Origin: a virus
Taxonomy: Duplodnaviria; Caudoviricetes
Length of the DNA: 59,163 nucleotides
IMG/VR virus record: IMGVR_UViG_3300025030_000113
Span: 1 to 59,163 of that record
Strand: one strand, 5' to 3'
Shown here: positions 1 through 59,163 of the stretch, one piece after another
Numbering within the stretch: the first letter of the stretch is position 1
Layout of the letters: the number at the start of each line of letters is the position of its first letter
Notes under the pieces: model-generated
Told to the model about the DNA's origin: nothing
Database searches by the model: none
What the model saw: the letters and a program-made list of their open reading frames with translations, nothing else
Position numbers and translations under genes: made by a program

Positions 1-88
1 CGGTCGGCGGGTATCTCGACCTCAGGGGCACCCAGATCACGGCGCTTCCCGAGGGGCTGTCGGTCGGCGGGTATCTCGACCTCAGCGG
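1..88 (+). repeat. 60-bp tandem coding repeat (LPEGLSVGGYLDLxGTQITA)
   Basis: cggtcggcgggtatctcgacctcag at 1, 61 and 59120. Confidence 0.95.
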
Positions 89-140
89 AGTCAACATCAC
101 CAACATCCCTGCTAAGTTCAAGAGCAAAATCATTCACTAA
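1..140 (+). CDS. 3' end of leucine-rich-repeat protein (continues from 58861 across the window ends)
   Basis: Reads VGGYLDLRGTQITALPEGLSVGGYLDLSGVNITNIPAKFKSKIIH*, TAA at 138-140; same 20-aa repeat as at the window end. Confidence 0.85.
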   Translation, partial: VGGYLDLRGTQITALPEGLSVGGYLDLSGVNITNIPAKFKSKIIH

Positions 141-150
141 AAGGAGAAAC

Positions 151-1548
151 ATGATGGAAGAGAAATCACTTATGGTGGCGCAGCCGAAAACGATGATGAT
201 CAAGAACCTTTGCCCAGGGCTTCAGGAGGTCGGCAAGATCAAGATCGGGAACAAGGGCGCCGTCAGAAAGACCACGCAGGGCAAAGAATGGCAGGCACCG
301 CAGAAGCTTGATCACTTCCTGATCACGACGCTGGAGCGCGGTAGCGATAACAACTACGTGGTGGACTCGCGCCTGCAGCAGAAGTTCGGCGGCGACAACT
401 GCAAGTCGATCCCCGTCAGGCTGATTTACGACGATATCGGGCTCAACTTCGCCACCAGGTACATCTGCTACTACGGTAAGACCGTCTTTTGCAGCGGCGA
501 CGGCGAGACGGCACAGCGTCTCCAGCAGGACAAGACCACGTACAAAGAGCGCAGCTGCCCCTGCGAGCGGCAGGATCCGAAGTTTGCCGGGGACGTCGTG
601 AACGGACAGGTGAAGGCAGGGCAGGGCAAGTGCAAGATCAACGGCATCCTCTCCGTCATCATTGACGGGGCCGATAGCGTCGGCGGTGTATGGAAGCTCC
701 GCACGACTTCTTATAATACCGTCGTTGGCATCATGAGTTCGCTCGCGCTGATCTCGCGCATCACCGGTGGCCGCCTCGCCGGCATCCCCCTGAACCTCAC
801 CGTTTCCCCGAAGACGACGCAGGACCCCGTTGCCGGGTCGCAGGTTACCGTCTACGTGGTCGGGCTCACCTTTGCCGGCAACATGGAGACGCTCCGTAAC
901 ACCGGCTACCAGATTGCCATGGACGAGGCGAAGCACGGTATATCTATGAGGGAGATCGAAACCCGCGCTATCCAGATGATATCCCACGTCCCGGCAGGCG
1001 GCGGTATGGGCGACGACGACACACTTGACGTGCTTGACGAGTTCTACCCCGAAGAGGCGCAGGTGGTGCACTCCGGAGAGCAGACCAGTTTCACCGACGT
1101 GCAGCACGTCCAGCGTCAGCCCGCCGACGAGAAGCCGCTATTCGAAGGCGCCATGGAGCAGGAGCAGGGCACCGGGTCGCAGCAGGGCGGCCAGCCCGCC
1201 ACAAGGGAGCGCGGCAAGCCGTCACCGGGGAAGACGCGCAGGACCAAGGACGAGGTTGAAGAGGACCGTCTTGCCGACCTGGAGGACCAGCAGCGGGCCG
1301 AGACTGCACAGCAGGCAGCGCTCCAAGGCAACCAGCAGCAGGAGGTTATCACCATAGAGTGTGACCATCCCGACGATGCCCTTTTCACCGAGGAAGGCGT
1401 CTTGATGTGCGGGAAGTGCGGCGAACCCGTCCCGGAAGAGGCACCCGAGCAGGAGCAGGAGCAGGAGCAGCCTGCCGCCCAGGTGCAGCAGACCGTAGCG
1501 GCCCCGGCGGCACAGCCCGAAGCCGGCAAGATAAAAGACCTGTTCTAA
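151..1548 (+). CDS. Gp3-like (recombination directionality factor-like) protein, probable DNA-annealing/recombination protein with acidic tail
   Basis: GKIKIG..G, PQKLDHF and GGVWKLRTTS motifs; Cys clusters; acidic disordered C-terminus; RBS AAGGAG; same operon as YqaJ exonuclease. Confidence 0.65.
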   Translation: MMEEKSLMVAQPKTMMIKNLCPGLQEVGKIKIGNKGAVRKTTQGKEWQAPQKLDHFLITTLERGSDNNYVVDSRLQQKFGGDNCKSIPVRLIYDDIGLNFATRYICYYGKTVFCSGDGETAQRLQQDKTTYKERSCPCERQDPKFAGDVVNGQVKAGQGKCKINGILSVIIDGADSVGGVWKLRTTSYNTVVGIMSSLALISRITGGRLAGIPLNLTVSPKTTQDPVAGSQVTVYVVGLTFAGNMETLRNTGYQIAMDEAKHGISMREIETRAIQMISHVPAGGGMGDDDTLDVLDEFYPEEAQVVHSGEQTSFTDVQHVQRQPADEKPLFEGAMEQEQGTGSQQGGQPATRERGKPSPGKTRRTKDEVEEDRLADLEDQQRAETAQQAALQGNQQQEVITIECDHPDDALFTEEGVLMCGKCGEPVPEEAPEQEQEQEQPAAQVQQTVAAPAAQPEAGKIKDLF

Positions 1549-1597
1549 ATCACTGGGGCCTCCGGGCCCCTTCATCCTATCTCTGGAGGGAGAATAC

Positions 1598-2137
1598 ATG
1601 AAACTTACCAAGGTAATGAAGGACCGCATCATAAAAAGCATTATGACGGACACCTTCACCGTTAGAGAACAGATGGTGGAAATTGAAAAAACTAAACTTG
1701 CCAATCGGATCTACGCCGACTACTACGACATCTACAAGAACGACATGGCCAGACTCCCCGAATCGTTTTTCCTGCAGAAAAGCAGCATCAACGTAAAATT
1801 CGGGAATAACGATAGCGTGGGTCTTTCGATGGGAAGCACCCGGCTTGTGGGTAAGCAGCACGAATACGGGCGCTTTGAGTTCGAGGAAAACAACCCTCGC
1901 ACGATTGATTACCGCGCCATCCAGGCCAAGATGCGCACCCTCAGTGTAGATCGTGACAATTTGCGGAGCACGCTCCAATCCATCATCCACCCGATTACCA
2001 CTGACAAGAGACTCATAGAGGTGTGGCCTGACGCAGAACAGCACATTCCGCGCACGGCGGCTGCTACGGTTAACCTGCCGGTCATCCAAGTTGATGGCTT
2101 GAACGCTCTCATATCCAGCATGAAGGAGGTGATTTAA
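1598..2137 (+). CDS. Nmad5-like protein (nucleotide modification associated domain 5)
   Basis: N-terminal MKLTK..KDRI and C-terminal T.KRLIEVWP.A...P...NLP pattern recalled for this family. Confidence 0.6.
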   Translation: MKLTKVMKDRIIKSIMTDTFTVREQMVEIEKTKLANRIYADYYDIYKNDMARLPESFFLQKSSINVKFGNNDSVGLSMGSTRLVGKQHEYGRFEFEENNPRTIDYRAIQAKMRTLSVDRDNLRSTLQSIIHPITTDKRLIEVWPDAEQHIPRTAAATVNLPVIQVDGLNALISSMKEVI

Positions 2138-2138
2138 C

Positions 2139-3998
2139 ATGAAGGCCACGATATCTAATTACCGCGGCGTAAGTTCCGCAATCCTTGAAATAGACAAGAT
2201 CACCCTCGTCTCGGCGCCAAACGGGGGAGGCAAAAGTAGCTGCTGCCAGGCAGTAGGCGCAGCGCTCACCGGCGAGCCTATCCCGCTGGAGGGCATAGCG
2301 AAGGCCAGCGCTGGCGTGCTGGTGCGCTCCGGGACAGCGGCCGGTAAGGTGGAACTCTCCGGGATCACCGGCACCACCGAGATTGCCTGGCCGAGCGCCA
2401 AGGTGAAATCCAGCGGGCAGGCACCGGCCGCCTCCGAGTTCGCCGCGGGCCTCAACAGCATCGTCTCCATGGATATCAAGAAGCGCATCCCTTTCCTGAT
2501 CGATTACCTGCGGGCGCAGCCGAGCAAGGAGAACCTGGTACTGGCACTGGTCGATTTAGACCTTGGCTGGAGCTATACGCACAAGGACGGGCAGGTGATT
2601 GCTTGCAAGGACGGCCGTCCGTTCATGATGACGGCCGATGATGGCCCGTACCAGCCCGAATCCGGCACCGTCAACAAGCTCTGGGAACTGATCCAGACGC
2701 AGGGATGGGACGGGACCTACAACCAGGTGAAGGAGAAAGGCGCCAAGCTCAAGGGCCAGTGGGAGTTCATCACCAACGCGAACTACGGCGCCAAGGTTGC
2801 CGGGTCCTGGATACCGAACGGCTATGACCCGTCGCTGGAGGGGAGCAGTGAGGACACCTTGAAGGCCTGTGTCACCGACGCCCGGGACGCGCTGGAGGCG
2901 GCCATTGCAGCGAGCGCCGTCGACGATTCGAAGCGGCAGGACCTGGAGAACCTGGTGGCGCTGCAGGGCGAGCGGCAGACCGCGATGGATCTTGCAAAGA
3001 CTCCGCTCCCCGAGGACGCCGCGCTCAAGGATATCACTGCAAAGCTCAATGATGCCAGGTCGGCAGTCACGAAGGCGCAGCACGACCTCAACACCCTCAG
3101 AGCAGCTGCACCGAAAGCCGGGGACCCGCCCAAGAAACTGTACTGCACCTGCGGCAAGGAGCTCATGCAGGATTCGCAGGGGGACCTGTGCGATTACAAG
3201 ACGAGCGGCCCAGACCAGGCCACCATCGACGCGCACGCCGTCAAGGTTTCCGATGCCGTCAAGGTCGTGAACGACAAGTCGAAGCTGGTCACCCCCATCG
3301 AGGCCGAGCACAAAAAGCTTTCCGACGCGAGGCAGCTGGTGGTAAACCAGTGGAACCAGGATATTACCGAGTGCTCCCGCAAGGTGGCCGAGTGCATCAC
3401 CGCCAGAAACGAGCTCGACAAGATGGGCGCCCCCTCCACGGCGCAGGCCGGCGCATCGGTCGAGCAGTGCCGCAACGATTTGTCCGCGCACGAACTCAGG
3501 CTCAAGGCGTTCACGTCGAAGCGTGATGCCGATTCCATCCACAGGAACATCGAGCTCAATCAAGCGCTGCTGAAGCACATCGCGCCGACCGGCGTGCGGG
3601 CCGACGTGCTGACCGCTGCAATCGGGGAGTTTAACAAGGTCCTGCTGCAGTTGAGTGCGACGGCCACTTGGGCGCCGACCGAAATCACCCCGGAGTTCGG
3701 GTTCACGTTTAGCGGCACGCCGTACTTCCTGCTCTCCAGCGCCGAGCAGTTCAGGGTGCGCGTCATCGTCCAGGTGGCCATGGCCATGCGCGAGAAGTCG
3801 GCAATGATAGTGGTCGACGGCGCCGACATTCTCGACAAGGGCGGGCGCAACGGTCTGTTCCGGCTGCTGCACAGCACCGGGATACCCGCCCTGGTCGGCA
3901 TGACGATCGACGCGGAAGAGAACGTGCCGAACCTGGCGAACGCGGGGCTCGGGCGGTCGTATTGGCTGGGGGCGTCCGTGGCAAAGGAGATTGTGTAG
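2139..3998 (+). CDS. Rad50/SbcC-like ABC ATPase with coiled coil
   Basis: Walker A APNGGGKS, central CTCG zinc-hook-like motif, signature LLSSAEQ, Walker B IVVDGAD. Confidence 0.8.
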   Translation: MKATISNYRGVSSAILEIDKITLVSAPNGGGKSSCCQAVGAALTGEPIPLEGIAKASAGVLVRSGTAAGKVELSGITGTTEIAWPSAKVKSSGQAPAASEFAAGLNSIVSMDIKKRIPFLIDYLRAQPSKENLVLALVDLDLGWSYTHKDGQVIACKDGRPFMMTADDGPYQPESGTVNKLWELIQTQGWDGTYNQVKEKGAKLKGQWEFITNANYGAKVAGSWIPNGYDPSLEGSSEDTLKACVTDARDALEAAIAASAVDDSKRQDLENLVALQGERQTAMDLAKTPLPEDAALKDITAKLNDARSAVTKAQHDLNTLRAAAPKAGDPPKKLYCTCGKELMQDSQGDLCDYKTSGPDQATIDAHAVKVSDAVKVVNDKSKLVTPIEAEHKKLSDARQLVVNQWNQDITECSRKVAECITARNELDKMGAPSTAQAGASVEQCRNDLSAHELRLKAFTSKRDADSIHRNIELNQALLKHIAPTGVRADVLTAAIGEFNKVLLQLSATATWAPTEITPEFGFTFSGTPYFLLSSAEQFRVRVIVQVAMAMREKSAMIVVDGADILDKGGRNGLFRLLHSTGIPALVGMTIDAEENVPNLANAGLGRSYWLGASVAKEIV

Positions 3999-4001
3999 GT
4001 C

Positions 4002-4271
4002 GTGGGTGAGCCGTGGTACATCCTGAAGAACTTGCTTGATCGGCCCAACTACACGGCCCACATGGACCCCGAGTGCAGCCACCTGAAGCTGAAAAGCAAG
4101 CCGCGGAAACTTCAATTCGTGGTGCGTTACCGGCTCGGGGTCCATACTCCCTGCAAGATGTGCGGCGGGGTAGCCCGGCAGGAATGGGAAGCCTCATGGG
4201 ATATGTACTTCACTAAGCAGATCACCCATGAAGAAATGACCCGGATTAGAAACAGAATATGTGACAGGTAG
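4002..4271 (+). CDS. hypothetical protein with His/Cys motifs
   Basis: Tightly packed ORF; H...ECSHL and PCKMC. Confidence 0.55.
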   Translation: MGEPWYILKNLLDRPNYTAHMDPECSHLKLKSKPRKLQFVVRYRLGVHTPCKMCGGVARQEWEASWDMYFTKQITHEEMTRIRNRICDR

Positions 4272-4290
4272 TGTAATGACATAGTTTCAA
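4272..4290 (+). promoter_or_regulatory. putative operator, copy 1 (TGTAATGACATAGTTTCAA)
   Basis: Exact 19-bp copy at 12213-12231; both directly precede a GGAGG RBS. Confidence 0.55.
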
Positions 4291-4303
4291 GCGGAGGCAA
4301 TTT

Positions 4304-4495
4304 ATGAAGCATGGAGGGAAGCGCACTGGTAGCGGGGGTCCGAAAGGGCCCCGGCCCAAAACAGCAACCGACGTGATCCAGATCAGGGTGAGCCCGCACG
4401 AAAAACAGTGCATCGAGGAACGAGCGGCCCGGCGCGGCATGTCGGTGACCGAGTACATAAAATCCTGTACTTTGATGGGGAGGGATGATGTCTGA
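4304..4495 (+). CDS. ribbon-helix-helix DNA-binding protein
   Basis: GGKRTGSG..KG leader then IQIRVSPHEK..IEERAARRGMSVTEYI. Confidence 0.75.
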   Translation: MKHGGKRTGSGGPKGPRPKTATDVIQIRVSPHEKQCIEERAARRGMSVTEYIKSCTLMGRDDV

Positions 4496-4775
4496 TTACG
4501 AAACGCCATCGGTTTACACTGAGACGCACCCAACAGCGGCAAAATCCCACAGGTGCTGTGAATGCTACGATGAAATCCCGAAGGGCGCGGTGTACCAACA
4601 CGTCAAAGGGTTGTGGGATGGACGCTGGGGTTCTTTTAAAACTTGTGAAAGATGTGAAAGCCAAATAGAAGATTATCGCCTTCAAGTTGGCGAGCAGCCA
4701 CCGTTTGGATTGCTACGGGACTGGTGCTTCAACTCAGATATCAAATTTTGGGCTGACGAGCCGAGGACGGTATGA
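4485..4775 (+). CDS. zinc-finger phage protein
   Basis: HRCCEC...I.KG..Y and KTCERC. Confidence 0.65.
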   Translation: MMSDYETPSVYTETHPTAAKSHRCCECYDEIPKGAVYQHVKGLWDGRWGSFKTCERCESQIEDYRLQVGEQPPFGLLRDWCFNSDIKFWADEPRTV

Positions 4776-5005
4776 AACCTAAAACCGTCTGCGACTGCGG
4801 CAACCGCCTTACCGAGAAACAGATCGCTCGCGGGGGAGAATACTGCAGCGTGAAGTGTGACGGGAAGTACAGGCCCAGGGGACCCGCAAAGCGCGGGTTC
4901 ACCCTGGAGCAGCCAACCAACAAGAAACGGCGCACGCTCGGCCCGGGCTTTCGGGCTTTTGTAGATGGTGAGATTCGGCCGGTGCCGAGGGAGGGAACAG
5001 AGTGA
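4772..5005 (+). CDS. small zinc-ribbon protein
   Basis: CDCG...YCSVKC; ATGA overlap with upstream gene. Confidence 0.55.
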   Translation: MKPKTVCDCGNRLTEKQIARGGEYCSVKCDGKYRPRGPAKRGFTLEQPTNKKRRTLGPGFRAFVDGEIRPVPREGTE

Positions 5006-5541
5006 GTCCAAACATCGTCAAAACCAAGCATCAAATGTACGCGCTTTGGAAAGCGGGCGCATTTGGGAATAAGGTGCGCCACTGGGACAGTCTGGACGAT
5101 TTCCTGTTAAGTGGATACACCGGCCGTTGCGGGTTCAGGTCAACCAAGGTGGGTAGTAGTCACATGGGTGTTTTCCCGAACCCCAAGGAACTCCTTCGCG
5201 CCATACCCGTTACCGACGAAAAACTGGTAATCAGCGAGGGAACGCATGACGAATTGTTGTTGATCCAGGGAGAACTCACCAGGGACGGCTCCGGCGTCTA
5301 TCTGTACTACAGCACGGCTAAATTGGTAATGCGTAAAGCCTTAGCTGAAGATCCCATGCACGCCACTGGTCTCAAGGTTCACACGATATTGCGGTATTTC
5401 TGCGATCCGGCAAGTTACGAGGATTTGATGCTACTGCTCGACATGTACCCGGGGCATGTTGTCGAGTTCAGCACCTTTAAAACAAATCTCGGGGTAGTCC
5501 CTGCAAGAAACACTGTCATATGGGAAGTCAGAAATTACTAA
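5002..5541 (+). CDS. hypothetical protein
   Basis: 179-aa ORF, GTGA-coupled to upstream gene. Confidence 0.65.
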   Translation: MSPNIVKTKHQMYALWKAGAFGNKVRHWDSLDDFLLSGYTGRCGFRSTKVGSSHMGVFPNPKELLRAIPVTDEKLVISEGTHDELLLIQGELTRDGSGVYLYYSTAKLVMRKALAEDPMHATGLKVHTILRYFCDPASYEDLMLLLDMYPGHVVEFSTFKTNLGVVPARNTVIWEVRNY

Positions 5542-5553
5542 AAGGAGAACAAC

Positions 5554-6219
5554 ATGCTGCTGGTTAAACCATCATTCGAAATTCTGGCTATCACTACGGC
5601 CCCGCTCACGCTGATCGAGTCGGCCGGCCGCACCTGCTACAAGTCCGAAGAGAAGATCAAGCCGGGATCCGCTTTGGATTTTGCGGCCATGATCCTGAAG
5701 CGCGGGCACGAAACGGTGATCGAGCACGCTTCAGCTACCGTCCGGTTCATCTGCGACCGCGGTGTAAGCCACGAGATTGTGCGCCACCGGATCGCCAGCT
5801 ACTCTCAGGAGAGTACCCGGTACTGTGACTATGAAGGTGGGCACGTCGCTTTTGTGATTCCGCTCTGGACAGCACTGCAACCCGGGCAGTTCGACGTTAT
5901 GCCCAGGCCGGGAATTTACCCTGGCGCTGATCTGGAGTGGCTCCTTGCAATGAACGATGCAGAAATCGCATACAAGCAGCTGAGAGACGCTGGATGGCGC
6001 CCCGAGCAGGCTCGCTCTGTGCTGCCGAACTCCCTGAAAACAGAAATCGTGATGACCGCCAACCTGCGCGAGTGGCGCCACTTCTTCAAGCTGCGCACGG
6101 CGCCGGCCGCTCACCCGCAGATGCGAGAGGTAGCTATTCCGCTCCTGAAAGAAATGGCAGCAAACATTCCGATGATCTTTGACGATCTGATACCGGTTGA
6201 CCCCGACAGCGTGCTGTAA
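5554..6219 (+). CDS. thyX: FAD-dependent thymidylate synthase ThyX
   Basis: GHETVIEH, RHRIASYSQESTRY (RHRxxSxxxxSxR), ARSVLP, ANLREWRHF. Confidence 0.95.
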   Translation: MLLVKPSFEILAITTAPLTLIESAGRTCYKSEEKIKPGSALDFAAMILKRGHETVIEHASATVRFICDRGVSHEIVRHRIASYSQESTRYCDYEGGHVAFVIPLWTALQPGQFDVMPRPGIYPGADLEWLLAMNDAEIAYKQLRDAGWRPEQARSVLPNSLKTEIVMTANLREWRHFFKLRTAPAAHPQMREVAIPLLKEMAANIPMIFDDLIPVDPDSVL

Positions 6220-6234
6220 AACCCTCCAGAAACG

Positions 6235-6269
6235 AAGAAGGCGCCCCGCGAGAGGCGCCTTTCTTTTTC
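6235..6269. terminator. probable bidirectional intrinsic terminator
   Basis: aaggcgcc/ggcgcctt stem plus T-rich tail between convergent operons. Confidence 0.75.
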
Positions 6270-6289
6270 AACCCTACCGTTCCCCTTCC

Positions 6290-6676
6290 TTACAGCAGAT
6301 TGCACGTCATATCGACGATGATGCGCGGAGTGGCGGGGAGTTCCGCAACCAGTTCCTTCGCCTCGCCGCTCGGATAAGTCACCCGCAGCATGCTCAACCC
6401 CTGGAGCCCTTCGAACTCTTCAACCTTCATGCCGTGCTTTCTGGCAAACTCTGTCGCCTCTTCCATCGTCATCATTTCAAGTTCCTCCCTGCGAACGATC
6501 ATTACTGCCGTGAACGCTACCTCTGCCATGCGCGGGATCACAACGCCCGGCTGCTCCCACCGGCGCACGGTCAGGTAGTCAACGCCGATCCGCTCGGCCA
6601 ACTCCTTCCTGGAGAGCCCCAGCGCGAGCCTTGTGGTTTTCAGGCTATCTGGTGTGAGTGTCTTTGCCGGCTGCAC
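6290..6676 (-). CDS. XRE-family helix-turn-helix protein
   Basis: LKTTRLALGLSRKELAERIGVDYLTVRRWEQ; GTG overlaps upstream stop. Confidence 0.75.
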   Translation of the reverse strand: MQPAKTLTPDSLKTTRLALGLSRKELAERIGVDYLTVRRWEQPGVVIPRMAEVAFTAVMIVRREELEMMTMEEATEFARKHGMKVEEFEGLQGLSMLRVTYPSGEAKELVAELPATPRIIVDMTCNLL

Positions 6677-6834
6677 TAGAAATGCCTCCCGGGGCCGAAC
6701 AGCGCCCTGTATTTCTGCATCGTGAGCCAGGCCCAGCCGGTAGCGATGCGGTTTGCCAACCACTGGCCCCAAGTTACTTCGGTTTGGCACGCGATGCCGG
6801 CTTTTGTGGTGCTCCTGATATACCTTTTCTTCAT
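6676..6834 (-). CDS. small hypothetical protein
   Basis: RBS AAGGAGG before ATG 6834; MKKRYIRSTTK... Confidence 0.5.
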   Translation of the reverse strand: MKKRYIRSTTKAGIACQTEVTWGQWLANRIATGWAWLTMQKYRALFGPGRHF

Positions 6835-7019
6835 ACGAATCCTCCTTGGTAGAGCGCAGCCGATACGGCAGCGCGGTAATATTGCTTTTCTCGCTCGGTC
6901 ATCACTGGAGTATCTTCCAGCAGCGAATTGATCAACACCATGTCCCTGAGGCAATGACAGATCATGCGCTGGTTCTCCGCGTCCAGCTCCATTTCCCCGC
7001 CGCACTTACGACAGTTCAC
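6831..7019 (-). CDS. small zinc-ribbon protein
   Basis: CRKCGG...ICHC; GGAGG upstream. Confidence 0.55.
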   Translation of the reverse strand: MNCRKCGGEMELDAENQRMICHCLRDMVLINSLLEDTPVMTEREKQYYRAAVSAALYQGGFV

Positions 7020-7143
7020 GGAGCGCCTCCATTTCCTCCGTCTCTCTACTGGTGCGCCCCGCTGCTACCATGAGGCAGGTGATGACAACCCCTACAACCG
7101 TCCCAATAACGCCGCCTGCTGCAAATGCTATCCAGACTGCCAT
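7006..7143 (-). CDS. small single-pass membrane protein
   Basis: MAVWIAFAAGGVIGTVVGVVITCLMVAAG...; RBS AGGAGG. Confidence 0.5.
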   Translation of the reverse strand: MAVWIAFAAGGVIGTVVGVVITCLMVAAGRTSRETEEMEALRELS

Positions 7144-7160
7144 GGTGCCCTCCTGTTATT

Positions 7161-7400
7161 TCATTTTAAGTATGGTCCAGGTTTCTGTTTCTTCCGATCA
7201 ATGATGCTCTGAATCTCTTGCGGTCCTGCCAGCAGGTATTTGTCGACCTCTTCGACCAGCCAGATGCGCCAGGCCTCCCCGCGGTGATCGCGCACCAGCA
7301 CGTTCGCCTGGTCCCTGGTGCACTCCCACAACTCGGAGTCGAGGACGTCTTTGATTGCTACAACGTCGATTTTTGCGTCTAGTGCTTTGCTGTACGGCAT
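7161..7400 (-). CDS. hypothetical protein
   Basis: RBS AGGAGG before ATG 7400. Confidence 0.55.
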   Translation of the reverse strand: MPYSKALDAKIDVVAIKDVLDSELWECTRDQANVLVRDHRGEAWRIWLVEEVDKYLLAGPQEIQSIIDRKKQKPGPYLK

Positions 7401-7408
7401 GAGCCCTC

Positions 7409-8266
7409 CTAAGCTGAATACCGACTGAACCGGCACTTACGCCATATCATAGGCGAATTGCCCCACCTGGAAAGCCGGTTGTTTTCCCTATTTTTGACAT
7501 AAGGCTGGACATGGGTATTAATCCCCAACTTATGCAGGTAGTCCAGCCGGTAAAGATCCTGCTTTGGTGTCGTGTCAAACCCCGTCAAAACGTAGAAGCC
7601 TACAGTGTGTCGAGTGATCGGAAGCCCTGCGTTGCGCAGCAGCCGGATACCCTTCTTGACCGCCGGCATCAGGTCCATACTGTCCCAGGCGAACCGTAAA
7701 TAGGGGGGGGCGAGCGCCGTCAACAGTTCCGCCTTTTCTTCAGTCATTAACCGGATGTCGAGCCCCTGGTTGAAATCGACTTGGAGCCCGCGTAGCGTCA
7801 TTGCTACCAGCTTTGCCCTCCAGTGAGGCGAGGCGAGGAAGTTGTTGTCGAGCAGGACGACCTTCTTGTGCCGCACGAATTCATCAAGCGGCGACCACTC
7901 GCAAAGCCCACCCTCCTTGACCGGTACGATGCAGAATGAGCAGTCACGGCAGCAACCCCGCGAGGTAAAACCCATGCTGTAGTCCAGACCATACAGACTG
8001 TAATCGGGGCAGATGTGCTCTATCTCTGGCGGCAGCACCACCGAATAGTCACCCGTTCCGCTCCCGGCGATAGTCCCACCTAACGCCCGCTGGATCTTCC
8101 GCGCTTTCGGCATGTTCGCGGCGAACACGACCGAGATAAAAACCTGATCCGCAGGGCGGCAAGAGTTCATTGTCACTTCTGCGCCTTGGGCCTTCCAGTA
8201 GGCCGACAGTTTCATCAGGGCAAGGTTTGGGTACGAGCCGTCAACGTCGATCAGGTTTATTCGCAT
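7409..8266 (-). CDS. radical SAM protein
   Basis: TSRGCCRDCSFC (CxxxCxxC), LLDNNFLA, DFNQGLDIRL; N-terminal LIDVD..YPNLALMKLS. Confidence 0.9.
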   Translation of the reverse strand: MRINLIDVDGSYPNLALMKLSAYWKAQGAEVTMNSCRPADQVFISVVFAANMPKARKIQRALGGTIAGSGTGDYSVVLPPEIEHICPDYSLYGLDYSMGFTSRGCCRDCSFCIVPVKEGGLCEWSPLDEFVRHKKVVLLDNNFLASPHWRAKLVAMTLRGLQVDFNQGLDIRLMTEEKAELLTALAPPYLRFAWDSMDLMPAVKKGIRLLRNAGLPITRHTVGFYVLTGFDTTPKQDLYRLDYLHKLGINTHVQPYVKNRENNRLSRWGNSPMIWRKCRFSRYSA

Positions 8267-8267
8267 C

Positions 8268-8684
8268 CTACCAATCCCCGAACGTGCAGACCGGGCCGCA
8301 GTTCGATTTCGCGCAGTCGTGAGCCTTCAGCGCCCTGGTGAACTCCGCTTCCTGTTCCTTCCGCCTGGCGCCCCAGCCCTTCACCGGAGCGGCACCCTTG
8401 GCGAGCTGCTCGCAGCGCGGGCAACCCATGACGCGACGACCGAACGGCAGCGGGTCGTGGTCGTGCTTGGCGGGTTCTTCCGGTTTAGGCTCCAGAGTCC
8501 CGACCGTCGCGCTGTTGAAGCCGTAAGAGAAGTGCAGCGGGCCTTTCTCGCCGGCATTGCGCCACTCGTACAGTTTCAGCGGGTCAGCGGAGAAGCAGCC
8601 GCACAGGTAGGCGGCTATTTCTTCCAGCGTCTTGGCCGTGAACCTGGCCCTGTTCTCGACGTCACAGTAGTATCTTGCGTCCAT
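8268..8684 (-). CDS. hypothetical early protein with Cys/His-rich C-terminus
   Basis: RBS AAGGAG; CPRC and HDC...CGPVC motifs. Confidence 0.6.
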   Translation of the reverse strand: MDARYYCDVENRARFTAKTLEEIAAYLCGCFSADPLKLYEWRNAGEKGPLHFSYGFNSATVGTLEPKPEEPAKHDHDPLPFGRRVMGCPRCEQLAKGAAPVKGWGARRKEQEAEFTRALKAHDCAKSNCGPVCTFGDW

Positions 8685-8694
8685 GGTGGACTCC

Positions 8695-8859
8695 TTAAAA
8701 GTTGCTCGGCTGTCCGTCTGCATCGTCGATCAGGTCCCTGGTAAATACCACGTCGGCCTTCTTGCACGGCAGCCAGCGCATCGCCCGCGGCGAGAAGTAA
8801 AAGAACTTGTTTCCGGTTTGCTTTACCTGGTACACACGTTTGCCGATGACTAGATTCAT
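8695..8859 (-). CDS. small early protein
   Basis: RBS AGGAGG; MNLVIGKRVYQVK... Confidence 0.6.
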   Translation of the reverse strand: MNLVIGKRVYQVKQTGNKFFYFSPRAMRWLPCKKADVVFTRDLIDDADGQPSNF

Positions 8860-8872
8860 GGTGGACCTCCTG

Positions 8873-9016
8873 TTAATAGCCTTCATGCAGCAAGTAACCT
8901 TTGACTATAGCGTACGCTCTTGCAGCTTTTCTGGTCTTAAAAGACTGCAAAGTTGTGTTGTCTTTAGTGCATATCACCCATTGTTTGCCATCCCTCAATA
9001 ACCATAACGCTTTCAT
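8873..9016 (-). CDS. small early protein (47 aa, not in ORF track)
   Basis: RBS AGGAG; MKALWLLRDGKQWVICTKDNTTLQSFKTRKAARAYA... Confidence 0.55.
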   Translation of the reverse strand: MKALWLLRDGKQWVICTKDNTTLQSFKTRKAARAYAIVKGYLLHEGY

Positions 9017-9058
9017 GGTCGACTCCTGCCAGGTTTGGCCGCCTGGCTCGGCACAGTG

Positions 9059-9181
9059 TTAGCTGGCGAAGTGCTCAACGGTGCAGCGGAAGCGGAGGAC
9101 GTTGTATGCTTCGCCTTCCATGTTGACGTTGCTGTTGTCGTAGTAGATCCGGCCGTCTTTCATGCAGAAGAAAACTTTCAT
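9059..9181 (-). CDS. small early protein (40 aa, not in ORF track)
   Basis: RBS GGGAGG; first ORF after the promoter at 9220-9248. Confidence 0.5.
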   Translation of the reverse strand: MKVFFCMKDGRIYYDNSNVNMEGEAYNVLRFRCTVEHFAS

Positions 9182-9219
9182 GGTATCCCTCCCGTCCGCG
9201 ATCTTCTCCACGCAAAACA

Positions 9220-9248
9220 ACCTTACTATTTGAAAATTAAGGTGTCAA
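9220..9248 (-). promoter_or_regulatory. sigma70-type promoter for the small-gene cassette
   Basis: TTGACA-17 bp-TAAGGT with AT-rich upstream tract. Confidence 0.65.
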
Positions 9249-9272
9249 GGGGAAATGTTTAAAAAATAAAGG

Positions 9273-9635
9273 TCAGCGAATCACAGAGCGCACATATCTC
9301 AACTGCTCATCGGTCACCGGCTTGCTGCCGTCGAGGTAGGGTGCCAGCTTCTCCGCTGTGGTTCCGATCTTCTCGGCAAAATTCTCCAGCGACAACCCCG
9401 ACTGCATCATGATTCCATTCAAGGCCTCGTGCATGACCTGGGCCGAGTTCCCAATTGTGTCAAAAATCTCGTCTTGGGTTTTCCTGGCGGGCCTCAATAC
9501 TACTTTTTTGGTACGGGCCGGGGTGTCCCATTTTGCTTGCTTGCACCTCGGGCAGTATTTCGGCCGCTCCAATTTAGACCTCCATTTAAAATCGCACCGC
9601 AAGCAGACCCTCTCCGTCGCTACCTTCAGTTTCAT
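9273..9635 (-). CDS. zinc-ribbon plus XRE HTH regulator
   Basis: CLRC..KW...PKYCPRCK..KW then SGLSLENFAEKIGTT; RBS AGGAGG. Confidence 0.7.
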   Translation of the reverse strand: MKLKVATERVCLRCDFKWRSKLERPKYCPRCKQAKWDTPARTKKVVLRPARKTQDEIFDTIGNSAQVMHEALNGIMMQSGLSLENFAEKIGTTAEKLAPYLDGSKPVTDEQLRYVRSVIR

Positions 9636-9719
9636 TTGGCAACCTCCTGTTTTTTCAATAACTGCAAGCCGTTTATTATCACAATTCGAGCCTTGAGGCA
9701 ATGATTTATTATGTTTCGT

Positions 9720-10095
9720 AAAGTAACAAACAATATCAACAACTTACAGACTTGCAGTTACGACATGAAGCCGTGTAACGGGCCGGTAACGGTCTTTTGC
9801 TTAACAATATCAACGACGTAACGGGATACGATTATAATAAACTCTTCCCAGGAGACGCTTACAGAGATACAAAGGCAAAAAGAGAGACAGGGAGACAGTG
9901 ACGAAAAGAGACATCTCTATATAAATAAATCTATTTTATATTATTATTTATTTTATAGCCGCCCCCTCTCTAGCCCAGCATTGACGCGGGTTTAGGGTGT
10001 AACCGGGTTTGGTCACATATAGTTACATAATCACGTAAGTGCCTAATAAACAATGTAACCGACAGTAGAGGGGGTGCGTCACACCTGTAACAGTG
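9720..10095. other. putative replication origin
   Basis: Non-coding; about nine GTAAC/GTTAC pentamers, ~40-bp AT tract at 9917-9957, IHF consensus TATCAACAACTTA at 9734-9746. Confidence 0.55.
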
Positions 10096-10173
10096 CTTTT
10101 TTCTTGCATTGCGCAGCAATACCTGCTAGTGCCATTGTCATTGACAACGCGCACGCGCACATAGGAGATCGAC

Positions 10174-10428
10174 ATGACCAAGATCTGTCTCAACATCGAC
10201 GATAAAGGCACAATGACCATCACCGCAGGAGACGACAGCCAGCAGGTTCCCGTCGCCAGCCTCGACGAAGCGCTCGGGATGATCAAAGAACTCGCCTCCG
10301 CGGCCGCTATGCCTATGGAGGGCGGCGAGGAAGTAATGCCTGAGGACCAGGGCGCCCCCATGATGGACGAAGGGCAGGAAGAGGCCGCTATGATGGACGG
10401 CTACAGGCCGGGGCAGACGGGGAGATAA
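10174..10428 (+). CDS. hypothetical acidic protein, first gene of late operon
   Basis: RBS AGGAG; acidic 84-aa ORF. Confidence 0.65.
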   Translation: MTKICLNIDDKGTMTITAGDDSQQVPVASLDEALGMIKELASAAAMPMEGGEEVMPEDQGAPMMDEGQEEAAMMDGYRPGQTGR

Positions 10429-10431
10429 CTT

Positions 10432-10896
10432 GTGGCTTCAATATTGGCTAACAGGCAGCAGTTGTTTGTAAAAGAATATTTATGCGATCTCAACGCTACG
10501 CAGGCCGCGACAAGAGCCGGGTACTCCGCTAAGACGGCGGGGAGCCAAGGCGAACGTCTGTTGAAAAATGTTGACGTAGCCGCTGCCATACAGGAAGCCA
10601 TGGATAAGCGGGCAAAGAGGGTCGAAATAACGGCCGACTACGTGCTCGACACCATCAGGGAGACCATTGACCGCTGCCGGCAGGCACAGCCCGTTTACGA
10701 CAAGAAAGGCGAGCGGGTTATGGTAGAGGATCGGGACGGCAACATGGTCCCGGCGTTCGTGTTTGACAGCAACGCGGTGCTCAAGGGCTGCGATCTTCTC
10801 GGCAAAAATCTGTCGCTCTGGAAGGACGTCGGCAGCAAGGAAAACCCTCTGAGCGTGGTTCCGGTCCAGGTTCTTTTCGGCAAGGATGACGATTGA
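10432..10896 (+). CDS. terS: terminase small subunit
   Basis: FVKEYLCDLNATQAATRAGYSAKTA..QG.RLL. Confidence 0.95.
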   Translation: MASILANRQQLFVKEYLCDLNATQAATRAGYSAKTAGSQGERLLKNVDVAAAIQEAMDKRAKRVEITADYVLDTIRETIDRCRQAQPVYDKKGERVMVEDRDGNMVPAFVFDSNAVLKGCDLLGKNLSLWKDVGSKENPLSVVPVQVLFGKDDD

Positions 10897-12209
10897 ACGC
10901 GGCACAGCGCGCAGACATAGAGCAGCCGCGCAAGGTTTGCTTCCCACCGAAACTGAAAATGCTGTTTCGGTCACACCGCTACAAGGTCATCTACGGTGGC
11001 CGTGGCTCGGCTAAATCCTGGTCGGTGGCCCGGGCGCTTCTGATCTTGGGCGCCAGCAAGAAAATGCGCATCCTCTGTATCAGAGAGGTGCAGAAATCAA
11101 TCAAGGATTCTTCCCATAAGCTTCTCAAGGACCAGATCTCGACACTCGGGCTTGGCGACTTTTACGAGGTCCTCGATACTATGATCCGGGGTCGCAACGG
11201 CACCGAGTTTCTTTTTACAGGCCTTTCTTCGCAGACAGAAACCAGCATTAAGAGCTTCGAGGGGGTCGACGTCGCGTGGTGCGAGGAAGCGCAGACGATC
11301 AGCAAAAACAGCTGGGACATTCTGATACCGACGATCCGGAAGGAAGGCTCGGAGATCTGGATCACTTTCAACCCCTGCCTGGAGAGCGACGAGACATACA
11401 AGCGGTTCGTCACCAACCCGCCCCCTTCCGCCTGCGTCGTGTTCCTCAACTACTACGACAACGAGTGGTTCCCGGACGTGCTGGAACAGGAACGGCTCCA
11501 CTGCGAGGCGACTGAGGACTTCGACACCTACAGTAACATCTGGGAAGGAACGTGCCGGGCAGCTGTCGCTGGCGCGATTTACGCGAAGGAGGTTGCTCTT
11601 GCCGTCATCCAGAAGCGCATCACGTTCCTGCCTTATGATCCGCATCTGAAGGTTCACACGGTTTGGGATCTTGGCTACGCCGACCACATGTGCGTGTTGT
11701 TCTGCCAGAGGGGAAGGAACGAGGTCAGGGTCATTGATTACATTCAGGAGAACCAAGCTTCGACCGAGCAGATAGCCGCCCTGGTAAAGAGCAGGCCCTA
11801 CGTGTTCGGTCGCTGCTTCCTTCCTCACGATGGGTTCAACAAGGACCGTCGTTCGGGTGGCAAGAGCGATGCCGATATCCTGCGCAAGCTTGGTTTCAAG
11901 GTGAAACCGATACCGAAGACAAGCATCGAGGCCCGGATCAAGAACGCCAGGGCCCAGTTTCACCGGTTCGTGTTTGACAAGGGGAAGTGTGACGTTGAGG
12001 ACAGTTCCCTACTGGAGTGCCTGAAGCGATACCGCCGCGCCGAGAGCAAGCATGACGTCGACAAGGCCCCGGTGCACGACGAGTTTAGTCACGGTGCCGA
12101 CGCTTTTGGTTACTCGGCCCAGGTGATCGACGAGATGATCAACGAGGACGAGTATGTCGAGCCGATGCCGTCGCTTGAATTTGTGCCGTTTGGGAACATG
12201 GGATACTAG
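10893..12209 (+). CDS. terL: terminase large subunit, PBSX family
   Basis: YGGRGSAKS, CIREVQKSI, WCEEA, TFNP, WDLG..D, SHGADAF. Confidence 0.95.
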   Translation: MNAAQRADIEQPRKVCFPPKLKMLFRSHRYKVIYGGRGSAKSWSVARALLILGASKKMRILCIREVQKSIKDSSHKLLKDQISTLGLGDFYEVLDTMIRGRNGTEFLFTGLSSQTETSIKSFEGVDVAWCEEAQTISKNSWDILIPTIRKEGSEIWITFNPCLESDETYKRFVTNPPPSACVVFLNYYDNEWFPDVLEQERLHCEATEDFDTYSNIWEGTCRAAVAGAIYAKEVALAVIQKRITFLPYDPHLKVHTVWDLGYADHMCVLFCQRGRNEVRVIDYIQENQASTEQIAALVKSRPYVFGRCFLPHDGFNKDRRSGGKSDADILRKLGFKVKPIPKTSIEARIKNARAQFHRFVFDKGKCDVEDSSLLECLKRYRRAESKHDVDKAPVHDEFSHGADAFGYSAQVIDEMINEDEYVEPMPSLEFVPFGNMGY

Positions 12210-12212
12210 CAA

Positions 12213-12231
12213 TGTAATGACATAGTTTCAA
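12213..12231 (+). promoter_or_regulatory. putative operator, copy 2
   Basis: Identical to 4272-4290. Confidence 0.55.
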
Positions 12232-12244
12232 AACGGGAGGAATT

Positions 12245-12535
12245 ATGGAGCGTCCGCAAACTGCAACAGCTGCGTCTTTGCCGTACAGGTCACAGGAAGA
12301 TGCGGTTCGGTTCTACGAGGATCAACGCCGCGAGTTCCTGGCGCGCTGTGAGCCGTTCGTCAAGGTTATGGTGGAGATCCGCATGATGCAGCCGATGCGG
12401 TACTTCATTGCGGAGGGGCGGCACATCGAGCCTGAAATCCTCTGGATGCCGGGCAGCAAAGAAACCTACGATCTCTGTCAGCAGATGATCGATCACATTA
12501 AGCAGCAGTACCTACCTGGAGGGGAGACAACATGA
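12245..12535 (+). CDS. hypothetical protein
   Basis: RBS GGGAGG; ATGA-coupled to next gene. Confidence 0.6.
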   Translation: MERPQTATAASLPYRSQEDAVRFYEDQRREFLARCEPFVKVMVEIRMMQPMRYFIAEGRHIEPEILWMPGSKETYDLCQQMIDHIKQQYLPGGETT

Positions 12536-12933
12536 GCAACAGCGGAGAGATTGGAGTAGCGGCAGTAGTGGCCGACGTGGCGCAGAACGGATCGGCGGCA
12601 GAACTGGTACAGGACTGGAAGCCGACAATAGCAGCACCCTGCGGTTGCCACCCCGAGGCCGGCTTTGTCTGCGACAGCTGCGCGGCTATGGCAGAGAAGA
12701 ACGTCGCAGAACTGGCAGAGTACGTGAACGACTTCATAACAAAACGCTTTCCTAACGGATTGGAAGGTGATATAAGGCAGATCATTAGCGAGTGCGTACT
12801 TGACGCATTCCACGACGGCGCCAGGTGGGCCGAGGCACAGCCCCCCGGAGACAAAAGCCTGATCATTGGCGTAGACCACGCAGCACCCGGCCACGATAAA
12901 AGCGTAAGCCGGATCATCATCGCACAGAGGTGA
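12532..12933 (+). CDS. hypothetical protein
   Basis: RBS GGAG; PCGCH...CDSC. Confidence 0.55.
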   Translation: MSNSGEIGVAAVVADVAQNGSAAELVQDWKPTIAAPCGCHPEAGFVCDSCAAMAEKNVAELAEYVNDFITKRFPNGLEGDIRQIISECVLDAFHDGARWAEAQPPGDKSLIIGVDHAAPGHDKSVSRIIIAQR

Positions 12934-12935
12934 CC

Positions 12936-13319
12936 ATGAAACGATTCGCCCTTATCGTAGCGGCAGCCTTCGCGGTCGCCACCTTCTCCATCTGCACAGC
13001 AGCCGTTGCCGCCAACTACGTCACGTCGGCTGTGTTCTCCATTGCCAGTTCCGCCAAGACAGCCACCCCGAACCTCAGGGTTGCGCCGATGACGCCCAAG
13101 ACGGCGGCCCGCGACGACAACAGCATGGTGATGCAGTGGTTTCAGTGGCAGGCGAACCAGACGCAGAACCTCTATCTCACCAAAAATACCACCGTCGACC
13201 TTTCCGCTGCGCTGTGCGCCTGGGTTCAGGTCGACCAGGCCACGAAGGTAAAGGTGAACGCCGAGAGCGCGTACATGATCCTGCCGAGCGGGTACAACGA
13301 CGTGGTGTGTTTCAAGTGA
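12936..13319 (+). CDS. predicted secreted protein (Sec signal peptide)
   Basis: MKRFALIVAAAFAVATFSICTAAVAA then beta-rich domain with two Cys. Confidence 0.7.
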   Translation: MKRFALIVAAAFAVATFSICTAAVAANYVTSAVFSIASSAKTATPNLRVAPMTPKTAARDDNSMVMQWFQWQANQTQNLYLTKNTTVDLSAALCAWVQVDQATKVKVNAESAYMILPSGYNDVVCFK

Positions 13320-13426
13320 GCGATAAGGAACCGGCACATAAGCTAGCGCACCTACTCTGGCAGGCCGGGAAGTTCCTGGTGTCTTTGCTGGAGAAGGAGT
13401 ACGGGTTCGGGAAGAAAACGGCATGA
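13316..13426 (+). CDS. small hypothetical protein
   Basis: GTGA and ATGA overlaps at both ends; VSDKEPAHKLAHLLWQAGKFLVSLLEKEYGFGKKTA. Confidence 0.4.
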   Translation: MSDKEPAHKLAHLLWQAGKFLVSLLEKEYGFGKKTA

Positions 13427-13571
13427 GCCACAGCATCGACTACGAAGCGCAGCAGGGGCGGGACCGCGGCGACGACTTCACGGTGAAGAGGGAAGAACTC
13501 ACCCCGCTGTAGGACAAGATGATGGACCTGGCCGCGCTGGCGTACCGGCCGCCAAGGATGAATAACTGATT

Positions 13572-13745
13572 GACTCTTGTGAGTCTCTGCCCGGGCCGGG
13601 TGAATACCGTCACCTGGTGACTAGAGAGCAAGGGCCATAACCCTGAATTGCCGAAAGGGAACGAACAATCAACAACCCCCTTGAATCCGGGTACGCAAAG
13701 CCGACCGGTAGGCAGTTCAGGTAACTCAACATACCGCGCCGGCCC
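13572..13745 (+). ncRNA. candidate structured RNA upstream of portal
   Basis: Nested stems gggccgg/ccggccc and cctgaattgcc/ggcagttcagg enclosing two sub-hairpins. Confidence 0.35.
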
Positions 13746-13762
13746 GACCGTCGCACCCTCAA

Positions 13763-13825
13763 CTAAGCCGTGCCTCCGTGCCCTGCTTCGATCTCATGCC
13801 GAGATTGTCGCAGGGCTTTTTTATT
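13763..13825 (+). terminator. terminator-like hairpin preceded by CTRAGCCGTGCC motif
   Basis: gccctgc...gcagggc then TTTTTT; related element at 45020-45086. Confidence 0.6.
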
Positions 13826-13833
13826 GGTGACCC

Positions 13834-16173
13834 ATGAACTACTCCAACGCTGCCGAGATGATCGACGACGAATCAGGCCTCCCGCCCGAGCTCCAGGAAC
13901 TCGCAGACCAGATGCGGGCCGCCCGGGACGAGAAGATCGAGCAGATCGGCAAAGAGGTCGCCAAGCTGCGGGACGAGGCAGTGAAGGGGCGCAGGGAATC
14001 CGGCATCGAGCGGATCTGGGAAGAGGACGAGGAATATTACCAAGGCATCGACGAGGCGAACCGCGCCGACGTAGCGATACTGAAGTCTCCTTCGTCGACC
14101 GGGGGCACCACCAGGGAGAAGCCTAAGAACGCGACCAGGTGCACGTCGTTCTTCAACATCACCCGGCAGTTCGTCGAATCGGCAGCGGCCCGCATGGGGG
14201 ATATTCTACTCCCGGCCGGCGACTGGAACTTTGCCGTCAAGGCCTCCCCGGTCCAGGACGAAATGAACCCCGCGCTGGCCGGCACGCCTCCTATCCCAGG
14301 GAACCTGCCGGGCCTGGGCGGTCCCTCCCCTGGCGCCCCCCTGGCGCTCCCCCTGGGCTCCCCCGAGGTTCAGACCGACATGGAGCAGGACCAGGACCCC
14401 CGCCAGAAGGAGGCCGAGAAGAAGGCAAAGCGCGGCGAGGTCTGGATACAGGACAAGCTTGTCGAGTGCTCCTATCACACCGAAGTGCGCAAGGTGATCG
14501 AGGATGCAGCCAAGCTTGGAACCGGCGTGCTCAAAGGGCCCTTCCCGCAGAAGTCGACAAAGCGGAAAGCCAGTCTCAAGAACGGCAAGTACGTGCTGGA
14601 GCTCGTCACCAAGACGAACCCAGCAAGCAAGCATGTAGATATCTGGGACTTCTTCCCTGACCCCACATGCGGCGACAACATCCACAACGGCAGGTACACC
14701 TGCGAGCGCGACAGGTTCACGGCAAAGCAGCTGCGCGGCCTGAAGGGCACAAAGGGGTATCTCTCCGAGCAGATCGACAAGGTGTTGGACGAGGGGCCCT
14801 GCCGGAAAAACTACAACGAAGCGACCCGCATACAGGGCGAGAACACGGCCGACGATGAGAAGTTCGAAGTCTGGTACTTCTACGGCGAGATTGACGCGGT
14901 AGCTCTCACAGCCATGTCGGTGAAGCTCACTGACGAGGAAAGCAAGCGCAACGTGGTCCCGGCCGTCGTGGTCCTGGTCAACGAGACGCCGATCAAGGCC
15001 TTCATCAATCCGCTCGATACCGGGGAGTTCCCCTACGACGTCATGCCGTGGCAGCGCGTTGCAGGGACCTGGACCGGCATGGGCGTATCGAGGCAAGGCC
15101 GCACCGCACAGGACATGCTGAACGCATCCGGCCGCGCCCTGATGGACAACGCCGGGCTCTCCAGTGGCCCGATGCTGATCATACGTCGCAAGGGCATCGA
15201 GCCTGCAGACGGGAAGTGGGAAGTCACGGCTCGCAAGGTCTGGTTGGATACGACGGACGGCATGGACGCGCCGACGAACCCCCCGTTCCAAGCTATTGAC
15301 ATCCCGATGGTCCAGCAAGAACTGATGGCGATCATGGACCGCGCCGAGAAGATGATGGAGGATTCGACCGGGATCAGTTCCCTCCTGCTTGGCCAGCAGG
15401 GGAGCGCGACCGATACGGTTGAAGGCATGAAGATGCTGCACGCCAACGCCTCCGCGCTGCTGCGCCGGCTGGCCCGTACCTTTGACGAGCGAGTGACGGA
15501 GCCGCACATCACCCGGCACTACGGCTGGTTGCTGATGTACGGCCCGGACGAGGCCAAGGGCGACATGAACATCGAGGCTATTGGGTCGACCGCCCTGGTG
15601 GAGCGCGAGATTCAAGCGATGGAGGCAATGGCGCTGCTGCAGCTGTCACTCAACCCTGCGTTTGGCCTGGATCCCGAGAAGGCTATGACTGAGGTGTTGA
15701 AGACCAAGCGCTTCATCCCTGAGAAGTGGCAGATGGATGCGGAGAAGAAGAAGAACCTGGCCGCTCCCATGGTCCCGGCTATAGAGGCGGCGAAGATCCG
15801 CGCCGAGGTCGACCGCGAGCGCCTCGCCCTGGAGAAAGACAAGATCATTGCCGGCAACACTCTCAAGAAGCATGAGATCGACGTCGACACCGACAGGGAC
15901 ACCGAGTACAACCGCAGCCTGGCCGAGCGCGACCGCGTACAAGCTGAAATCAGGATCGAGGAACTGCAACTGAAGAAGGATCTTGAAATGCTGAAGTACG
16001 CCAATCAGCGCGACATCAGCCTGGACAAGATCAAGAGCGATCTGGCCCGGGAGTCGATGCGCCTCAGGACGCAGAAGGAACTCGCAGGAGCTACGCAGGC
16101 TACCGACCAGGTGGCGCCCACAACGATGGAACCCGCAGGCCGGGCCAAAGACGGCCGAGCCTTTCAGGAGTAA
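13834..16173 (+). CDS. portal protein
   Basis: Position after terminase; GTGVLKGP, WDFFPDP, G.GV.R..R..Q..LN...R..MDN motifs; coiled-coil C-terminus. Confidence 0.9.
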   Translation: MNYSNAAEMIDDESGLPPELQELADQMRAARDEKIEQIGKEVAKLRDEAVKGRRESGIERIWEEDEEYYQGIDEANRADVAILKSPSSTGGTTREKPKNATRCTSFFNITRQFVESAAARMGDILLPAGDWNFAVKASPVQDEMNPALAGTPPIPGNLPGLGGPSPGAPLALPLGSPEVQTDMEQDQDPRQKEAEKKAKRGEVWIQDKLVECSYHTEVRKVIEDAAKLGTGVLKGPFPQKSTKRKASLKNGKYVLELVTKTNPASKHVDIWDFFPDPTCGDNIHNGRYTCERDRFTAKQLRGLKGTKGYLSEQIDKVLDEGPCRKNYNEATRIQGENTADDEKFEVWYFYGEIDAVALTAMSVKLTDEESKRNVVPAVVVLVNETPIKAFINPLDTGEFPYDVMPWQRVAGTWTGMGVSRQGRTAQDMLNASGRALMDNAGLSSGPMLIIRRKGIEPADGKWEVTARKVWLDTTDGMDAPTNPPFQAIDIPMVQQELMAIMDRAEKMMEDSTGISSLLLGQQGSATDTVEGMKMLHANASALLRRLARTFDERVTEPHITRHYGWLLMYGPDEAKGDMNIEAIGSTALVEREIQAMEAMALLQLSLNPAFGLDPEKAMTEVLKTKRFIPEKWQMDAEKKKNLAAPMVPAIEAAKIRAEVDRERLALEKDKIIAGNTLKKHEIDVDTDRDTEYNRSLAERDRVQAEIRIEELQLKKDLEMLKYANQRDISLDKIKSDLARESMRLRTQKELAGATQATDQVAPTTMEPAGRAKDGRAFQE

Positions 16174-16176
16174 GTC

Positions 16177-16377
16177 ATGGCGTTTAAGCTCACCCCCCTG
16201 GAGGCGCAGTCAACACTCTGGAAAAAGATAGAGAGAGAAATCACCGCCATGCGCGACAATGCGCGGGTACGGAACGACGGTAATCTAACCGCCGACCAGA
16301 CCGCCAAGGTCCGAGGCGAAATCGCAGTTTGCAAAACCATTCTGGATTGGGCCAATCCCAACCCGGAGATCAACTAG
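16177..16377 (+). CDS. small head-assembly-associated protein
   Basis: Between portal and scaffold; T...RGEI motif. Confidence 0.65.
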   Translation: MAFKLTPLEAQSTLWKKIEREITAMRDNARVRNDGNLTADQTAKVRGEIAVCKTILDWANPNPEIN

Positions 16378-16405
16378 CGACCGCAAGGCCGCAAGGAGGC
16401 AGGGC

Positions 16406-17251
16406 ATGGACGCAGCAAGTAAGACCACGTTTGAGCAGACCCCTGAGAACCTGGCAGAAGAGGAAGCGGCATTTGATGCCGCGGTAAACGCCGCCGACCC
16501 CGCGCCGGCAGCTGAGACAACCGCGACACCTGCAGCAGAACCTGAGGCCGAAGTTCTTGAGCAGGAAGATGACCCCGAGAAGAAAGACCAGCATGCCGAA
16601 CCCGAAGCAGCAGGCGAGCCGGCCAAGGAGCCTACGATTGCTGAACTCCTTACCGTCATCGAGGCTCAAAAGACCGAGCAGCAGAAACTGCGCGACAAGG
16701 TGTTTGGCAAGGTGGGCGAACTGCAGCAGAAGATCGATGCAGTCAAGCCAGCAGCTGGCGGGCTCTCACCCCGCGCAGCAGAACGATTGAAAGCAGACTT
16801 CCCCGAACTGCACGAAATGCTTTTCGGTGGAGACGACGGTGACGAACCGGCGCCCGCGGCAATCCATGCCCCCGCACAGGAACCGGCGCAGGTGGCCACC
16901 GACGAGTTTACCCCGGAGCAAAAGATGGAGCTCCGACTGCTGGACCGCGACCACAAGGACTGGCGGCAGGTAGTGCATACTCCCGAGTTCGCAGCATGGA
17001 AGGAGTCTGTCCTGGCCCCCGACGACGCGGCAGCACTGGACACATCGTGGGATGCTGACTTCTTCTCAGCCAAACTCACCGAGTTCAAGGAATACCAGGC
17101 GGCTGAGACGAACAAGGCAAACCAGCAGAGATTGAAACAGGAGCGGCTTGACGACGCTGTGACAACCAGGGGAATCCCCCGGACCAACACGTCGAGCCTT
17201 GGCGACGATGACGAAGAGGCCGCAATGCTGGCTGCATACAAGCCGCGTTAG
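16406..17251 (+). CDS. probable scaffolding protein
   Basis: Acidic helical protein directly before capsid gene; H.DW..V....EF..W motif. Confidence 0.75.
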   Translation: MDAASKTTFEQTPENLAEEEAAFDAAVNAADPAPAAETTATPAAEPEAEVLEQEDDPEKKDQHAEPEAAGEPAKEPTIAELLTVIEAQKTEQQKLRDKVFGKVGELQQKIDAVKPAAGGLSPRAAERLKADFPELHEMLFGGDDGDEPAPAAIHAPAQEPAQVATDEFTPEQKMELRLLDRDHKDWRQVVHTPEFAAWKESVLAPDDAAALDTSWDADFFSAKLTEFKEYQAAETNKANQQRLKQERLDDAVTTRGIPRTNTSSLGDDDEEAAMLAAYKPR

Positions 17252-17272
17252 CCGCCATAAAGGAGTAACACC

Positions 17273-18340
17273 ATGGCTCTCCAGAGCATGCTTTCCCCCG
17301 CCCAGCGTATCGGCAAGCTGAAAGGCGAAATCCTTACCCACGCGATCCCCCGCGAAGTGCTCGGCCTCGTAGGCGACACCAAGCCGATGCCGAAGAACAG
17401 CGGCGATACCCTGATCTACCGTCGCTGGCTGCCGGGTGGCGCGACTCAGGCAAGCCCCAACACCTTCTTTGCTGACGGCACCGGGGACCGCACCGCGGCC
17501 TACGTGAATCAGTACCTGTCCAACGAAGGCGTAACGCCGAACGCTGAGACGCTGATCCCGCAGGACATTCAGGTCACCATGCAGGAGTACACCGTCCTGT
17601 TCGGCTACACCAAGCGCACCGCCGACCTGTACGAAGACGACGTACCGGGCGCGATGAAGCTGCAGACTGGCGAGCGTGTCTCCCTGATCCGCGAGCTCGT
17701 CCGGTTCGGCGTCATCAAGAGCTGCGTCAACAAGTTCTACGGCGGCACTGGCGTTTCCCGCGCCACTGTGAACGGCAAGCCGACGCTGAAGCTTCTGCGC
17801 AAGATCACCAAAGCGCTCGACATTCAGCACACCGACAAGGTGACCGAGGTCCTCTCTCCGTCGCCCAAGTACGGTACCAGCGCCGTCGAGGCCTCGTTCC
17901 TGGTCTTCATCCACACCGACCTGAAGCCCGACTTCCGCGACATGGTCGGGTTCGTGCCCGTCGCCAAGTACGGCACCATGAAGACCATCAGCCCCTGGGA
18001 GTTCGGGACCATCGAGGAATTCCGCATCATCGCCTCCCCCGAACTGGTGAGCGTGCAGGATTCCGGCGCAGCTGTCGGCGTCACCGGGCTCGGCTCCACC
18101 ACCGGCGCCAACATCGACGTGTACCAGATGGTCGTCGCCGGCCGCGATGCCTGGGGTGACGTTGCGCTCCGCGGCGTGAAGGCCCTGGACGTCCACGACC
18201 TGAAGCCCGGGCAGAAGGACAAGAACGACCCGACCGGCGCCCGCGGCTACATCGGCGCTTCGACCTACTTCTCGGCCGTGCTCCTGAACTCCCTGCACAT
18301 GGCCGTGGCCGAAGTCGGCGCATCCGTCCTGACGGACTAA
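17273..18340 (+). CDS. major capsid protein, N4-gp56 family
   Basis: MPKNSGDTL.YRR, EGVTP, V.KYG.....PWEFGTIEEFR, KPGQKDKNDP.G.RGY. Confidence 0.9.
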   Translation: MALQSMLSPAQRIGKLKGEILTHAIPREVLGLVGDTKPMPKNSGDTLIYRRWLPGGATQASPNTFFADGTGDRTAAYVNQYLSNEGVTPNAETLIPQDIQVTMQEYTVLFGYTKRTADLYEDDVPGAMKLQTGERVSLIRELVRFGVIKSCVNKFYGGTGVSRATVNGKPTLKLLRKITKALDIQHTDKVTEVLSPSPKYGTSAVEASFLVFIHTDLKPDFRDMVGFVPVAKYGTMKTISPWEFGTIEEFRIIASPELVSVQDSGAAVGVTGLGSTTGANIDVYQMVVAGRDAWGDVALRGVKALDVHDLKPGQKDKNDPTGARGYIGASTYFSAVLLNSLHMAVAEVGASVLTD

Positions 18341-18387
18341 CCGGAGGGGGCGGGCTCTAACCGGGCCTGCCCCGCTTCACCTGGAGC

Positions 18388-18921
18388 GTGATTATGGAGA
18401 ATCTCCAAACCTTTGCTGCGAAGTTTGCCGACCCGAACGACGGCAGGCTTTTCCTCTCGGCCCTTAAGGGCCTTTACGACCAGTCCCGGTGCACCATCCT
18501 GAACCACGCCGGCCTGGTCATCACCGCCACCGCTGGCACCAAGACGGCGAAGACCGGGGCGGCCATCACCTACGGCACCGTCAAGGGCCGCCTGTTCTCG
18601 ATTGCTGCCGGCGCTGACATGCCCGAGCCTGCTGGCGTTGTCGCAGACGGAACCAGCAACGTGTTCTGCTTCTTCGCCAACGAGGCCGGCGAGTCGATCG
18701 ACGCCACCAAGATGACCGTGCTGATGGGCACGGCCGGCGCAACAATCGACCTGATCAAGTTCCCGAAGTTCCCTGAAGGGAAAACGCTGATCGGGTTCAT
18801 CATCGTCACCGTCTCGGGCGGGGCAACCTTCACGGGCGGCACCACCGCACTCGGCGCGGCAAACATCGCCACCGTCTACGTCTCTCCCGATGGGAACTTC
18901 GACCCCTCGGCAACCTTTTAA
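18388..18921 (+). CDS. probable capsid decoration/minor head protein
   Basis: Follows capsid gene; Ala/Gly/Thr-rich; resembles the next gene. Confidence 0.55.
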   Translation: MIMENLQTFAAKFADPNDGRLFLSALKGLYDQSRCTILNHAGLVITATAGTKTAKTGAAITYGTVKGRLFSIAAGADMPEPAGVVADGTSNVFCFFANEAGESIDATKMTVLMGTAGATIDLIKFPKFPEGKTLIGFIIVTVSGGATFTGGTTALGAANIATVYVSPDGNFDPSATF

Positions 18922-18960
18922 GCGCAGCACTACCCAGTCACCACCCAGAAGGAGAAGCAC

Positions 18961-19455
18961 ATGGATGCTCTTGCGACTCGCGGCCTTACTCAGCAGCTGG
19001 CAAACGCGACCGTTCTCGGCGTAGCCGGCACCACCCTCAACCTTTCGGTTGCCACCATCTACTCGATCCTTGGGAAGATATACAACAAGGCGATCTCCAA
19101 CACCGAAGCAACCCCGGCCCTGGATGCCTCCACCGGCGCAGCGTTCCTCCCGGTCCCTAAGAACAAAGGCAGCGTGTTCGTCATCTGCCTCAACGCGGCG
19201 GGAACTCTCGGCGTTGTCCAGGGCAAGATCCAGGACCTTGACGCCAGCGGGAACTTCATCATCCCCCCGGAGTTCCCTGCGAACATCCCGGATACCCTCT
19301 GCCCCATCGCCTACCTGGTGTTGAAAGCGGGAACCACCTACGTGGCCACCACTACCGGCTGGCAGATGGGCGCTCACAACACCACCGGCGTGACGGGGGT
19401 GACTTACACCTTTGTGGACATCAACACTCTGCCGGTCAAACCGCAGATCGCGTAA
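18961..19455 (+). CDS. probable capsid decoration/minor head protein
   Basis: RBS AAGGAG; shares V.QG/..FP..P...CPIAY layout with previous gene. Confidence 0.55.
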   Translation: MDALATRGLTQQLANATVLGVAGTTLNLSVATIYSILGKIYNKAISNTEATPALDASTGAAFLPVPKNKGSVFVICLNAAGTLGVVQGKIQDLDASGNFIIPPEFPANIPDTLCPIAYLVLKAGTTYVATTTGWQMGAHNTTGVTGVTYTFVDINTLPVKPQIA

Positions 19456-19513
19456 GCAACGGCGCCCGGGGTAACAGCCGGGCGCTTCACTTTCTACCTG
19501 GAGGGGGATCACG

Positions 19514-20194
19514 ATGACAATCGAGAACGAAGGTAAGGCAACGGGCGGCAGCAGGATGAAGGCATTACAAGAGGACGGCGGGGCACAGCAACCGGCAGCG
19601 GCCAAAGCGCCGGCAGCGCCGAGAGGCTCGGGCACGCGGAAGGCAGCCCCCGCGGCTCCCCCGGAAATCGATTACGACAAGCTTGCAAAAGCACTGGCCC
19701 CGATGCTTGCCTTGCAGATGCAGGCCCCTATCATAAGGAGCGGCGGAATCAGCAATGAGGGGATGGGCATACAGCAGATGCCCGACATCATGCTGGGCGA
19801 CGGCACCCTGGCAACCGGAGGCATAGCGCTGGCCGCTATCGACAAGCCCCTGAATAGCAATTACGTCTCCGAGCTCGCGTTCATGGAAGAGGATATGGTT
19901 ATCACGGTCCACGAAACCGAAGACCAGAACGCGGAGAACCCGATCATCGTCGGCAACAACGGCACGTTCAAGGTGTTCTTCCGCGGGGTCCCGACCGTGG
20001 CCAAGCGCAAGTTCGTCGACGGCCTGATCGTCAAGAGCACCCGCGTCACCACTCCCGAGATTCTGAACGCGGCGGGCGAGCGCACCAACATCATCAAGCA
20101 ACACAGCGCCCACAAGTACAGCTTCACGGTTGACCGCGACCCGAGCCCGAAGGGCAAGGAGTGGTTGATGCGTCGCATGATGGAAGCTGTTTAA
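19514..20194 (+). CDS. conserved phage head-region protein
   Basis: ELAFMEE.V.I.V, VG.NG, RG.P...KRKFV..L motifs. Confidence 0.65.
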   Translation: MTIENEGKATGGSRMKALQEDGGAQQPAAAKAPAAPRGSGTRKAAPAAPPEIDYDKLAKALAPMLALQMQAPIIRSGGISNEGMGIQQMPDIMLGDGTLATGGIALAAIDKPLNSNYVSELAFMEEDMVITVHETEDQNAENPIIVGNNGTFKVFFRGVPTVAKRKFVDGLIVKSTRVTTPEILNAAGERTNIIKQHSAHKYSFTVDRDPSPKGKEWLMRRMMEAV

Positions 20195-20219
20195 CCGGCG
20201 ATTCGGCTAAGGAGCGGCG

Positions 20220-20486
20220 ATGGCGACACCTTACGAGAGGATCGGAAACCCGGCAGGAAACGGGTACGTGCTAGCCAGCACGATCAAGGGTGTCCGATAC
20301 TGGGTGTCGCCTACCGACATGATCATAGAGGGTCTGCCGGCGCCTCCTGATGCTGAGAACGAGTATGTGCTTGCAACTAAAAATGGAGCGTTTTACTGGG
20401 TACCGTCTGTAGCTCCGGCTCCGGCTCCCGAAGTAACCTTTGGTGGAGAATCTGTGACTTTTGGTGGGGAGGTTGTCGAATGGTAA
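20220..20486 (+). CDS. short putative fibre adaptor
   Basis: Two YVLA...G..YWV repeats and C-terminal VTFGGE twice; overlaps start of fibre gene. Confidence 0.6.
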   Translation: MATPYERIGNPAGNGYVLASTIKGVRYWVSPTDMIIEGLPAPPDAENEYVLATKNGAFYWVPSVAPAPAPEVTFGGESVTFGGEVVEW

Positions 20487-23416
20487 AGCAATGGCTGGCG
20501 ATTCTTTGTGTGGCTCTGATGTTGCCCTGGCAGGCATTTGCTGTTGAACTCGATGTGGATGCGAACTCCGCAATAGATGTGAGCAAGGGCGGAACCAACG
20601 CGACTACGACATCCGGAGCAAGAACCGCGCTGGGGCTTGGCACAGCCGCGACGGCAAACACCGGGACCGGCGCGACCAACGTTATCCTCGGGAACGACGC
20701 TAGGTTGACTGACCCTCGCGCACCGCTCGTGCACAATCAGGGTGCTGAGACGATTACCTCTGGAACTTTGGATGGTGACAGGCTCCCCGCCCCTGGAGCG
20801 AAGAAGGGCGGCGTGACAAGCGCGGATATGGCAGCAAAGCGTGACGCCAGCGCTCAGGCCTCTACTGATGCCGCCCAAGACCTCGCCTTCGCCAATCACA
20901 CCTCCTCCCTCGGCCCCGCAGCCTATGCCGATTTTGGCACGGGTAGTGGGGATGCAATGGTAGGGAATGACGCAAGGGTAGTGGGGGCGCTCCAACCCGG
21001 CGCACCAGCAACCTCCATAGCCAACACCCCGGCAGGGTCGATAGCAGCTACGGACGTGGACGCTGCGCTGAGAGAGTTGGACACAGAGAAGGCTACGGCG
21101 GCGCAGGGGGCGAAGGCGGATAGCGCGTTGCAGGGCGACAGCCTTTTCAAGATGTGCAACAAGCCCCCGTATAATGCGGATAACACCGGGGCAACGTTCA
21201 CCACGGCTGCGCTGCAAAGCTGCATCAGCGCAGCTATGACATCTGGCGGGGTAGCATGGATCAGTGGCACATACAAGACAGACGCTAATATCTGGATAAA
21301 TACTGGCAGTGGGGTGATCGATGGCACGGGAACCATCGACGCCCGCGCTTCTTCGGGTGATGGGATACTTTTACTCGGGTCCAATACCGATACAGCGCCT
21401 AAAGGCACCGCCATAAAAAACATCACGGTAAGGGGCGCCGCAACTGGCAAGCACAACATAAATATTCACGGGGCACCGTACACATACCTTCCCGAAAATA
21501 TCACGGTAGAAAACGTAAAGACCCTGGACACGGTGGAAACTGGCATTTTCGCCAACGGGGTCAAAGGGTTCAAGGCACTATATAACTACAACGATGGGGG
21601 CCGACGAGCCATATCTGTAATGTCCCCGCTCACAAACCACGATCTATTGGACGATGTTCTATTGCTAGGTAATAAAACCAAGAATACGACATGGTTTGGA
21701 TATCAGACGTACTACGGCAAGAACGTCCAGCTGTTAGCAAATGAATGTGATGGGTCTCTTCTTTCTGGGGGCGACAACTCCTGTATCACAACTGATAGAA
21801 CTAACAATGTCACTGCAGCGCTCAACATACTTAAAAACTCTCCCGTTAGAGCTATGCTGATTCAGGGGGGTGACAACATATCAGTCACCGGCAACCCTAT
21901 TTCTAACTCACCGGAGGGGATAAAGGTTACAGGCAATGGCGAATACGTTGAAGATGCTGATGCCAAGGAAATTCACGGCCTCACTATAGCCAACAACCCC
22001 ATGACCAATGTCGGCAATGTTGTGATTGGCAATGGGGTCATTGGCGGAAATATCTCCGGGAACACTTGCATTTCCGACGATCCCCTAAAGTGTGGCATGT
22101 CCTTTGAAGCATTTACAAGGGGAGACTCTTATGTCATGCCACTGACATCCATGGACGTAACAGGCAACAAGATTTCCGGGGTAATCAAGAACGCCTCAGC
22201 ATATACCATAACCGCATCAAACAACGGCTCCGCAACATACAACAACACCGGGAGTGGGGACATCGTTGTTGACGGAGGCGGTGGCGGGTCGGTCACCAGT
22301 GTTACATCTGCCAATGCTGACATCGCCGTCGCAACTACCACCACAACTCCGGCACTGACACTTAACAGCGGAACCGGAGCAAACCAGATAGTTAAACTGA
22401 CCAGCGACGGCAAACTTCCGGCAGTAGATGGTTCGCTGCTTACCGGCATAACCGCAGGGGCTACACCGGCAGGTGCAGTAACAGGAGCAATTCAAGGTCG
22501 AAATGCTACGGGTAATGGGTTCGTCGCTGATGATACGGTCGTTGTCGATTCGACCAACCACCGCTTAGGCGTAGGAACGGCCACCCCTTCTACCACGCTG
22601 CATATTTTCGGCAAAATGACTATCTTCCAAAATAACAGCTCGGCCACGGAACAGGGCGTTTTGCTGTCTGGCACAGGGACCACCTTCGCCTCACCGTCAA
22701 CCGCAGACGGTGCTTTGATCCAATTGGGGTACAACGGCACCAATAACAAACAACTACTGTTTAAAGACAGCGCTAATATTGACTCCGCAATCTATGGGGA
22801 CATCAGATGTGGATTGGGTAACAAAATACCGACCATAGATGCAAGATCATCCGATAGCACAACGGCTTTTCCGATAGGTCTGGGGGGCACTGCATCGAAA
22901 GTTGCCATAGGCTTTGCAACGTCTGCGGACCACTCCACTGTTCAGGCACGATTACATGTGAAAAATACAACAGCCGCCGAACCTGCAGAAATACTGCAAG
23001 GTGCTGCATCTCAAACAGCCAATCTAACCGAATGGCGCAACAGCAGCGCAACAGTTCTATCTTCTGTTAACCCTGCCGGTGAGTTTTTGGAATCAGTCCA
23101 AGCCACAGTAACCGACGCCAACCTAACCGCCACGGCAGCATACTCAAAGTTGACAGTAACCAGCACCACGCAGAGAACTGTCACCCTCCCTGCCGTTGCC
23201 AACATCGGCATGACCACCAAACTCGTTGAGGTCTGCGGTACCGCCGTTGTGCCTAACGTAGCATGGGCGGCGGGTGCTGGCTCGGTGACGTGGGGAGATA
23301 CGGGAGCGCCTACGTTCACTAGCGGGAAATGCCAGTACATCACAGCGATCACGACCAACACGGCTGCGACATCTACGGCGGCTTGGCGGCTTATGACGGA
23401 TGGGAGGACGTGGTAA
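20480..23416 (+). CDS. tail fibre/tailspike-like protein with beta-helix domain and N-terminal signal peptide
   Basis: KGGTNATT.SGARTALGLG, GND.RL.D.R.P..H and RLGVGTATP fibre motifs; Asn/Gly-rich parallel beta-helix; MVKQWLAILCVALMLPWQAFA leader. Confidence 0.8.
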   Translation: MVKQWLAILCVALMLPWQAFAVELDVDANSAIDVSKGGTNATTTSGARTALGLGTAATANTGTGATNVILGNDARLTDPRAPLVHNQGAETITSGTLDGDRLPAPGAKKGGVTSADMAAKRDASAQASTDAAQDLAFANHTSSLGPAAYADFGTGSGDAMVGNDARVVGALQPGAPATSIANTPAGSIAATDVDAALRELDTEKATAAQGAKADSALQGDSLFKMCNKPPYNADNTGATFTTAALQSCISAAMTSGGVAWISGTYKTDANIWINTGSGVIDGTGTIDARASSGDGILLLGSNTDTAPKGTAIKNITVRGAATGKHNINIHGAPYTYLPENITVENVKTLDTVETGIFANGVKGFKALYNYNDGGRRAISVMSPLTNHDLLDDVLLLGNKTKNTTWFGYQTYYGKNVQLLANECDGSLLSGGDNSCITTDRTNNVTAALNILKNSPVRAMLIQGGDNISVTGNPISNSPEGIKVTGNGEYVEDADAKEIHGLTIANNPMTNVGNVVIGNGVIGGNISGNTCISDDPLKCGMSFEAFTRGDSYVMPLTSMDVTGNKISGVIKNASAYTITASNNGSATYNNTGSGDIVVDGGGGGSVTSVTSANADIAVATTTTTPALTLNSGTGANQIVKLTSDGKLPAVDGSLLTGITAGATPAGAVTGAIQGRNATGNGFVADDTVVVDSTNHRLGVGTATPSTTLHIFGKMTIFQNNSSATEQGVLLSGTGTTFASPSTADGALIQLGYNGTNNKQLLFKDSANIDSAIYGDIRCGLGNKIPTIDARSSDSTTAFPIGLGGTASKVAIGFATSADHSTVQARLHVKNTTAAEPAEILQGAASQTANLTEWRNSSATVLSSVNPAGEFLESVQATVTDANLTATAAYSKLTVTSTTQRTVTLPAVANIGMTTKLVEVCGTAVVPNVAWAAGAGSVTWGDTGAPTFTSGKCQYITAITTNTAATSTAAWRLMTDGRTW

Positions 23417-24039
23417 TGAGAGCTTGGATTTTCCTACTGGTTTTACTGACAGCGGCTCCTGCGTTTGCGGGTCCTGGGGTGCGGAGTGTTATGAGGGCTG
23501 GCAATAGGTGCCTCCCATCCGTGCTGAACGAAGCGACCATTACCACTACAGGCGGCTACAACATCCTCTCTACCTATTACGTCGACGCGTGTCTTCAGAA
23601 TCCCGGTGCCTCTGTAGAATTGAAAGCTGGTGGCGGCGGTGGGGCTTACGGAACCAATGGGGCTGGTATAGCAGGGGATAAGGTCGTTGCCATCGTAGGA
23701 GTTGACAATTATGAGATTTACGTAGGCCAGGGTGGGGATGGTGGATCTTCCGTCGGCGCTACTGTGTATGGCGGCTCAGGGTACGTTAGCGGGGCCAACG
23801 CAACCGACATGGGGGCGGGTGCAGGTAGCTCCGCGATCCTTGACTACGAAGAGACCACCGTGTTCGCTCAGGCCAAAGGTGGTAATGGCGCGGGAGGAGC
23901 AGTGGGGGGCGGGACGAGCACAGGCGGAACGGTGACAGCGCAAGGTGGAGCGGCTGGAGGCGCAGTATCGACCCCAGGCGCTGATGGTAACCCAGGCAGC
24001 AACGGAAGCGTGGTGATTAGGTATTACACGGCGCCGTAA
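23416..24039 (+). CDS. glycine-rich tail-tip-like protein with signal peptide
   Basis: MRAWIFLLVLLTAAPAFA leader; AGGGGG, Y.IYVGQGG.GG and G.NGSVVIRY. Confidence 0.75.
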   Translation: MRAWIFLLVLLTAAPAFAGPGVRSVMRAGNRCLPSVLNEATITTTGGYNILSTYYVDACLQNPGASVELKAGGGGGAYGTNGAGIAGDKVVAIVGVDNYEIYVGQGGDGGSSVGATVYGGSGYVSGANATDMGAGAGSSAILDYEETTVFAQAKGGNGAGGAVGGGTSTGGTVTAQGGAAGGAVSTPGADGNPGSNGSVVIRYYTAP

Positions 24040-24074
24040 GGATGACAGATGCGGAAGATGAACAGGAGCCACAC

Positions 24075-24764
24075 ATGACTTTTCTTGAACTCGTAAAACG
24101 CGCCCGGCAAGAATGCGGGATCGCCGGAGACGGCCCGATCACGACGGCGAACCAGTCCCGGGAAATGAAACGCCTGGTGGACTGGACCGCGCAGGCATGG
24201 GTAGATATTCAAAACGAGCGGTCAGACTGGGATTTTCTCTACAGGGATTTTTCCTTCCGTACCGTTGCCGGCCAGCAGGTATATGAGGCCGGCAACGGGC
24301 TTGACATCAACGTCTCCGACATGAAGAAGTGGCGCAACGATTCGTTCAGCATCTACCTGGAGACTGCCGGCCCGGGCTCGGAAATGCACCTGACGCACAT
24401 CCTCCCGTACTCAGCGTTCAAGGACTATTACATGTTCGGGGCGCAGCGGCTCACCAGGGGTATGCCGCACTGTATCTCCGTCGCGCCGGACCGGAAACTT
24501 GCGCTCGGGCCAAACCCCGAGAACGTGTACGTGGTGGAGGGGGAATACTACCGGCGTGCTCAAGTCCTGGCAGCAGACGGCGATGTCCCAATCTGCGACG
24601 AGGACTATCACATGCTGATCGTCTACGGCGCCATGAAGAAATACGGTTACTTCGAAGTGGCAAACGAACAAGTAGCCGCGGCAAAGGCCGAGCGTGACGC
24701 CCTTTACAACCGGTTCATCAATGAGTATACGCCGATGATCGAAATGGGGGGCAGCCTGATATGA
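24075..24764 (+). CDS. head-tail adaptor / tail tubular protein A-like
   Basis: MTFLELVKR.RQE.G, AW.DIQ....W.F, L.LGP.P...Y, YH.LIVY; RBS AGGAG. Confidence 0.75.
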   Translation: MTFLELVKRARQECGIAGDGPITTANQSREMKRLVDWTAQAWVDIQNERSDWDFLYRDFSFRTVAGQQVYEAGNGLDINVSDMKKWRNDSFSIYLETAGPGSEMHLTHILPYSAFKDYYMFGAQRLTRGMPHCISVAPDRKLALGPNPENVYVVEGEYYRRAQVLAADGDVPICDEDYHMLIVYGAMKKYGYFEVANEQVAAAKAERDALYNRFINEYTPMIEMGGSLI

Positions 24765-26824
24765 GTGCACAGGTCAGCTTTGCGGCTCCGTCAATCGACC
24801 CAATCGTATTGAAGGGCGGGCTTGACCAGTCCACCCCCTCGTTGACACTTAGCAGCGGAGCGGCCCGGCAGGCGCTTAACTTCGAAGCAGGCGTTTCAGG
24901 CGGGTACACCAGAATCAAGGGCTACGAGAGATTCGACGGGCACACGTCGCCTGCCGATGCAGCTGAGTCGGGAGCGCACCGGTACATATCGGTTGCTGCT
25001 TACGAGTCCGTGCCGGTCGTCGGTGACGTCCTGGTGGCCAGCGGGGGTGCGACGGGTGTTCTTGCTTATATCGACGGCGGCACGATGGTGCTCACGAAGG
25101 TAACCGGCACGCTGGCTGTTGCGGAAACGCTGACGGTCCTCGGGGTCCCGGTCGGCACGATCAACAACGTGTACGTGAGCCCGACCGGCGCGGAGCAGGA
25201 CGCGATGGTCCGACATGCCGTGGCGAACATTTACCGGGTCGACATTGCGGCAGTCCCTGGCAGCGGGCCAATACGCGGCGTCGTGGAGTTCAGCGATGTG
25301 GTGTACGCCTTCAGGAACAACGCGGGCGCGACGGCAATCGGGATTTACAAAAGCTCGGCAGCGGGCTGGGTCCTGGTCCCGTTTTACAAGACGGTCAGTT
25401 TCACATCGGGCGGGGCCGCTGCACCGGCAGAAGGTGCAACGCTTACGCAGGGTGGCGTGACTGCCGTCATCAAGCGAGTGGTTCGGACCTCAGGCAGCTG
25501 GCAGGCCGGGACCGCTGCGGGGCAACTCGTCATAGCGGATCCTGCCGGGGGCAACTTTGCGGCTGCGGCTGCCACCATCGGAGCTATCGGTGTGACGCTT
25601 AATGGCATACAGACCGCGATCACCCTGGCGCCTGGCGGGCGCTTTGAGTTCCGTGAACACAACTTTGCAGGGCAAGTTGCAACCAACAGGATCTACGGCT
25701 GCGACGGCGTGAACAAGGCCTTTGAGTTTGACGGCGACGTGCTGGTGCCTATTACGACTGGGGCCGCCAACGATAAGCCAACCCATGTCACGGCCCATAA
25801 AGGATATCTGTTTCTCTCCATCGCCTCGTCCGCGCTGCACTCGGCGCCGGGGCTCCCCTACGACTGGACCGGCATTGGAGGCGCAGGAGAGATAGCGATG
25901 GGGGATACCGTCACAGGTATTATCTCTATGCCGGGAGGAACCACTGGCGGGACGCTTGGCATGGCCAGCAAGAACAACTCTCATATTCTGTACGGCTCCG
26001 ACCCTACAGACTGGAACCTGGTGGCGTACAACACCGGCGCCGGCGCGGTCCCTTACTCGATGCAGAACATGGCGCAGACGTTCATGTTCGATGACCGGGG
26101 CGTCACATCGTTTCAGGCATCCCAACAGTACGGCAACTTCTCGCAGTCCACCCTGACTAACACCATCCTGCCGTTTATCAACGAGCACATCAACAAGCTG
26201 GTAGCGTCGACGCTTTGCCGGCGCAAGAGCCAGTACCGGCTTCTTTTCAACGACAAGTCTGGGCTCTACATCACCATTGTTAACGGGAAGCTTCTGGGCT
26301 GCATGCCGGTCCTCTTTGCGCACACACCGACGTGCTCCTGCGAGGGTAAGAAGACAGACGGGACCGACGTGATGTATTTTGGCGGTGACAACGGCATGGT
26401 GTACCAGATGGAGAAGGGTACATCCTTCGATGGAGAGTCAATTGAGTTCTATCTGGCAACGAACTACTCCAACGCTAAGAGCCCGCGAACACTCAAGAGA
26501 TACCGCAAAGCCGCCCTTGAACTGACAGCTGACAGCGGCAGCTACGCAGCCTTTGACTTTGCTACAGTTCTAGGCTATGATTCCGCCGAATACAGCCAGC
26601 CAAAGAGTACATTCTACGGCCAGTACACCGGGCAAACGCGGTGGGACTCATTCACTTGGGACAACTTCTTTTGGGATGCCAACAGGGTTGAACCACTGGA
26701 ATGCGAACTGGAAGGGACAGCTGAGAACATTGCCGTGTTAATTTCCGGGTCTTCAACCTTCGTTCCTTCCTTCACCATCAACAGTGTCCTGGTGCATTAC
26801 AGCCCGCGCAGGATGATGAGGTAG
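24761..26824 (+). CDS. tail tubular protein B / nozzle-like protein
   Basis: GGLD..TP, GGY.RI.GYERFDG; beta-propeller-like; position after adaptor. Confidence 0.75.
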   Translation: MSAQVSFAAPSIDPIVLKGGLDQSTPSLTLSSGAARQALNFEAGVSGGYTRIKGYERFDGHTSPADAAESGAHRYISVAAYESVPVVGDVLVASGGATGVLAYIDGGTMVLTKVTGTLAVAETLTVLGVPVGTINNVYVSPTGAEQDAMVRHAVANIYRVDIAAVPGSGPIRGVVEFSDVVYAFRNNAGATAIGIYKSSAAGWVLVPFYKTVSFTSGGAAAPAEGATLTQGGVTAVIKRVVRTSGSWQAGTAAGQLVIADPAGGNFAAAAATIGAIGVTLNGIQTAITLAPGGRFEFREHNFAGQVATNRIYGCDGVNKAFEFDGDVLVPITTGAANDKPTHVTAHKGYLFLSIASSALHSAPGLPYDWTGIGGAGEIAMGDTVTGIISMPGGTTGGTLGMASKNNSHILYGSDPTDWNLVAYNTGAGAVPYSMQNMAQTFMFDDRGVTSFQASQQYGNFSQSTLTNTILPFINEHINKLVASTLCRRKSQYRLLFNDKSGLYITIVNGKLLGCMPVLFAHTPTCSCEGKKTDGTDVMYFGGDNGMVYQMEKGTSFDGESIEFYLATNYSNAKSPRTLKRYRKAALELTADSGSYAAFDFATVLGYDSAEYSQPKSTFYGQYTGQTRWDSFTWDNFFWDANRVEPLECELEGTAENIAVLISGSSTFVPSFTINSVLVHYSPRRMMR

Positions 26825-26827
26825 CCC

Positions 26828-27883
26828 ATGGCCGCAACAGGATTACTCGGAGCCGCAGCGCTCCCCTCGATGACTCAAGTTCCCGGCGTACCCAACGCGA
26901 CACTGACTGGCGGGACCCCCGCGGCACCCAACGCCACGCCTGCCAACGTCGCATCAGTAACAGCTCCCGCACCGGCAGCCGCCCGAACCATCACCCAGGA
27001 CGAAACCGTTTCCGGTCAACTGAACTCCCTCTTGAACGCCGACAACACGTATCTGCAAAGCGCCCGCAACCGCGGCATGGAGCAGGCGAACCAGCGCGGC
27101 CTGATCAATTCTTCTCTGGCAGCCGGGACCGCCGAACGGGCCGCTATCGATGCGGCGATGCCGATAGCGGCCCAAGACGCGAACACGAACGCGACGGCCG
27201 GCCAGTCGGCCCAGAACGCGAACCAGGATCTTAGCTTGACCGGTTACAAGTCGATCCTCGACGCCGCGCAGCAGTCGGAGAATTTCGGCTACCGCACCGC
27301 CGAGAACGACCAGAACATCGCCGCCAACATCAAACTGCAGGACGATCGCCTGAAGTCGACGGCAGATCTCCAGACGCAGGCAGAGGCGTCGCAGCTGACC
27401 CGGCAGACCCAGACCGAGACATCTGCGCTCCAGCAGCAGACGCAGCAGCAGCAGGCCACCTTGGCACTCCAGACCACGTTGAAACAGATGGATATCGACT
27501 TCGATGTCACGAAGATGGACGCATCAGCCCGCGACACGTTCACCGGCGCTGTCTCCCCGATCATCCAGCAGGTCGAAGCGGAGATTGCACAGATCCAGCG
27601 GCTACCCAACGAGCAGATGGACGCCAGGGCGAAGGAAGGCGCGATACGGGATCTGCGGGCGGGCATGGTTGCCGATATCCAGACCGTCGCCACGCTTTAC
27701 AACTACTCGCTGGATTGGCCGGTTGCCTCCAGCAGAGACACTACCAGGGCGGAACCGAGAACGGGAAGCACGGCGGTCGCACAACCGAACCCCGTAATTA
27801 ACAACCCCCGGGTCGACCAGGGGACAGGGGTAACGCCCGCGACTAGCGTGGTAGGCGACAGGAACGGGAGAGGCGGGAATTAA
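26828..27883 (+). CDS. internal virion (ejection) protein
   Basis: ETV.GQL..LL, NQRGLINSSLAA, AAMPIAAQDA; Gln/Ala-rich. Confidence 0.65.
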   Translation: MAATGLLGAAALPSMTQVPGVPNATLTGGTPAAPNATPANVASVTAPAPAAARTITQDETVSGQLNSLLNADNTYLQSARNRGMEQANQRGLINSSLAAGTAERAAIDAAMPIAAQDANTNATAGQSAQNANQDLSLTGYKSILDAAQQSENFGYRTAENDQNIAANIKLQDDRLKSTADLQTQAEASQLTRQTQTETSALQQQTQQQQATLALQTTLKQMDIDFDVTKMDASARDTFTGAVSPIIQQVEAEIAQIQRLPNEQMDARAKEGAIRDLRAGMVADIQTVATLYNYSLDWPVASSRDTTRAEPRTGSTAVAQPNPVINNPRVDQGTGVTPATSVVGDRNGRGGN

Positions 27884-28347
27884 TGCAAAACCTCCCGGCG
27901 CGAGCGATGGGGTTCAGAACCTCGGTGATGGCGCTCCAGCACCAGCACGAACAGCTGCCGCAGGTCGATTGCCAGCTGAAGCATTACTTTGCCAACGGGG
28001 CATACGTGCGCGAGGTTACCATCCCGGCCGGCACCATCGTCATCGGCAAGATCCACAAGCACGAAACCATCAACATCTTGCTCAAGGGCGAAATCACTGT
28101 TGTGACGGAAGAGGGGAGTCAGCGCCTGGTGGCGCCTTGCACGTTCATCGCCCCCCCAGGCAACAAGAAGGCGGCCTACACCCACAGCGAAGTGATCTGG
28201 CAGAACGTGATAGCCACGACGAGTACGGACCCTGACGAGATCGAGCGGGACGCGACGTGCGAGAGTTATGAGGATGGCGGGTTCCTGGAGCACGTCAACG
28301 CGAAACTGGCAGGGATAGAGTTGAAACTGGAGGCATTATGTCGATGA
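27883..28347 (+). CDS. cupin-like phage protein
   Basis: HYFANG.YVRE..IPAGT..IGKIHKHE. Confidence 0.75.
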   Translation: MQNLPARAMGFRTSVMALQHQHEQLPQVDCQLKHYFANGAYVREVTIPAGTIVIGKIHKHETINILLKGEITVVTEEGSQRLVAPCTFIAPPGNKKAAYTHSEVIWQNVIATTSTDPDEIERDATCESYEDGGFLEHVNAKLAGIELKLEALCR

Positions 28348-29081
28348 TAGCGACGGCAGTAGCGGTAGGAACCGCAGTCACCGCAGGCGTAGCAACCGGC
28401 GTAGCGGCCGCGGTAGTCGGCGGCATGGTGATCGGCGCGGTGGCCGGCGCGGTCGTTGGCGGCGTCCGAGCGGCTCTTACTGGCGGGAACATTCTCAAGG
28501 GGATCGTCAACGGGGGCCTGATCGGCGCCGCTATTGGCGGGACGCTTGGGTACGCGTTTGCACCGGCAGCTGCAGGAGCAGGGGCGGGAGCGGCAGGGGC
28601 GGGGGCGGCAGGAGCGAGTACCGCCGCGGGGGCAGAAGGTGCGGCCCTCGCATCCACGACCGTTGCCGGCGAAGTCACCCTTGGCGCGACAGGCATGTCG
28701 GCAGCGCCTGCAGCGTTCGCACCGGCTGCGGCTGCACCGGCTGCGGTAGCCGCACCGGCTGCGACCAGCGCAACAACCGGTATGATGCAGGCTGCCGGCG
28801 TTGCAGCGGTCGGGGGTGTGGCAAAGCAGGTAATGACCGGCGATGCAGCAAAAGAGGCCGCCGAGGCCGCCGAGGCTGCAAGGCTAAAGGCCGTCAAGAC
28901 TGACCCGGCAAGGACCAAAGCCACCGCAGGCAAATTCACGAAGGTCGCGGCCGCCCCCCAGCAGGTTAGCCAGGCCAGCACGCTGCAACCGGTCGTGCCG
29001 TCTCCCATGGCATACCGCAACCTGGAGCCGGCAACATCGGCGCCGATCACCCAGCAGCCCGCGCAAGGAGTGGCCGCATGA
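28338..29081 (+). CDS. internal virion protein with hydrophobic Gly/Ala helices
   Basis: GAVAGAVVGG...TGGNILKG...G.LIGAAIGG. Confidence 0.65.
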   Translation: MSMIATAVAVGTAVTAGVATGVAAAVVGGMVIGAVAGAVVGGVRAALTGGNILKGIVNGGLIGAAIGGTLGYAFAPAAAGAGAGAAGAGAAGASTAAGAEGAALASTTVAGEVTLGATGMSAAPAAFAPAAAAPAAVAAPAATSATTGMMQAAGVAAVGGVAKQVMTGDAAKEAAEAAEAARLKAVKTDPARTKATAGKFTKVAAAPQQVSQASTLQPVVPSPMAYRNLEPATSAPITQQPAQGVAA

Positions 29082-29578
29082 TCCAGCCCAGTCAAGCAGC
29101 AGTGAAAGAAGATTTTGACAAGTACGTCGCCAGGGCAACAACGCTGATTCATTCCCCGGAAACTACCGGCGCGGTCCAGCGCATGCTGGCAGGTGGGAAA
29201 GACCCAGTGAGCAAGGTTGCAGCGGCCACCGTGATGATCATGCAGCGGCTCGACGCGGCGGCCCGGACCAGCAAGATCGAGGTTCAGGACACCGTGAAGG
29301 TTTTCGGTGCTGCCGAAATCGTCAACCTGGTTTCCGAACTGGGGGAGGCTACGGGGGTATTCAAGAAGCTCGGCACGGAGCTCCACGAACTCGCGCTGTC
29401 CGTCGCGGTTCAGGACTATGTGAAGGGCGAAGTGAAGGCCGGCCGGATCGACCCGAAGAAGCTCCAGATGCAGATGAACACCGACATGCAGAAGGCACCG
29501 CCCGAACTCCGCAAGGAGATCGAGGACGCGCAGATCAGGATTCAGCAGACGGCCAAGAAGTATAACGGAGGTCGGTAA
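29078..29578 (+). CDS. hypothetical virion-associated protein
   Basis: ATGA-coupled in late operon. Confidence 0.6.
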   Translation: MIQPSQAAVKEDFDKYVARATTLIHSPETTGAVQRMLAGGKDPVSKVAAATVMIMQRLDAAARTSKIEVQDTVKVFGAAEIVNLVSELGEATGVFKKLGTELHELALSVAVQDYVKGEVKAGRIDPKKLQMQMNTDMQKAPPELRKEIEDAQIRIQQTAKKYNGGR

Positions 29579-30492
29579 TGGGATTGCTCACCCAGGCCCT
29601 TGCAGGCGGCGTAGCAGCAGCAGCAGACACCACGGCAAGTATCATGGTCGACAACGCCAAGGCGGCCCGGCAGTCCGAGCGGGACGTGGCGAACGCGCTG
29701 CGCGAAGAGAACTTGATGCGCCTCAGGGAAACACTGCAACAGCAGTCTTCCGACCGTGAGTTTACCCGCAACCAGGGCGCCGAGCTTGCTAAAGAAGAAC
29801 GCACGTTCTCCCGCGGCGAGTCGGGCATGGTGGATGCGGAAGGCGTACCGCTCACCAGGGCGCAGGCCGAGGCAGTCAAGAAGCAGGACGCGGCGGCAGC
29901 CGAAGCGGGGCCGGTGAAACCCGGGCTCATCTCGGCGGCGAAATACACGGAAGAGAATACGATCTCCAAGGATTACGTCGACCCGGACGGCAAGCCGATC
30001 ACGGTGGCCGAGGCGAAGTACCGGCAGAAGAACGGTCAGCCCCTGAAGTTGCGCGAGGACGTCGAGCACGAACGCACCAGAAAGGAGAAGGGCGAGGACC
30101 GGGAGAAGGACCTGAAGGACTACAAGAAGAAGAAGGATATCGACGTTGCAGGAGACATCAAGAAGGAGAACGCCAAGCCGAAGGAGCCGAAGGAAACGGA
30201 CGCCGTTAGGGGCGGCCCCACCGTGAGGTACATCGAAGCTGCAAAAGTCAGGAGAAGCAACGGGACTACCGGGCCCGGCACCATGGCTTTTGACATGAGC
30301 AACCCGACTCACCGCGCCCAGTTCAGCCAATGGGTAACCGGTGGCCAGGGCGTCGAAGTTTTCGGAGACGAACGCAAAACAGAGGATATGGAAACTGGCG
30401 CGGTAACAAAAACCAAAACGGCACCGGGCGGGCTTGCACAGCCGAAAACGGCCGGCAATGGTACGCGCTTCACTATCAAGTCTGTCAAGTAA
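29578..30492 (+). CDS. probable internal virion protein
   Basis: MGLL..ALAGG N-terminus, charged helical body; precedes giant gene. Confidence 0.6.
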   Translation: MGLLTQALAGGVAAAADTTASIMVDNAKAARQSERDVANALREENLMRLRETLQQQSSDREFTRNQGAELAKEERTFSRGESGMVDAEGVPLTRAQAEAVKKQDAAAAEAGPVKPGLISAAKYTEENTISKDYVDPDGKPITVAEAKYRQKNGQPLKLREDVEHERTRKEKGEDREKDLKDYKKKKDIDVAGDIKKENAKPKEPKETDAVRGGPTVRYIEAAKVRRSNGTTGPGTMAFDMSNPTHRAQFSQWVTGGQGVEVFGDERKTEDMETGAVTKTKTAPGGLAQPKTAGNGTRFTIKSVK

Positions 30493-30504
30493 ATAGGGGA
30501 TCAC

Positions 30505-33500
30505 ATGGCCGAGTACACCGTCTTCGACAACTCCACCAAAAGGGAAGTTACCTTTGAGTGGAACGATCCCAACCCGCCTACCGATGCCGACATGGAAGAA
30601 GTCTTTGCGGCAGCCTCACAGCAGAATCCCGCAGCACCCAGCAAGAAAATCTTTGGCGAACAAGGCGGGTCCACGATGGGGATCGCCTCCGAGGCCGGCA
30701 AGAAAAGCGCGGCAAGCGGCAAGCGCTTCCTCCAGGACACCGCCGTCGATGCGGTGAAGGGCGTCGTCGGCCTGGGAGAGTCTGTAGTCGGTGGGCTCGA
30801 CCTGGTGACAGGGAACCTTGCCGGCGAGGGACTGGCCGCTGTCGGGTACGACCCGAAGAAAACGGACGAGATTCTGTCCTCAGGGTACAGCGCGGAGCGG
30901 CAGCAGGCCAATGCCAACGTGCAAGGCGCCAAGGGATTCATGGAGACGCTGGGCGCCTTGGTCGACAACCCTTCTGTGGCATTCGGCAGCATCGTTGAAT
31001 CTGCTCCCCTATCGCTCGGCAGCGCGGCGGCGGCCCGCACACTTGCGGTCAGGTTGCTGGCCCGCGCAGGCATCGCCCCCGGAACGGCTGCAGCTACCGA
31101 GTTCTTCGCTAACCCGGCGACGCAGGCAAAGCTACTGGCTGCCGCAGCTGGCACCGAAGGCGCCATGACGGCAGGCAGTATTCAAGAGGGCGGGCGGCAA
31201 GGTGGGCGCGACTACACCGACACCGTGCTGCCGGCACTGGCAGCTGGCGCGGTGACTGGCACCATCAGCGCGGTGACGTCAAAGATCCCCGGGTTCAAGG
31301 ATGCGGAAGTCTCTGCGGCCACCGCTGGAATGGCGGGCGAAGCCGCGGGCGGGATACTGCAGGCGGGCAAAGAGATTGCCAAGAGCATGTTCAAGGAAGG
31401 CGTGCTTGAGGAACTGCCCCAGTCGGCGCAAGAGCAGGTGTTCACGAACCTCGCCATGGGGAAACCTTGGGACGAGGGCGTAGGCGAGGCGGCAGCGCAA
31501 GGCATGGTTGCCGGCATGGGCCAGGGCGGCGGCATGACGGCCGTCTCCGAGACAATGAACCGGAAGGACGCTATCCGCTCCAGGCTCGACAAGATGCGCG
31601 GCAAGACGTCCGTCGTGGTTCCCGACACCGGCGTCAGCGACCCGACCGTATCCGTCGACGACGCAATAGCGGCGGCAGCGGCCGAAGTCTCCGGGGGGTG
31701 GGACAGGGGGAACCGGGACGAACTCCTGAAGAGTCTGGGCGGCGAGGTCGATCCGGTGGCAGAGGCTATCAGCGGGGCCCGCGGCTCGCTCGACGTGGCA
31801 GACCCGGCGCGGGCATTGGCCGACCCGATGTTGCGCGAGATTGAGGGCGCACAGCTGACCGCCGACCCGTTCAAGGATTACCCGCTTACCCGCCCCATCA
31901 TCCAGCCGGGCGCACCGACCGCAGCAGGTGGCGAGATTGTCGGCGTTGAGGGCTACCGGCAGAAAGACGTGATACCGAACCAGCCTATCCTGAACGACGA
32001 GCAGCAGGCCGTGCAGGACACGTTTCTGAAGGGTGGCCCGGCGCTGAACCGCGACGCTATCGACGAGGTGCTGGCAAACCAGAACGACCCGAACCTGGCA
32101 GACGAGATTGCCAAGGGCCGGCAGGAGGCAGAAGCATTGCGGCAGGCTGGGCAGCTGCCTGTCGCAGAACAAACCAACCCGAACGGCGCCGGCCCCTCCC
32201 CGGTGACGAAGGTTGATGCCCCGGCGCAGCCCCTCCCTGCGCCGGGGGCTTTTTCTCCCCCCGCTCCTAAAGTGGAGACCACCCCTGCGGCCAAGATCGA
32301 GACGCCTCTGTCGGCGGTGCAGCAAGAGTTTATCCGCGGGAAGGTGAAGGCGCTCGGCAGCATCGATGCGGTGCAGGCGAAGTACGGAGACCAGGCTGCA
32401 CCGGTGGACCGCTATGCCAGAGATTTCGCAGCGCAGCATTTTGCACCGGCCAAAAAGGTGGCCGAGCAGGCGCCCATCGCGGCCCCTACGACCGGCCCGA
32501 AGATGGTGCGCGGCAGGGCGAACAAGGCGTTCACGGCCAAGGGCGATAAAATCTACAGTTCCTTTGCTGTCGTGGAAGCTGACGACCTGGTAGCGTCTCA
32601 CTCTGCAGACGGCACGCCAAACCCGAAATACCCGCAGGAGATCCAGCCGCGCAACCGGGAGAAGGTATCGAGCCAGCTGCAGATTCAGCAAATGTCGCAG
32701 GCGTTACGGCCGGCGCAGCTGGGGGAGTCGGCAAAGGTCAGCAGCGGATCCCCTTTCATCGGCCCGGACGGCGTGGTGGAGTCCGGGAACGGGCGCACCC
32801 TGGCGATCAGGCAGGCATACGACACCGACAAGGCCGGCGAGTACCGCGCATGGCTGGAGTCCGAAGCCGCCCGGCTTGACGTCAACCCGGCAGAGATCAA
32901 GGGAATGAAGAAGCCGGTGCTGGTCCGTGTGCGTGAAACCGAAGTGGACCGCCCAGCGTTTGCCCGGGAAGCGAACCAGGCAGGCATGGCGGCAATGAGC
33001 CCGGCCGAGCTCGCCAAGTCGGACGCGGCCCGGATCACTCCGGACCACATCGGCAGCCTCAACGTGGGGGATGACGGTAACCTGCTTTCTTCCGGCAACC
33101 GCCCGTTCGTTTCCGCGTTCCTGAAAGGGTTAGGATCGAGCGAAGCGGCAGGGCTCACCGACGCCCAAGGACTGCCCACAAGGCAGCTTGCAGACCGGAT
33201 GCAGGCCGCCATATTCACCAAGGCGTACAACGACCCAAAACTGGTATCCATGATGGCCGAGGAATCGGACGTGGATATCAAGAACATCATCACCGCCCTG
33301 AACGCCGCGGCACCCGCGTTTGTCAGGACCGAGGCGAAGGAGATCGTCGGCAAACTTACCGACGCGATCGGGATGATCAGAGAGGCGAAGCAGCGCGGCC
33401 TTACCCTCGATGACTTCTTGAGTCAGCAGGATATGTTCTCGGGTGGTAGGGATGCCGACGCCGAGACGATCGCCCGCGGCATCGGCGGCATGATGCGCAG

Positions 33501-36500
33501 CGGCAAGAAGATGGCCGAGGCCTTCCGCTCCCTGGCCGACGCGGCCGGCCGCAACAACGATTACGCCTCGCAGGGGAACCTCCTGGGCGACAAGGCAAAG
33601 ACGCCGAGCGAAATCATCAGCGACGTGTTCAAGCAGGCAGGACCTCAGGCACAGCAGCAGCCGCTGCTTAACCAGGAGCCGGAAGCGAAGCAGCCTGCAC
33701 CTAAACCGGACAACGGCAAGAGCAGGATCGAGAACGAGCTTGACGAGCTTTCCGACGACGACGTTGCCAACATGATCAGCAGCGCCATGGCAGCGCCGAC
33801 CGACCGACCGGCCGCCAAGGTCGAGAAGGTGAAGCGCATCAAGGCCGCTGTGGTGGCAGGCAAGAAACCCCGCGGGGCCGCCTCGCTTCTTGCTGACGCA
33901 GCCAAGGAAGCCGGGCAAGGGTTTGCCGACTCGCTCAAGGCTCTTGCCGCATCCTACGGCGTCGACGAAAGCAAGCTTTCCGCCTTTCCTGCCGGGTTTG
34001 ATGCAGACGGCTATGCGAAGGCCAAGCCTCACTTCCTCTCGGCATGGGAGCACTACAAGGCGGCCGGGAAGGGCCTGGTGGAGTTCGTGCAGTACCTGGG
34101 CGACAAGCTTGGGCGCCTGATCCCCGGTTTCGAATCCCAGCTGGGGTACTTCTTTGGGGAAATGCGGGGCAAGCACAGCTTTGAAGCCGACCTTGCAGAG
34201 CAGAGCAAGCCGGCCGGATACCAGTATCCTGACCAGCGGCCGGTGCTCACGGAGGCAGGGCTCAAGGATATCGTGCCGACCGACTACATGGAAAAGGTCG
34301 ACGCCTCCCTGGAGCTGCCGGAAACCTACCGCATCGACACCCCCGAGCGCGAGCAGATGCGCGAAGCCGCTGCTGAAAAGCTTTACGGCGACGGCGCCAA
34401 AAACAAGGACTACCGCGTCGATATCATTCTTGGCCTGGCGGCGTCCGGCAAATCCAGCGTAGCCAACCCAATTGCCAAGGAACACGGCTCGCTGGTTCTC
34501 GATTGCGACGATGCAAAAGAACTGCTCCCCGAGTTCGACAACGGGAACGGCTCCAACGCTGTGCACGAAGAGAGCTCCGACATTTTCGGGCGGGCCTACC
34601 AGCGGGCCCTGTTGGCCGGCGACAACCTGGTGCTCCCCCTGGTCGGCGGTAGCCTCCCCAGCCTGGAGCGGCGCCTGAAAGCTCTTGCCAACGCGGGGTA
34701 TGACGTTCACCTTCACTACGTCGACCTGCCGATGCAGAAGTCGGTGGAGCGGCTGCTGTCCAGGTACAACGAAACCGGGCGCCTGATGGACCCGCGATTA
34801 ATTGTAAACAATGGCTTGCACCCCTTTAAAAATTATAGTATCGTTAAGTCGCAAGGAGGGATCACCAATGAAAGCGACCAAGGTGGACAAGAGAAACGGC
34901 CTGGTGTACGGGTCGGCGGAATGGCAGGAGTGGATTCTGGACAACTCGATGACCAAAGCGGAAGAGGGAGCCGCGGCGGCCAAGGAGAAGCAGACTACCG
35001 CGTAGAGAGCGCGACGTTCTACAACAACGATAAGCCGTTCGGCGCTCCCAACATTATCGTTGAATCCCAAACCAACCCCACACCCAAGCCGGCCAAAGGG
35101 CCAAGAGTTTCCGTGCAGGTATCCGCTGCCGAAGGAGGGAAAGGTGTCTCAGCAGTCAGTGATAAAAAACTTGGGGCTAAAGAGCCGGATGCAGCTGGAC
35201 GAGCTGAAGGGCAAGATTCCGATGAACCTGGGGCTGGAGCTCCTGCAAATGTGGGAAGCGAGCGACCCGCGCAGGTTTCAGAGTCTGCGCCTTCAGGATC
35301 TGGTGATACCGCTATTGGAGCAGCAGACGCTGCTGCTGGAGAAGGCGATAGAGGCGCAGGTGGACAGCCCGCACCTCGTCCTGTACGAAACGCTGCAGAT
35401 GTGCGGGGTCCCTCTCACGTTACAGGAAGCGCTCGGAACTTCACGATCACGAATGAGCTTGAGTTCGGTGGAGTCGGCGCTAAGTCAAAGTTCAAGAACA
35501 ACGTAGAAGCGATCAGGACCCTGCAAACCCTGGAGAGTGAGGCACGCCCGGCAACCCCGGACGAGCAAGCCACTCTTGCCCGCTACGTCGGGTGGGGCGG
35601 ACTGCCTCAGGCGTTCGATGAAAAGAAAAAGGATTGGGCGAAGGAGTACGCCGAGCTCAAGGCCTTGCTCACCCCCGAGCAGTACGAAACCGCAGTATCC
35701 TCCACACAGAACGCGCATTACACCGCGGCCGAAGTTGTCAAAGGGATTTGGGCGGGCGTGCAGCGCCTCGGCTTCGACCGCGGCAGCGTGCTGGAGCCGT
35801 CCATGGGCACCGGTAACTTTTTCGGCCTGATGCCCCGCGAGCTGCGCTCCATGTCGAAGATGACCGGCGTGGAGTTCGACCACATCACCGGCATGATTGC
35901 AAAGCACCTGTACCCGCAGGCCCGCGTGCATGCCCCCCTTGGATTCCAGGACCTGCAGATTGTCCCGGAAAGCTTTGACCTCGCCATAGGTAACCCGCCG
36001 TTCGGTGCCAAGCCGGTATTCGACCCCAACAGCAAAACCCTTTCCAAGTTCAAGATTCACGGCTACTTCTTTGCCAAGTCGGTTGACTCGCTGCGCCCTG
36101 GCGGCGTGCTGGCCATGGTTGTCTCCAAGGGGTTCCTCGACGCCAACGATGCGACCGGCAAGCAGCAGCGCGACTATGTGGCGGCCCGGGCGAAGTTGCT
36201 GGGCGCGATCCGCTTGCCGGATACCGCGTTCTCTGTCAACGCAGGGACGGAAGTAACCACCGATATCGTGTTTCTGCAAAAGCTCGCACCGGGGGAGCAG
36301 GGGAACTCGGCAGAGTGGAGCGAAATGGGAGCGGTTCAGGACCCGGCCACCGGCGCCGATATCCAGATCAACAAGTATTTCGTGTCGAACCCGGACATGA
36401 TGCTGGGCGAAATGGCGCTGAGAGGGGGCGCATGGCGAGCAGGTGGCGCTATCTTGGCGGCCCGCGCCGGCGAGGACCTGGGCGAGAAGCTGCAAGCCGC

Positions 36501-39500
36501 GATCGAGAAGCTGCCGAAGAACGTCATGGCCAGCGGGAAGCGCACCACTCAGGACCTGAACAACGCGGCGGCGGCCAGCCTCAAGAACGTAGACAGCGTT
36601 CGCCCCTTCAACTTCTTCATGGAGAACGGCAAGCTTTACCAGCGCATGCCCGACATGAACGGCGACACGCAGGCCCGCCAGCTGGATCACATCGGGACGA
36701 CCGCCGACCGCATTGCCGGCATGGTCGAGTTGCGCGACGCGGTGCGCAAGCAGCTGGCCCTGGAAGCGAACGAGAAAAGCTCGGATATGGCGATCGACCA
36801 TAACCGGAAGGTGCTGAACACCCTTTACGACGCCTACGTGAAACGGTACGGCAACCTGAACAACGACACCAACAAGCGCCTGTTTTGGGACGATGCCGAC
36901 TCCCCCCTGGTGCGCTCCCTGGAAAAGAGCTTTGATAAGGGACTGAGCAAGGACCTGGCGAAGAAGCAGGGCAAGGAGGCAAGGGAGGCCAGCGCCAAGA
37001 AGGCCGATATTTTCACTAAGCGCGTGCTCTCGCCGGCCATGGAAGTCACCAAGGTGGAGAGCGCCCCCGATGCCCTATCTGCTTCGATGAACGAGAAGGG
37101 CCGCGTCGACTTCCCCTACATGGAAGCGATATACGGCAAGGACGCCGAGCAGATCACCAAGGAGCTTGGGGAATCCGTTTACGAGGACCCCAGCGCAGGC
37201 TGGCTCCCGGCAAGCGAATACCTTTCCGGGAACGTGAAGGCGAAGCTGGCAGAGGCGATCAACGCGGCCAAGTCGGACCCGAAGTACGGCCGCAACGTGG
37301 AAGCGCTCGACGCGGTGCAGCCTGAGGACGTCCCGGCCGCTGATATCTTTGTCGCTCCCCATGCCTTTTGGGTTCCGGAGGAAGTCTACCACCAGTTCGC
37401 AGCGGAGGTGCTGCAAGGCACCATGGCGGGCGGATACTCCCGCGCTACCCACAGCTGGAACGTGCGCTTTACCAGCAGCGACAACACGCTGAACACGGCA
37501 AAGCTCGGGACCGGCCGCATGTCGGCTACCACGATCATGAGCACCCTGATGGCGAACAAGCAGATTGCCGTCTACGACCCGAACCCGCAGAAGGACGGCG
37601 CCCGCATCCTGAACGCCAGCGAGACGGCCGCCGCGCAGGGGAAGGCCGACGAACTGACCGAGCTTTTCCAGGATTGGATCTGGAAGGACCAGGCCCGGCG
37701 CCAGAAGGTAGTCAGGAAGTACAACGACCTGATGAACACGACGGTGGACGCTCGGCACGACGGTTCCCACATGACGTTCCCGGGCATGTCTCCCACCTTC
37801 CAGTTCAGGCCGCACCAGAAAAACGCGGTGTACCGCTCGGTGCAAACCGGCGTCGCGCTCTACGATCACGTTGTCGGCGCAGGCAAGACAGCCGTTATCA
37901 CCGCAACAGCGATGGAGCTACGCAGGCTGGGCCTGGCTAAAAAACCGATGGTCACCGTGCCGAACCACCTGGTAGAGCAATGGGCGGCAGCGTTCGCCAA
38001 AATCTACCCGCAGGCCAAGGTGCTTGCCGCGACGAAAAAGGACTTCAAGAAAGAGAACCGGCGCCAGTTGTTTGCCAAGATTGCCACCGGCGATTGGGAT
38101 GCCGTTATCATCGCCCACTCGTCGTTCAAGTTTATCCCGGTTCCGCCTGCTATTCAGATGGAGATACTTGACGAGCAGAAGGCCGAGATTCTACAGGCGC
38201 TGCGGGAGGCAAAGGAGGACGCCGGCAAGAAGCTTTCCGTGAAGAAGCTGCAGGAGGCAAAGGACAGGATCGAGGCGAAGATTCAGGCCCTGGCCGATAT
38301 GCCGAAGGACGACCTGCTGAACTTCGAAGAAATGGGGATCGATGCCCTGTTTACCGACGAGGCCCACGAATTCAAAAACCTTTTCTACACCACGACCATG
38401 CAGAACGTCGCGGGCCTGGGCGACCCTACCGGCAGCGGGCGGGCGTTCGACATGTTCATCAAGACTCAGTACCTGATGCGCAGAAACGGCGGCAAAGGGG
38501 TCTATTTCGCCACAGGGACGCCGATCAGTAATAGCCTGGCAGAAGTGTTCCACATGCAGCGGTTCCTCCAGTACGGCGAGCTCAAGGCGCGAGGCCTGGC
38601 AAACTTCGACGCATGGGCCTCTGCGTTTGGCCTGGCAACGTCGGATTGGGAGCAGGACGCTGGCGGGCGCTACAAGCAGAAAACCCGCTTCCGCAAACTG
38701 GTGAACCTCCCGGAGCTCAAGCAGCTGTGGCGCCAGGTCACCGACACCATCACCAACCCGGACCTGATCAGGGACGCGGAGCAGCAGGGCAAGACGTTCC
38801 CCCTGCCAAAGATTGAGGGCGGAAAGCCTCAGAACGTGGTGGTTGAGCGCTCCCCCCAGCAGGCGGAATACATCGGCATCCCCCGGGAGAAAACCGACGA
38901 CGATGGTAACGTGATCGTGAATACCGAGAACGGCATGCCGGTCGTTGAGTACGATCCCGGCACCATCGTTTACCGCATGGAGCACTGGCTTGACGAGAAG
39001 AAGAAAGGCAACACGCGGGAAATGCCCCTGGTCATCACCGGCGACGCTCGCAAGGCGGGCCTCGACTTCCGGCTGATTGACGAGAACTCCCCGGACTTCG
39101 CGGGCTCCAAGACGAACACGGCTGTGAACGAGATCCACGAAATCTGGAAGGAGAACGATCACCGCAAGGGCACGCAGCTGGTATTCATCGACCTGTCGAC
39201 CCCGAAGGCACACAAGGGGCAGAACCTGGCGAAGATGGCAGAGACTGTGCCGACCTACTTTGTCAAGGACCGGGGCACCATTCAGCACGTTGCCGGCAAG
39301 CCGGTTAAGCTCGACGCCATTCAGGCCGAGTGGGAGTTTTTCTCTTTCAAGAAGGGCAAGAGCGTCAGGGTGTACGAGCGCATGTCAGGCCTGGAGATTG
39401 GCGAGGGTGCCAACGTCACCGAAGCCAAGGCGAACGCGACGGAGAAGCTTGCGAGAATCCCCGTACACGTCATGGAACAGCGCTTCCGCGACCAGGCCAT

Positions 39501-42500
39501 ACCCGACGAGCAGATAGAAAGCTACCTGATCGATTGGGAAGAAGCGCAGGCCAGCAAGGAAGATGACGGAGACGATGACGGCGCCGAGAAGGGACCGGAG
39601 ATTTCTTTTGACGACCTGCTGGCAGATTCCGGGAAGTCTGATTTCTCCGTCTACGATGACATTAAGACCAAACTGATCGAGAAGGGGGTCCCCGCCGACC
39701 AGATAGCCTATATCCACGACGCCAACACCGACGCGCAGAAGCATGACCTGTTCGCCAAGGTGAACTCGGGCGTGATCCGTGTCCTGCTGGGCTCCACCGC
39801 CAAGATGGGCGCCGGCACCAACGTGCAGAAGAAGCTGGTAGGCCTGCACCACCTTGACGCACCGTGGAAACCGAGCGACCTGGCGCAGCGTGAGGGCCGC
39901 ATTGTACGGCAGGGCAACGAATTCTATTACGAGGATCCCGAAGGTTTCCGCGTGAAGATCAGGCGCTACGCCACCAAGCAGACCTACGACTCTCGCATGT
40001 GGGAAATCATCGAGACGAAGGCCAAGAGCATCGAGCTGTTCAAGACGGGCGGCAAGGAGCTGCGCGAGATCGAGGACGTCTCCAGTGAGAGCGCCAACGC
40101 GGCCGAGATAAAGGCGAGCGCGGCCGGTAACCCGCTGATGCTTGAAGATTTGCAGATGAAAAACGAGATCCGCAAGTACGAGGGCATGGAGAAATCCTGG
40201 AAGCGTTCGCGCTACGACCTGGAGGACAAGGTTCACTCCGTCGAGGCGAAAAGCGCCTACCCCTACAAGCGCCTCGCTGATTTGGAGAAGGCGCAGAGGG
40301 GGCTGCAGCCGAAGAACGCCGACGCGCTCGGGCTCAAGCTGGGAAGGGTGGAGTACAACGAGAAGGAGGATTACAACCCTGAGGAAATGTTCAGGGTGAT
40401 CAGCCGGGCCTTCACGACGTCGATGCGCGACACCCGCCCGGTTGAAGTCGGCACGTACCGCGGGACCGATATTCAGGTAAGTTCCGGCCTGACGCAAAGC
40501 GTGCGCGTCGAGCTCATGTCCAACGGCGTGCGCATCGGCCTGACCGAATACACCCTGGAGGATAAATTCTCGGCGCCCGGTTTCATCACCAGGCTCGACA
40601 ACGTGGTCGACAACGTGGCGAACGATATTCGCGGGGCGAAGTCGAGCATTGCCCAGCTGGAGAAGGACGCCGCGGGCGCCCGGGAGGAACTGAAGCAACC
40701 GTTCAAGCATGCCGAGAAGCTGAAGGAGTTGCGGGACCAGCATAAGCGGGTAGTGTCTGCGCTACGCCAGGGACGGACCAGCGTTGAGGCTGCGCCGGTA
40801 GATGCTGAGACTCGATTCTCTTTGAATCAAACCAGCACCCCCGCCTTCAAGAAATGGTTCGGAGACTCCAAGGTAGTGGATGCCGAGGGTAAGCCGCTGG
40901 TGGTTTACCACGGCACACCTACAGGCGGCTTTACTGAGTTCAGCAAGGATTACCGGGGCCGCACAGGGGGGAGGTCGCGTGGTGGGTTTTCCTTCGCAAC
41001 AAACCGTGAAGCTGCCGAAGGTTACGCCAATGCTTACAATGATGAAACGGTAATTTTGGACGATGCTATACGCAAAGCCAACTCTGCACTCAGGATGCTT
41101 TCAGACACTCAGATGGAAGACATGGGGCTGGCCCCGGAAACCGAATTTTATTGGGGTGCCGTGGATGACACGGACGAGTTTTTATCCTACTTGGGGGAGT
41201 TGGCTGACAGTGCAAAGGCTTTCAACCCTGAAGCGGCAAGGATTTTAAAAGACGCTGCGGAGACAAGCAGAGAAGGCGACCCCGAAGTATATGAGGCATA
41301 CCTGAAAGTCCCTGCCAATGCCCCTGAATTTTACGCTACGCCTGAAACACTTGGCAAGGTTGTCGCAAGCTTGGACGTCCGAAACGTGCCGGGGGGTGCT
41401 GCGGTAGTCAACATGCCCAACGGAGAGAAGGTTTTCTACGTCTCTGATCCGACGCAGATCAAATCCGCCACCGGCAACAACGGAGAGTTCAACCCCGACA
41501 ACCCGGATATCCGCTTCAACCGGGACCAGACGGCCCAAGGCGCCGACGCAGCCGAGGTTCGAAACACTCTGACCTACTTCACCGCCAACATGGACAACGC
41601 GCCGGCCTGGGAAGTGGTGCAGGCTGAATCCGAACTGCCCGCAGCGGTCCAAGACGAAATCAACAGCCTCGACGCTTCCGGCGCTGTGCGGGGTGTATTC
41701 ACAGCTGGCAAGATTTACATCGTAGCCGACAACCTGAACGCGGCCGACGAGGCGGAAGCGGTGTTCCTGCACGAATCGGTAGCACACTACGGCCTGCGCG
41801 GCCTGCTCGGCGCTAGGTTCAAACCGGTGCTGCAGCAGATCGCCATGGTCTACGGCAACAAGGGGCTCAAGGATATCGCAGCACGCTACGGCCTGAACCT
41901 CTCCAAGCCTGAGGACCGGATGACGGCCGCCGAAGAAAAGCTTGCAGAAATGGCAGAGACGGCCGACCGTGTGGGCATCGTGAAGCGGGCCATTGCTGCG
42001 GTGCGTGATTGGCTGCGGCAGCACGGTTTCAAGGTGGAGTGGAGCGATAGCGATATCAAGGCGCTGCTGGCCCGGGCGCGGGGGTATGTGGAGCGGAGCA
42101 ATTCGCAGGCCACCACGCTGTTCGACGGTGACCGGTTTATGATTGCGGGCCCGGATGGCCGCGCCGACCTCCCCACCGAGACAAAGGTGCAGGCAGGCTG
42201 GCGCAAGTTCCAGGACAAGTACAACCGGGTCGACGTGCTGCAGCGCTGGCTGAAAGAACAGGGCGTGCGCCTCTCCGACCTGGCGAACGCTTCTCGCGGG
42301 CTCTACACCATGAACGGGAAAATTGCGGACCAGCTCTCGAGGTTCATGGACAACGACATTCAGCCGCTGGTGCAGGCGGCAGCAAAGGCGAAGGTGAGCC
42401 TTGACGATATCTCCGACTACCTCCTGATGCAGCACGCGGAGGAAGCAAACGAGCAGATGCGGAAACTGCACGATGACCCGGCCGCGCTGGCGTTTGGCGT

Positions 42501-44946
42501 CACCGATGCGGAAGCCGCGCAGGCGCTAGCCGACTACCAGGCCCGCCCGGACTTCACGGAGTTCAAAGCGCTGGCCGACCAGTTTCAGGCGTTCAGCGGG
42601 CAGACTGCGGATCTTCTGGAGGGCAACGGCGTAATCTCCTCCGAAATGCGAGCGGCATGGGACGGGGCTTACAAGAAGTACGTTCCGCTCCGGGGCGGTG
42701 AGGATGACACCAAGACAGGAACCGGCAAGGGCCTGCGCGTGAACGGGAAGCAGCAGCGCCGTAGCGGGCACGGCAGGCGCGACGAGCATGTGATCGAGAA
42801 CATCATCAAAGCGCGGGAACGGGCTATCAAGACGGTGGAGAAAAACAACGTCGCGCTCTCGATCGCGCAGCTGATCCACGAAGCGGCCGACGACCGGATC
42901 GGCACGATTGGAAAACCGGAGAAGCGCCGGGTGTTCAAGAGCGTGAAGCAGTACACTGTGCTGTTCCAGGGGGCGCCCGTCGCGGCCTTCACCAACGAGG
43001 CCGACGCTGATGCCTTCGTCGCTAAAGACCGCCTGGCAAACGGCAAGCCGCTCAGTGACTACATGCTGAACGTGTCGAGCGACCCCACCGTGAACTGGAT
43101 GACAAGCCCCATGCTGGGCGACAACGAGATCAACGCCTACATCAACGGTCACCAGGTCCGGATCCAGATCAACGACGAGGTGGCGGCCGGCGCCCTTACC
43201 AACCTGGGGGCCGAAGGACTCGGGACCATCCTCTCTATCGGCAAGCAGATCAACAACTATTTCAGCCGGGCCTACACCGGGTACGATCCGCGCTTCACGA
43301 TCCGCAACACGTTCAGGGACTTCACCGCAGGCATGGTGAACCTGACCGGCGACTACGGCGCGGCGACCGCGGCAAAGATCGCGGCGAACTACCCGAAGGC
43401 TATTCGGGAGTTCATCAAGGCCCGCAAGGACCCGGCCCTCTCGACATGGGTGGACCGGTACAGGAAGCAGGGCGGTTCCACCGGGGCCAGCTGGCTATCT
43501 TCCCTGGAGCGCCTGGGCGAAGACGTTGAAGCAATCTATCAGGAGCAGATCGGGAGCGTCGCCACGTACCGTAACGTGTTTGCGGCAGAGAAGGCAAAGG
43601 GCCGCTCCAACATGGCAGCAAGGGTCAAGGCGCTGGGCCGCTCGGGTGTGGCAGGGTTCCACAAGGTCCCGGTGATGGGCCACTTCCTGAAGCTGATCAA
43701 CGCCATGAACACCGTTTCCGAGAACGCTTTCCGCGTCTCCACCTTCATGACGCTGGTGCAGGAAGGCAAGAGCGAAGCGGAGGCAGGCGAGGCCGCCAAG
43801 AACAGCACCATCAACTTCGACAAGCGCGGCGAGCTCGGGGCACAGATGGGGGCGCTCTGGCTGTTCTTCAACCCAGCGATGCAGGGGGTACAACGCTCCT
43901 TCTTTGCGCTCACGCAGAGCGAGCACAAGCTGCAAGCGCAGGCGCTTGTCGGCTCCATGGCGCTGGCCGGGTTCATGGCGGCCGAGCTCGCCCGGGGCAT
44001 GGGCGGCGATGATGATGACGAGTGGGACAAGATCCCCCGCAGTGTGAAGAACAGGAACTTCGTGATCAGGACCGGGGAGAAAACGCAGATCACCATTCCG
44101 CTCCCTTACGAGTACGGGTCTTTCGTCGGCATCGGATACGCCATGAACGACGCGGTGCACGGCCGGTTCGACAAGCGGGCCGGCCTCAACCTGGCAAGCG
44201 CAATCATGGACGGCCTGGCGCCCCTTGGGAACCCCGTAAGCGACGAGGGGGATATCCAGCCCTTGGCAATGATGCCGACCGTTGCAAAGCTCGTCCTGGC
44301 GCCCAAGACGAACACCAACAGTTTTGGCAGCAGGATCGCCCCCGAGAAGTTCCAGGAATCGAAGCCCGACAGCCAGAACATGTGGCGCGGCACCAAGGGG
44401 AGCGTTTACGATAGGGTTGCCACCGGCATGAACGAGGCGACAGGCGGCAGCGAGTACAGCGCCGGGATGGTGGACGTCTCCCCGGAAATCCTGAAGTACT
44501 ATACCCGCACGCTGCTCGGGGGGGCGTTCACGTTCGTCGACCAGGTTGTAGGACTTGGTATCGTCGGCGCGAACGGAGCTCAACCTGACCTGGCAGAGAT
44601 CCCGATGGGAAGCGTGCTGGTCCGGGAGAACACGGTGCGCGATACTCGGCGCATGTTCTGGGATATCGCCAAGGATGCCAAGACGGCTATCGACGGATTC
44701 AACGCAGCAAAGAAGAACAGGGACGTCGAGGCCGCCAGGGATATCAGGCAGGACAAGGCGGATCTGCTGGCAGTCGCTGGCCTCGCCGCCCGCCAGGCAA
44801 AGCTTGCCAAGGCGAAGCGCGATGCTGTCGACGCTATCAGGCTCGATGACTCCCTGAGTTTCAGCGCGAAGCGGGCCATGACTAAAGAGCTTGAGGCGCA
44901 GGAGTCAAAGATTTACGACAGACTGATAGAGCGCTTCAATCAGTAA
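30505..44946 (+). CDS. giant polyvalent DarB-like virion protein (ParB/DdrB-like, zeta-toxin-like kinase, N6 methyltransferase, SNF2 helicase, ADP-ribosyltransferase-like, zincin-like, LPD38-like)
   Basis: QPRNR/VESGNGR (~32500-33300); GLAASGKS, D.D..K, VHEES (~34250-35070); NAHYT, LEPSMGTG, IGNPPF (~35440-36500); VGAGKT, DEAH, ATGTPISNS, QREGRIVRQGN (~37800-40100); KWFGDSKVV..YHGT..QIKSATGN.G.F (~40820-41520); HESVAHYG (~41770); INFDKRG..LWLFFN, IPLPYEYG (~43800-44600). Confidence 0.9.
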   Translation: MAEYTVFDNSTKREVTFEWNDPNPPTDADMEEVFAAASQQNPAAPSKKIFGEQGGSTMGIASEAGKKSAASGKRFLQDTAVDAVKGVVGLGESVVGGLDLVTGNLAGEGLAAVGYDPKKTDEILSSGYSAERQQANANVQGAKGFMETLGALVDNPSVAFGSIVESAPLSLGSAAAARTLAVRLLARAGIAPGTAAATEFFANPATQAKLLAAAAGTEGAMTAGSIQEGGRQGGRDYTDTVLPALAAGAVTGTISAVTSKIPGFKDAEVSAATAGMAGEAAGGILQAGKEIAKSMFKEGVLEELPQSAQEQVFTNLAMGKPWDEGVGEAAAQGMVAGMGQGGGMTAVSETMNRKDAIRSRLDKMRGKTSVVVPDTGVSDPTVSVDDAIAAAAAEVSGGWDRGNRDELLKSLGGEVDPVAEAISGARGSLDVADPARALADPMLREIEGAQLTADPFKDYPLTRPIIQPGAPTAAGGEIVGVEGYRQKDVIPNQPILNDEQQAVQDTFLKGGPALNRDAIDEVLANQNDPNLADEIAKGRQEAEALRQAGQLPVAEQTNPNGAGPSPVTKVDAPAQPLPAPGAFSPPAPKVETTPAAKIETPLSAVQQEFIRGKVKALGSIDAVQAKYGDQAAPVDRYARDFAAQHFAPAKKVAEQAPIAAPTTGPKMVRGRANKAFTAKGDKIYSSFAVVEADDLVASHSADGTPNPKYPQEIQPRNREKVSSQLQIQQMSQALRPAQLGESAKVSSGSPFIGPDGVVESGNGRTLAIRQAYDTDKAGEYRAWLESEAARLDVNPAEIKGMKKPVLVRVRETEVDRPAFAREANQAGMAAMSPAELAKSDAARITPDHIGSLNVGDDGNLLSSGNRPFVSAFLKGLGSSEAAGLTDAQGLPTRQLADRMQAAIFTKAYNDPKLVSMMAEESDVDIKNIITALNAAAPAFVRTEAKEIVGKLTDAIGMIREAKQRGLTLDDFLSQQDMFSGGRDADAETIARGIGGMMRSGKKMAEAFRSLADAAGRNNDYASQGNLLGDKAKTPSEIISDVFKQAGPQAQQQPLLNQEPEAKQPAPKPDNGKSRIENELDELSDDDVANMISSAMAAPTDRPAAKVEKVKRIKAAVVAGKKPRGAASLLADAAKEAGQGFADSLKALAASYGVDESKLSAFPAGFDADGYAKAKPHFLSAWEHYKAAGKGLVEFVQYLGDKLGRLIPGFESQLGYFFGEMRGKHSFEADLAEQSKPAGYQYPDQRPVLTEAGLKDIVPTDYMEKVDASLELPETYRIDTPEREQMREAAAEKLYGDGAKNKDYRVDIILGLAASGKSSVANPIAKEHGSLVLDCDDAKELLPEFDNGNGSNAVHEESSDIFGRAYQRALLAGDNLVLPLVGGSLPSLERRLKALANAGYDVHLHYVDLPMQKSVERLLSRYNETGRLMDPRLIVNNGLHPFKNYSIVKSQGGITNESDQGGQEKRPGVRVGGMAGVDSGQLDDQSGRGSRGGQGEADYRVESATFYNNDKPFGAPNIIVESQTNPTPKPAKGPRVSVQVSAAEGGKGVSAVSDKKLGAKEPDAAGRAEGQDSDEPGAGAPANVGSERPAQVSESAPSGSGDTAIGAADAAAGEGDRGAGGQPAPRPVRNAADVRGPSHVTGSARNFTITNELEFGGVGAKSKFKNNVEAIRTLQTLESEARPATPDEQATLARYVGWGGLPQAFDEKKKDWAKEYAELKALLTPEQYETAVSSTQNAHYTAAEVVKGIWAGVQRLGFDRGSVLEPSMGTGNFFGLMPRELRSMSKMTGVEFDHITGMIAKHLYPQARVHAPLGFQDLQIVPESFDLAIGNPPFGAKPVFDPNSKTLSKFKIHGYFFAKSVDSLRPGGVLAMVVSKGFLDANDATGKQQRDYVAARAKLLGAIRLPDTAFSVNAGTEVTTDIVFLQKLAPGEQGNSAEWSEMGAVQDPATGADIQINKYFVSNPDMMLGEMALRGGAWRAGGAILAARAGEDLGEKLQAAIEKLPKNVMASGKRTTQDLNNAAAASLKNVDSVRPFNFFMENGKLYQRMPDMNGDTQARQLDHIGTTADRIAGMVELRDAVRKQLALEANEKSSDMAIDHNRKVLNTLYDAYVKRYGNLNNDTNKRLFWDDADSPLVRSLEKSFDKGLSKDLAKKQGKEAREASAKKADIFTKRVLSPAMEVTKVESAPDALSASMNEKGRVDFPYMEAIYGKDAEQITKELGESVYEDPSAGWLPASEYLSGNVKAKLAEAINAAKSDPKYGRNVEALDAVQPEDVPAADIFVAPHAFWVPEEVYHQFAAEVLQGTMAGGYSRATHSWNVRFTSSDNTLNTAKLGTGRMSATTIMSTLMANKQIAVYDPNPQKDGARILNASETAAAQGKADELTELFQDWIWKDQARRQKVVRKYNDLMNTTVDARHDGSHMTFPGMSPTFQFRPHQKNAVYRSVQTGVALYDHVVGAGKTAVITATAMELRRLGLAKKPMVTVPNHLVEQWAAAFAKIYPQAKVLAATKKDFKKENRRQLFAKIATGDWDAVIIAHSSFKFIPVPPAIQMEILDEQKAEILQALREAKEDAGKKLSVKKLQEAKDRIEAKIQALADMPKDDLLNFEEMGIDALFTDEAHEFKNLFYTTTMQNVAGLGDPTGSGRAFDMFIKTQYLMRRNGGKGVYFATGTPISNSLAEVFHMQRFLQYGELKARGLANFDAWASAFGLATSDWEQDAGGRYKQKTRFRKLVNLPELKQLWRQVTDTITNPDLIRDAEQQGKTFPLPKIEGGKPQNVVVERSPQQAEYIGIPREKTDDDGNVIVNTENGMPVVEYDPGTIVYRMEHWLDEKKKGNTREMPLVITGDARKAGLDFRLIDENSPDFAGSKTNTAVNEIHEIWKENDHRKGTQLVFIDLSTPKAHKGQNLAKMAETVPTYFVKDRGTIQHVAGKPVKLDAIQAEWEFFSFKKGKSVRVYERMSGLEIGEGANVTEAKANATEKLARIPVHVMEQRFRDQAIPDEQIESYLIDWEEAQASKEDDGDDDGAEKGPEISFDDLLADSGKSDFSVYDDIKTKLIEKGVPADQIAYIHDANTDAQKHDLFAKVNSGVIRVLLGSTAKMGAGTNVQKKLVGLHHLDAPWKPSDLAQREGRIVRQGNEFYYEDPEGFRVKIRRYATKQTYDSRMWEIIETKAKSIELFKTGGKELREIEDVSSESANAAEIKASAAGNPLMLEDLQMKNEIRKYEGMEKSWKRSRYDLEDKVHSVEAKSAYPYKRLADLEKAQRGLQPKNADALGLKLGRVEYNEKEDYNPEEMFRVISRAFTTSMRDTRPVEVGTYRGTDIQVSSGLTQSVRVELMSNGVRIGLTEYTLEDKFSAPGFITRLDNVVDNVANDIRGAKSSIAQLEKDAAGAREELKQPFKHAEKLKELRDQHKRVVSALRQGRTSVEAAPVDAETRFSLNQTSTPAFKKWFGDSKVVDAEGKPLVVYHGTPTGGFTEFSKDYRGRTGGRSRGGFSFATNREAAEGYANAYNDETVILDDAIRKANSALRMLSDTQMEDMGLAPETEFYWGAVDDTDEFLSYLGELADSAKAFNPEAARILKDAAETSREGDPEVYEAYLKVPANAPEFYATPETLGKVVASLDVRNVPGGAAVVNMPNGEKVFYVSDPTQIKSATGNNGEFNPDNPDIRFNRDQTAQGADAAEVRNTLTYFTANMDNAPAWEVVQAESELPAAVQDEINSLDASGAVRGVFTAGKIYIVADNLNAADEAEAVFLHESVAHYGLRGLLGARFKPVLQQIAMVYGNKGLKDIAARYGLNLSKPEDRMTAAEEKLAEMAETADRVGIVKRAIAAVRDWLRQHGFKVEWSDSDIKALLARARGYVERSNSQATTLFDGDRFMIAGPDGRADLPTETKVQAGWRKFQDKYNRVDVLQRWLKEQGVRLSDLANASRGLYTMNGKIADQLSRFMDNDIQPLVQAAAKAKVSLDDISDYLLMQHAEEANEQMRKLHDDPAALAFGVTDAEAAQALADYQARPDFTEFKALADQFQAFSGQTADLLEGNGVISSEMRAAWDGAYKKYVPLRGGEDDTKTGTGKGLRVNGKQQRRSGHGRRDEHVIENIIKARERAIKTVEKNNVALSIAQLIHEAADDRIGTIGKPEKRRVFKSVKQYTVLFQGAPVAAFTNEADADAFVAKDRLANGKPLSDYMLNVSSDPTVNWMTSPMLGDNEINAYINGHQVRIQINDEVAAGALTNLGAEGLGTILSIGKQINNYFSRAYTGYDPRFTIRNTFRDFTAGMVNLTGDYGAATAAKIAANYPKAIREFIKARKDPALSTWVDRYRKQGGSTGASWLSSLERLGEDVEAIYQEQIGSVATYRNVFAAEKAKGRSNMAARVKALGRSGVAGFHKVPVMGHFLKLINAMNTVSENAFRVSTFMTLVQEGKSEAEAGEAAKNSTINFDKRGELGAQMGALWLFFNPAMQGVQRSFFALTQSEHKLQAQALVGSMALAGFMAAELARGMGGDDDDEWDKIPRSVKNRNFVIRTGEKTQITIPLPYEYGSFVGIGYAMNDAVHGRFDKRAGLNLASAIMDGLAPLGNPVSDEGDIQPLAMMPTVAKLVLAPKTNTNSFGSRIAPEKFQESKPDSQNMWRGTKGSVYDRVATGMNEATGGSEYSAGMVDVSPEILKYYTRTLLGGAFTFVDQVVGLGIVGANGAQPDLAEIPMGSVLVRENTVRDTRRMFWDIAKDAKTAIDGFNAAKKNRDVEAARDIRQDKADLLAVAGLAARQAKLAKAKRDAVDAIRLDDSLSFSAKRAMTKELEAQESKIYDRLIERFNQ
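34816..34844 (+). promoter_or_regulatory. internal sigma70-type promoter within giant gene
   Basis: TTGCAC-17 bp-TATCGT in an AT-rich patch of an otherwise GC-rich ORF. Confidence 0.55.
34868..35005 (+). CDS. nested out-of-frame gene 1 (45 aa), candidate antitoxin of the zeta-like domain
   Basis: AAGGAGG at 34853-34859 then ATG; MKATKVDKRNGLVYGSAEWQEWILDNSMTKAEEGAAAAKEKQTTA. Confidence 0.6.
   Translation: MKATKVDKRNGLVYGSAEWQEWILDNSMTKAEEGAAAAKEKQTTA
35144..35506 (+). CDS. nested out-of-frame gene 2 (120 aa), helical, loosely TnpV-like
   Basis: AAGGAGG at 35132-35138 then GTG; globular Leu/Glu-rich sequence while the giant frame is low complexity. Confidence 0.6.
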   Translation: MSQQSVIKNLGLKSRMQLDELKGKIPMNLGLELLQMWEASDPRRFQSLRLQDLVIPLLEQQTLLLEKAIEAQVDSPHLVLYETLQMCGVPLTLQEALGTSRSRMSLSSVESALSQSSRTT

Positions 44947-45019
44947 TCCTTGAATCTGTAACAGCGACGTGGTAGAAATAGCAAAAATTAAGCGTAGTCA
45001 CTGACTGCGCGACCCGCAT

Positions 45020-45086
45020 CTGAGCCGTGCCAATTACGCCCTGCTCGCCCTGGATTATCAGCGGCGGCAGGGCATTTTTATTATTT
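45020..45086 (+). terminator. terminator-like hairpin preceded by CTRAGCCGTGCC motif
   Basis: gccctgc...gcagggc then ATTTTT; related to 13763-13825. Confidence 0.6.
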
Positions 45087-45106
45087 GTAGCATAGGAGGC
45101 CACACC

Positions 45107-45421
45107 TTGCCATCAGCCATCGCAGTTCTTTGGGCATCTGCAATCGGGTTAATAGCGGCCATGGGCTGCATCATCGCGTGGCTGATAAATAAGGGATTCG
45201 ATACGGTCAAAGCAAGTATCGAACACCAGTTTCAGGTTTTATGGGGAAAGTTCGACGAGTTTCAGAAGTCCTACAATGCGACAGCTGCCAGTCTACAGGC
45301 CCACAAGGAAGCAGAAGAGGTCAGGGAACGTGCCTGCGCCGAGCGGCACCGAAAGATTGATGAAGAAATTGAGCATCTAAGAGAGCGACGGGGAGAAAGA
45401 CGCCATGAACAGGAACTATAA
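45107..45421 (+). CDS. membrane protein with coiled coil (possible holin)
   Basis: RBS AGGAGG, TTG start; one N-terminal hydrophobic helix, charged C-terminus. Confidence 0.55.
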   Translation: MPSAIAVLWASAIGLIAAMGCIIAWLINKGFDTVKASIEHQFQVLWGKFDEFQKSYNATAASLQAHKEAEEVRERACAERHRKIDEEIEHLRERRGERRHEQEL

Positions 45422-46034
45422 CGCAAGTGGTGCCCCAGGGTTCAGTGCTGTCGGCGCCTCGGTTCAAATCAGGCAGGAGTTTGAAGCGATAGCCGCGGGC
45501 ATTGGCGGGCTTGAGCAGGAGATTGATGCCAAGGTGTTCGCGGCATCGGCGCCTTCCGAGTGGGTCAACCCTGCCAGGGTAGAGTCCTACGTGAGCGCAA
45601 CCCAGTTCAAATGGGCCGGCGCAGACGCAACCGGCGTCATGGTGGAGCACCGGCGCGTGCGCTGCACCGTCAACGGCGTCTACGTCTACAGCGAGGTTAT
45701 GAGCTCGGCCTACGCGGGCGGCTTTACCACCGTGAACCTGCTCGATCCGATACTGACTGCCGACCTCACGCTGGTGGAGTACGCCACCACGTCGCCCTAC
45801 GACTCGGCGGCAGGGTCCATGTCGCTGTCCCACCTGCAGTCTATCATCGACGGGCGGGCCACCAGCCCAGCGGAGGTGTCGGCGCAGATTGCTGCGGAGG
45901 TCCCGGCTCTAGTTCTGGATCAGGAATACACCGACGTCGGTGGCTCGGGGGAGAAGTGCAAGCTCGGCGTTCAGTATCTTGGGCTCGACGACGCAGGCGG
46001 AAAGATGTTCGCCGTAGTACCAATACCGGTTTAA
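45405..46034 (+). CDS. tail-fibre proximal/anchor protein
   Basis: MN.NYN.SG.P......S..IR.EFEAI.AG N-terminus and YVSATQF...G...RRVR.T..G.YVY..V.SSAY....TTV domain; no receptor-binding domain. Confidence 0.65.
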   Translation: MNRNYNASGAPGFSAVGASVQIRQEFEAIAAGIGGLEQEIDAKVFAASAPSEWVNPARVESYVSATQFKWAGADATGVMVEHRRVRCTVNGVYVYSEVMSSAYAGGFTTVNLLDPILTADLTLVEYATTSPYDSAAGSMSLSHLQSIIDGRATSPAEVSAQIAAEVPALVLDQEYTDVGGSGEKCKLGVQYLGLDDAGGKMFAVVPIPV

Positions 46035-46047
46035 AGGGGAGGGGTTT

Positions 46048-48129
46048 ATGAGGATCTGGTTTAGCTTAATCGCAGTTCTTTGCATGTTCACGTCGGCGCA
46101 GGCCGCCGTCATCACGCCCGCGTTCGGCAAGTGGAGTTCAGCTGGGGGCTCGGTCGACGCCGGGAAGCAGAACGTCAACACCATGCAGGTGCTGGGGGCC
46201 ACCTTCAGTAAGCCTGGCGGGAAGCCGACGATGACAATCCCGACAGCGGCGACGGAACTCACTGCCGCTGCTGAAGCAACGCCTGCCGACAGCGCGACGT
46301 TTGGATTCCTGGACTCGGTATTTAAGAGGCTCACATGGGCTAATCTCAAGGCGATACTTCGGGGTGGGGTGGCCTACGATACGGATTACGCGAACCTTAA
46401 TGCGGCTGTGACCGCGATAGGCAGTACGCCGCGAACGCTGAAAATTACAACGGACCAGACGCTTACCGCCAACCTCACCATCCCCGCCAACATCGAACTG
46501 CTCCCCCTAAACGGCGCAGTAATCAATCACGGCGCCTACATCATCAGCGGTCCCGGCATGGCAAACACGGCGCGATGGCCGCTGGCACGGATAGTTAACG
46601 GGACCGGGTTGGTGTCAGGACTGAAGATGTCCCGGCCCGAGTGGTTTGGCGCTGCCAGGGACGGGGTAGCAGATGACTCCGCTGCCATAACCAAAGCCGC
46701 TGCATCTCTTGACTCGGGGGGGCTCTTTAGTTATTCCCCGGGGAGTTACGGTGTCGGCAGCACATGGGTAATAGATAAAATTATCACGGTGCGCGGAGCA
46801 GGTCAAAATTCCACCTTTTTAAACGTGTTGGCTTCTATGGATGCTGTTATTTCGGCGGGCACGGTGGGCGGTGCCACGTCGGTAAGGCTGAACATTGCCG
46901 GGATCAACATCACCGGAAACGGTCTGGCAGATTATGGCATTTACGGGTATACCGCGCTCAGTATAATCGAGCAGAATTATGTCAGCGGCACTATAGTTTC
47001 AGCGATGGCTTTAGAAGGATGGTCTAGCCGTATCACGAATAACACACTGACCGGGAATACAGGAGACGGGGTGCAAACCATTGGGAGGGCGGGTTACTGC
47101 CAAAACCTAGTGTTAAGCACTAACAAAATATACGCTAATGGCGGGTGGGGGTTTTTTGTAGGCAGTGGAAGTGGTAACACGGTTTTGCAGAACAATACCA
47201 TCGAAAATAATGACAAGGGAGCGGCCTATATATGGGGCAATGTCTACCTTTACAACATAGATAAAAACTACCTGGAAGTAAATGCTTCGGTCGGTCACAC
47301 ATTTACAACGCCTTCCTTTAACGTCAAGACCAATATTCTTGTTAACGGTTCGCCCGATCCTAGCGTTTTCGCACCTACGTACCCACCAAATGTAAACATG
47401 ACCAACAACCATGTGACAGGCGGGGATTCCCTTGCCTTTGTGACATCGACAAGCATGTTGAATGTGGAGGGTAACAACAATCAGGCAGGCACTCGCGTTC
47501 TTGTCGCCACGTATGGCAATCCAAGCGGCATTATCTCTTCCTACGGGTCACTGTCTAATGCCGCCATTGGTTTGAACCAGGGGTTTACATCCACCGTTTC
47601 ATATACATATGTCGGAGTTGACGGCGTGCTACGGTGTTTGGATAGCCTGACCATCAAGGGCGTATCCAAACGTAACATAGCTAAGACTGTATTAAGCGGT
47701 TGGACTAAAGTTATAGACAACGGCGCAGCTTCAACATTCGCGGTGTCCGCCATAGCTTTTTCGCAAGACCCCACCCGTGTTGTTTATGAGTTGATCGATG
47801 CCGATTCTGCCGCTTCTGATGTTTATGGATTCAGCATAGATGCCTCGAAATACCCGCAACTCCATGGCAAATACATGTCGTTTAGTGCATGGATTAAAGC
47901 TACGGGGTCCGGCAACGTTAACCTCTATGTTAAGGGCGTTGCTGGCAGCGCTGTTGCATACAGTGCGGGGTGGGTGAAGTCCACGAATTACATTTTCGTT
48001 ATGCCTACAACCGGAACGTTAGTTTTCGGTATTGCCAAGGATAGCGCGGGGAGCACCGCGCAGGTTACAGCGCCCGTACTCGCTGAATACGGAAATAGTG
48101 TGGATGATCTGATGGCGGTAATCCCATAA
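46048..48129 (+). CDS. tailspike/depolymerase-like beta-helix protein with signal peptide
   Basis: L.AAVTAIGST..TL.I, PEWFGA..DGVADDSAAI..A (pectate-lyase-3-like start), Asn-rich beta-helix; MRIWFSLIAVLCMFTSAQA leader. Confidence 0.85.
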   Translation: MRIWFSLIAVLCMFTSAQAAVITPAFGKWSSAGGSVDAGKQNVNTMQVLGATFSKPGGKPTMTIPTAATELTAAAEATPADSATFGFLDSVFKRLTWANLKAILRGGVAYDTDYANLNAAVTAIGSTPRTLKITTDQTLTANLTIPANIELLPLNGAVINHGAYIISGPGMANTARWPLARIVNGTGLVSGLKMSRPEWFGAARDGVADDSAAITKAAASLDSGGLFSYSPGSYGVGSTWVIDKIITVRGAGQNSTFLNVLASMDAVISAGTVGGATSVRLNIAGINITGNGLADYGIYGYTALSIIEQNYVSGTIVSAMALEGWSSRITNNTLTGNTGDGVQTIGRAGYCQNLVLSTNKIYANGGWGFFVGSGSGNTVLQNNTIENNDKGAAYIWGNVYLYNIDKNYLEVNASVGHTFTTPSFNVKTNILVNGSPDPSVFAPTYPPNVNMTNNHVTGGDSLAFVTSTSMLNVEGNNNQAGTRVLVATYGNPSGIISSYGSLSNAAIGLNQGFTSTVSYTYVGVDGVLRCLDSLTIKGVSKRNIAKTVLSGWTKVIDNGAASTFAVSAIAFSQDPTRVVYELIDADSAASDVYGFSIDASKYPQLHGKYMSFSAWIKATGSGNVNLYVKGVAGSAVAYSAGWVKSTNYIFVMPTTGTLVFGIAKDSAGSTAQVTAPVLAEYGNSVDDLMAVIP

Positions 48130-48207
48130 AGCCTAACCGAAAGAGGTAACCCCATGAGCAAGCTTACCGGCATATTTACCAACACTGACCAATAAAGGAG
48201 ATCTGAC

Positions 48208-48864
48208 ATGACCAGAGAAGAAGCCTGCAAGAAGCTGCAACAGTTCACATTGATGATCCTCCTGATGGTTGCGGTCCCAGCTCATGCTGCTGACGTTGAA
48301 ATTGCCCTGATCAACACCTTCGGACATGAGGGTGGATACCAGAACATGCGCGCCGATTCTGGTAACTGGACCGGCGGAAAGGTCGGCAAGGGGGAGCAGC
48401 GTGGGACAAAGTACGGCATCGCCGCTGCCAGCTACCCCCGCGAGGACATCAGGGCACTCACCATCCAGCGCGCCTCCATCATCTACCGCCGCGACTTCTG
48501 GGGGGCACTGCGTCTTGACGATGTGAAGAGCCAGATCATCGCCAACGAGATCTTTGACGCGGCAGTCAATATGGGGACCGGCTATCAGGCGAAAGCGCTT
48601 CAGCGCGCCATCAACCGGGCGGGCTGGCCTATGCCGCCCATCGCTGTTGATGGGGCGATAGGACCGGCGACCATTGCCCGCCTCAACTTCGTCGATCAGG
48701 TTGCCTTGTACTGTCACCTGGTCGGGTTGCGCTACGACCGTTACGCCCGGATCGTCGCTGGTGATCCGATAAAAGAGCAGTTTTTCCGCACATGGGTCTA
48801 TCGGATCAAGGACAACGTCCGGGCCGCAGTTCTCGCAATGGAGTCCAAAAGGAGGCGCACATGA
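48208..48864 (+). CDS. endolysin, glycoside hydrolase family 108 with peptidoglycan-binding domain and signal peptide
   Basis: HEGGY...D.G..TKYGI, FDAAVNMG, VDGAIGPAT; leader ...LMILLMVAVPAHA. Confidence 0.9.
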   Translation: MTREEACKKLQQFTLMILLMVAVPAHAADVEIALINTFGHEGGYQNMRADSGNWTGGKVGKGEQRGTKYGIAAASYPREDIRALTIQRASIIYRRDFWGALRLDDVKSQIIANEIFDAAVNMGTGYQAKALQRAINRAGWPMPPIAVDGAIGPATIARLNFVDQVALYCHLVGLRYDRYARIVAGDPIKEQFFRTWVYRIKDNVRAAVLAMESKRRRT

Positions 48865-49118
48865 GGGCGATGATCCTGTTGGTACTTCTACTCCCCGGCT
48901 GCGTAGGTCTGGGTGGTCGCGATTCCTACGTCCGAGCCCCTGACGGGAAAGAGTACCGTGTCAGGTGCCAGAGTGACGGTAAGGTCGACTACAGCGACGG
49001 CGCGGTGAAAATTACCGTCGACAACCGGGGGCCGCTTGGTCAGGTGTGGGCAGCGGCGACGGCCTCGTTGGGGAAGGTCTACGACAAAGTCAAGGGTGAG
49101 CCGGAGGTGAAGCCATGA
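48861..49118 (+). CDS. lipoprotein (spanin-like position)
   Basis: MRAMILLVLLLPG-C lipobox; RBS AAGGAGG; coupled to endolysin. Confidence 0.7.
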   Translation: MRAMILLVLLLPGCVGLGGRDSYVRAPDGKEYRVRCQSDGKVDYSDGAVKITVDNRGPLGQVWAAATASLGKVYDKVKGEPEVKP

Positions 49119-49501
49119 TTTCGCTTAACGCACCGATAGTGATGCAGCATCCCGCCAACGTCAATAACTGGATCCTCTATTCCGCTTTCCGGTTCAACGA
49201 CGGAGATGGTGAGCAGGAGATCCCCAAGGGGTTCGTTTTCGACTTTGCCTCAGTGCCCCGGCTGTTCTGGAACCTGATCAGCCCGACGCAGCTCGGCGAC
49301 GTGGGACCGGTAAAGCACGACTGGAAGTACAAGAAGGGCATCGGCACTAGGGAAGCCGCCGATAAGCAGTTCCTGCGCGACATGGAAGCGGACGGCGTGA
49401 AGTGGTGGCGCCGGCAGGCAGCTTACCGCGCCGTGCGGATGTTTGGCGGGAAAAACTGGAACAGCGGGGATGTGGTGATCGAGGAACTGGCGGCGGCGTA
49501 G
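49115..49501 (+). CDS. DUF1353-like protein
   Basis: IPKGFVFDFASVPR, HDW.Y, AD..F...M, Y.AVR.FG. Confidence 0.85.
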   Translation: MISLNAPIVMQHPANVNNWILYSAFRFNDGDGEQEIPKGFVFDFASVPRLFWNLISPTQLGDVGPVKHDWKYKKGIGTREAADKQFLRDMEADGVKWWRRQAAYRAVRMFGGKNWNSGDVVIEELAAA

Positions 49502-49687
49502 GAGTGACGGATGGAGTTACAGTTGCTAACATCCGGTCTACGCCATGCTAAGACGTAAGTCGCTGGCATAGCAGGCTAAAACCGGAAAACAACCACAATG
49601 ATTGTTTAAGCAAACACGTTGATATTACTAGGGTTTTTGCTTGCAATAATGACAGCTTACGTGTTTCATGCTACATTTCACACAAAT

Positions 49688-49740
49688 CTCAAAATCCAGC
49701 GGGGCAACCCGTGTCGGTTCGATTCCGACCTCCGGCACCA
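49688..49740 (+). other. attP core: 3' half of tRNA-Leu(CAA)
   Basis: CTCAAAA anticodon loop, long variable arm, GTCGG-TTCGATT-CCGAC T-arm, ends CACCA; 5' half absent; adjacent to integrase 3' end. Confidence 0.85.
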
Positions 49741-49751
49741 GTCAATAAAAT

Positions 49752-49786
49752 AAAGGGGTTAGGCTTGATTGCCTGACCCCTTTTCT
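49752..49786. terminator. terminator downstream of tRNA fragment
   Basis: aaggggttaggc/gcctgacccctt stem with A and T tails. Confidence 0.75.
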
Positions 49787-49831
49787 TATGCCCTGAAAAA
49801 CCGGAGTTACAGTTTTAGTTACACTTTGGTT

Positions 49832-50083
49832 TTAGAACCTCGAAAGGAACGCTGCGGCGAACTCGTCGGTGGCCTTCCGCTTGTGCTCCCTGGACAGGTG
49901 GCCGTAGATGTTCTTCGTGATGGCGATGTCTGCGTGGGCCAAGATCTCGGACAAGGTGGAGAGGTCGCCACCGGCCATCAGGAACTGTGAGGCGAAGGTG
50001 TGGCGCAGGGTATGGTAGGTCACGTCCGTGAACCCTGCAGCCTCGATGGTCTTGTCCCACTCCTGCCGGAAGTTCGTTATCGG
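49832..50083 (-). pseudogene. int: tyrosine integrase, C-terminal remnant
   Basis: PITNFRQEW...YHTLRHTFAS...LSEILAHADIAIT.NIY.H; frame closed by a stop about 20 codons upstream. Confidence 0.85.
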
Positions 50084-50192
50084 CGCGCGGCCCGGGCCCC
50101 TCGACTTCCTGGTAGATATCCCAGCCCCAATCGGTGAGGCATGGTATCAGGTTCCTGATCAGGTCTGCCTCTGTGAATTTCTGCTTTGCCAT
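50078..50192 (-). pseudogene. 5' fragment of a probable PD-(D/E)XK nuclease-like gene fused out of frame to int
   Basis: MAKQKFTEADL......L...GWDIYQEV....PRAD then off-frame integrase sequence. Confidence 0.5.
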
Positions 50193-50201
50193 GCTCCCCC
50201 C

Positions 50202-52877
50202 TTAATCCAACATATCAAGTTGCAGCTGTACGGCCTTGGTCGATATGGCGCCGAACCTAATCGTGTTCGTCTTCTCCGAGTTCGGCAGCCGGGCCAGCAG
50301 CTGCGGCCAGTTCTTGCTCCATGGCGTCTTCTCCAGCATCTTCTCGATAGCAATGTGCGTGTTCGATATCGCAAAGACCCCTTCAAACGGAGACACCTTG
50401 ATACCATAGCGCTTCAGTACGGCGTCGGCGCTCATGTCTGATATGCCCTGGTGCGAGGTCAACGCGTTCTTGGCGATGCCGATAAGCTCCGCAACGCTCA
50501 AGTCGTAGTTCTGCCCCTTCTCGCCCTGCGCCCGGATCACGGTTTGCAGGATCTTGGCAAGGCAGCGGTTCTCGTCCAACTGCTCGTCCTTGATCTTGTA
50601 CTCGCTCCAGTCCTGGCTGCTGATCCACTTCTTCGCGTCATCCAGGGAAATCTCCGCGCTGCTGAAGCAGGCAAACGCGCCGGCAAGCAAGGCGCCCAGC
50701 TGGTCACCGGTACGCTGCGTGCCGACGCCGACCGCAGCGGCCCGGGCGAACGTGTCGGCGTTCTTCCTGATTACCGGGATCAGGCGCACCATGCGGGCGC
50801 GGAGAGCGCAGCAGTATTCTTCCGTCATGGTGGCGGCCCACTCGGTCACCAGCTTGTCGAAGTGAGCCAGCCTTTCATCCTCGCTCAACCGCTCGTCCTT
50901 CCGCAGCGAGAGCACGGTCACCCTGGAGACGTCGGCCTGCTGGCTCATGTTGACGCCGACGCTGCTGAAGCAGAACGCGGCCCTGGTGCGGTACACCTTG
51001 GCGCGGCCGTCTGCCCCACCCTTGAGGGTGAGCGCCTCGGAGTCTGACGAACATGCCCTGGCAAGCTCCAGTTCTTCCTGCACCCGCTTGATGCCGCCCT
51101 GGTCCTCTGCTTCGAACTCGTCGTGAATTACAGGCCTCGCATCGGCGCCGAGCGTCTGCCGGATCGCGGCCGCCGTCGTGGTGCCGACAACCTGGAGCGC
51201 GGCCGGGCCGACTGCCAGCGCGACGATGTTCTTCTGAACCCACGACTTGCCGACGCCGGCGCCCCCGGTCAGGTGAACGTGAGGCCTCCACCGGAGCGCT
51301 CCGCAGATAGGTGCGATGATGCACCAGCCGGCCAGCAGGCGGCCGTAGATAGGGCGCTCCCACATCAGCTGGTCACAGATCGAGACGAACCGGTTAGCGT
51401 CGCTGGCGCCCAGCGGAGCGCACGGCGTATCGTACTCCATGGAGGGGGCCGCCTCGTAGATGTAGTGGCTTTTGATTTCGTGCGGGTGATGCTGGCCACC
51501 GTTCACATACATAGTGTTGCCCAAGTGCAGCACGGAGCGCCCAGCATCCTCCCAGGCGCCACGACCGCGCAGCCGTGAAGGGTCGTATACCCCTTTGCGT
51601 TCCTGAAAGCGAATCAGAGCATTGGCGGCCGCGTCGTAGTTGGCGCCGGCTTTTGCCGGGTAGCAGGATTCCCAGTAGTGCAGGGGGGCCAGCGTCATCA
51701 GGTGCGACTTGTTGTGCTGCTCGGCCCGGAGCGCTACGACCTGGTTGCTCCCGCGGGGAAGGTAATAGTAGATATTGTGCTCGTATCCGAGACACTGGAA
51801 CGGCTGGGTGTTCTCGTCGGGCGGGGTGAACTCGCAGTAATCGCCGGCCGGCTCGGGCGGTGCTTGTTCTTCGTGGGGTGGGTCCTCTTGAGGATCGAGC
51901 ACGGCGTCGAACTGGCGGGTGACTTCCTCGATCCCTTCCAGCAGGTGCAAGTCGTTCCAGTCGGTCGGGTGGTCTGTCACGTCCTGGAACGACGGGACCG
52001 CTAGCAGTCCACCGCAGGCCTTCATTGCTTCCGTGCCCTTCACGATCCCGGTGTTGACGCATCGCTTCCCAGTTACAGGGTGGTTGCACGGCACCTTCTT
52101 GTAGACCGTCTCCCCCTCGATGGTGAGCTTGAGCCATGCATCGTTGTCGGCGGCGATGATGATCTTGAAGGACGGCCGCGCTGCGCGTACCAGTTCAGCA
52201 ACGGCCTGCAGGTTGCCAGCGTCAAACGCAACGAGAACGCAGTGGCCGGTAGCCTGGTGGATGCTGGCCCCGGTGGCGTACCCCTCGGTGATGATCAGGG
52301 TGTCGTCAATAACCGTCCCGATGCGGTAGCAGTTCCCTGCCTTGGCCGTGCCCGTCTTGAACTTCTTGGTGCCGTCAGGGGAAATGAACTGCATGCCGTG
52401 GATGGTGCCCGCAGTGTCCTTCACCGGGACCATCAGGGCGCCGTCATCGTCGCCGGTGCGGAGTAGGCGCAAGCCGTGCGCCGGGCTCTGCTTCCGAACC
52501 AGGTAGGGGTGGGTGGCGGGTGCCTCGGGCGCCTGCTCCCATACGCGAGCGCACCAGGCGCGGCACTCGGCCGCTATCTTAGTGGCTTCCTCTTCGCGCT
52601 GCTGGCGGGCTTCCTCCATCCTTCTGGCGTAGGCCTGCTTTTCTTCTTTTGTGAGGGTACGGGTTACCTTGCCGCACCACGTTTCCGATATCTGGCGCTT
52701 CCAGCAGCCGTAGGACCCGGCCGGAAGATCGACGTCATCAAAGTACACGTACCAGCTGTTCTTATCCTTACCGTCGCCGGAACTGAACCGGTGCAACTTC
52801 CCGTCAGGGACAATATGTGTGGGGGGTTCTATCCCTGCTTCCCTGATGGCCTGCAGGAATGAGTCGGTTGCGTTCAT
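50202..52877 (-). CDS. DNA primase-helicase (TOPRIM plus P-loop)
   Basis: DGKLHRF, YL.RK, Q.I..DG.K.F, EGYATG, AFDAGNL, AADND, TDWNDL; GGAGVGKS and IHDEFE. Confidence 0.9.
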   Translation of the reverse strand: MNATDSFLQAIREAGIEPPTHIVPDGKLHRFSSGDGKDKNSWYVYFDDVDLPAGSYGCWKRQISETWCGKVTRTLTKEEKQAYARRMEEARQQREEEATKIAAECRAWCARVWEQAPEAPATHPYLVRKQSPAHGLRLLRTGDDDGALMVPVKDTAGTIHGMQFISPDGTKKFKTGTAKAGNCYRIGTVIDDTLIITEGYATGASIHQATGHCVLVAFDAGNLQAVAELVRAARPSFKIIIAADNDAWLKLTIEGETVYKKVPCNHPVTGKRCVNTGIVKGTEAMKACGGLLAVPSFQDVTDHPTDWNDLHLLEGIEEVTRQFDAVLDPQEDPPHEEQAPPEPAGDYCEFTPPDENTQPFQCLGYEHNIYYYLPRGSNQVVALRAEQHNKSHLMTLAPLHYWESCYPAKAGANYDAAANALIRFQERKGVYDPSRLRGRGAWEDAGRSVLHLGNTMYVNGGQHHPHEIKSHYIYEAAPSMEYDTPCAPLGASDANRFVSICDQLMWERPIYGRLLAGWCIIAPICGALRWRPHVHLTGGAGVGKSWVQKNIVALAVGPAALQVVGTTTAAAIRQTLGADARPVIHDEFEAEDQGGIKRVQEELELARACSSDSEALTLKGGADGRAKVYRTRAAFCFSSVGVNMSQQADVSRVTVLSLRKDERLSEDERLAHFDKLVTEWAATMTEEYCCALRARMVRLIPVIRKNADTFARAAAVGVGTQRTGDQLGALLAGAFACFSSAEISLDDAKKWISSQDWSEYKIKDEQLDENRCLAKILQTVIRAQGEKGQNYDLSVAELIGIAKNALTSHQGISDMSADAVLKRYGIKVSPFEGVFAISNTHIAIEKMLEKTPWSKNWPQLLARLPNSEKTNTIRFGAISTKAVQLQLDMLD

Positions 52878-52911
52878 GTGGCCCCTCGTAATTCATTGCA
52901 TCAAATTTCTG

Positions 52912-54007
52912 CTAAAATTCCGTGTGCAAGTTCAACCACTGCAGGTACTTGTCCATTGCCAATGGCTTTAAGTCGGTCCACCCTAAAGGCCACCCCATTA
53001 GCCACTCTACCCACGTCGGGTTCAACTGCCCACCATTGGCCGGATCGTACTGAGCTTCTTTTTTTCCTGCCTGTCTTGATTGCCCTGAGTGCCTGGGCAT
53101 TTCCATCGTGCCCATATCCTGCATGCTGGCTCTCGGCGTCGGCCAGCGCACTACTTCCGTTGCAAGCCCGTTCCCACTGTGCCGCTTGCCGCTGCGGTTC
53201 TCCATCCTGGCGAGGTCGGCCCCCTTGTGGTCCGATACCTTGGGTGAAGGCCACATGGCTATTACCGTCGCCAGACTCAACCCGGTTGCGCTCCTGTCCA
53301 TCTTGGCAAAGTCCGGTCCAGCTGCGGAAGCCTTGGGTGTAGGCCAAAGGCGCGGAGTCTTCACCATCTGGCTGAGTGATTGCCCCGTCATGTTCTCCGT
53401 TATTGTCCCGCCCCTGCCCCCGTCCGATGCGGCAGGCGTCGCCCATAGTTTCGTCCAGCTCGTCAACGTGTCCGGACTCCCTCGATGCGCCCCGCAACTC
53501 TGAGAATCCTCCGCTCTTGGCGTGGGCACAAATCCAGATGCGCTCCCTCTTGTGAGGTGCGCCGGAATGGTAAGCGCCCAACACTCCCCATTCCGCATCG
53601 TACCCCATTTCGGCCAAGTCTCCGAGAACACGTCCGAGCCCCCGAGAAGTGAGAATTGGGCTATTCTCCACGAAGACGTGGGCAGGTCGTACTTCGCCAA
53701 TGATGCGGGCCATTTCACGCCATAGGCCTGATTTCTCGCCATCAATGCCAGCCCCCCCCCCCGGCTGCACTGATATCCTGGCAAGGGAAACCTCCCGAAA
53801 CCACGTCAACAATTCCTCGCCATGGTCGGCCGTCAAAAGTCGTGATGTCGGACCAAATTGGGAAAACTTGGAGAATGCCATCGTTTTGTCGTTGCGCCAA
53901 AACAGCTGCGGCGTAGGCATCACGTTCAACTGCGCAGACGATTCTTCTGTTAAGAAGTTCGCTTCCGAGTATGCCTCCACCAGCGCCTGCGAAAAGAGCC
54001 AACTCAT
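52912..54007 (-). pseudogene. overlapping-frame methyltransferase beta chain (TRD-like repeats plus motif IX), frameshifted at the same G11
   Basis: ATG 54007 overlaps upstream stop (ATGA); five (W)PTP-like repeats and LNPTWVEWLMGWP; fully open if tract is G10. Confidence 0.7.
53752..53762 (-). repeat. G11 homopolymer tract
   Basis: 11 C on the plus strand; longest homopolymer noticed in the window. Confidence 0.95.
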
Positions 54008-54285
54008 TCATATAATCTCCCTGTTACCCATTCAATGTACTTTTCCAGCCCGCCGCACTCATTCAGCACCCTCGCCCACATATCCAGCTTGATTTCCCGC
54101 CACTTCCCCAGGACAGAGTGCCGGCGCGTACCCTTCTTCTTGCCTTCGCTGTTGCGGTATCCGGTAGCGTTTGAAACGTGCCAGGTGGCCGGGTCCTCGT
54201 CGTAGCTCCACAACATGTCAGAGACTTCCTTGTAGGTGAAGCCGGTCCTGAACTTCCGGTATAGCTTCGCCTCAAGGTCATCCAT
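54004..54285 (-). CDS. hypothetical protein
   Basis: Coupled in replication operon. Confidence 0.65.
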   Translation of the reverse strand: MDDLEAKLYRKFRTGFTYKEVSDMLWSYDEDPATWHVSNATGYRNSEGKKKGTRRHSVLGKWREIKLDMWARVLNECGGLEKYIEWVTGRLYE

Positions 54286-54687
54286 TCACAGCCCCAACTC
54301 TGCGGTGACGATCTGAGAGACAGCTTCCTCGGCAGAGCGGGCGACGATGCCGCAGCCGCCGCACTCCCGGACCACGCGCAGGAAGTTCTCCTGCTCTGGC
54401 GAAACGGCGCCCTTTGGCGCCTTGACCTCTACGGCAAGGAACTGCGCGGCCCCGTTGATATGCCTCCAGCCGATTAGGTCGGAGCTCCCATTGCAGAGTC
54501 CGTACTGGATTCGACACCCGGCCTTCACGATCCAGTCACCAGGCTGCAGCGTCACGGTGGTCGGCTTGTCGATCCTGATGTACCGGGCGCCGGCTATCGC
54601 GTTACCTGTGTTGTTCCTGAAGATGCGAACGCTCCTGATCTTCCCCAGCGCCAGCATGATCTCGCTCTGTATCGTTTTCTCACTCAC
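54286..54687 (-). CDS. VRR-NUC nuclease
   Basis: EKTIQ..I, FRNNTG, GSSDLIG, AVEVK...G..S.EQ..F. Confidence 0.9.
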   Translation of the reverse strand: MSEKTIQSEIMLALGKIRSVRIFRNNTGNAIAGARYIRIDKPTTVTLQPGDWIVKAGCRIQYGLCNGSSDLIGWRHINGAAQFLAVEVKAPKGAVSPEQENFLRVVRECGGCGIVARSAEEAVSQIVTAELGL

Positions 54688-54830
54688 TGGAGCGCTTCCC
54701 TTGCCTGCTTCGCTGCAAAGACGTGCACAGCCCAGCCCGGCTTATACCCGAGCTTCTCGCCCAGCGCTTCGAAGTCGGCCAACGTCTCGCACTCGTCCAT
54801 CATTTCCTTGCGGGTCTTTTGCTGTTCCAT
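54684..54830 (-). CDS. 48-aa protein resembling the helicase C-terminal domain
   Basis: RBS AAGGAGG; CETLADFEALGEKLGYKPGWA vs helicase CVTYADWKALGQKRGYAPSWA. Confidence 0.65.
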   Translation of the reverse strand: MEQQKTRKEMMDECETLADFEALGEKLGYKPGWAVHVFAAKQAREALQ

Positions 54831-54840
54831 GGTGCCCTCC

Positions 54841-56301
54841 TTAGATTCCCGGCAACGTAGCTGCGTTGCGTTTCTGTTTCTGATTAAATCGAATGTAAGC
54901 CCAGGACGGCGCGTATCCACGTTTTTGCCCCAGCGCTTTCCAGTCAGCATACGTTACGCATGCTCTTTCCTCGTTCAGCCTCGCGTAACGTGCACGGCTT
55001 TCCTCGATCCCGCGCAGCCTATCCAGCTCAGCTTGATCCAGCTGCTGCAGCCGCCCTTCTTCTTCCTCTATCACTCGCCCGTTGACTTCATAGGTGAAGC
55101 CACAGAAAGGACATCGCGGCGACTTCGTGGATATCCGGTAACAGCTTGGACACTGGTTGAATGCTTGCCCTGCCTCTTTTGGCTTGGCCTTCTTCTTGAT
55201 CTCCCCCTCAAGACTCCATTCCCGATCCCAAGAAGGATCACCGTGGTTGATCTCCATGTTGGGAAAGAACGTGTTACATACGTGGTCCAGCAGGTAGTAC
55301 CCCTGCTTCCCGGGGAACATGCGGGCCCCTCGGCCGGTGCGCTGGAGGAACCGTGCAACCGATTTGGTGGGATCGAGCAACTGAATGCCTTCCACGACCG
55401 GCACGTCGACACCTTCGTCGATTAGGCTGCAGCTTATGAGCAGGTGGAGCCCACCGCCGCCAAGGTCAATCAGCCGCTGCTTTCTATCGTGGTCGGACAT
55501 TGAGCCGTCGACCATGGCGGCCTGGTAACCAGCGGCCCGGTACTGCGTCTGCACATGCTCGGCCATCTTCAAGGACGGCACGAAAACGATAGTCGGCTTG
55601 TTCGGGCAAATCTGGCTGTACGACTTAACGGCATCCCCGATAATCTTCGGCTTGTCCATCATGTCCGAGCGCTCGTCCTGCTTGAACTCCCCGGATTTAG
55701 TGTGAAGGTTTTCCGTTGTCGCCAGTACGGGCCGGTATATCATCGGCTTGGCAAGGAACCCCTGGCTAATCAGTTCTTGCGGTTGCGGGCCCATAATCAG
55801 GCTGTCGCAAAGGCCACCATGTTCTTTCCCTAGCCCTCTGCCGTCCAATCTGTTGGGCGTGGCGCTACAGAGCAGCACCCGCGTACCCTTGGAGATGAAA
55901 TAGTTGAGCACCTTGAACCAGGTGGGGCTCACGCTATGGTGCCCTTCGTCGCAAATGATCAGCTGCGGAACTGGCAGTTTCTCAAAGCGATTCTTCAGCG
56001 TGTCAATCGATGCTACCTGTGTTGGTGAAAGCGGGTCTGGGGTGTAAAGGGGCGATATCAGTCCGTGCGGGACATGGAGGTCGCAAAGGGAATCATGCGC
56101 TTGACGCAGGAGCTCCTTGCGATGAGCGACGATCCATACCCTGTTGTTTTTCTTGCTGGCGTTGTAGGTGATGTAACTGAAAACCCGCGTCTTGCCGGCT
56201 CCGGTTGGGGCTTGGTAGCACACGACCCGATCCCCGTTGGCAAAGTTGGCCCTGATCTGGTTTACGCCTTTCATCTGGTAATCGCGGAGCGAGAGGTTCA
56301 T
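54841..56301 (-). CDS. superfamily 2 DEAD/DEAH helicase
   Basis: LRDYQ, APTGAGKT, DEGHH, SATP.RLDG, EGVDVP, Q..GRG.R, C-terminal CPSC/CPFC. Confidence 0.95.
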   Translation of the reverse strand: MNLSLRDYQMKGVNQIRANFANGDRVVCYQAPTGAGKTRVFSYITYNASKKNNRVWIVAHRKELLRQAHDSLCDLHVPHGLISPLYTPDPLSPTQVASIDTLKNRFEKLPVPQLIICDEGHHSVSPTWFKVLNYFISKGTRVLLCSATPNRLDGRGLGKEHGGLCDSLIMGPQPQELISQGFLAKPMIYRPVLATTENLHTKSGEFKQDERSDMMDKPKIIGDAVKSYSQICPNKPTIVFVPSLKMAEHVQTQYRAAGYQAAMVDGSMSDHDRKQRLIDLGGGGLHLLISCSLIDEGVDVPVVEGIQLLDPTKSVARFLQRTGRGARMFPGKQGYYLLDHVCNTFFPNMEINHGDPSWDREWSLEGEIKKKAKPKEAGQAFNQCPSCYRISTKSPRCPFCGFTYEVNGRVIEEEEGRLQQLDQAELDRLRGIEESRARYARLNEERACVTYADWKALGQKRGYAPSWAYIRFNQKQKRNAATLPGI

Positions 56302-56924
56302 AGAAATAGCATCCCTAGTTCTTGTGCGTAAACGTGTGGAAGTTTTGCAGACTTCCTCTGATTGCATGGAGGGCACAGTATCTGAATGTTACTATCTACG
56401 TTTGGGCCGCCCTTGGAAACTGGGATGATATGGTCAAGGTGATATTTTTCACCAATCAACACCTTCTTGCAGATGCGGCATTTTCCCTTTTGAAGTGCCA
56501 GGACGGTTTGGGCTACGTCTGAAGAAAGCTTGCCCCCATTTGTCCTTTCCCTGGATCTCCGTTCGTGAGAATGCAGCCTGTACTTCATAAGGTTGTTCTT
56601 TCTATACGCGCTGGACATGCCAGGTTTTCTTTTACGGTACTCTATGGCCCCAATTCGACGTTGCTCTTTATGCGCCCTGCCGTTTTCTTTCCATCGAACA
56701 CGAAGCATTTCAAGATTTTTCACACGGTATTGCGCGTGCCATGCCCGTTCTTTTTCGATGTTGGCGTGGTAAATCTTGGACCGGCCAATGTTGGCACATT
56801 TTCTACAATTTCGTTTCTTGTCAACATTCTCAGGGGATCGTTCATGTCCGTGGATACAGAGGGGGTATCCATTAGGACCGTACCCGTACTTGCCCGGACT
56901 AGGCATTGTAGTATCCCCTCGCAT
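56298..56924 (-). CDS. HNH endonuclease
   Basis: CRIC...HLDHIIPVSKGG.N...NIQILC..CN..K; lower GC. Confidence 0.9.
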   Translation of the reverse strand: MRGDTTMPSPGKYGYGPNGYPLCIHGHERSPENVDKKRNCRKCANIGRSKIYHANIEKERAWHAQYRVKNLEMLRVRWKENGRAHKEQRRIGAIEYRKRKPGMSSAYRKNNLMKYRLHSHERRSRERTNGGKLSSDVAQTVLALQKGKCRICKKVLIGEKYHLDHIIPVSKGGPNVDSNIQILCPPCNQRKSAKLPHVYAQELGMLFL

Positions 56925-57180
56925 GGTTTCCGCTCAACACCCTGGCCCGCGCCACATCTACCAGCGCCCCGTCGCGCTCCATGATCCGGTGCAACGTCTC
57001 AGCCGAGTGCTTAACGTCCCAGGTCTCCATGGTGACGCCTTTCACGTTCCCGCACAGCAGCTCCCACCCGACTTCTAGAACCTCAGAGAGAAGATGAAAC
57101 CACTGGCGCAGCGCCGTGTTCTTCTTGGAAAACTTGGACGCGGGGAACTGGTATGAGGGCGACTCGGAAAGCGGATTCAC
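56899..57180 (-). CDS. hypothetical protein
   Basis: FP.SKF...NT...Q..H..SE..E and E.WD..HS.ET..RI pattern, dUTPase/MazG-like at best. Confidence 0.55.
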   Translation of the reverse strand: MNPLSESPSYQFPASKFSKKNTALRQWFHLLSEVLEVGWELLCGNVKGVTMETWDVKHSAETLHRIMERDGALVDVARARVLSGNHARGYYNA

Positions 57181-57653
57181 AGCAGCTTCTCCGGAGAAAC
57201 CTTCAGCGCCCCCGCTATCTTCTTGATGCTTTTAAACCCTATACATCTTCCCTTGATCGCATTTTGGATAGGCACCTCACTTAAGCCAGCCTTAATAGCT
57301 AGTGCTGATACGTCCATGCCTGCATCAGACATATACATTGCCAAATTTAAAAGACGGCAAGAGCTCCTAGCCGACACTTTGCGCTCAGGTGTCCGGATCA
57401 CCTCTCTCACGTATTTTTTATTGATAAGATGTGCGCCCAAAAAATTCATATATGTTATCCAAAATAGTTCATGATCATTGACTTCTCCACGTGTGGTCTC
57501 TTCCAGAATTTGCATTTCGAAACAATCTAAACCCTTTAACGTGGTTTTTTTATGTGCGGCAAACCTCGCATGAGGGTTAACTGTCCTCCCCACATAAACC
57601 AACTCTAGTGTTTTTGTGTTCACCAGCCCATATACAAAAGCAGGCGTGTTCAT
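57177..57653 (-). CDS. GIY-YIG endonuclease-like domain fused to XRE HTH
   Basis: FVYGL......YVGRT....RF..H, E..WI, L.N; C-terminal LAIKAGLS...I; lower GC. Confidence 0.8.
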   Translation of the reverse strand: MNTPAFVYGLVNTKTLELVYVGRTVNPHARFAAHKKTTLKGLDCFEMQILEETTRGEVNDHELFWITYMNFLGAHLINKKYVREVIRTPERKVSARSSCRLLNLAMYMSDAGMDVSALAIKAGLSEVPIQNAIKGRCIGFKSIKKIAGALKVSPEKLL

Positions 57654-57847
57654 TTCGCAATGTCCTCCAGCCTGACGCCAAGACGCCTGGCAATCGCCTT
57701 GGCAATGTTCAGGTTCAGGCTGATCAGTTTCCCCTGCTCGATCTGCTGAATCCTGCGCTTCCCTAAGTCAGCAGCTTTCGCAAGGTCGGTATGCTCAAGC
57801 CCCTTACTCTCTCTGAATGCCTTAATCTTCAAATGGTCTACTTGCAT
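57650..57847 (-). CDS. Cro/CI-like XRE HTH regulator
   Basis: IKAFRESKGL...DLAKAADLG...IQQIEQG; RBS GGAGG. Confidence 0.85.
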   Translation of the reverse strand: MQVDHLKIKAFRESKGLEHTDLAKAADLGKRRIQQIEQGKLISLNLNIAKAIARRLGVRLEDIAK

Positions 57848-57868
57848 AGGTTCCTCCGTTGGGACGGG

Positions 57869-57960
57869 ATATTGTCTCAAGAACGATCCTGTGTCAAGGA
57901 AAATATTTCTCACTCTTTGCGAAATATTTTCTTGTAAACGATTTTTAAACGTGATAGTTT
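57869..57960. promoter_or_regulatory. divergent promoter/operator switch region
   Basis: Minus-strand TTGACA at 57892-57897; plus-strand TTGTAA-17-TAGTTT with TGn; inverted repeat AAAATATTTC/GAAATATTTT between them. Confidence 0.65.
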
Positions 57961-57995
57961 TCTACTCACATTCAATGACAAAGGGGGTGAAACTT

Positions 57996-58160
57996 ATGGG
58001 CAAACTGAAGGAAAAGCCGCGCTACTACGTTGTCTCAATGAGAATACATGACGACGAAAAAAAGCAGCTGGAGGCGATGCAGGGAGAAGGGAAGAATAGG
58101 AAGACGGCAGGCGACGTGATGCGGGCCAGTCTTTTTGGCGACCGTAAGGTGTCGGCATGA
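57996..58160 (+). CDS. HgtR-like ribbon-helix-helix regulator
   Basis: MGKLKEKPRYYVVSMRIHDDEK..L...DVMR matches my recollection of Geobacter HgtR (MG..RENPRYNVISMR.SDEE...DIMR). Confidence 0.7.
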   Translation: MGKLKEKPRYYVVSMRIHDDEKKQLEAMQGEGKNRKTAGDVMRASLFGDRKVSA

Positions 58161-58840
58161 GCGGGCGCGTGATTACCCTGGACCAGTGCTGCACCTGGAG
58201 CAACTTTGAGCAGGGCACTCCGGAATGGTTGCAGTCACGATCTGGCCTGTTGACGGCATCCAACATGGCAGCAGCCATGGTCGGGCCAAAAGGCGGGGAG
58301 TCGGCAGAGCGCAAGAACCTCAAGCTGCAGATCCTGGCCGAACGGTTCACCGGGAAGCCTGCCGAGTTCTACGCCAACGCGGCGATGCGCTGGGGCACCG
58401 AGAACGAGCCGCTTGCGCGGCAGACCTACATGGAGTTCACCGGCAACCATGTCGAGCAGGTGGGCCTAGCGATCAGCACGCAGATTGAGTTTTTCGGCGC
58501 ATCGGTCGACGGCTTGGTGGAAGATCACAAGCCGTGCCGTCTTGGGCCGGGCACGATTGAAATTAAATGCCCGACCTCGCAGACGTTCTTTAAGTGGGTC
58601 ATCGAGGGCGTCGTTCCGGAGCAGCACAAGCCGCAGATGCTGGCGCAGCTGGCGGTTACCGGGCGGAAGTGGTGCGACTTCGTAGCTTTCGACCCGCGCT
58701 TTCCGGCCGAGCAAGATTTATTCATTCGCAGGTTCACGCCGCACCCGGCAGAGATCGAGGAAACAAAGAAGCAGGCTCGGCAGTTCTTGCAGGAAGTCGC
58801 AGCAATGGAGCGCATGTTCATCAACGCGAAGATGGTTTAA
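58157..58840 (+). CDS. YqaJ/lambda-exonuclease family protein
   Basis: QGTPEWL..R.G.LTAS, AM.WG.ENE..AR, GASVDGLV, IEIKCP, Q...QL.VTGR.WCDF. Confidence 0.95.
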   Translation: MSGRVITLDQCCTWSNFEQGTPEWLQSRSGLLTASNMAAAMVGPKGGESAERKNLKLQILAERFTGKPAEFYANAAMRWGTENEPLARQTYMEFTGNHVEQVGLAISTQIEFFGASVDGLVEDHKPCRLGPGTIEIKCPTSQTFFKWVIEGVVPEQHKPQMLAQLAVTGRKWCDFVAFDPRFPAEQDLFIRRFTPHPAEIEETKKQARQFLQEVAAMERMFINAKMV

Positions 58841-58860
58841 CAAACTCAGGAGGGAACAAA

Positions 58861-59163
58861 ATGAAAATCACGACGAAACTGTTGCAACAAAAGAAGGCAT
58901 GCGGTGATGGGCTGCGGTGGTTCAACAAGCATTTTCCTGAAGGTGGCGACATCAATTCAGTGCTGGTAATGGTCCTCACTGACGATGATGCCAGTAAAAG
59001 CTGGGTTAGCTGGCTGATGACAGCCACTAAGTGGACCGATCTTTCATTTCTTAAAGGATTGGCTCTGACAGATCTCTACCTCAGTGGCACCCAGATCACG
59101 GCGCTTCCCGAGGGGCTGTCGGTCGGCGGGTATCTCGACCTCAGCGGCACCCAGATCACGGCG
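58861..59163 (+). CDS. leucine-rich-repeat protein, 5' part (runs off the window end)
   Basis: RBS AGGAGG; MKITTKLLQQKKACGDGLRWF...LYLSGTQITALPEGLSVGGYLDLSGTQITA. Confidence 0.85.
   Translation, partial: MKITTKLLQQKKACGDGLRWFNKHFPEGGDINSVLVMVLTDDDASKSWVSWLMTATKWTDLSFLKGLALTDLYLSGTQITALPEGLSVGGYLDLSGTQITA

Follow-up and report, generated by a model that had tools for sequence, protein, structure and literature searches.

Described systems closest to the locus

Podovirus adaptor-plus-tailspike systems of the K1-5/SP6 type and of the Klebsiella KP32/KP34 type are built from a small conserved particle-side protein followed by the spikes, which have a short N-terminal docking piece in common and carry beta-helix bodies that are freely exchanged. 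The spike locus of the phage genome described here has the same adaptor-like layout, with a small upstream protein (P0196), a 44-residue module at the front of the spike (P0003) and bodies that vary among relatives. Unlike the K1-5/SP6- and KP32/KP34-type spikes, which are leaderless and dock in the cytoplasm, the module is always placed behind a Sec leader (14/14).

In phages T2 and S16 a small adhesin gene, gp38, lies directly after the fibre gene, gp37. The Alteromonas A5/V22 fibre-chaperone 'cap' module is reported to be common to unrelated phages, including an N4-like one (PMC10579305). Both systems resemble the fibre locus of the present genome, in which the partner gene is directly downstream, the junction is conserved, the bodies are exchangeable and the module moves between backbones. 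They differ from it in that here both the fibre (P0001) and its putative partner, termed the companion, carry Sec leaders, and in that the partner bodies are glycine-rich, CBM-like or of no known type.

The receptor-binding protein pIII of the filamentous Ff phages has a Sec leader and joins the particle outside the cytoplasm; its C-terminal anchor keeps it in the inner membrane, and the particle leaves by extrusion across the envelope. Unlike pIII, P0001 and P0003 have no second hydrophobic segment, a hydropathy scan showing the N-terminal segment only and no C-terminal membrane anchor, and their genome encodes a portal, an HK97-type capsid and a lysis cassette. Tailed phages do export some proteins of their late operons by way of Sec or lipoprotein leaders, among them secreted or SAR endolysins, spanin lipoproteins and T4 RI, and the genome described here is like them in possessing a leader-bearing endolysin and a lipobox ORF. 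T5 Llp is another exported protein, encoded among tail genes. To our knowledge, none of the exported late proteins named (endolysins, spanins, T4 RI, lambda Lom) is a fibre, a spike or a virion part.

The MAT fibres of Bdellovibrio bacteriovorus are products of cellular chromosomal genes. They have a signal peptide, followed by a conserved beta-rich N-terminal domain of about 130 aa and then by a long trimeric, phage-like fibre whose tips vary (Caulton et al. 2024, PMC10769870). They show that export and assembly beyond the cytoplasm are possible for tail-fibre folds. Their likeness to the present proteins is one of layout (signal peptide, conserved N-terminal part, phage-like fibre), and they differ in being cellular genes of the predator that act on its own surface, whereas the genes described here lie in a phage structural operon. 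No account of Sec-leader fibres or spikes in tailed phages was found in the main texts of the literature searched, and the original prediction's view of it as a candidate undescribed system holds within that literature.

Leader-bearing genes of the podovirus genome

The window, by which the whole 59,163-bp stretch of DNA analysed is meant, is the complete genome of an uncultured podovirus (short-tailed phage). Its 52 gene products were screened with a strict Sec/SPase-I leader rule, home-made and distinct from SignalP, that requires an n-region of net positive charge, a hydrophobic core free of charges and spanning nine residues or more, small residues at -3 and -1, and a leader length of 15-32. 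Five products pass, compared with 99 of 10,400 composition-preserving shuffles, equivalent to 0.5 expected per 52 proteins. These are the ORFs at 12936, 20480, 23416 and 46048 and a GH108 endolysin at 48208, all of which have the n-, h- and c-regions of a Sec type I signal at the true N-terminus by this home-made rule. The leaders and the residues that follow the predicted cleavage sites are MKRFALIVAAAFAVATFSICTAAVA and ANYV for 12936, MVKQWLAILCVALMLPWQAFA and VELD for 20480, MRAWIFLLVLLTAAPAFA and GPGV for 23416, and MRIWFSLIAVLCMFTSAQA and AVIT for 46048. Tat signal peptides were rejected for these four, which begin MVKQW, MRAW, MRIW and MKRF and contain no RR motif. A Shine-Dalgarno site is located 4-9 nt upstream of each of the five leader-coding start codons, and no credible start lies just behind the leaders. 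The original prediction had given the same four ORFs, with these leaders and with the mature starts VELD, GPGV and AVIT, and had made itself dependent on the starts being correct; on all of these points the present analysis agrees with it. Its list did not include the endolysin.

Features of the leader-bearing loci (coordinates in the window; GC3, third-position GC fraction of the gene)
Feature	Length	Position (strand)	Properties
12936 protein	127 aa	12936..13319 (+)	25-residue Sec-type leader; two mature Cys; native GC3 0.82
P0198, leaderless	88 aa	20220..20486 (+)	two short fibre-like repeats; GC3 0.53
P0001, fibre	978 aa	20480..23416 (+)	leader codons 1-21 (20480-20542); predicted mature start VELD; GC3 0.56
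Conserved junction block	409 bp	23090..23498 (+)	fibre tip, companion leader and first 10 mature residues GPGVRxVMRA
Companion, glycine-rich	207 aa	23416..24039 (+)	leader codons 1-18 (23416-23469); predicted mature start GPGV
SU10-type head-to-tail adaptor		24042..24764 (+)	first backbone gene past the inserted cassette
P0196, leaderless	209 aa	45405..46034 (+)	directly upstream of the spike; GC3 0.76, native
P0003, beta-helix spike	693 aa	46048..48129 (+)	leader codons 1-19 (46048-46104); predicted mature start AVIT; GC3 0.58
GH108 + PG_binding_3 endolysin		48208..48864 (+)	27-residue Sec-type leader
ORF starting MRAMILLVLLLPGC	85 aa	48861..49118 (+)	lipobox-like motif, typical of a spanin-type lipoprotein

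The 12936 protein matches no Pfam family. As its leader shows, the endolysin is a late protein that this phage sends through Sec in any case; the endolysin homologue in two metagenome loci (L007 and L008) is leaderless. A homologue of the 85-aa ORF in a further locus, L011, has the motif LLTGC. The leader-bearing tail genes lie inside the structural operon, with overlaps of 7 nt (P0198 with the fibre gene) and 1 nt (the companion start with the fibre stop) and a gap of 2 nt, and sequence scans around the cassettes found promoter- and terminator-like sites no more commonly than by chance.

The genome encodes no large fibre or spike protein besides P0001 and P0003. The nozzle gene is followed by those for a Q/A-rich protein of 351 aa and a cupin-like protein of 154 aa (27883-28347), the latter labelled 'short tail fibre' by PHROGs. 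The original prediction saw no signal-less receptor-binding gene, a view that mostly stands; the only other candidates are the cupin-like protein and the leaderless P0198 and P0196, each of which is encoded directly in front of a leader-bearing gene. It had further described three of the leader-bearing proteins as having fibre, beta-helix and glycine-rich bodies. The beta-helix of 46048 is recovered as a Pfam match and 23416 is glycine-rich, but no Pfam family was found for either 20480 or 23416.

Searches for relatives of P0001, P0003, the companion and the 12936 protein among cultured phages found none, nor were relatives of P0001 and P0003 found in IMG/VR or in 185,579 species genomes. A PDB sequence search with P0001, P0003, P0196, the nozzle, P0201 and P0202 returned nothing meaningful, and no sequence or fold match to known podovirus adaptors was obtained.

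The fibre cassette and the spike

P0001 matches no Pfam family; its relatives are named as collagen-like or tail-fibre-domain proteins, one of them with a Pfam Collagen match, and weak matches to Bdellovibrio-type proteins cover 5-15% of its length. The central part shares 86% identity with P0005, and the C-terminal tip of approximately 109 residues shares 63-92% identity with other fibres. Among five fibres with this tip three have a plain leader and one a double hydrophobic leader, while P0009 is leaderless as annotated. The N-termini of the tip-sharing fibres are unrelated to one another, and therefore no backbone-specific anchor is evident.

P0198 is the first gene of a cassette (20220-24039) with a GC3 of 0.53-0.56, as opposed to 0.72-0.88 in the backbone genes. 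Compared with MW202426.1, the nearest phage, the cassette is inserted DNA; that phage has leaders in none of its 35 ORFs and possesses leaderless fibre-like genes. The low GC3 and the insertion fit an add-on as well as they fit a swapped receptor-binding module. Two other readings, in which P0198 is joined to P0001 by a frameshift or the fibre stop is read through into the companion gene, were considered and dropped, as nothing supports them.

The mature part of the companion contains two cysteines. An assignment to Gly_rich_2 is only an Atlas feature lead (0.92), Pfam giving no match at E up to 1. The partner gene is directly downstream of the fibre gene in the window and in all ten metagenome loci, and the 409-bp block that spans the junction is present, whole or in part, in all ten at 83-90% nucleotide identity with differing flanks, the aligned segment being 409-415 bp in six of them. 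The small gene after the fibre carries a leader in every case (11/11, the window and ten loci), and the same leader and junction front three unrelated bodies, the two others being a 159-aa CBM-like one (CBM_4_9 at 5.4e-4, below Pfam's cut-off) and one of 140 aa. The tip-plus-companion block also occurs in different backbones and positions: in locus L006 it precedes an adaptor-like gene, and in L007 and L008 it is found at the end of the structural genes, adjoining the lysis genes. An in-frame ATG in the companion (Met26) is situated 5 nt after a GGAG and is invariant in all nine aligned companions. A complex prediction for three copies of the fibre tip (residues 855-978) with the mature companion scored 0.26 against a mark of 0.32 and counts neither way.

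P0003 is reminiscent of P22 gp9-like tailspikes in its beta-helix body (Pfam Beta_helix, 6.1e-10, residues 281-401); a particle-binding N-domain of known type was not found by fold or sequence against the PDB. The N-terminal region contains the conserved 44-residue module (residues 23-66, 46114-46245). A leader is present in all 14 cluster representatives that share the module and also in the 77-aa fragment P0179, and the module is never found without one (0/15). Every one of the 14 leaders contains K or R among its first five positions, lacks acidic residues, has a hydrophobic core whose KD10 is 2.6 or higher and carries small residues at both -3 and -1. In the module-bearing proteins the predicted cleavage site always lies 4-6 residues before a PAF motif. 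In pairwise comparison the module spikes share on average 32% identity in the leader and 68% in the module, as against 23% in the part that follows. Retention of the leader in 14/14 module spikes and 11/11 companions, while the sequence of the spike leader drifts, indicates that the leaders are under selection, and the conservation in homologues that the original prediction had named as a check is borne out.

P0196 is a conserved backbone gene, its relatives forming 11 protein clusters at 54-92% identity, and is a candidate for the particle-side base of the spike. Its homologue P0206 is encoded on a 36,930-bp contig, and the module-bearing spike P0058 is likewise on a 36,930-bp contig.

The wider spike family includes about 20 proteins, out of 153, with lipoprotein-type leaders, which would stay membrane-tethered. 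A different N-terminal anchor occurs in this family: in the cultured Pseudoalteromonas podovirus H6/1, whose tailspike gp20 is leaderless, it stands at residue 1, and in 20 of 33 proteins the same anchor is placed behind leaders, so that leaders are added to real virion-type anchors. A paired-cysteine signature of oxidative folding was rejected for the family, as the 153 relatives show no difference in the expected direction: leader-bearing members have a mean of 5.3 cysteines (38 even counts, 37 odd) and leaderless members 6.2 (36 even, 40 odd). The mature leader proteins of the window itself contain 2, 2, 2 and 9 cysteines, which is suggestive at most.

An AlphaFold2 model of the whole of P0003, made from a four-row alignment, is of no use (pLDDT 29.4). 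Residues 20-230 gave a model with a pLDDT of 83.7, for which Foldseek found no match in the PDB (best E 0.25), and an Atlas search with the first 200 residues of the spike yielded weak leads only, at most 0.84.

Probable export, proposed docking and competing readings

On sequence evidence, P0001, P0003 and the companion are likely to be exported by Sec, cleaved by SPase-I, and folded and trimerised in the periplasm. Since Sec signals are carried by the only large fibre, the only spike and the companion, the host-recognition gear of this phage is probably made outside the cytoplasm. The original prediction had proposed export to the periplasm followed either by docking on particles at or after lysis or by action as secreted depolymerases or receptor maskers. 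The export part is supported by the leaders that are kept in drifting homologues and by the sound start codons; the sequence tools could not tell the two roles apart, and of the two, docking upon or after lysis is tentatively preferred.

Our inference as to how the parts are exported and cleaved, what they dock with and when they do so is as follows. The fibre, the small lectin-like companion and the spike, as the phage's receptor-binding parts, would be translated late together with the structural genes, threaded unfolded through SecYEG, cut after AFA, AFA and AQA respectively, and would then fold and trimerise in the periplasm. Particles would be assembled fibreless in the cytoplasm and would meet the periplasmic pool once the envelope is breached by the leader-bearing endolysin and the spanin-type lipoprotein. 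The spike may dock by the 44-residue module that starts 4-6 residues past its cleavage site, and its likely docking partner would be the leaderless P0196 encoded just upstream. Because every companion has a leader, fibre and companion would reach the same compartment, where the companion may sit on the conserved fibre tip and serve as an adhesin or cap that can be exchanged. That this amounts to a lineage-wide two-compartment assembly, in which exported receptor-binding gear docks at lysis through a 44-residue module that occurs only with a leader, is a more speculative proposition; such a route would be new for the Caudoviricetes.

The adaptor-like layout of the spike locus, with a conserved leaderless 209-aa gene upstream and the module behind the leader, argues for docking, as does the lack of any other large fibre or spike protein. 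Particles of tailed phages assemble in the cytoplasm, which counts against this reading, as do the absence of the fibre cassette insertion from MW202426.1, the leaderless P0009, the lipoprotein-type leaders, the missing cysteine signature and the lack of a PDB match to the fold of the spike's N-terminal part. No docking site was identified.

Fibres and spikes that mature outside the cytoplasm would be an exception to the textbook rule of cytoplasmic assembly, and lysis would double as the last assembly step. To fold, the receptor-binding proteins of such phages would have to be expressed in the periplasm, and both the leader and the docking module would have to be counted as functional parts when host range is predicted or phages are engineered. 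The case is testable either way through the defined leaders, the predicted mature N-termini, the leader-linked module and the candidate partner P0196.

The main rival, less likely than docking yet deserving weight, is that the proteins are exported without joining the virion and act in the infected cell's envelope. As depolymerases or lectins they might cleave or mask the surface polysaccharide receptor there, whether to block superinfection or to keep progeny off debris, or they might ease release through the matrix. The true receptor binder would in that case be a leaderless tail protein such as the nozzle, P0196 or P0202. The foreign composition of the fibre cassette and its insertion relative to the nearest relative are consistent with such an accessory role, but its genes are translationally coupled within the structural operon, and on this reading the genome would be left without any large fibre or spike. 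The tip-plus-companion block is found in different backbones and positions (L006 as against L007 and L008), and the tip-sharing fibres with their unrelated N-termini have no evident backbone-specific anchor, as might be expected of accessory proteins. Against this, virion receptor-binding proteins have just such an architecture, in which a short, conserved N-terminal module precedes a body that varies and a fibre tip is paired with a small partner that can be exchanged. The module is never present without a leader, and its function is therefore tied to the extracytoplasmic space. The lipoprotein-type leaders common in the wider spike family also favour an accessory role, whereas the genome revealed no function for secretion across the outer membrane or for anchoring in it. 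There is precedent for exported proteins whose genes lie among tail genes, lambda Lom being one (PMC12309495). Should the present proteins act in the envelope of the infected cell, they would represent a new class of fibre-shaped exclusion or release factors.

Late docking of exported parts also has to be weighed against cytoplasmic joining, in which the hydrophobic N-termini serve as a temporary inner-membrane tether or a buried helix, or a leaderless isoform is what counts, and the fibres join the particle in the cytoplasm. This agrees with the textbook assembly route and with the similar cysteine content of leader-bearing and leaderless relatives, and the ATG of Met26 with its GGAG allows a possible leaderless isoform of the companion, that one protein only; no internal start with a ribosome-binding site exists behind the leaders of P0001 or P0003. 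It is rendered quite improbable by the 14 drifting leaders, all of which retain small residues at -3 and -1 and a positive n-region and are devoid of acidic residues, a pattern that is predicted by selection for SPase-I cleavage and not by a buried helix with fixed contacts. Finally, that the leaders are chance hydrophobic stretches or stem from wrong start codons is already very unlikely, given the excess of passing products over the shuffled expectation, the Shine-Dalgarno site at every leader start and the leaders kept by homologues.

Predicted export of the fibre, its companion and the spike

The 978 aa fibre P0001, the 207 aa companion and the 693 aa beta-helix spike P0003 are very probably exported via Sec, judging by their N-terminal sequences. 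Export is indicated because their leaders (predicted Sec/SPase-I signal peptides) are canonical in their features and sit at well-supported starts, because every relative that shares the 44-residue module of the spike (residues 23-66) has kept a leader despite drift, and because both fibre and companion carry one, as does the endolysin of the same phage. The original prediction had proposed export followed either by docking on particles or by action as secreted depolymerases or receptor maskers, and its export half is well supported by comparison.

Leaders were recognised with a home-made strict rule that demands an n-region of net positive charge, a hydrophobic core of nine or more residues with none of them charged, small residues at both -3 and -1 and 15-32 residues overall. 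The rule was passed by five of 52 gene products, namely the fibre, the companion, the spike, the 127 aa product of the gene at 12936 and the GH108/PG_binding_3 endolysin at 48208. Shuffled N-termini with each protein's own composition gave 99 passes in 10,400, or 0.5 expected per 52 proteins, and it is confirmed that leaders in the window exceed chance. For the first four ORFs, the starts and N-terminal sequences quoted previously are both correct, and the mature starts VELD, GPGV and AVIT agree with the predicted cleavage sites. Wrong start codons are ruled out as the source of the leaders, since a good Shine-Dalgarno sequence (GGGGAGG, GGGAGGA, GGGGAGGGG, AGAGGTGA and AAGGAG) lies 4-9 nt upstream of all five leader-coding starts.

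The spike module and the wider spike family

Residues 1-201 of P0003, run with phmmer against 1.84 billion cluster representatives, gave 512 matches (E up to 0.001). Fourteen proteins were aligned (P0003, nine from this search and four first found in another), which have in common a stretch right behind the leader. All 14 bear a leader, as expected if it is conserved in homologues, with K or R within the first five residues, no acidic residues, a hydrophobic core of KD10 2.6-3.8 and small residues at -3 and -1. Pairwise identities average 32% over the leader, 68% over the next 44 residues and 23% over the 44 after those, beyond which the bodies are unrelated; a PAF motif always lies 4-6 residues after the predicted cleavage site. 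Leader type and cleavage position are kept as the leader sequence drifts. A functional signal peptide, followed by a conserved N-terminal module whose bodies are interchangeable, would leave this signature. The 77 aa fragment P0179 also has a leader, and no case of the module without one was seen. Contigs of ten of the module-bearing proteins range from 3.3 to 80.5 kb; such proteins were absent from the 185,579 species genomes, IMG/VR and cultured phages searched. The model of the spike N-terminus (pLDDT 83.7) matches no solved fold, which counts against export and docking.

The N-termini of 153 spike-family proteins (15 hits of one search and 138 from the residues 1-201 search) were sorted by an automatic rule into 58 with a signal peptide, 20 with a lipobox and 75 with neither, with a few visible errors both ways, and by eye into 77 with and 76 without a leader. 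A second N-terminal anchor with the motif ...FLLSQVR... is present in 33 of the 153, in 20 behind a leader and in 13 leaderless. This same anchor stands at residue 1 of gp20, the leaderless putative tailspike of the cultured Pseudoalteromonas podovirus H6/1; leaders thus occur on proteins whose anchor makes them homologues of ordinary virion tailspikes. On many of these proteins the leader is a lipoprotein-type one, so that the protein would stay attached to a membrane. No cysteine signature was found in leader-bearing spike relatives, which again counts against export and docking: they average 5.3 cysteines (38 even, 37 odd counts) and leaderless relatives 6.2 (36 even, 40 odd), a difference in the wrong direction for export (Mann-Whitney p = 0.04), and the means inside the shared-anchor group are 4.05 and 4.62, respectively.

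The fibre cassette and possible roles of the proteins predicted to be exported

Database searching at E up to 0.001 gave 38 relatives of P0001, and its C-terminal tip of ~110 residues is common to five of them at 63-89% identity. Of these five, P0005, P0007 and P0010 have plain leaders. P0008 (L006 9536-9760), also one of the five, and P0011, another fibre that bears the tip, begin with a membrane helix, a ~50-residue proline-rich linker and a second hydrophobic segment ending SQA/G, which is a predicted two-segment leader. The last of the five, P0009, is leaderless as annotated and counts against export and docking.

A metagenome scan for fibre loci returned ten, in all of which a small gene directly follows the fibre tip, its product starting much like the companion. 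Leader and mature start (GPGVRxVMRA) are present in 11 of 11 companions, those of the window and the ten loci, and are followed by three unrelated bodies: a glycine-rich one with two cysteines (207-209 aa; window, L005 and L010), one of 159 aa (complete in six loci, truncated in L003) that matches CBM_4_9 below threshold (5.4e-4; 20.8 bits, the cut-off being 25.9), and one of 140 aa with two cysteines in a single locus. The fibre tip, companion leader and first ten mature codons form a shared DNA block (window 23090-23498; alignments of 409-415 bp for six loci) that is, whole or in part, 83-90% identical in all ten loci, with differing flanks. Downstream of the fibre-companion pair, L009 (4350-7600) holds three ORFs with leader-like N-termini, of 462 aa (+), 424 aa (+) and 190 aa (-).

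The backbone is collinear with that of MW202426.1, the nearest phage record, in portal, scaffold, capsid, 19514 homologue, adaptor and nozzle, and relative to it 20220-24039 is inserted, with the 19514 homologue on one side and the adaptor on the other. MW202426.1 has no leader in 35 ORFs read and carries leaderless fibre-like genes behind its nozzle. Third-position GC is 0.72-0.88 in portal, capsid, adaptor, nozzle, the 209 aa protein P0196 and the giant protein; by this measure the gene at 12936 is native, and values for the cassette and spike are listed in the table. P0198 (88 aa) and P0196, both leaderless, are encoded directly before fibre (7-nt overlap) and spike, respectively. Conservation of P0196 extends to 11 clusters (54-92%); P0206, one of these, and the module-bearing spike P0058 each lie on a 36,930-bp contig, presumably the same one.

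Downstream of the nozzle are a Q/A-rich 351 aa protein and a 154 aa cupin-like protein that matches the PHROGs 'short tail fibre' (2.5e-44); in T7-like Ralstonia phages the cupin-like gene is annotated 'hypothetical' or 'short tail fiber'. No further fibre- or spike-like product is present in the window genome. The proposal that no signal-less receptor-binding gene exists elsewhere mostly holds; this 154 aa protein and the small leaderless P0198 and P0196 are the only other candidates.

On the best reading, whose chances are somewhat short of even, the exported proteins would be receptor-binding parts that meet the particles once lysis has joined periplasm and cytoplasm. Particles would lack fibres until that moment, when exported fibre and spike would attach. 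The spike would do so by means of the 44-residue module, with P0196 as a possible docking partner, and the fibre would bring along the companion, an adhesin or cap that can be exchanged. That fibres or tailspikes can be added in vitro to completed particles is a classical observation for T4 and P22, and makes late docking physically plausible. The main rival, unlikely yet worth weighing, is that the proteins are instead envelope-acting accessories that destroy or mask receptors or aid release through the matrix; a foreign, inserted and mobile fibre cassette, lipoprotein leaders in the spike family and a module never without its leader all favour such a role. That the hydrophobic N-terminus is a tether or buried helix, with assembly in the cytoplasm, is improbable and fits poorly with cleavage-site residues conserved in drifting leaders.

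Nothing in the full-text literature searched (main texts) describes tailed-phage fibres or spikes with Sec leaders. What appears to be new is the combination of such leaders with a leader-linked putative docking module. Podovirus adaptor-plus-tailspike systems follow the same modular logic but are not known to carry leaders, unlike the window spike. Known fibre-plus-tip-partner modules share gene order and mobility, but are not known to have the leaders that both window partners bear; one such module is common to unrelated Alteromonas phages, one of them N4-like (PMC10579305). Bdellovibrio MAT fibres (PMC10769870) combine a signal peptide, as predicted for the window fibre, with an N-domain that is conserved and a trimeric fibre resembling those of phages, but are cellular rather than phage genes. 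The Ff protein pIII is a leader-bearing receptor-binding protein, as proposed here, but has a C-terminal anchor, and the Ff particle is extruded.

Genome organisation and lysis genes

The phage is podovirus-type, its entire genome being recorded as 59,163 bases on one contig, and its capsid is distantly N4-like. Capsid identity to the nearest record, MW202426.1 from an uncultured phage, is 51%. P0001 and P0003 are also recorded on a 59,366-bp contig. A reading frame runs on across the two window ends, and these share no exact repeat of 11-200 nt. This is compatible with a genome that is circular, or circularly permuted, and was opened within the Gp3-like gene or immediately ahead of it. A 63 aa remnant that aligns with the final 44 positions of Pfam Phage_integrase and no others (3.9e-10) is a truncated tyrosine recombinase and hints at temperate ancestry; the window showed no complete integrase.

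Features of the phage genome
Feature	Coordinates	Strand	Third-position GC	Remarks
Open frame across ends	58594-59163 joined to 1-1548	+		first ATG 58861
Gp3-like gene	151-1548			PF18897
Small and large terminase	10432-12209
127 aa protein	from 12936		0.82
SU10/P22-type portal	13834-16173
Major capsid protein	17273-18340			phrog_1357, 4.1e-52
P0198	20220-20486		0.53
Fibre P0001	20480-23416		0.56
Companion	23416-24039		0.55
SU10-type adaptor	24042-24764
Nozzle-like protein				687 aa
Three internal-type proteins	28338-30492			cysteine-free; before polyvalent protein
Polyvalent protein	30505-44946	+		4813 aa
104 aa protein	45107-45421	+	0.51
P0196	45405-46034
Spike P0003	46048-48129		0.58
Lysis region	48208-49501
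Endolysin	48208-48864	+		GH108, PG_binding_3
Lipobox ORF	48861-49118	+		overlaps endolysin gene end
DUF1353 protein	49115-49501	+		4.3e-21; after lysis genes
Integrase remnant	49832-50023	-		63 aa
Replication module		leftward		Toprim primase, helicase, C5 methylase, ThyX

The polyvalent protein contains ddrB-ParB, Zeta_toxin/AAA_33, Eco57I-type methylase, ResIII/SNF2/Helicase_C, ART-PolyVal and LPD38 domains, and holds the position of the virion RNA polymerase in N4-like phages. Its C-terminal ~960 residues (3724-4682) match a 3145 aa protein of MW202426.1 at 26%. It has one cysteine in all its residues, and the three proteins preceding it and the 351 aa protein at 26828 have none; this near-absence of cysteine would fit proteins ejected through the envelope.

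The endolysin has a predicted 27-residue Sec-type leader ending AHA/A; its homologue in L007/L008 is leaderless, the alignment beginning at residue 2 of the homologue and residue 28 of the window protein. The next ORF, with a lipobox-like start (MRAMILLVLLLPGC), looks like a spanin-type lipoprotein and is 68% identical to an L011 ORF bearing the motif LLTGC. The 104 aa protein encoded 3.4 kb upstream of it, just before P0196, combines a single membrane helix at its N-terminus with a coiled-coil tail that is charged, and is a possible candidate for a holin or an inner-membrane spanin. The DUF1353 gene is 88% identical in DNA and 92% in protein to the gene at the same place in L007/L008.

Follow-up and report, generated by a model that had tools for sequence, protein, structure and literature searches.

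The analysed stretch of viral DNA (hereafter the window, 59,163 nt at its full length) contains a giant gene, with the portal, major-head and other long ORFs of the + strand located upstream of it. Nine Pfam families were detected in its product, including LPD38 and ART-PolyVal, which marks it as a polyvalent virion protein; ddrB-ParB, Zeta_toxin, Eco57I methylase and ResIII/SNF2/Helicase_C were also found. Two much smaller reading frames, ORF1 and ORF2, lie wholly within the giant gene (30505-44946) in the +1 frame, and the giant frame is stop-free across both of them (Table 1). ORF1 had been recognized in a first-pass annotation of this DNA, while ORF2 is an additional +1 gene beyond its claim. 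A sequencing run from a second study carries the same sequence, with no differing letters or indels among the matches listed (34468-34836 and 35076-35584), and the sequence is no assembly slip. Viral contigs searched with a giant-frame segment and with ORF2 contained no close relatives of the phage. At the DNA level, phage records matched only a 161-nt methylase stretch and plasmids gave no match.

Table 1. Features of the giant gene and of the two reading frames nested in it
Feature	Position	Strand	Details
Giant polyvalent virion-protein gene	30505..44946	+	4813 aa/codons; ORF list, translation, Pfam
Zeta-toxin-like P-loop kinase core, residues 1305-1431	34417..34797	+	Pfam Zeta_toxin, E 8.4e-12
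AT-rich patch over conserved zeta-domain codons	34786..34859	+	60-nt GC <= 0.37; ends in AAGGAGG
Promoter-like motif	TTGCAC 34816-34821, 17-nt spacer, TATCGT 34839-34844	+	within the AT-rich patch
Shine-Dalgarno sequence of ORF1, AAGGAGG	34853-34859	+	8 nt before ATG 34868
Insertion of 49 codons, residues 1451-1499, G/D/R/Q-rich loop	34855..35001	+	variable loop of alignment A6
ORF1, nested, +1 frame, 45 aa	34868..35005	+	ATG 34868; TAG 35003-35005; translation
Tail of the zeta-like domain, giant frame (VESATFYNNDKPFGAPNIIVESQ)	35002..35070	+	aligned to SYAEWKSNDVAFGEKPKEIWNS of P0015/P0016
Shine-Dalgarno sequence of ORF2, AAGGAGG	35132..35138	+	5 nt before GTG 35144
ORF2, nested, +1 frame, 120 aa	35144..35506	+	GTG start; linker between zeta-like and methylase modules
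Start of the DNA-methylase module, giant frame (NFTITNELEFGG...YVGWGG)	35446..35600	+	collinear alignment with P0015, P0016 and P0009

The Zeta_toxin match covers profile positions 18-157 of 199 (140/199) and exceeds the curated cut-off, and a Walker A motif (GLAASGKSS) is present. Judged from its sequence, the giant protein thus carries a kinase domain of the type known from the epsilon/zeta (PezAT) system. Of the 16 polyvalent proteins that were found, 12 share this domain at 40-51% identity. The order of kinase core, loop, tail, linker and methylase module is collinear with P0015 (E 7e-81) and P0016 (E 4e-64), and by these alignments the architecture of the region is old. In an alignment with seven related loci (A6), residues 1451-1499 form a variable loop that is entirely absent from L018, and in the initial set of 16 polyvalent homologues most proceed from the last helix directly to the tail. 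The insertion of about 45 residues anticipated in the first-pass annotation is therefore real, although 49 codons long. It had also assigned the nested gene to a loop close to where the kinase domain ends, which was likewise borne out by the alignments with homologues. The translation shows the G/D/R/Q-rich turn that it had described as low-complexity, and the codon score shows a coding-like tail where it had described globular sequence.

Behind the insertion, ESATFYNNDKPFG pairs with the conserved SYAEWKSNDVAFG tail of relatives (in A6 and in one significant BLAST alignment), and the tail VESATFYNNDKPFGAPNIIVESQ is matched to SYAEWKSNDVAFGEKPKEIWNS of P0015/P0016 within a single alignment (E 1e-81) as well as in A6. 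The codon score prefers the giant frame from about 34957 to 35090. A small profile built from the tail only did not recognize our tail, with nothing at E < 100. The fold model of the zeta-like domain was poor (mean pLDDT 52, below 50 from residue 138 on, 24-33 in the insertion), and such a model cannot show packing of the tail into a zeta-like fold; the placement of the insertion inside the domain therefore rests on alignments and codon usage.

Next, codon usage was compared between the frames. Third-position GC content (GC3) of this phage's genes is about 0.75-0.78, with a mean of 0.78 in the giant frame. Over the insertion, GC3 reaches 0.82 in the +1 frame vs 0.44 in the giant frame, and over ORF2 the giant-frame value falls to 0.24-0.38. 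Codon log-likelihood, calculated from a table whose training set was limited to the phage's other genes, was +14.1 for the +1 frame and -5.9 for the giant frame over 34868-35002. For scale, off-frames in the rest of the giant ORF have a mean score of -16.7 (sd 6.3, maximum 0.9) and real frames a mean of 12.5. Window starts at which the +1 frame outscores the giant frame form just two clusters, one at 34786-34900 (interrupted by a single gap) and one at 35068-35347; its scores there are 6.5 to 14.1, as against the off-frame maximum of 0.9 elsewhere. The signal of ORF1 sets in at about 34852 and ends at about 34957-35000. Behind the second cluster, the score is back to the giant frame from about 35392, and the last 20 or so codons of ORF2 overlap the methylase module. 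In other low-complexity linkers of the giant protein GC3 stays near 0.7, and neither GC3 nor the codon score revealed a frame switch in any of them. Over ORF1 and ORF2, the embedded frames and not the giant frame carry the coding signal. As the two ORFs share a frame, they were also considered as one gene with a read-through TAG; this was rejected, the 46 codons between them being coding-like in the giant frame.

Both nested ORFs possess a ribosome-binding site and start codon of their own, as read from the sequence: AAGGAGGG precedes the ATG of ORF1 by 8 nt and the GTG of ORF2 by 5 nt. The start of ORF1 is further distinguished by base composition. Only 15 of the 14,383 60-nt windows in the giant ORF have a GC content of 0.37 or less, and the patch just upstream of ORF1 (minimum 0.33 at 34795) is the sole such stretch within the giant ORF among the runs listed; genome-wide, 1.0% of windows are this AT-rich, many of them near the ends of listed long ORFs. 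Giant-frame GC3 in the patch is 0.40-0.49, compared with the mean of 0.78, and the patch is made of AT-ending synonymous codons for conserved kinase residues. Together with the full AAGGAGG, this suggests that a start region has been selected for at the nucleotide level. The initiation region of ORF1 is also weakly structured, ranking in the lowest 4.3% of the giant ORF's 60-nt windows in this respect.

The first-pass annotation had listed TTGCAC-17-TATCGT, AAGGAGG, the ATG at 34868, a 45-aa peptide and the AT-rich patch, all of which are found at their positions, and had concluded that ORF1 is a gene with its own promoter. The gene is supported by codon usage, the Shine-Dalgarno sequence and the relatives described below. 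The promoter-like motif is weak: it agrees with the consensus at 7 of 12 positions and was left uncalled in a promoter scan of the region, which returned four promoter-like sites where 2.9 were expected by chance. On the opposite strand of the same patch, a promoter-like site matching 9 of 12 positions was observed. A promoter belonging to ORF1, and its expression separately from the late operon, are thus at most putative. The one RNA run from the same study gave no match to this DNA, a result that carries no information on expression.

No homologues of ORF1 were found in Pfam (up to E 1), PHROGs, a word-index protein search, tblastn of phage records or a protein atlas. It resembles no polyvalent homologue, no other frame of the phage genome, and nothing adjoining the free-standing homologues of ORF2. 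Nevertheless, given its codon usage, strong Shine-Dalgarno sequence and unstructured initiation region, and the selected +1 genes of relatives, the +1 frame over the insertion looks like a real, separately initiated gene.

A search of 1.84 billion representatives returned six homologues of ORF2 at E <= 1e-3, with P0022 at the top (E 7.5e-19, 49% identity over residues 2-100). All six are free-standing proteins of 92-142 aa, so that at least the ORF2 frame can be taken as a real gene. By eye, ORF2 matches 4 invariant and 9 near-invariant listed columns of the family. Homology and conserved residues thus show that ORF2 belongs to a real protein family, an unnamed one of small hypothetical proteins. 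In both loci that could be read, the ORF2 homologue stands alone as part of an element that also encodes an integrase and a Toprim/DUF3987 primase, and a zeta kinase was not detected in any of the adjacent ORFs tested. L003 carries a copy 60% identical to ORF2, and its corresponding other frame is open for 85 codons and resembles our linker. One of 239 genomes from the order of the Geotalea genome contained an ORF2 homologue. ORF2 was not found in phage records or plasmids and is absent, as a predicted protein, from the protein collection searched. Pfam gave no match up to E 1, PHROGs a single weak match of unknown function (E 0.0045), and a fold search of the PDB and a viral structure library no match (best E about 3). 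The model of ORF2 is helical (mean pLDDT 81), with residues 101-120 predicted as a disordered tail.

We then examined whether related loci contain counterparts of the nested genes. A +1 ORF with an ATG crosses the loop in all seven viral loci that bear the insertion (L005, L006, L007, L008, L009, L013 and L017), and in six of them (not L017) another +1 ORF follows the tail. The +1 frame wins the codon test strongly in five loop-bearing loci and weakly in L013 and L017, while L018 and L019, which lack the insertion, have no off-frame windows at all. L006 and L009 have one more conserved +1 ORF that shows a codon signal; it is located in a linker preceding the zeta domain. In a codon alignment of five loci, the third position of the giant frame is the most variable nearly everywhere; the exceptions are the loop and the linker, where the first position of the giant frame, i.e. 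the third of the +1 frame, varies most. For the linker gene, dN/dS is 0.13-0.37 in the +1 frame vs 1.8-5.5 in the giant frame, and identity is 70-83% vs 43-66%, in six of six pairs. For the loop gene, the respective dN/dS values are 0.14 vs 1.43 (L006-L009) and 0.20 vs 1.60 (L007-L009). The most distant loop pairs are similar in both frames (L006-L007 0.61 vs 0.75, L006-L017 0.82 vs 0.76) and the type A loop pair is saturated. Measured by these substitution patterns, the positional counterparts in relatives are shown to be under purifying selection in the +1 frame. The +1-frame conservation that the first-pass annotation proposed to check was observed in the counterparts. It is supported in ORF2 by the homologues and the retained conserved residues; for ORF1, which has no detectable homologue, the signal available is that of codon usage.

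The occupants of the loop are by no means uniform. Those of relatives are 61-84 aa long, compared with 45 aa in ORF1, and L005 and L006 have different loop genes while being 59% identical over the aligned region. Type B loop ORFs showed no homology to ORF1 or to the ORF2 family in two profile comparisons, type A having been compared by eye only. Homology of the occupants had been suspected by eye from a shared motif (LP..L..LL..W) and was ruled out by profile comparison. On these comparisons, the loop occupants of relatives fall into groups that look unrelated. The linker ORF of relatives was not found in phage records, and Pfam gave only sub-threshold matches for 10 nested ORFs of relatives.

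Taken together, the two embedded +1 genes, ORF1 in the loop and ORF2 in the linker, are probably best seen as accessory cargo. Small genes would have entered two tolerant segments of the giant gene: a variable loop that directly precedes the final strands of the zeta-kinase-like domain, now occupied by ORF1, and a flexible linker leading from this domain to the DNA-methylase module, occupied by ORF2. In related phages, the same two sites house other, seemingly unrelated small genes. ORF2 was probably a pre-existing gene, given its free-standing relatives. Since each nested gene has a strong Shine-Dalgarno sequence and a start codon, ribosomes could begin on either independently. The template could be the long late mRNA, to which a shorter transcript starting in the AT-rich patch may possibly be added, while the giant frame would be translated straight through both. 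The first position of the giant frame falls on the GC-rich third position of the nested genes, which leads to few stops and to filler rich in Gly, Ala, Asp, Glu, Arg and Pro. Such a frame is stop-free in 34% of 46-codon and 8.5% of 121-codon stretches of the phage's real genes. The filler is probably disordered and would be tolerated owing to its position in loop and linker. That this phage translates ORF1 and ORF2, and in which direction they originated, is inferred, as is any function. Searches of Pfam, PHROGs and structure libraries gave no clue to function from a fold or family match of the nested products, and our leading guess is a role in host takeover, counter-defence or exclusion rather than immunity specific to zeta.

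Small genes within larger phage genes have precedents. Lambda Rz1 is entirely embedded in the +1 frame of Rz, the two being functional spanin partners, and in phiX174 both products of nested genes are translated and functional. As in these cases, a small gene with its own start lies here fully inside a larger phage gene in another frame; in contrast to them, the giant frame adds only filler across the overlap. With epsilon/zeta and PezA/PezT the locus shares the physical tie between a zeta-type P-loop kinase domain and a small gene, but here that gene sits within the domain, towards its 3' end, instead of upstream, and resembles no family of Pfam or PHROGs. A closer parallel in layout is ShiLan, an insertion in actinophage DNA-methylase genes which contains a hidden out-of-frame HNH endonuclease. 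In the available part of its description, no stop interrupts the host frame within the insertion, the inserted segment is predicted to form a loop outside the host protein, and the hidden gene starts a few bases into the insertion and stops at its end (Arsenault, Gosselin, Gogarten 2025, PMC11855218). On that description, both systems comprise an insertion in a conserved phage gene, an open host frame and a separate protein in another frame. Unlike the ShiLan gene as described there, the hidden genes here are smaller and have no nuclease domain that we found; moreover, they form a pair, placed at adjacent tolerant sites within a polyvalent virion protein, with occupants seemingly unrelated among relatives, and they show no sign of homing.

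In viral overprinting, as far as covered by the available portions of two reviews (PMC8227390, PMC3494269), a new small frame usually arises inside an old gene. Our case agrees with this outline in having both frames open, one compositionally 'old' and the other 'new'. It departs from the usual direction in that ORF2 would be the old frame, with free-standing homologues and native codon usage, and the giant linker the secondary one. The LPD38, ART-PolyVal, ddrB-ParB, zeta-like kinase and methylase-helicase domains place the giant protein among the polyvalent proteins as characterized in the main text of Iyer et al. 2017 (PMC5512222), where the zeta-like kinase was proposed to weaken the cell wall at DNA entry. 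In that main text the words 'overlapping' and 'frameshift' are absent and 'nested' is used only for a hairpin; hidden linker genes as found here are not described in it.

Several other explanations of the nested frames have to be weighed. ORF1 might be a silent relic, the 147-nt insertion being a former or recent piece of a gene that is tolerated as a loop and left untranslated. A codon signal is a record of how the DNA evolved; a silent recent insertion would look alike, and the signal would outlast loss of function, especially as the giant frame need only stay open. The shortness of ORF1 compared with the loop genes of relatives and its lack of a homologue fit such a relic. We nevertheless consider it unlikely, as ORF1 is intact, has a full AAGGAGG at ideal spacing and follows the most AT-rich, weakly structured patch of the 14.4-kb ORF, and as its positional counterparts are under selection. 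A selfish homing insertion of the ShiLan type, i.e. a frame-preserving mobile element with a hidden out-of-frame nuclease, would account for the layout (a stop-free host frame, a start near the beginning of the insertion and a stop at its end) and for presence, absence and replacement among relatives, which resemble the behaviour of a mobile element. It is however very improbable: at Pfam thresholds no nuclease or other domain was detected in ORF1, ORF2 or the 10 nested ORFs of relatives, where a match to LAGLIDADG_WhiA (E 0.16) is at chance level; the ORF2 model is all-helical with no fold match; and no significant flanking repeats exist, the best (16 nt, 81% identity, bounding a 216-nt segment) being of a kind expected about once by chance on a rough estimate. 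To our knowledge, 45 aa is also too small for any known homing endonuclease. Least credible of all, and already largely refuted, is a chance ORF or low-complexity compositional artefact, or an alternative C-terminus made by ribosomal frameshifting. Long off-frame ORFs are indeed abundant in GC-rich genomes and the promoter-like motif is at chance level. Against this, the frame switch is confined to loop and linker and missing from other linkers, ORF2 has homologues at E 7.5e-19, and substitutions in relatives track the +1 frame; there, the ATG lies 2-4 codons past the preceding +1 stop, too close for a shift site to fit in between.

A built-in immunity function of ORF1 was the interpretation given in the first-pass annotation. 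In this reading ORF1, perhaps with ORF2, would bind and silence the zeta-like kinase in the producing cell or lysogen. Small antitoxins neutralize zeta/PezT kinases, and polymorphic toxins have diverse immunity genes located directly after the toxin domain. The domain retains Walker A and a Zeta_toxin match (E 8.4e-12), and the association of a loop occupant with it persists in this phage and in all seven insertion-bearing relatives. As ORF1 is encoded where the kinase domain is being translated, immediate binding would be favoured. On the other hand, ORF1 has no family match in Pfam or PHROGs, loop occupants look unrelated despite conserved kinase domains (L005 vs L006), and L018, L019 and most protein homologues have zeta-like domains free of any insertion. 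The extra conserved +1 ORF that L006 and L009 have ahead of the zeta domain and the free-standing ORF2 homologues with no zeta kinase among their tested neighbours also speak against it. In canonical systems the antitoxin gene precedes that of the toxin, while ORF1 and ORF2 are located within the 3' part of the domain or beyond it, and neither is an antitoxin of a known family directly upstream. The claim that ORF1 is an immunity gene or antitoxin is thus unsupported, and we regard this function as rather unlikely. The seemingly unrelated occupants, together with ORF2 homologues residing in integrative elements whose tested neighbouring ORFs included no zeta kinase, argue for accessory cargo and not for a proven antitoxin.

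A broader version, which we find doubtful, is that polyvalent proteins carry their own neutralizing or escort proteins as hidden +1 genes exactly at the toxic domains these serve. ORF1 would be made on the same mRNA, a few codons after the kinase core emerges, and would bind the core co-translationally, which would prevent the kinase from doing harm before packaging of the giant protein. If true, a toxin-immunity pair would be compressed into a single reading frame, and the loop and linker would be conserved 'sockets' whose partners are swapped among phages and satellite-like elements.

As accessory cargo, the nested genes bear on how polyvalent genes are annotated. Gene callers give giant polyvalent genes as single ORFs, hence small genes in their loops and linkers go uncounted. 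Our observations suggest that tolerant segments of weapon-like proteins are landing sites for small accessory genes. Such hidden genes would constitute an overlooked reservoir of phage proteins, which may serve in takeover, counter-defence or self-protection. ORF2 and the giant linker would provide a clean natural example of a large protein's linker being the secondary reading of an older small gene, and the locus as a whole would offer a testable handle on how phages survive making toxic ejected domains inside their own host.

The giant ORF lies in a complete virus record of 59,163 bases and encodes 4,813 residues; portal, major-head and other long plus-strand ORFs are located upstream of it. 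Pfam domains ddrB-ParB, Zeta_toxin (residues 1305-1431, E 8.4e-12), Eco57I-type methylase, ResIII/SNF2/Helicase_C, ART-PolyVal and LPD38 were detected in its product, and because of this domain set we regard it as a polyvalent protein, following the usage of Iyer et al. 2017 (PMC5512222). GC3 of the ART-PolyVal region is lowered to 0.44-0.58 without a frame switch; the module may have been acquired more recently.

Within the giant ORF, two smaller putative genes lie in the +1 frame. All sequence features assigned to the first of them, ORF1, by the first-pass annotation are present (Table), and its AT-rich patch is the sole stretch of the 14.4-kb giant ORF with 60-nt GC at or below 0.37 (15 of 14,383 windows). 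While GC3 of phage genes is near 0.75-0.78, over 34868-35002 it reaches 0.82 in the +1 frame versus 0.44 in the giant frame. Using a codon table trained solely on other genes of the phage and 45-codon windows, ORF1 scored +14.1 in the +1 frame and -5.9 in the giant frame; elsewhere in the giant ORF, real frames averaged 12.5 (sd 3.9) and +1 frames -16.7 (sd 6.3, maximum 0.9). A second island corresponds to ORF2, over which giant-frame GC3 is only 0.24-0.38. As GC3 stays near 0.7 in the other low-complexity linkers of the giant protein, the frame switch is not a general linker property. A run from a different study listed no differing letters or indels in the pieces covering 34468-34836 and 35076-35584. 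Along much of their extent, two long ORFs used as control genes scored lower in-frame than off-frame, and they may not be the true genes at those places.

Features of the window and of related loci (window coordinates unless a locus is named)
Feature	Position	Strand	Details
Giant ORF	30505-44946	+	
ART-PolyVal region	40900-41440		
AT-rich patch	34786-34859		
-35-like hexamer	34816	+	TTGCAC, 17-nt spacer
-10-like hexamer	34839	+	TATCGT
Shine-Dalgarno site of ORF1	34853-34859	+	AAGGAGG
ORF1	34868-35005	+	+1 frame, ATG, 45 aa, TAG 35003-35005
ORF2	35144-35506	+	+1 frame, GTG, 120 aa, AAGGAGGG 5 nt upstream
First +1 codon island	about 34852 to about 34957-35000		
Second +1 codon island	about 35092 to about 35392		
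Loop insertion	34855-35001	+	giant frame, residues 1451-1499
Direct repeat, 16 nt	34839-34854 / 35055-35070		TATCGTTAAGTCGCAA / TATCGTTGAATCCCAA
Promoter-like site	34830-34801	-	TTTAAA-18-TACAAT
Most AT-rich stretch	9200-10072		60-nt GC down to 0.17
Control ORFs	12498-13436; 52901-54007	-	
Third nested +1 ORF	L006:2-448; L009:143-367		
Further off-frame islands	L005:901-961; L009:1531-1591; L016:451-751		
Elements with ORF2 homologues	L002:4259-11608; L003:1609-10660		

The zeta-like domain is common to 16 polyvalent proteins, most of which pass from the last helix (GLKPKQNYDKIK...) to the conserved tail VDSYEAWSNDV.RG..P without a gap. In the giant protein, 49 G/D/R/Q-rich residues separate IVKSQ from VESATFYNNDKPFGAP. 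Homologues P0015 and P0016 are collinear with it through kinase core, loop, tail, long low-complexity linker and methylase module (E 7e-81 and 4e-64), BLAST paired its ESATFYNNDKPFG with their SYAEWKSNDVAFG, and an alignment with seven viral loci, one of which (L018) lacks the loop entirely, agreed with this tail pairing. The tail of the giant protein was missed by a tail-only profile, and modelling of the domain fold gave a poor result past residue 138, so that the evidence for an insertion inside the domain comes from the longer alignments and codon usage. These alignments bear out the anticipated insertion of about 45 residues. The 16-nt direct repeat (81% identity, encoding SIVKSQ and IIVESQ) flanks a 216-nt segment containing ORF1 and the tail; by a rough estimate, about one such match in 900 nt is expected by chance.

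A full Shine-Dalgarno site precedes each of the two nested starts. With an MFE of -8.3 kcal/mol, the ORF1 initiation region ranks within the least structured 4.3% of 60-nt windows in the giant ORF, and that of ORF2 within the least structured 12%. In the AT-rich patch, conserved kinase residues are encoded by synonymous codons ending in A or T (giant-frame GC3 0.40-0.49), which suggests nucleotide-level selection for either a promoter or an open start region. The motif previously proposed as the ORF1 promoter is indeed there, although it matches at only 7 of 12 positions and was not called by a promoter scan, which found four sites versus 2.9 expected. One of the four, matching at 9 of 12 positions and thus better than the plus-strand motif, lies within the patch on the opposite strand. 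An internal promoter for ORF1 is possible, though it would not be needed. Genome-wide, AT content is highest in a separate stretch (Table) that resembles a large intergenic region with a control or origin function.

Related polyvalent loci were fetched from viral contigs by means of a P0015 stretch and two alignments. The zeta-like domain was found on nine distinct contigs, seven of which carried the loop insertion (L005, L006, L007, L008, L009, L013 and L017). A protein-like +1 ORF spans the loop in all seven, its ATG being located 2-4 codons past the previous +1 stop (6/6 checked loci), and a second +1 ORF follows the tail in six, L017 having another module there. At these sites the codon test placed the +1 frame ahead in 7/7 loci (a strong signal in five, a weak one in L013 and L017), and no off-frame windows occurred in the insertion-free L018 and L019. 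In a five-locus codon alignment, the third position of the giant frame is most variable almost everywhere except in loop and linker, where its first position, i.e. the third of the +1 frame, varies most. For the linker gene, all six pairs gave 70-83% identity and dN/dS of 0.13-0.37 in the +1 frame versus 43-66% and 1.8-5.5 in the giant frame. For the loop gene, the respective dN/dS values were 0.14 and 1.43 (L006-L009) and 0.20 and 1.60 (L007-L009), and were saturated or alike in both frames for more distant pairs. The ORFs, codon test and substitution patterns show that nested +1 genes at the loop and linker sites are real in the relatives. Conservation of the +1 frame, proposed earlier as a check on ORF1, was seen in its positional counterparts; no close relative of the phage and no ORF1 homologue in any relative were found.

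By eye, loop occupants comprise two types in the relatives plus ORF1, and linker occupants a 47-aa type, a 73-aa type (L009) and ORF2. Profile comparison detected no homology of type B loop ORFs to the ORF2 family or ORF1, and the occupants look unrelated across lineages. A third nested +1 ORF occupies a different low-complexity linker, situated well before the zeta-like domain, and more off-frame islands were seen in three loci.

A HMMER search of ORF2 against 1.84 billion representative proteins gave six matches at E <= 1e-3, all of them small proteins (92-142 aa); the best (E 7.5e-19, 49% identity) pairs residues 2-100 of ORF2 with positions 2-102 of a protein of 104 aa. One match, annotated as hypothetical, comes from Geotalea sp. 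SG265, where it is encoded by a free-standing ORF adjoining a tyrosine integrase; the element also carries a Toprim/DUF3987 primase. A 60% identical copy resides in a similar element of metagenome contig L003. By eye, ORF2 agrees with the family at four invariant and nine near-invariant listed columns; its model shows a confident helical fold over residues 1-100, the last 20 residues, which reach into the methylase module, being disordered. The L003 counterpart of the giant frame is open for 85 codons (...GAADAAAGEGGG...PRPTRNPADIRPPSHLTGSAR) and resembles the linker of the giant protein, indicating that this linker is a GC3-rich ORF2 gene read one base out of frame. Across real genes of the phage, that off-frame is free of stops in 34% of stretches 46 codons long and in 8.5% of those spanning 121 codons. 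The L002 and L003 elements, both with tyrosine integrase and Toprim/DUF3987 primase, look satellite-like. The L003 homologue extends to a 233-aa ORF, and its element adjoins a gene for a 1,422-aa multihaem cytochrome; these contexts hint at a Geobacter-like phage host.

The classic embedded +1 gene is found in Rz/Rz1 of lambda. Overprinting as usually described (reviews PMC8227390 and PMC3494269) contrasts with ORF2, in which the older frame is the small one. [quoted passage not shown] The words "overlapping" and "frameshift" are absent from the main text of Iyer et al. 2017, and among the 10 best-ranked of 475 literature matches none mentioned polyvalent proteins together with overlapping or embedded genes.

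The first-pass annotation took ORF1, lying within a zeta-toxin-like domain, for a built-in antitoxin gene. No direct support for this was obtained, and an immunity or escort role of the nested genes appears rather improbable: ORF1 matches no known family (Pfam, PHROGs), lineages with similar kinase domains carry different occupants, and zeta-like domains exist without the insertion. Moreover, the third nested ORF, conserved between L006 and L009 (MNRIE.A..W..SL.A.Q...) with a +1 codon signal, lies outside the domain, and a zeta kinase is absent from the tested ORFs neighbouring free-standing ORF2 relatives. Because of these five points, we favour the reading that the nested ORFs would be small accessory cargo genes that settled at places where any sequence is tolerated by the giant protein. 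ORF2 probably existed beforehand as a gene, one shared with satellite-like integrative elements of Geobacter-like hosts.
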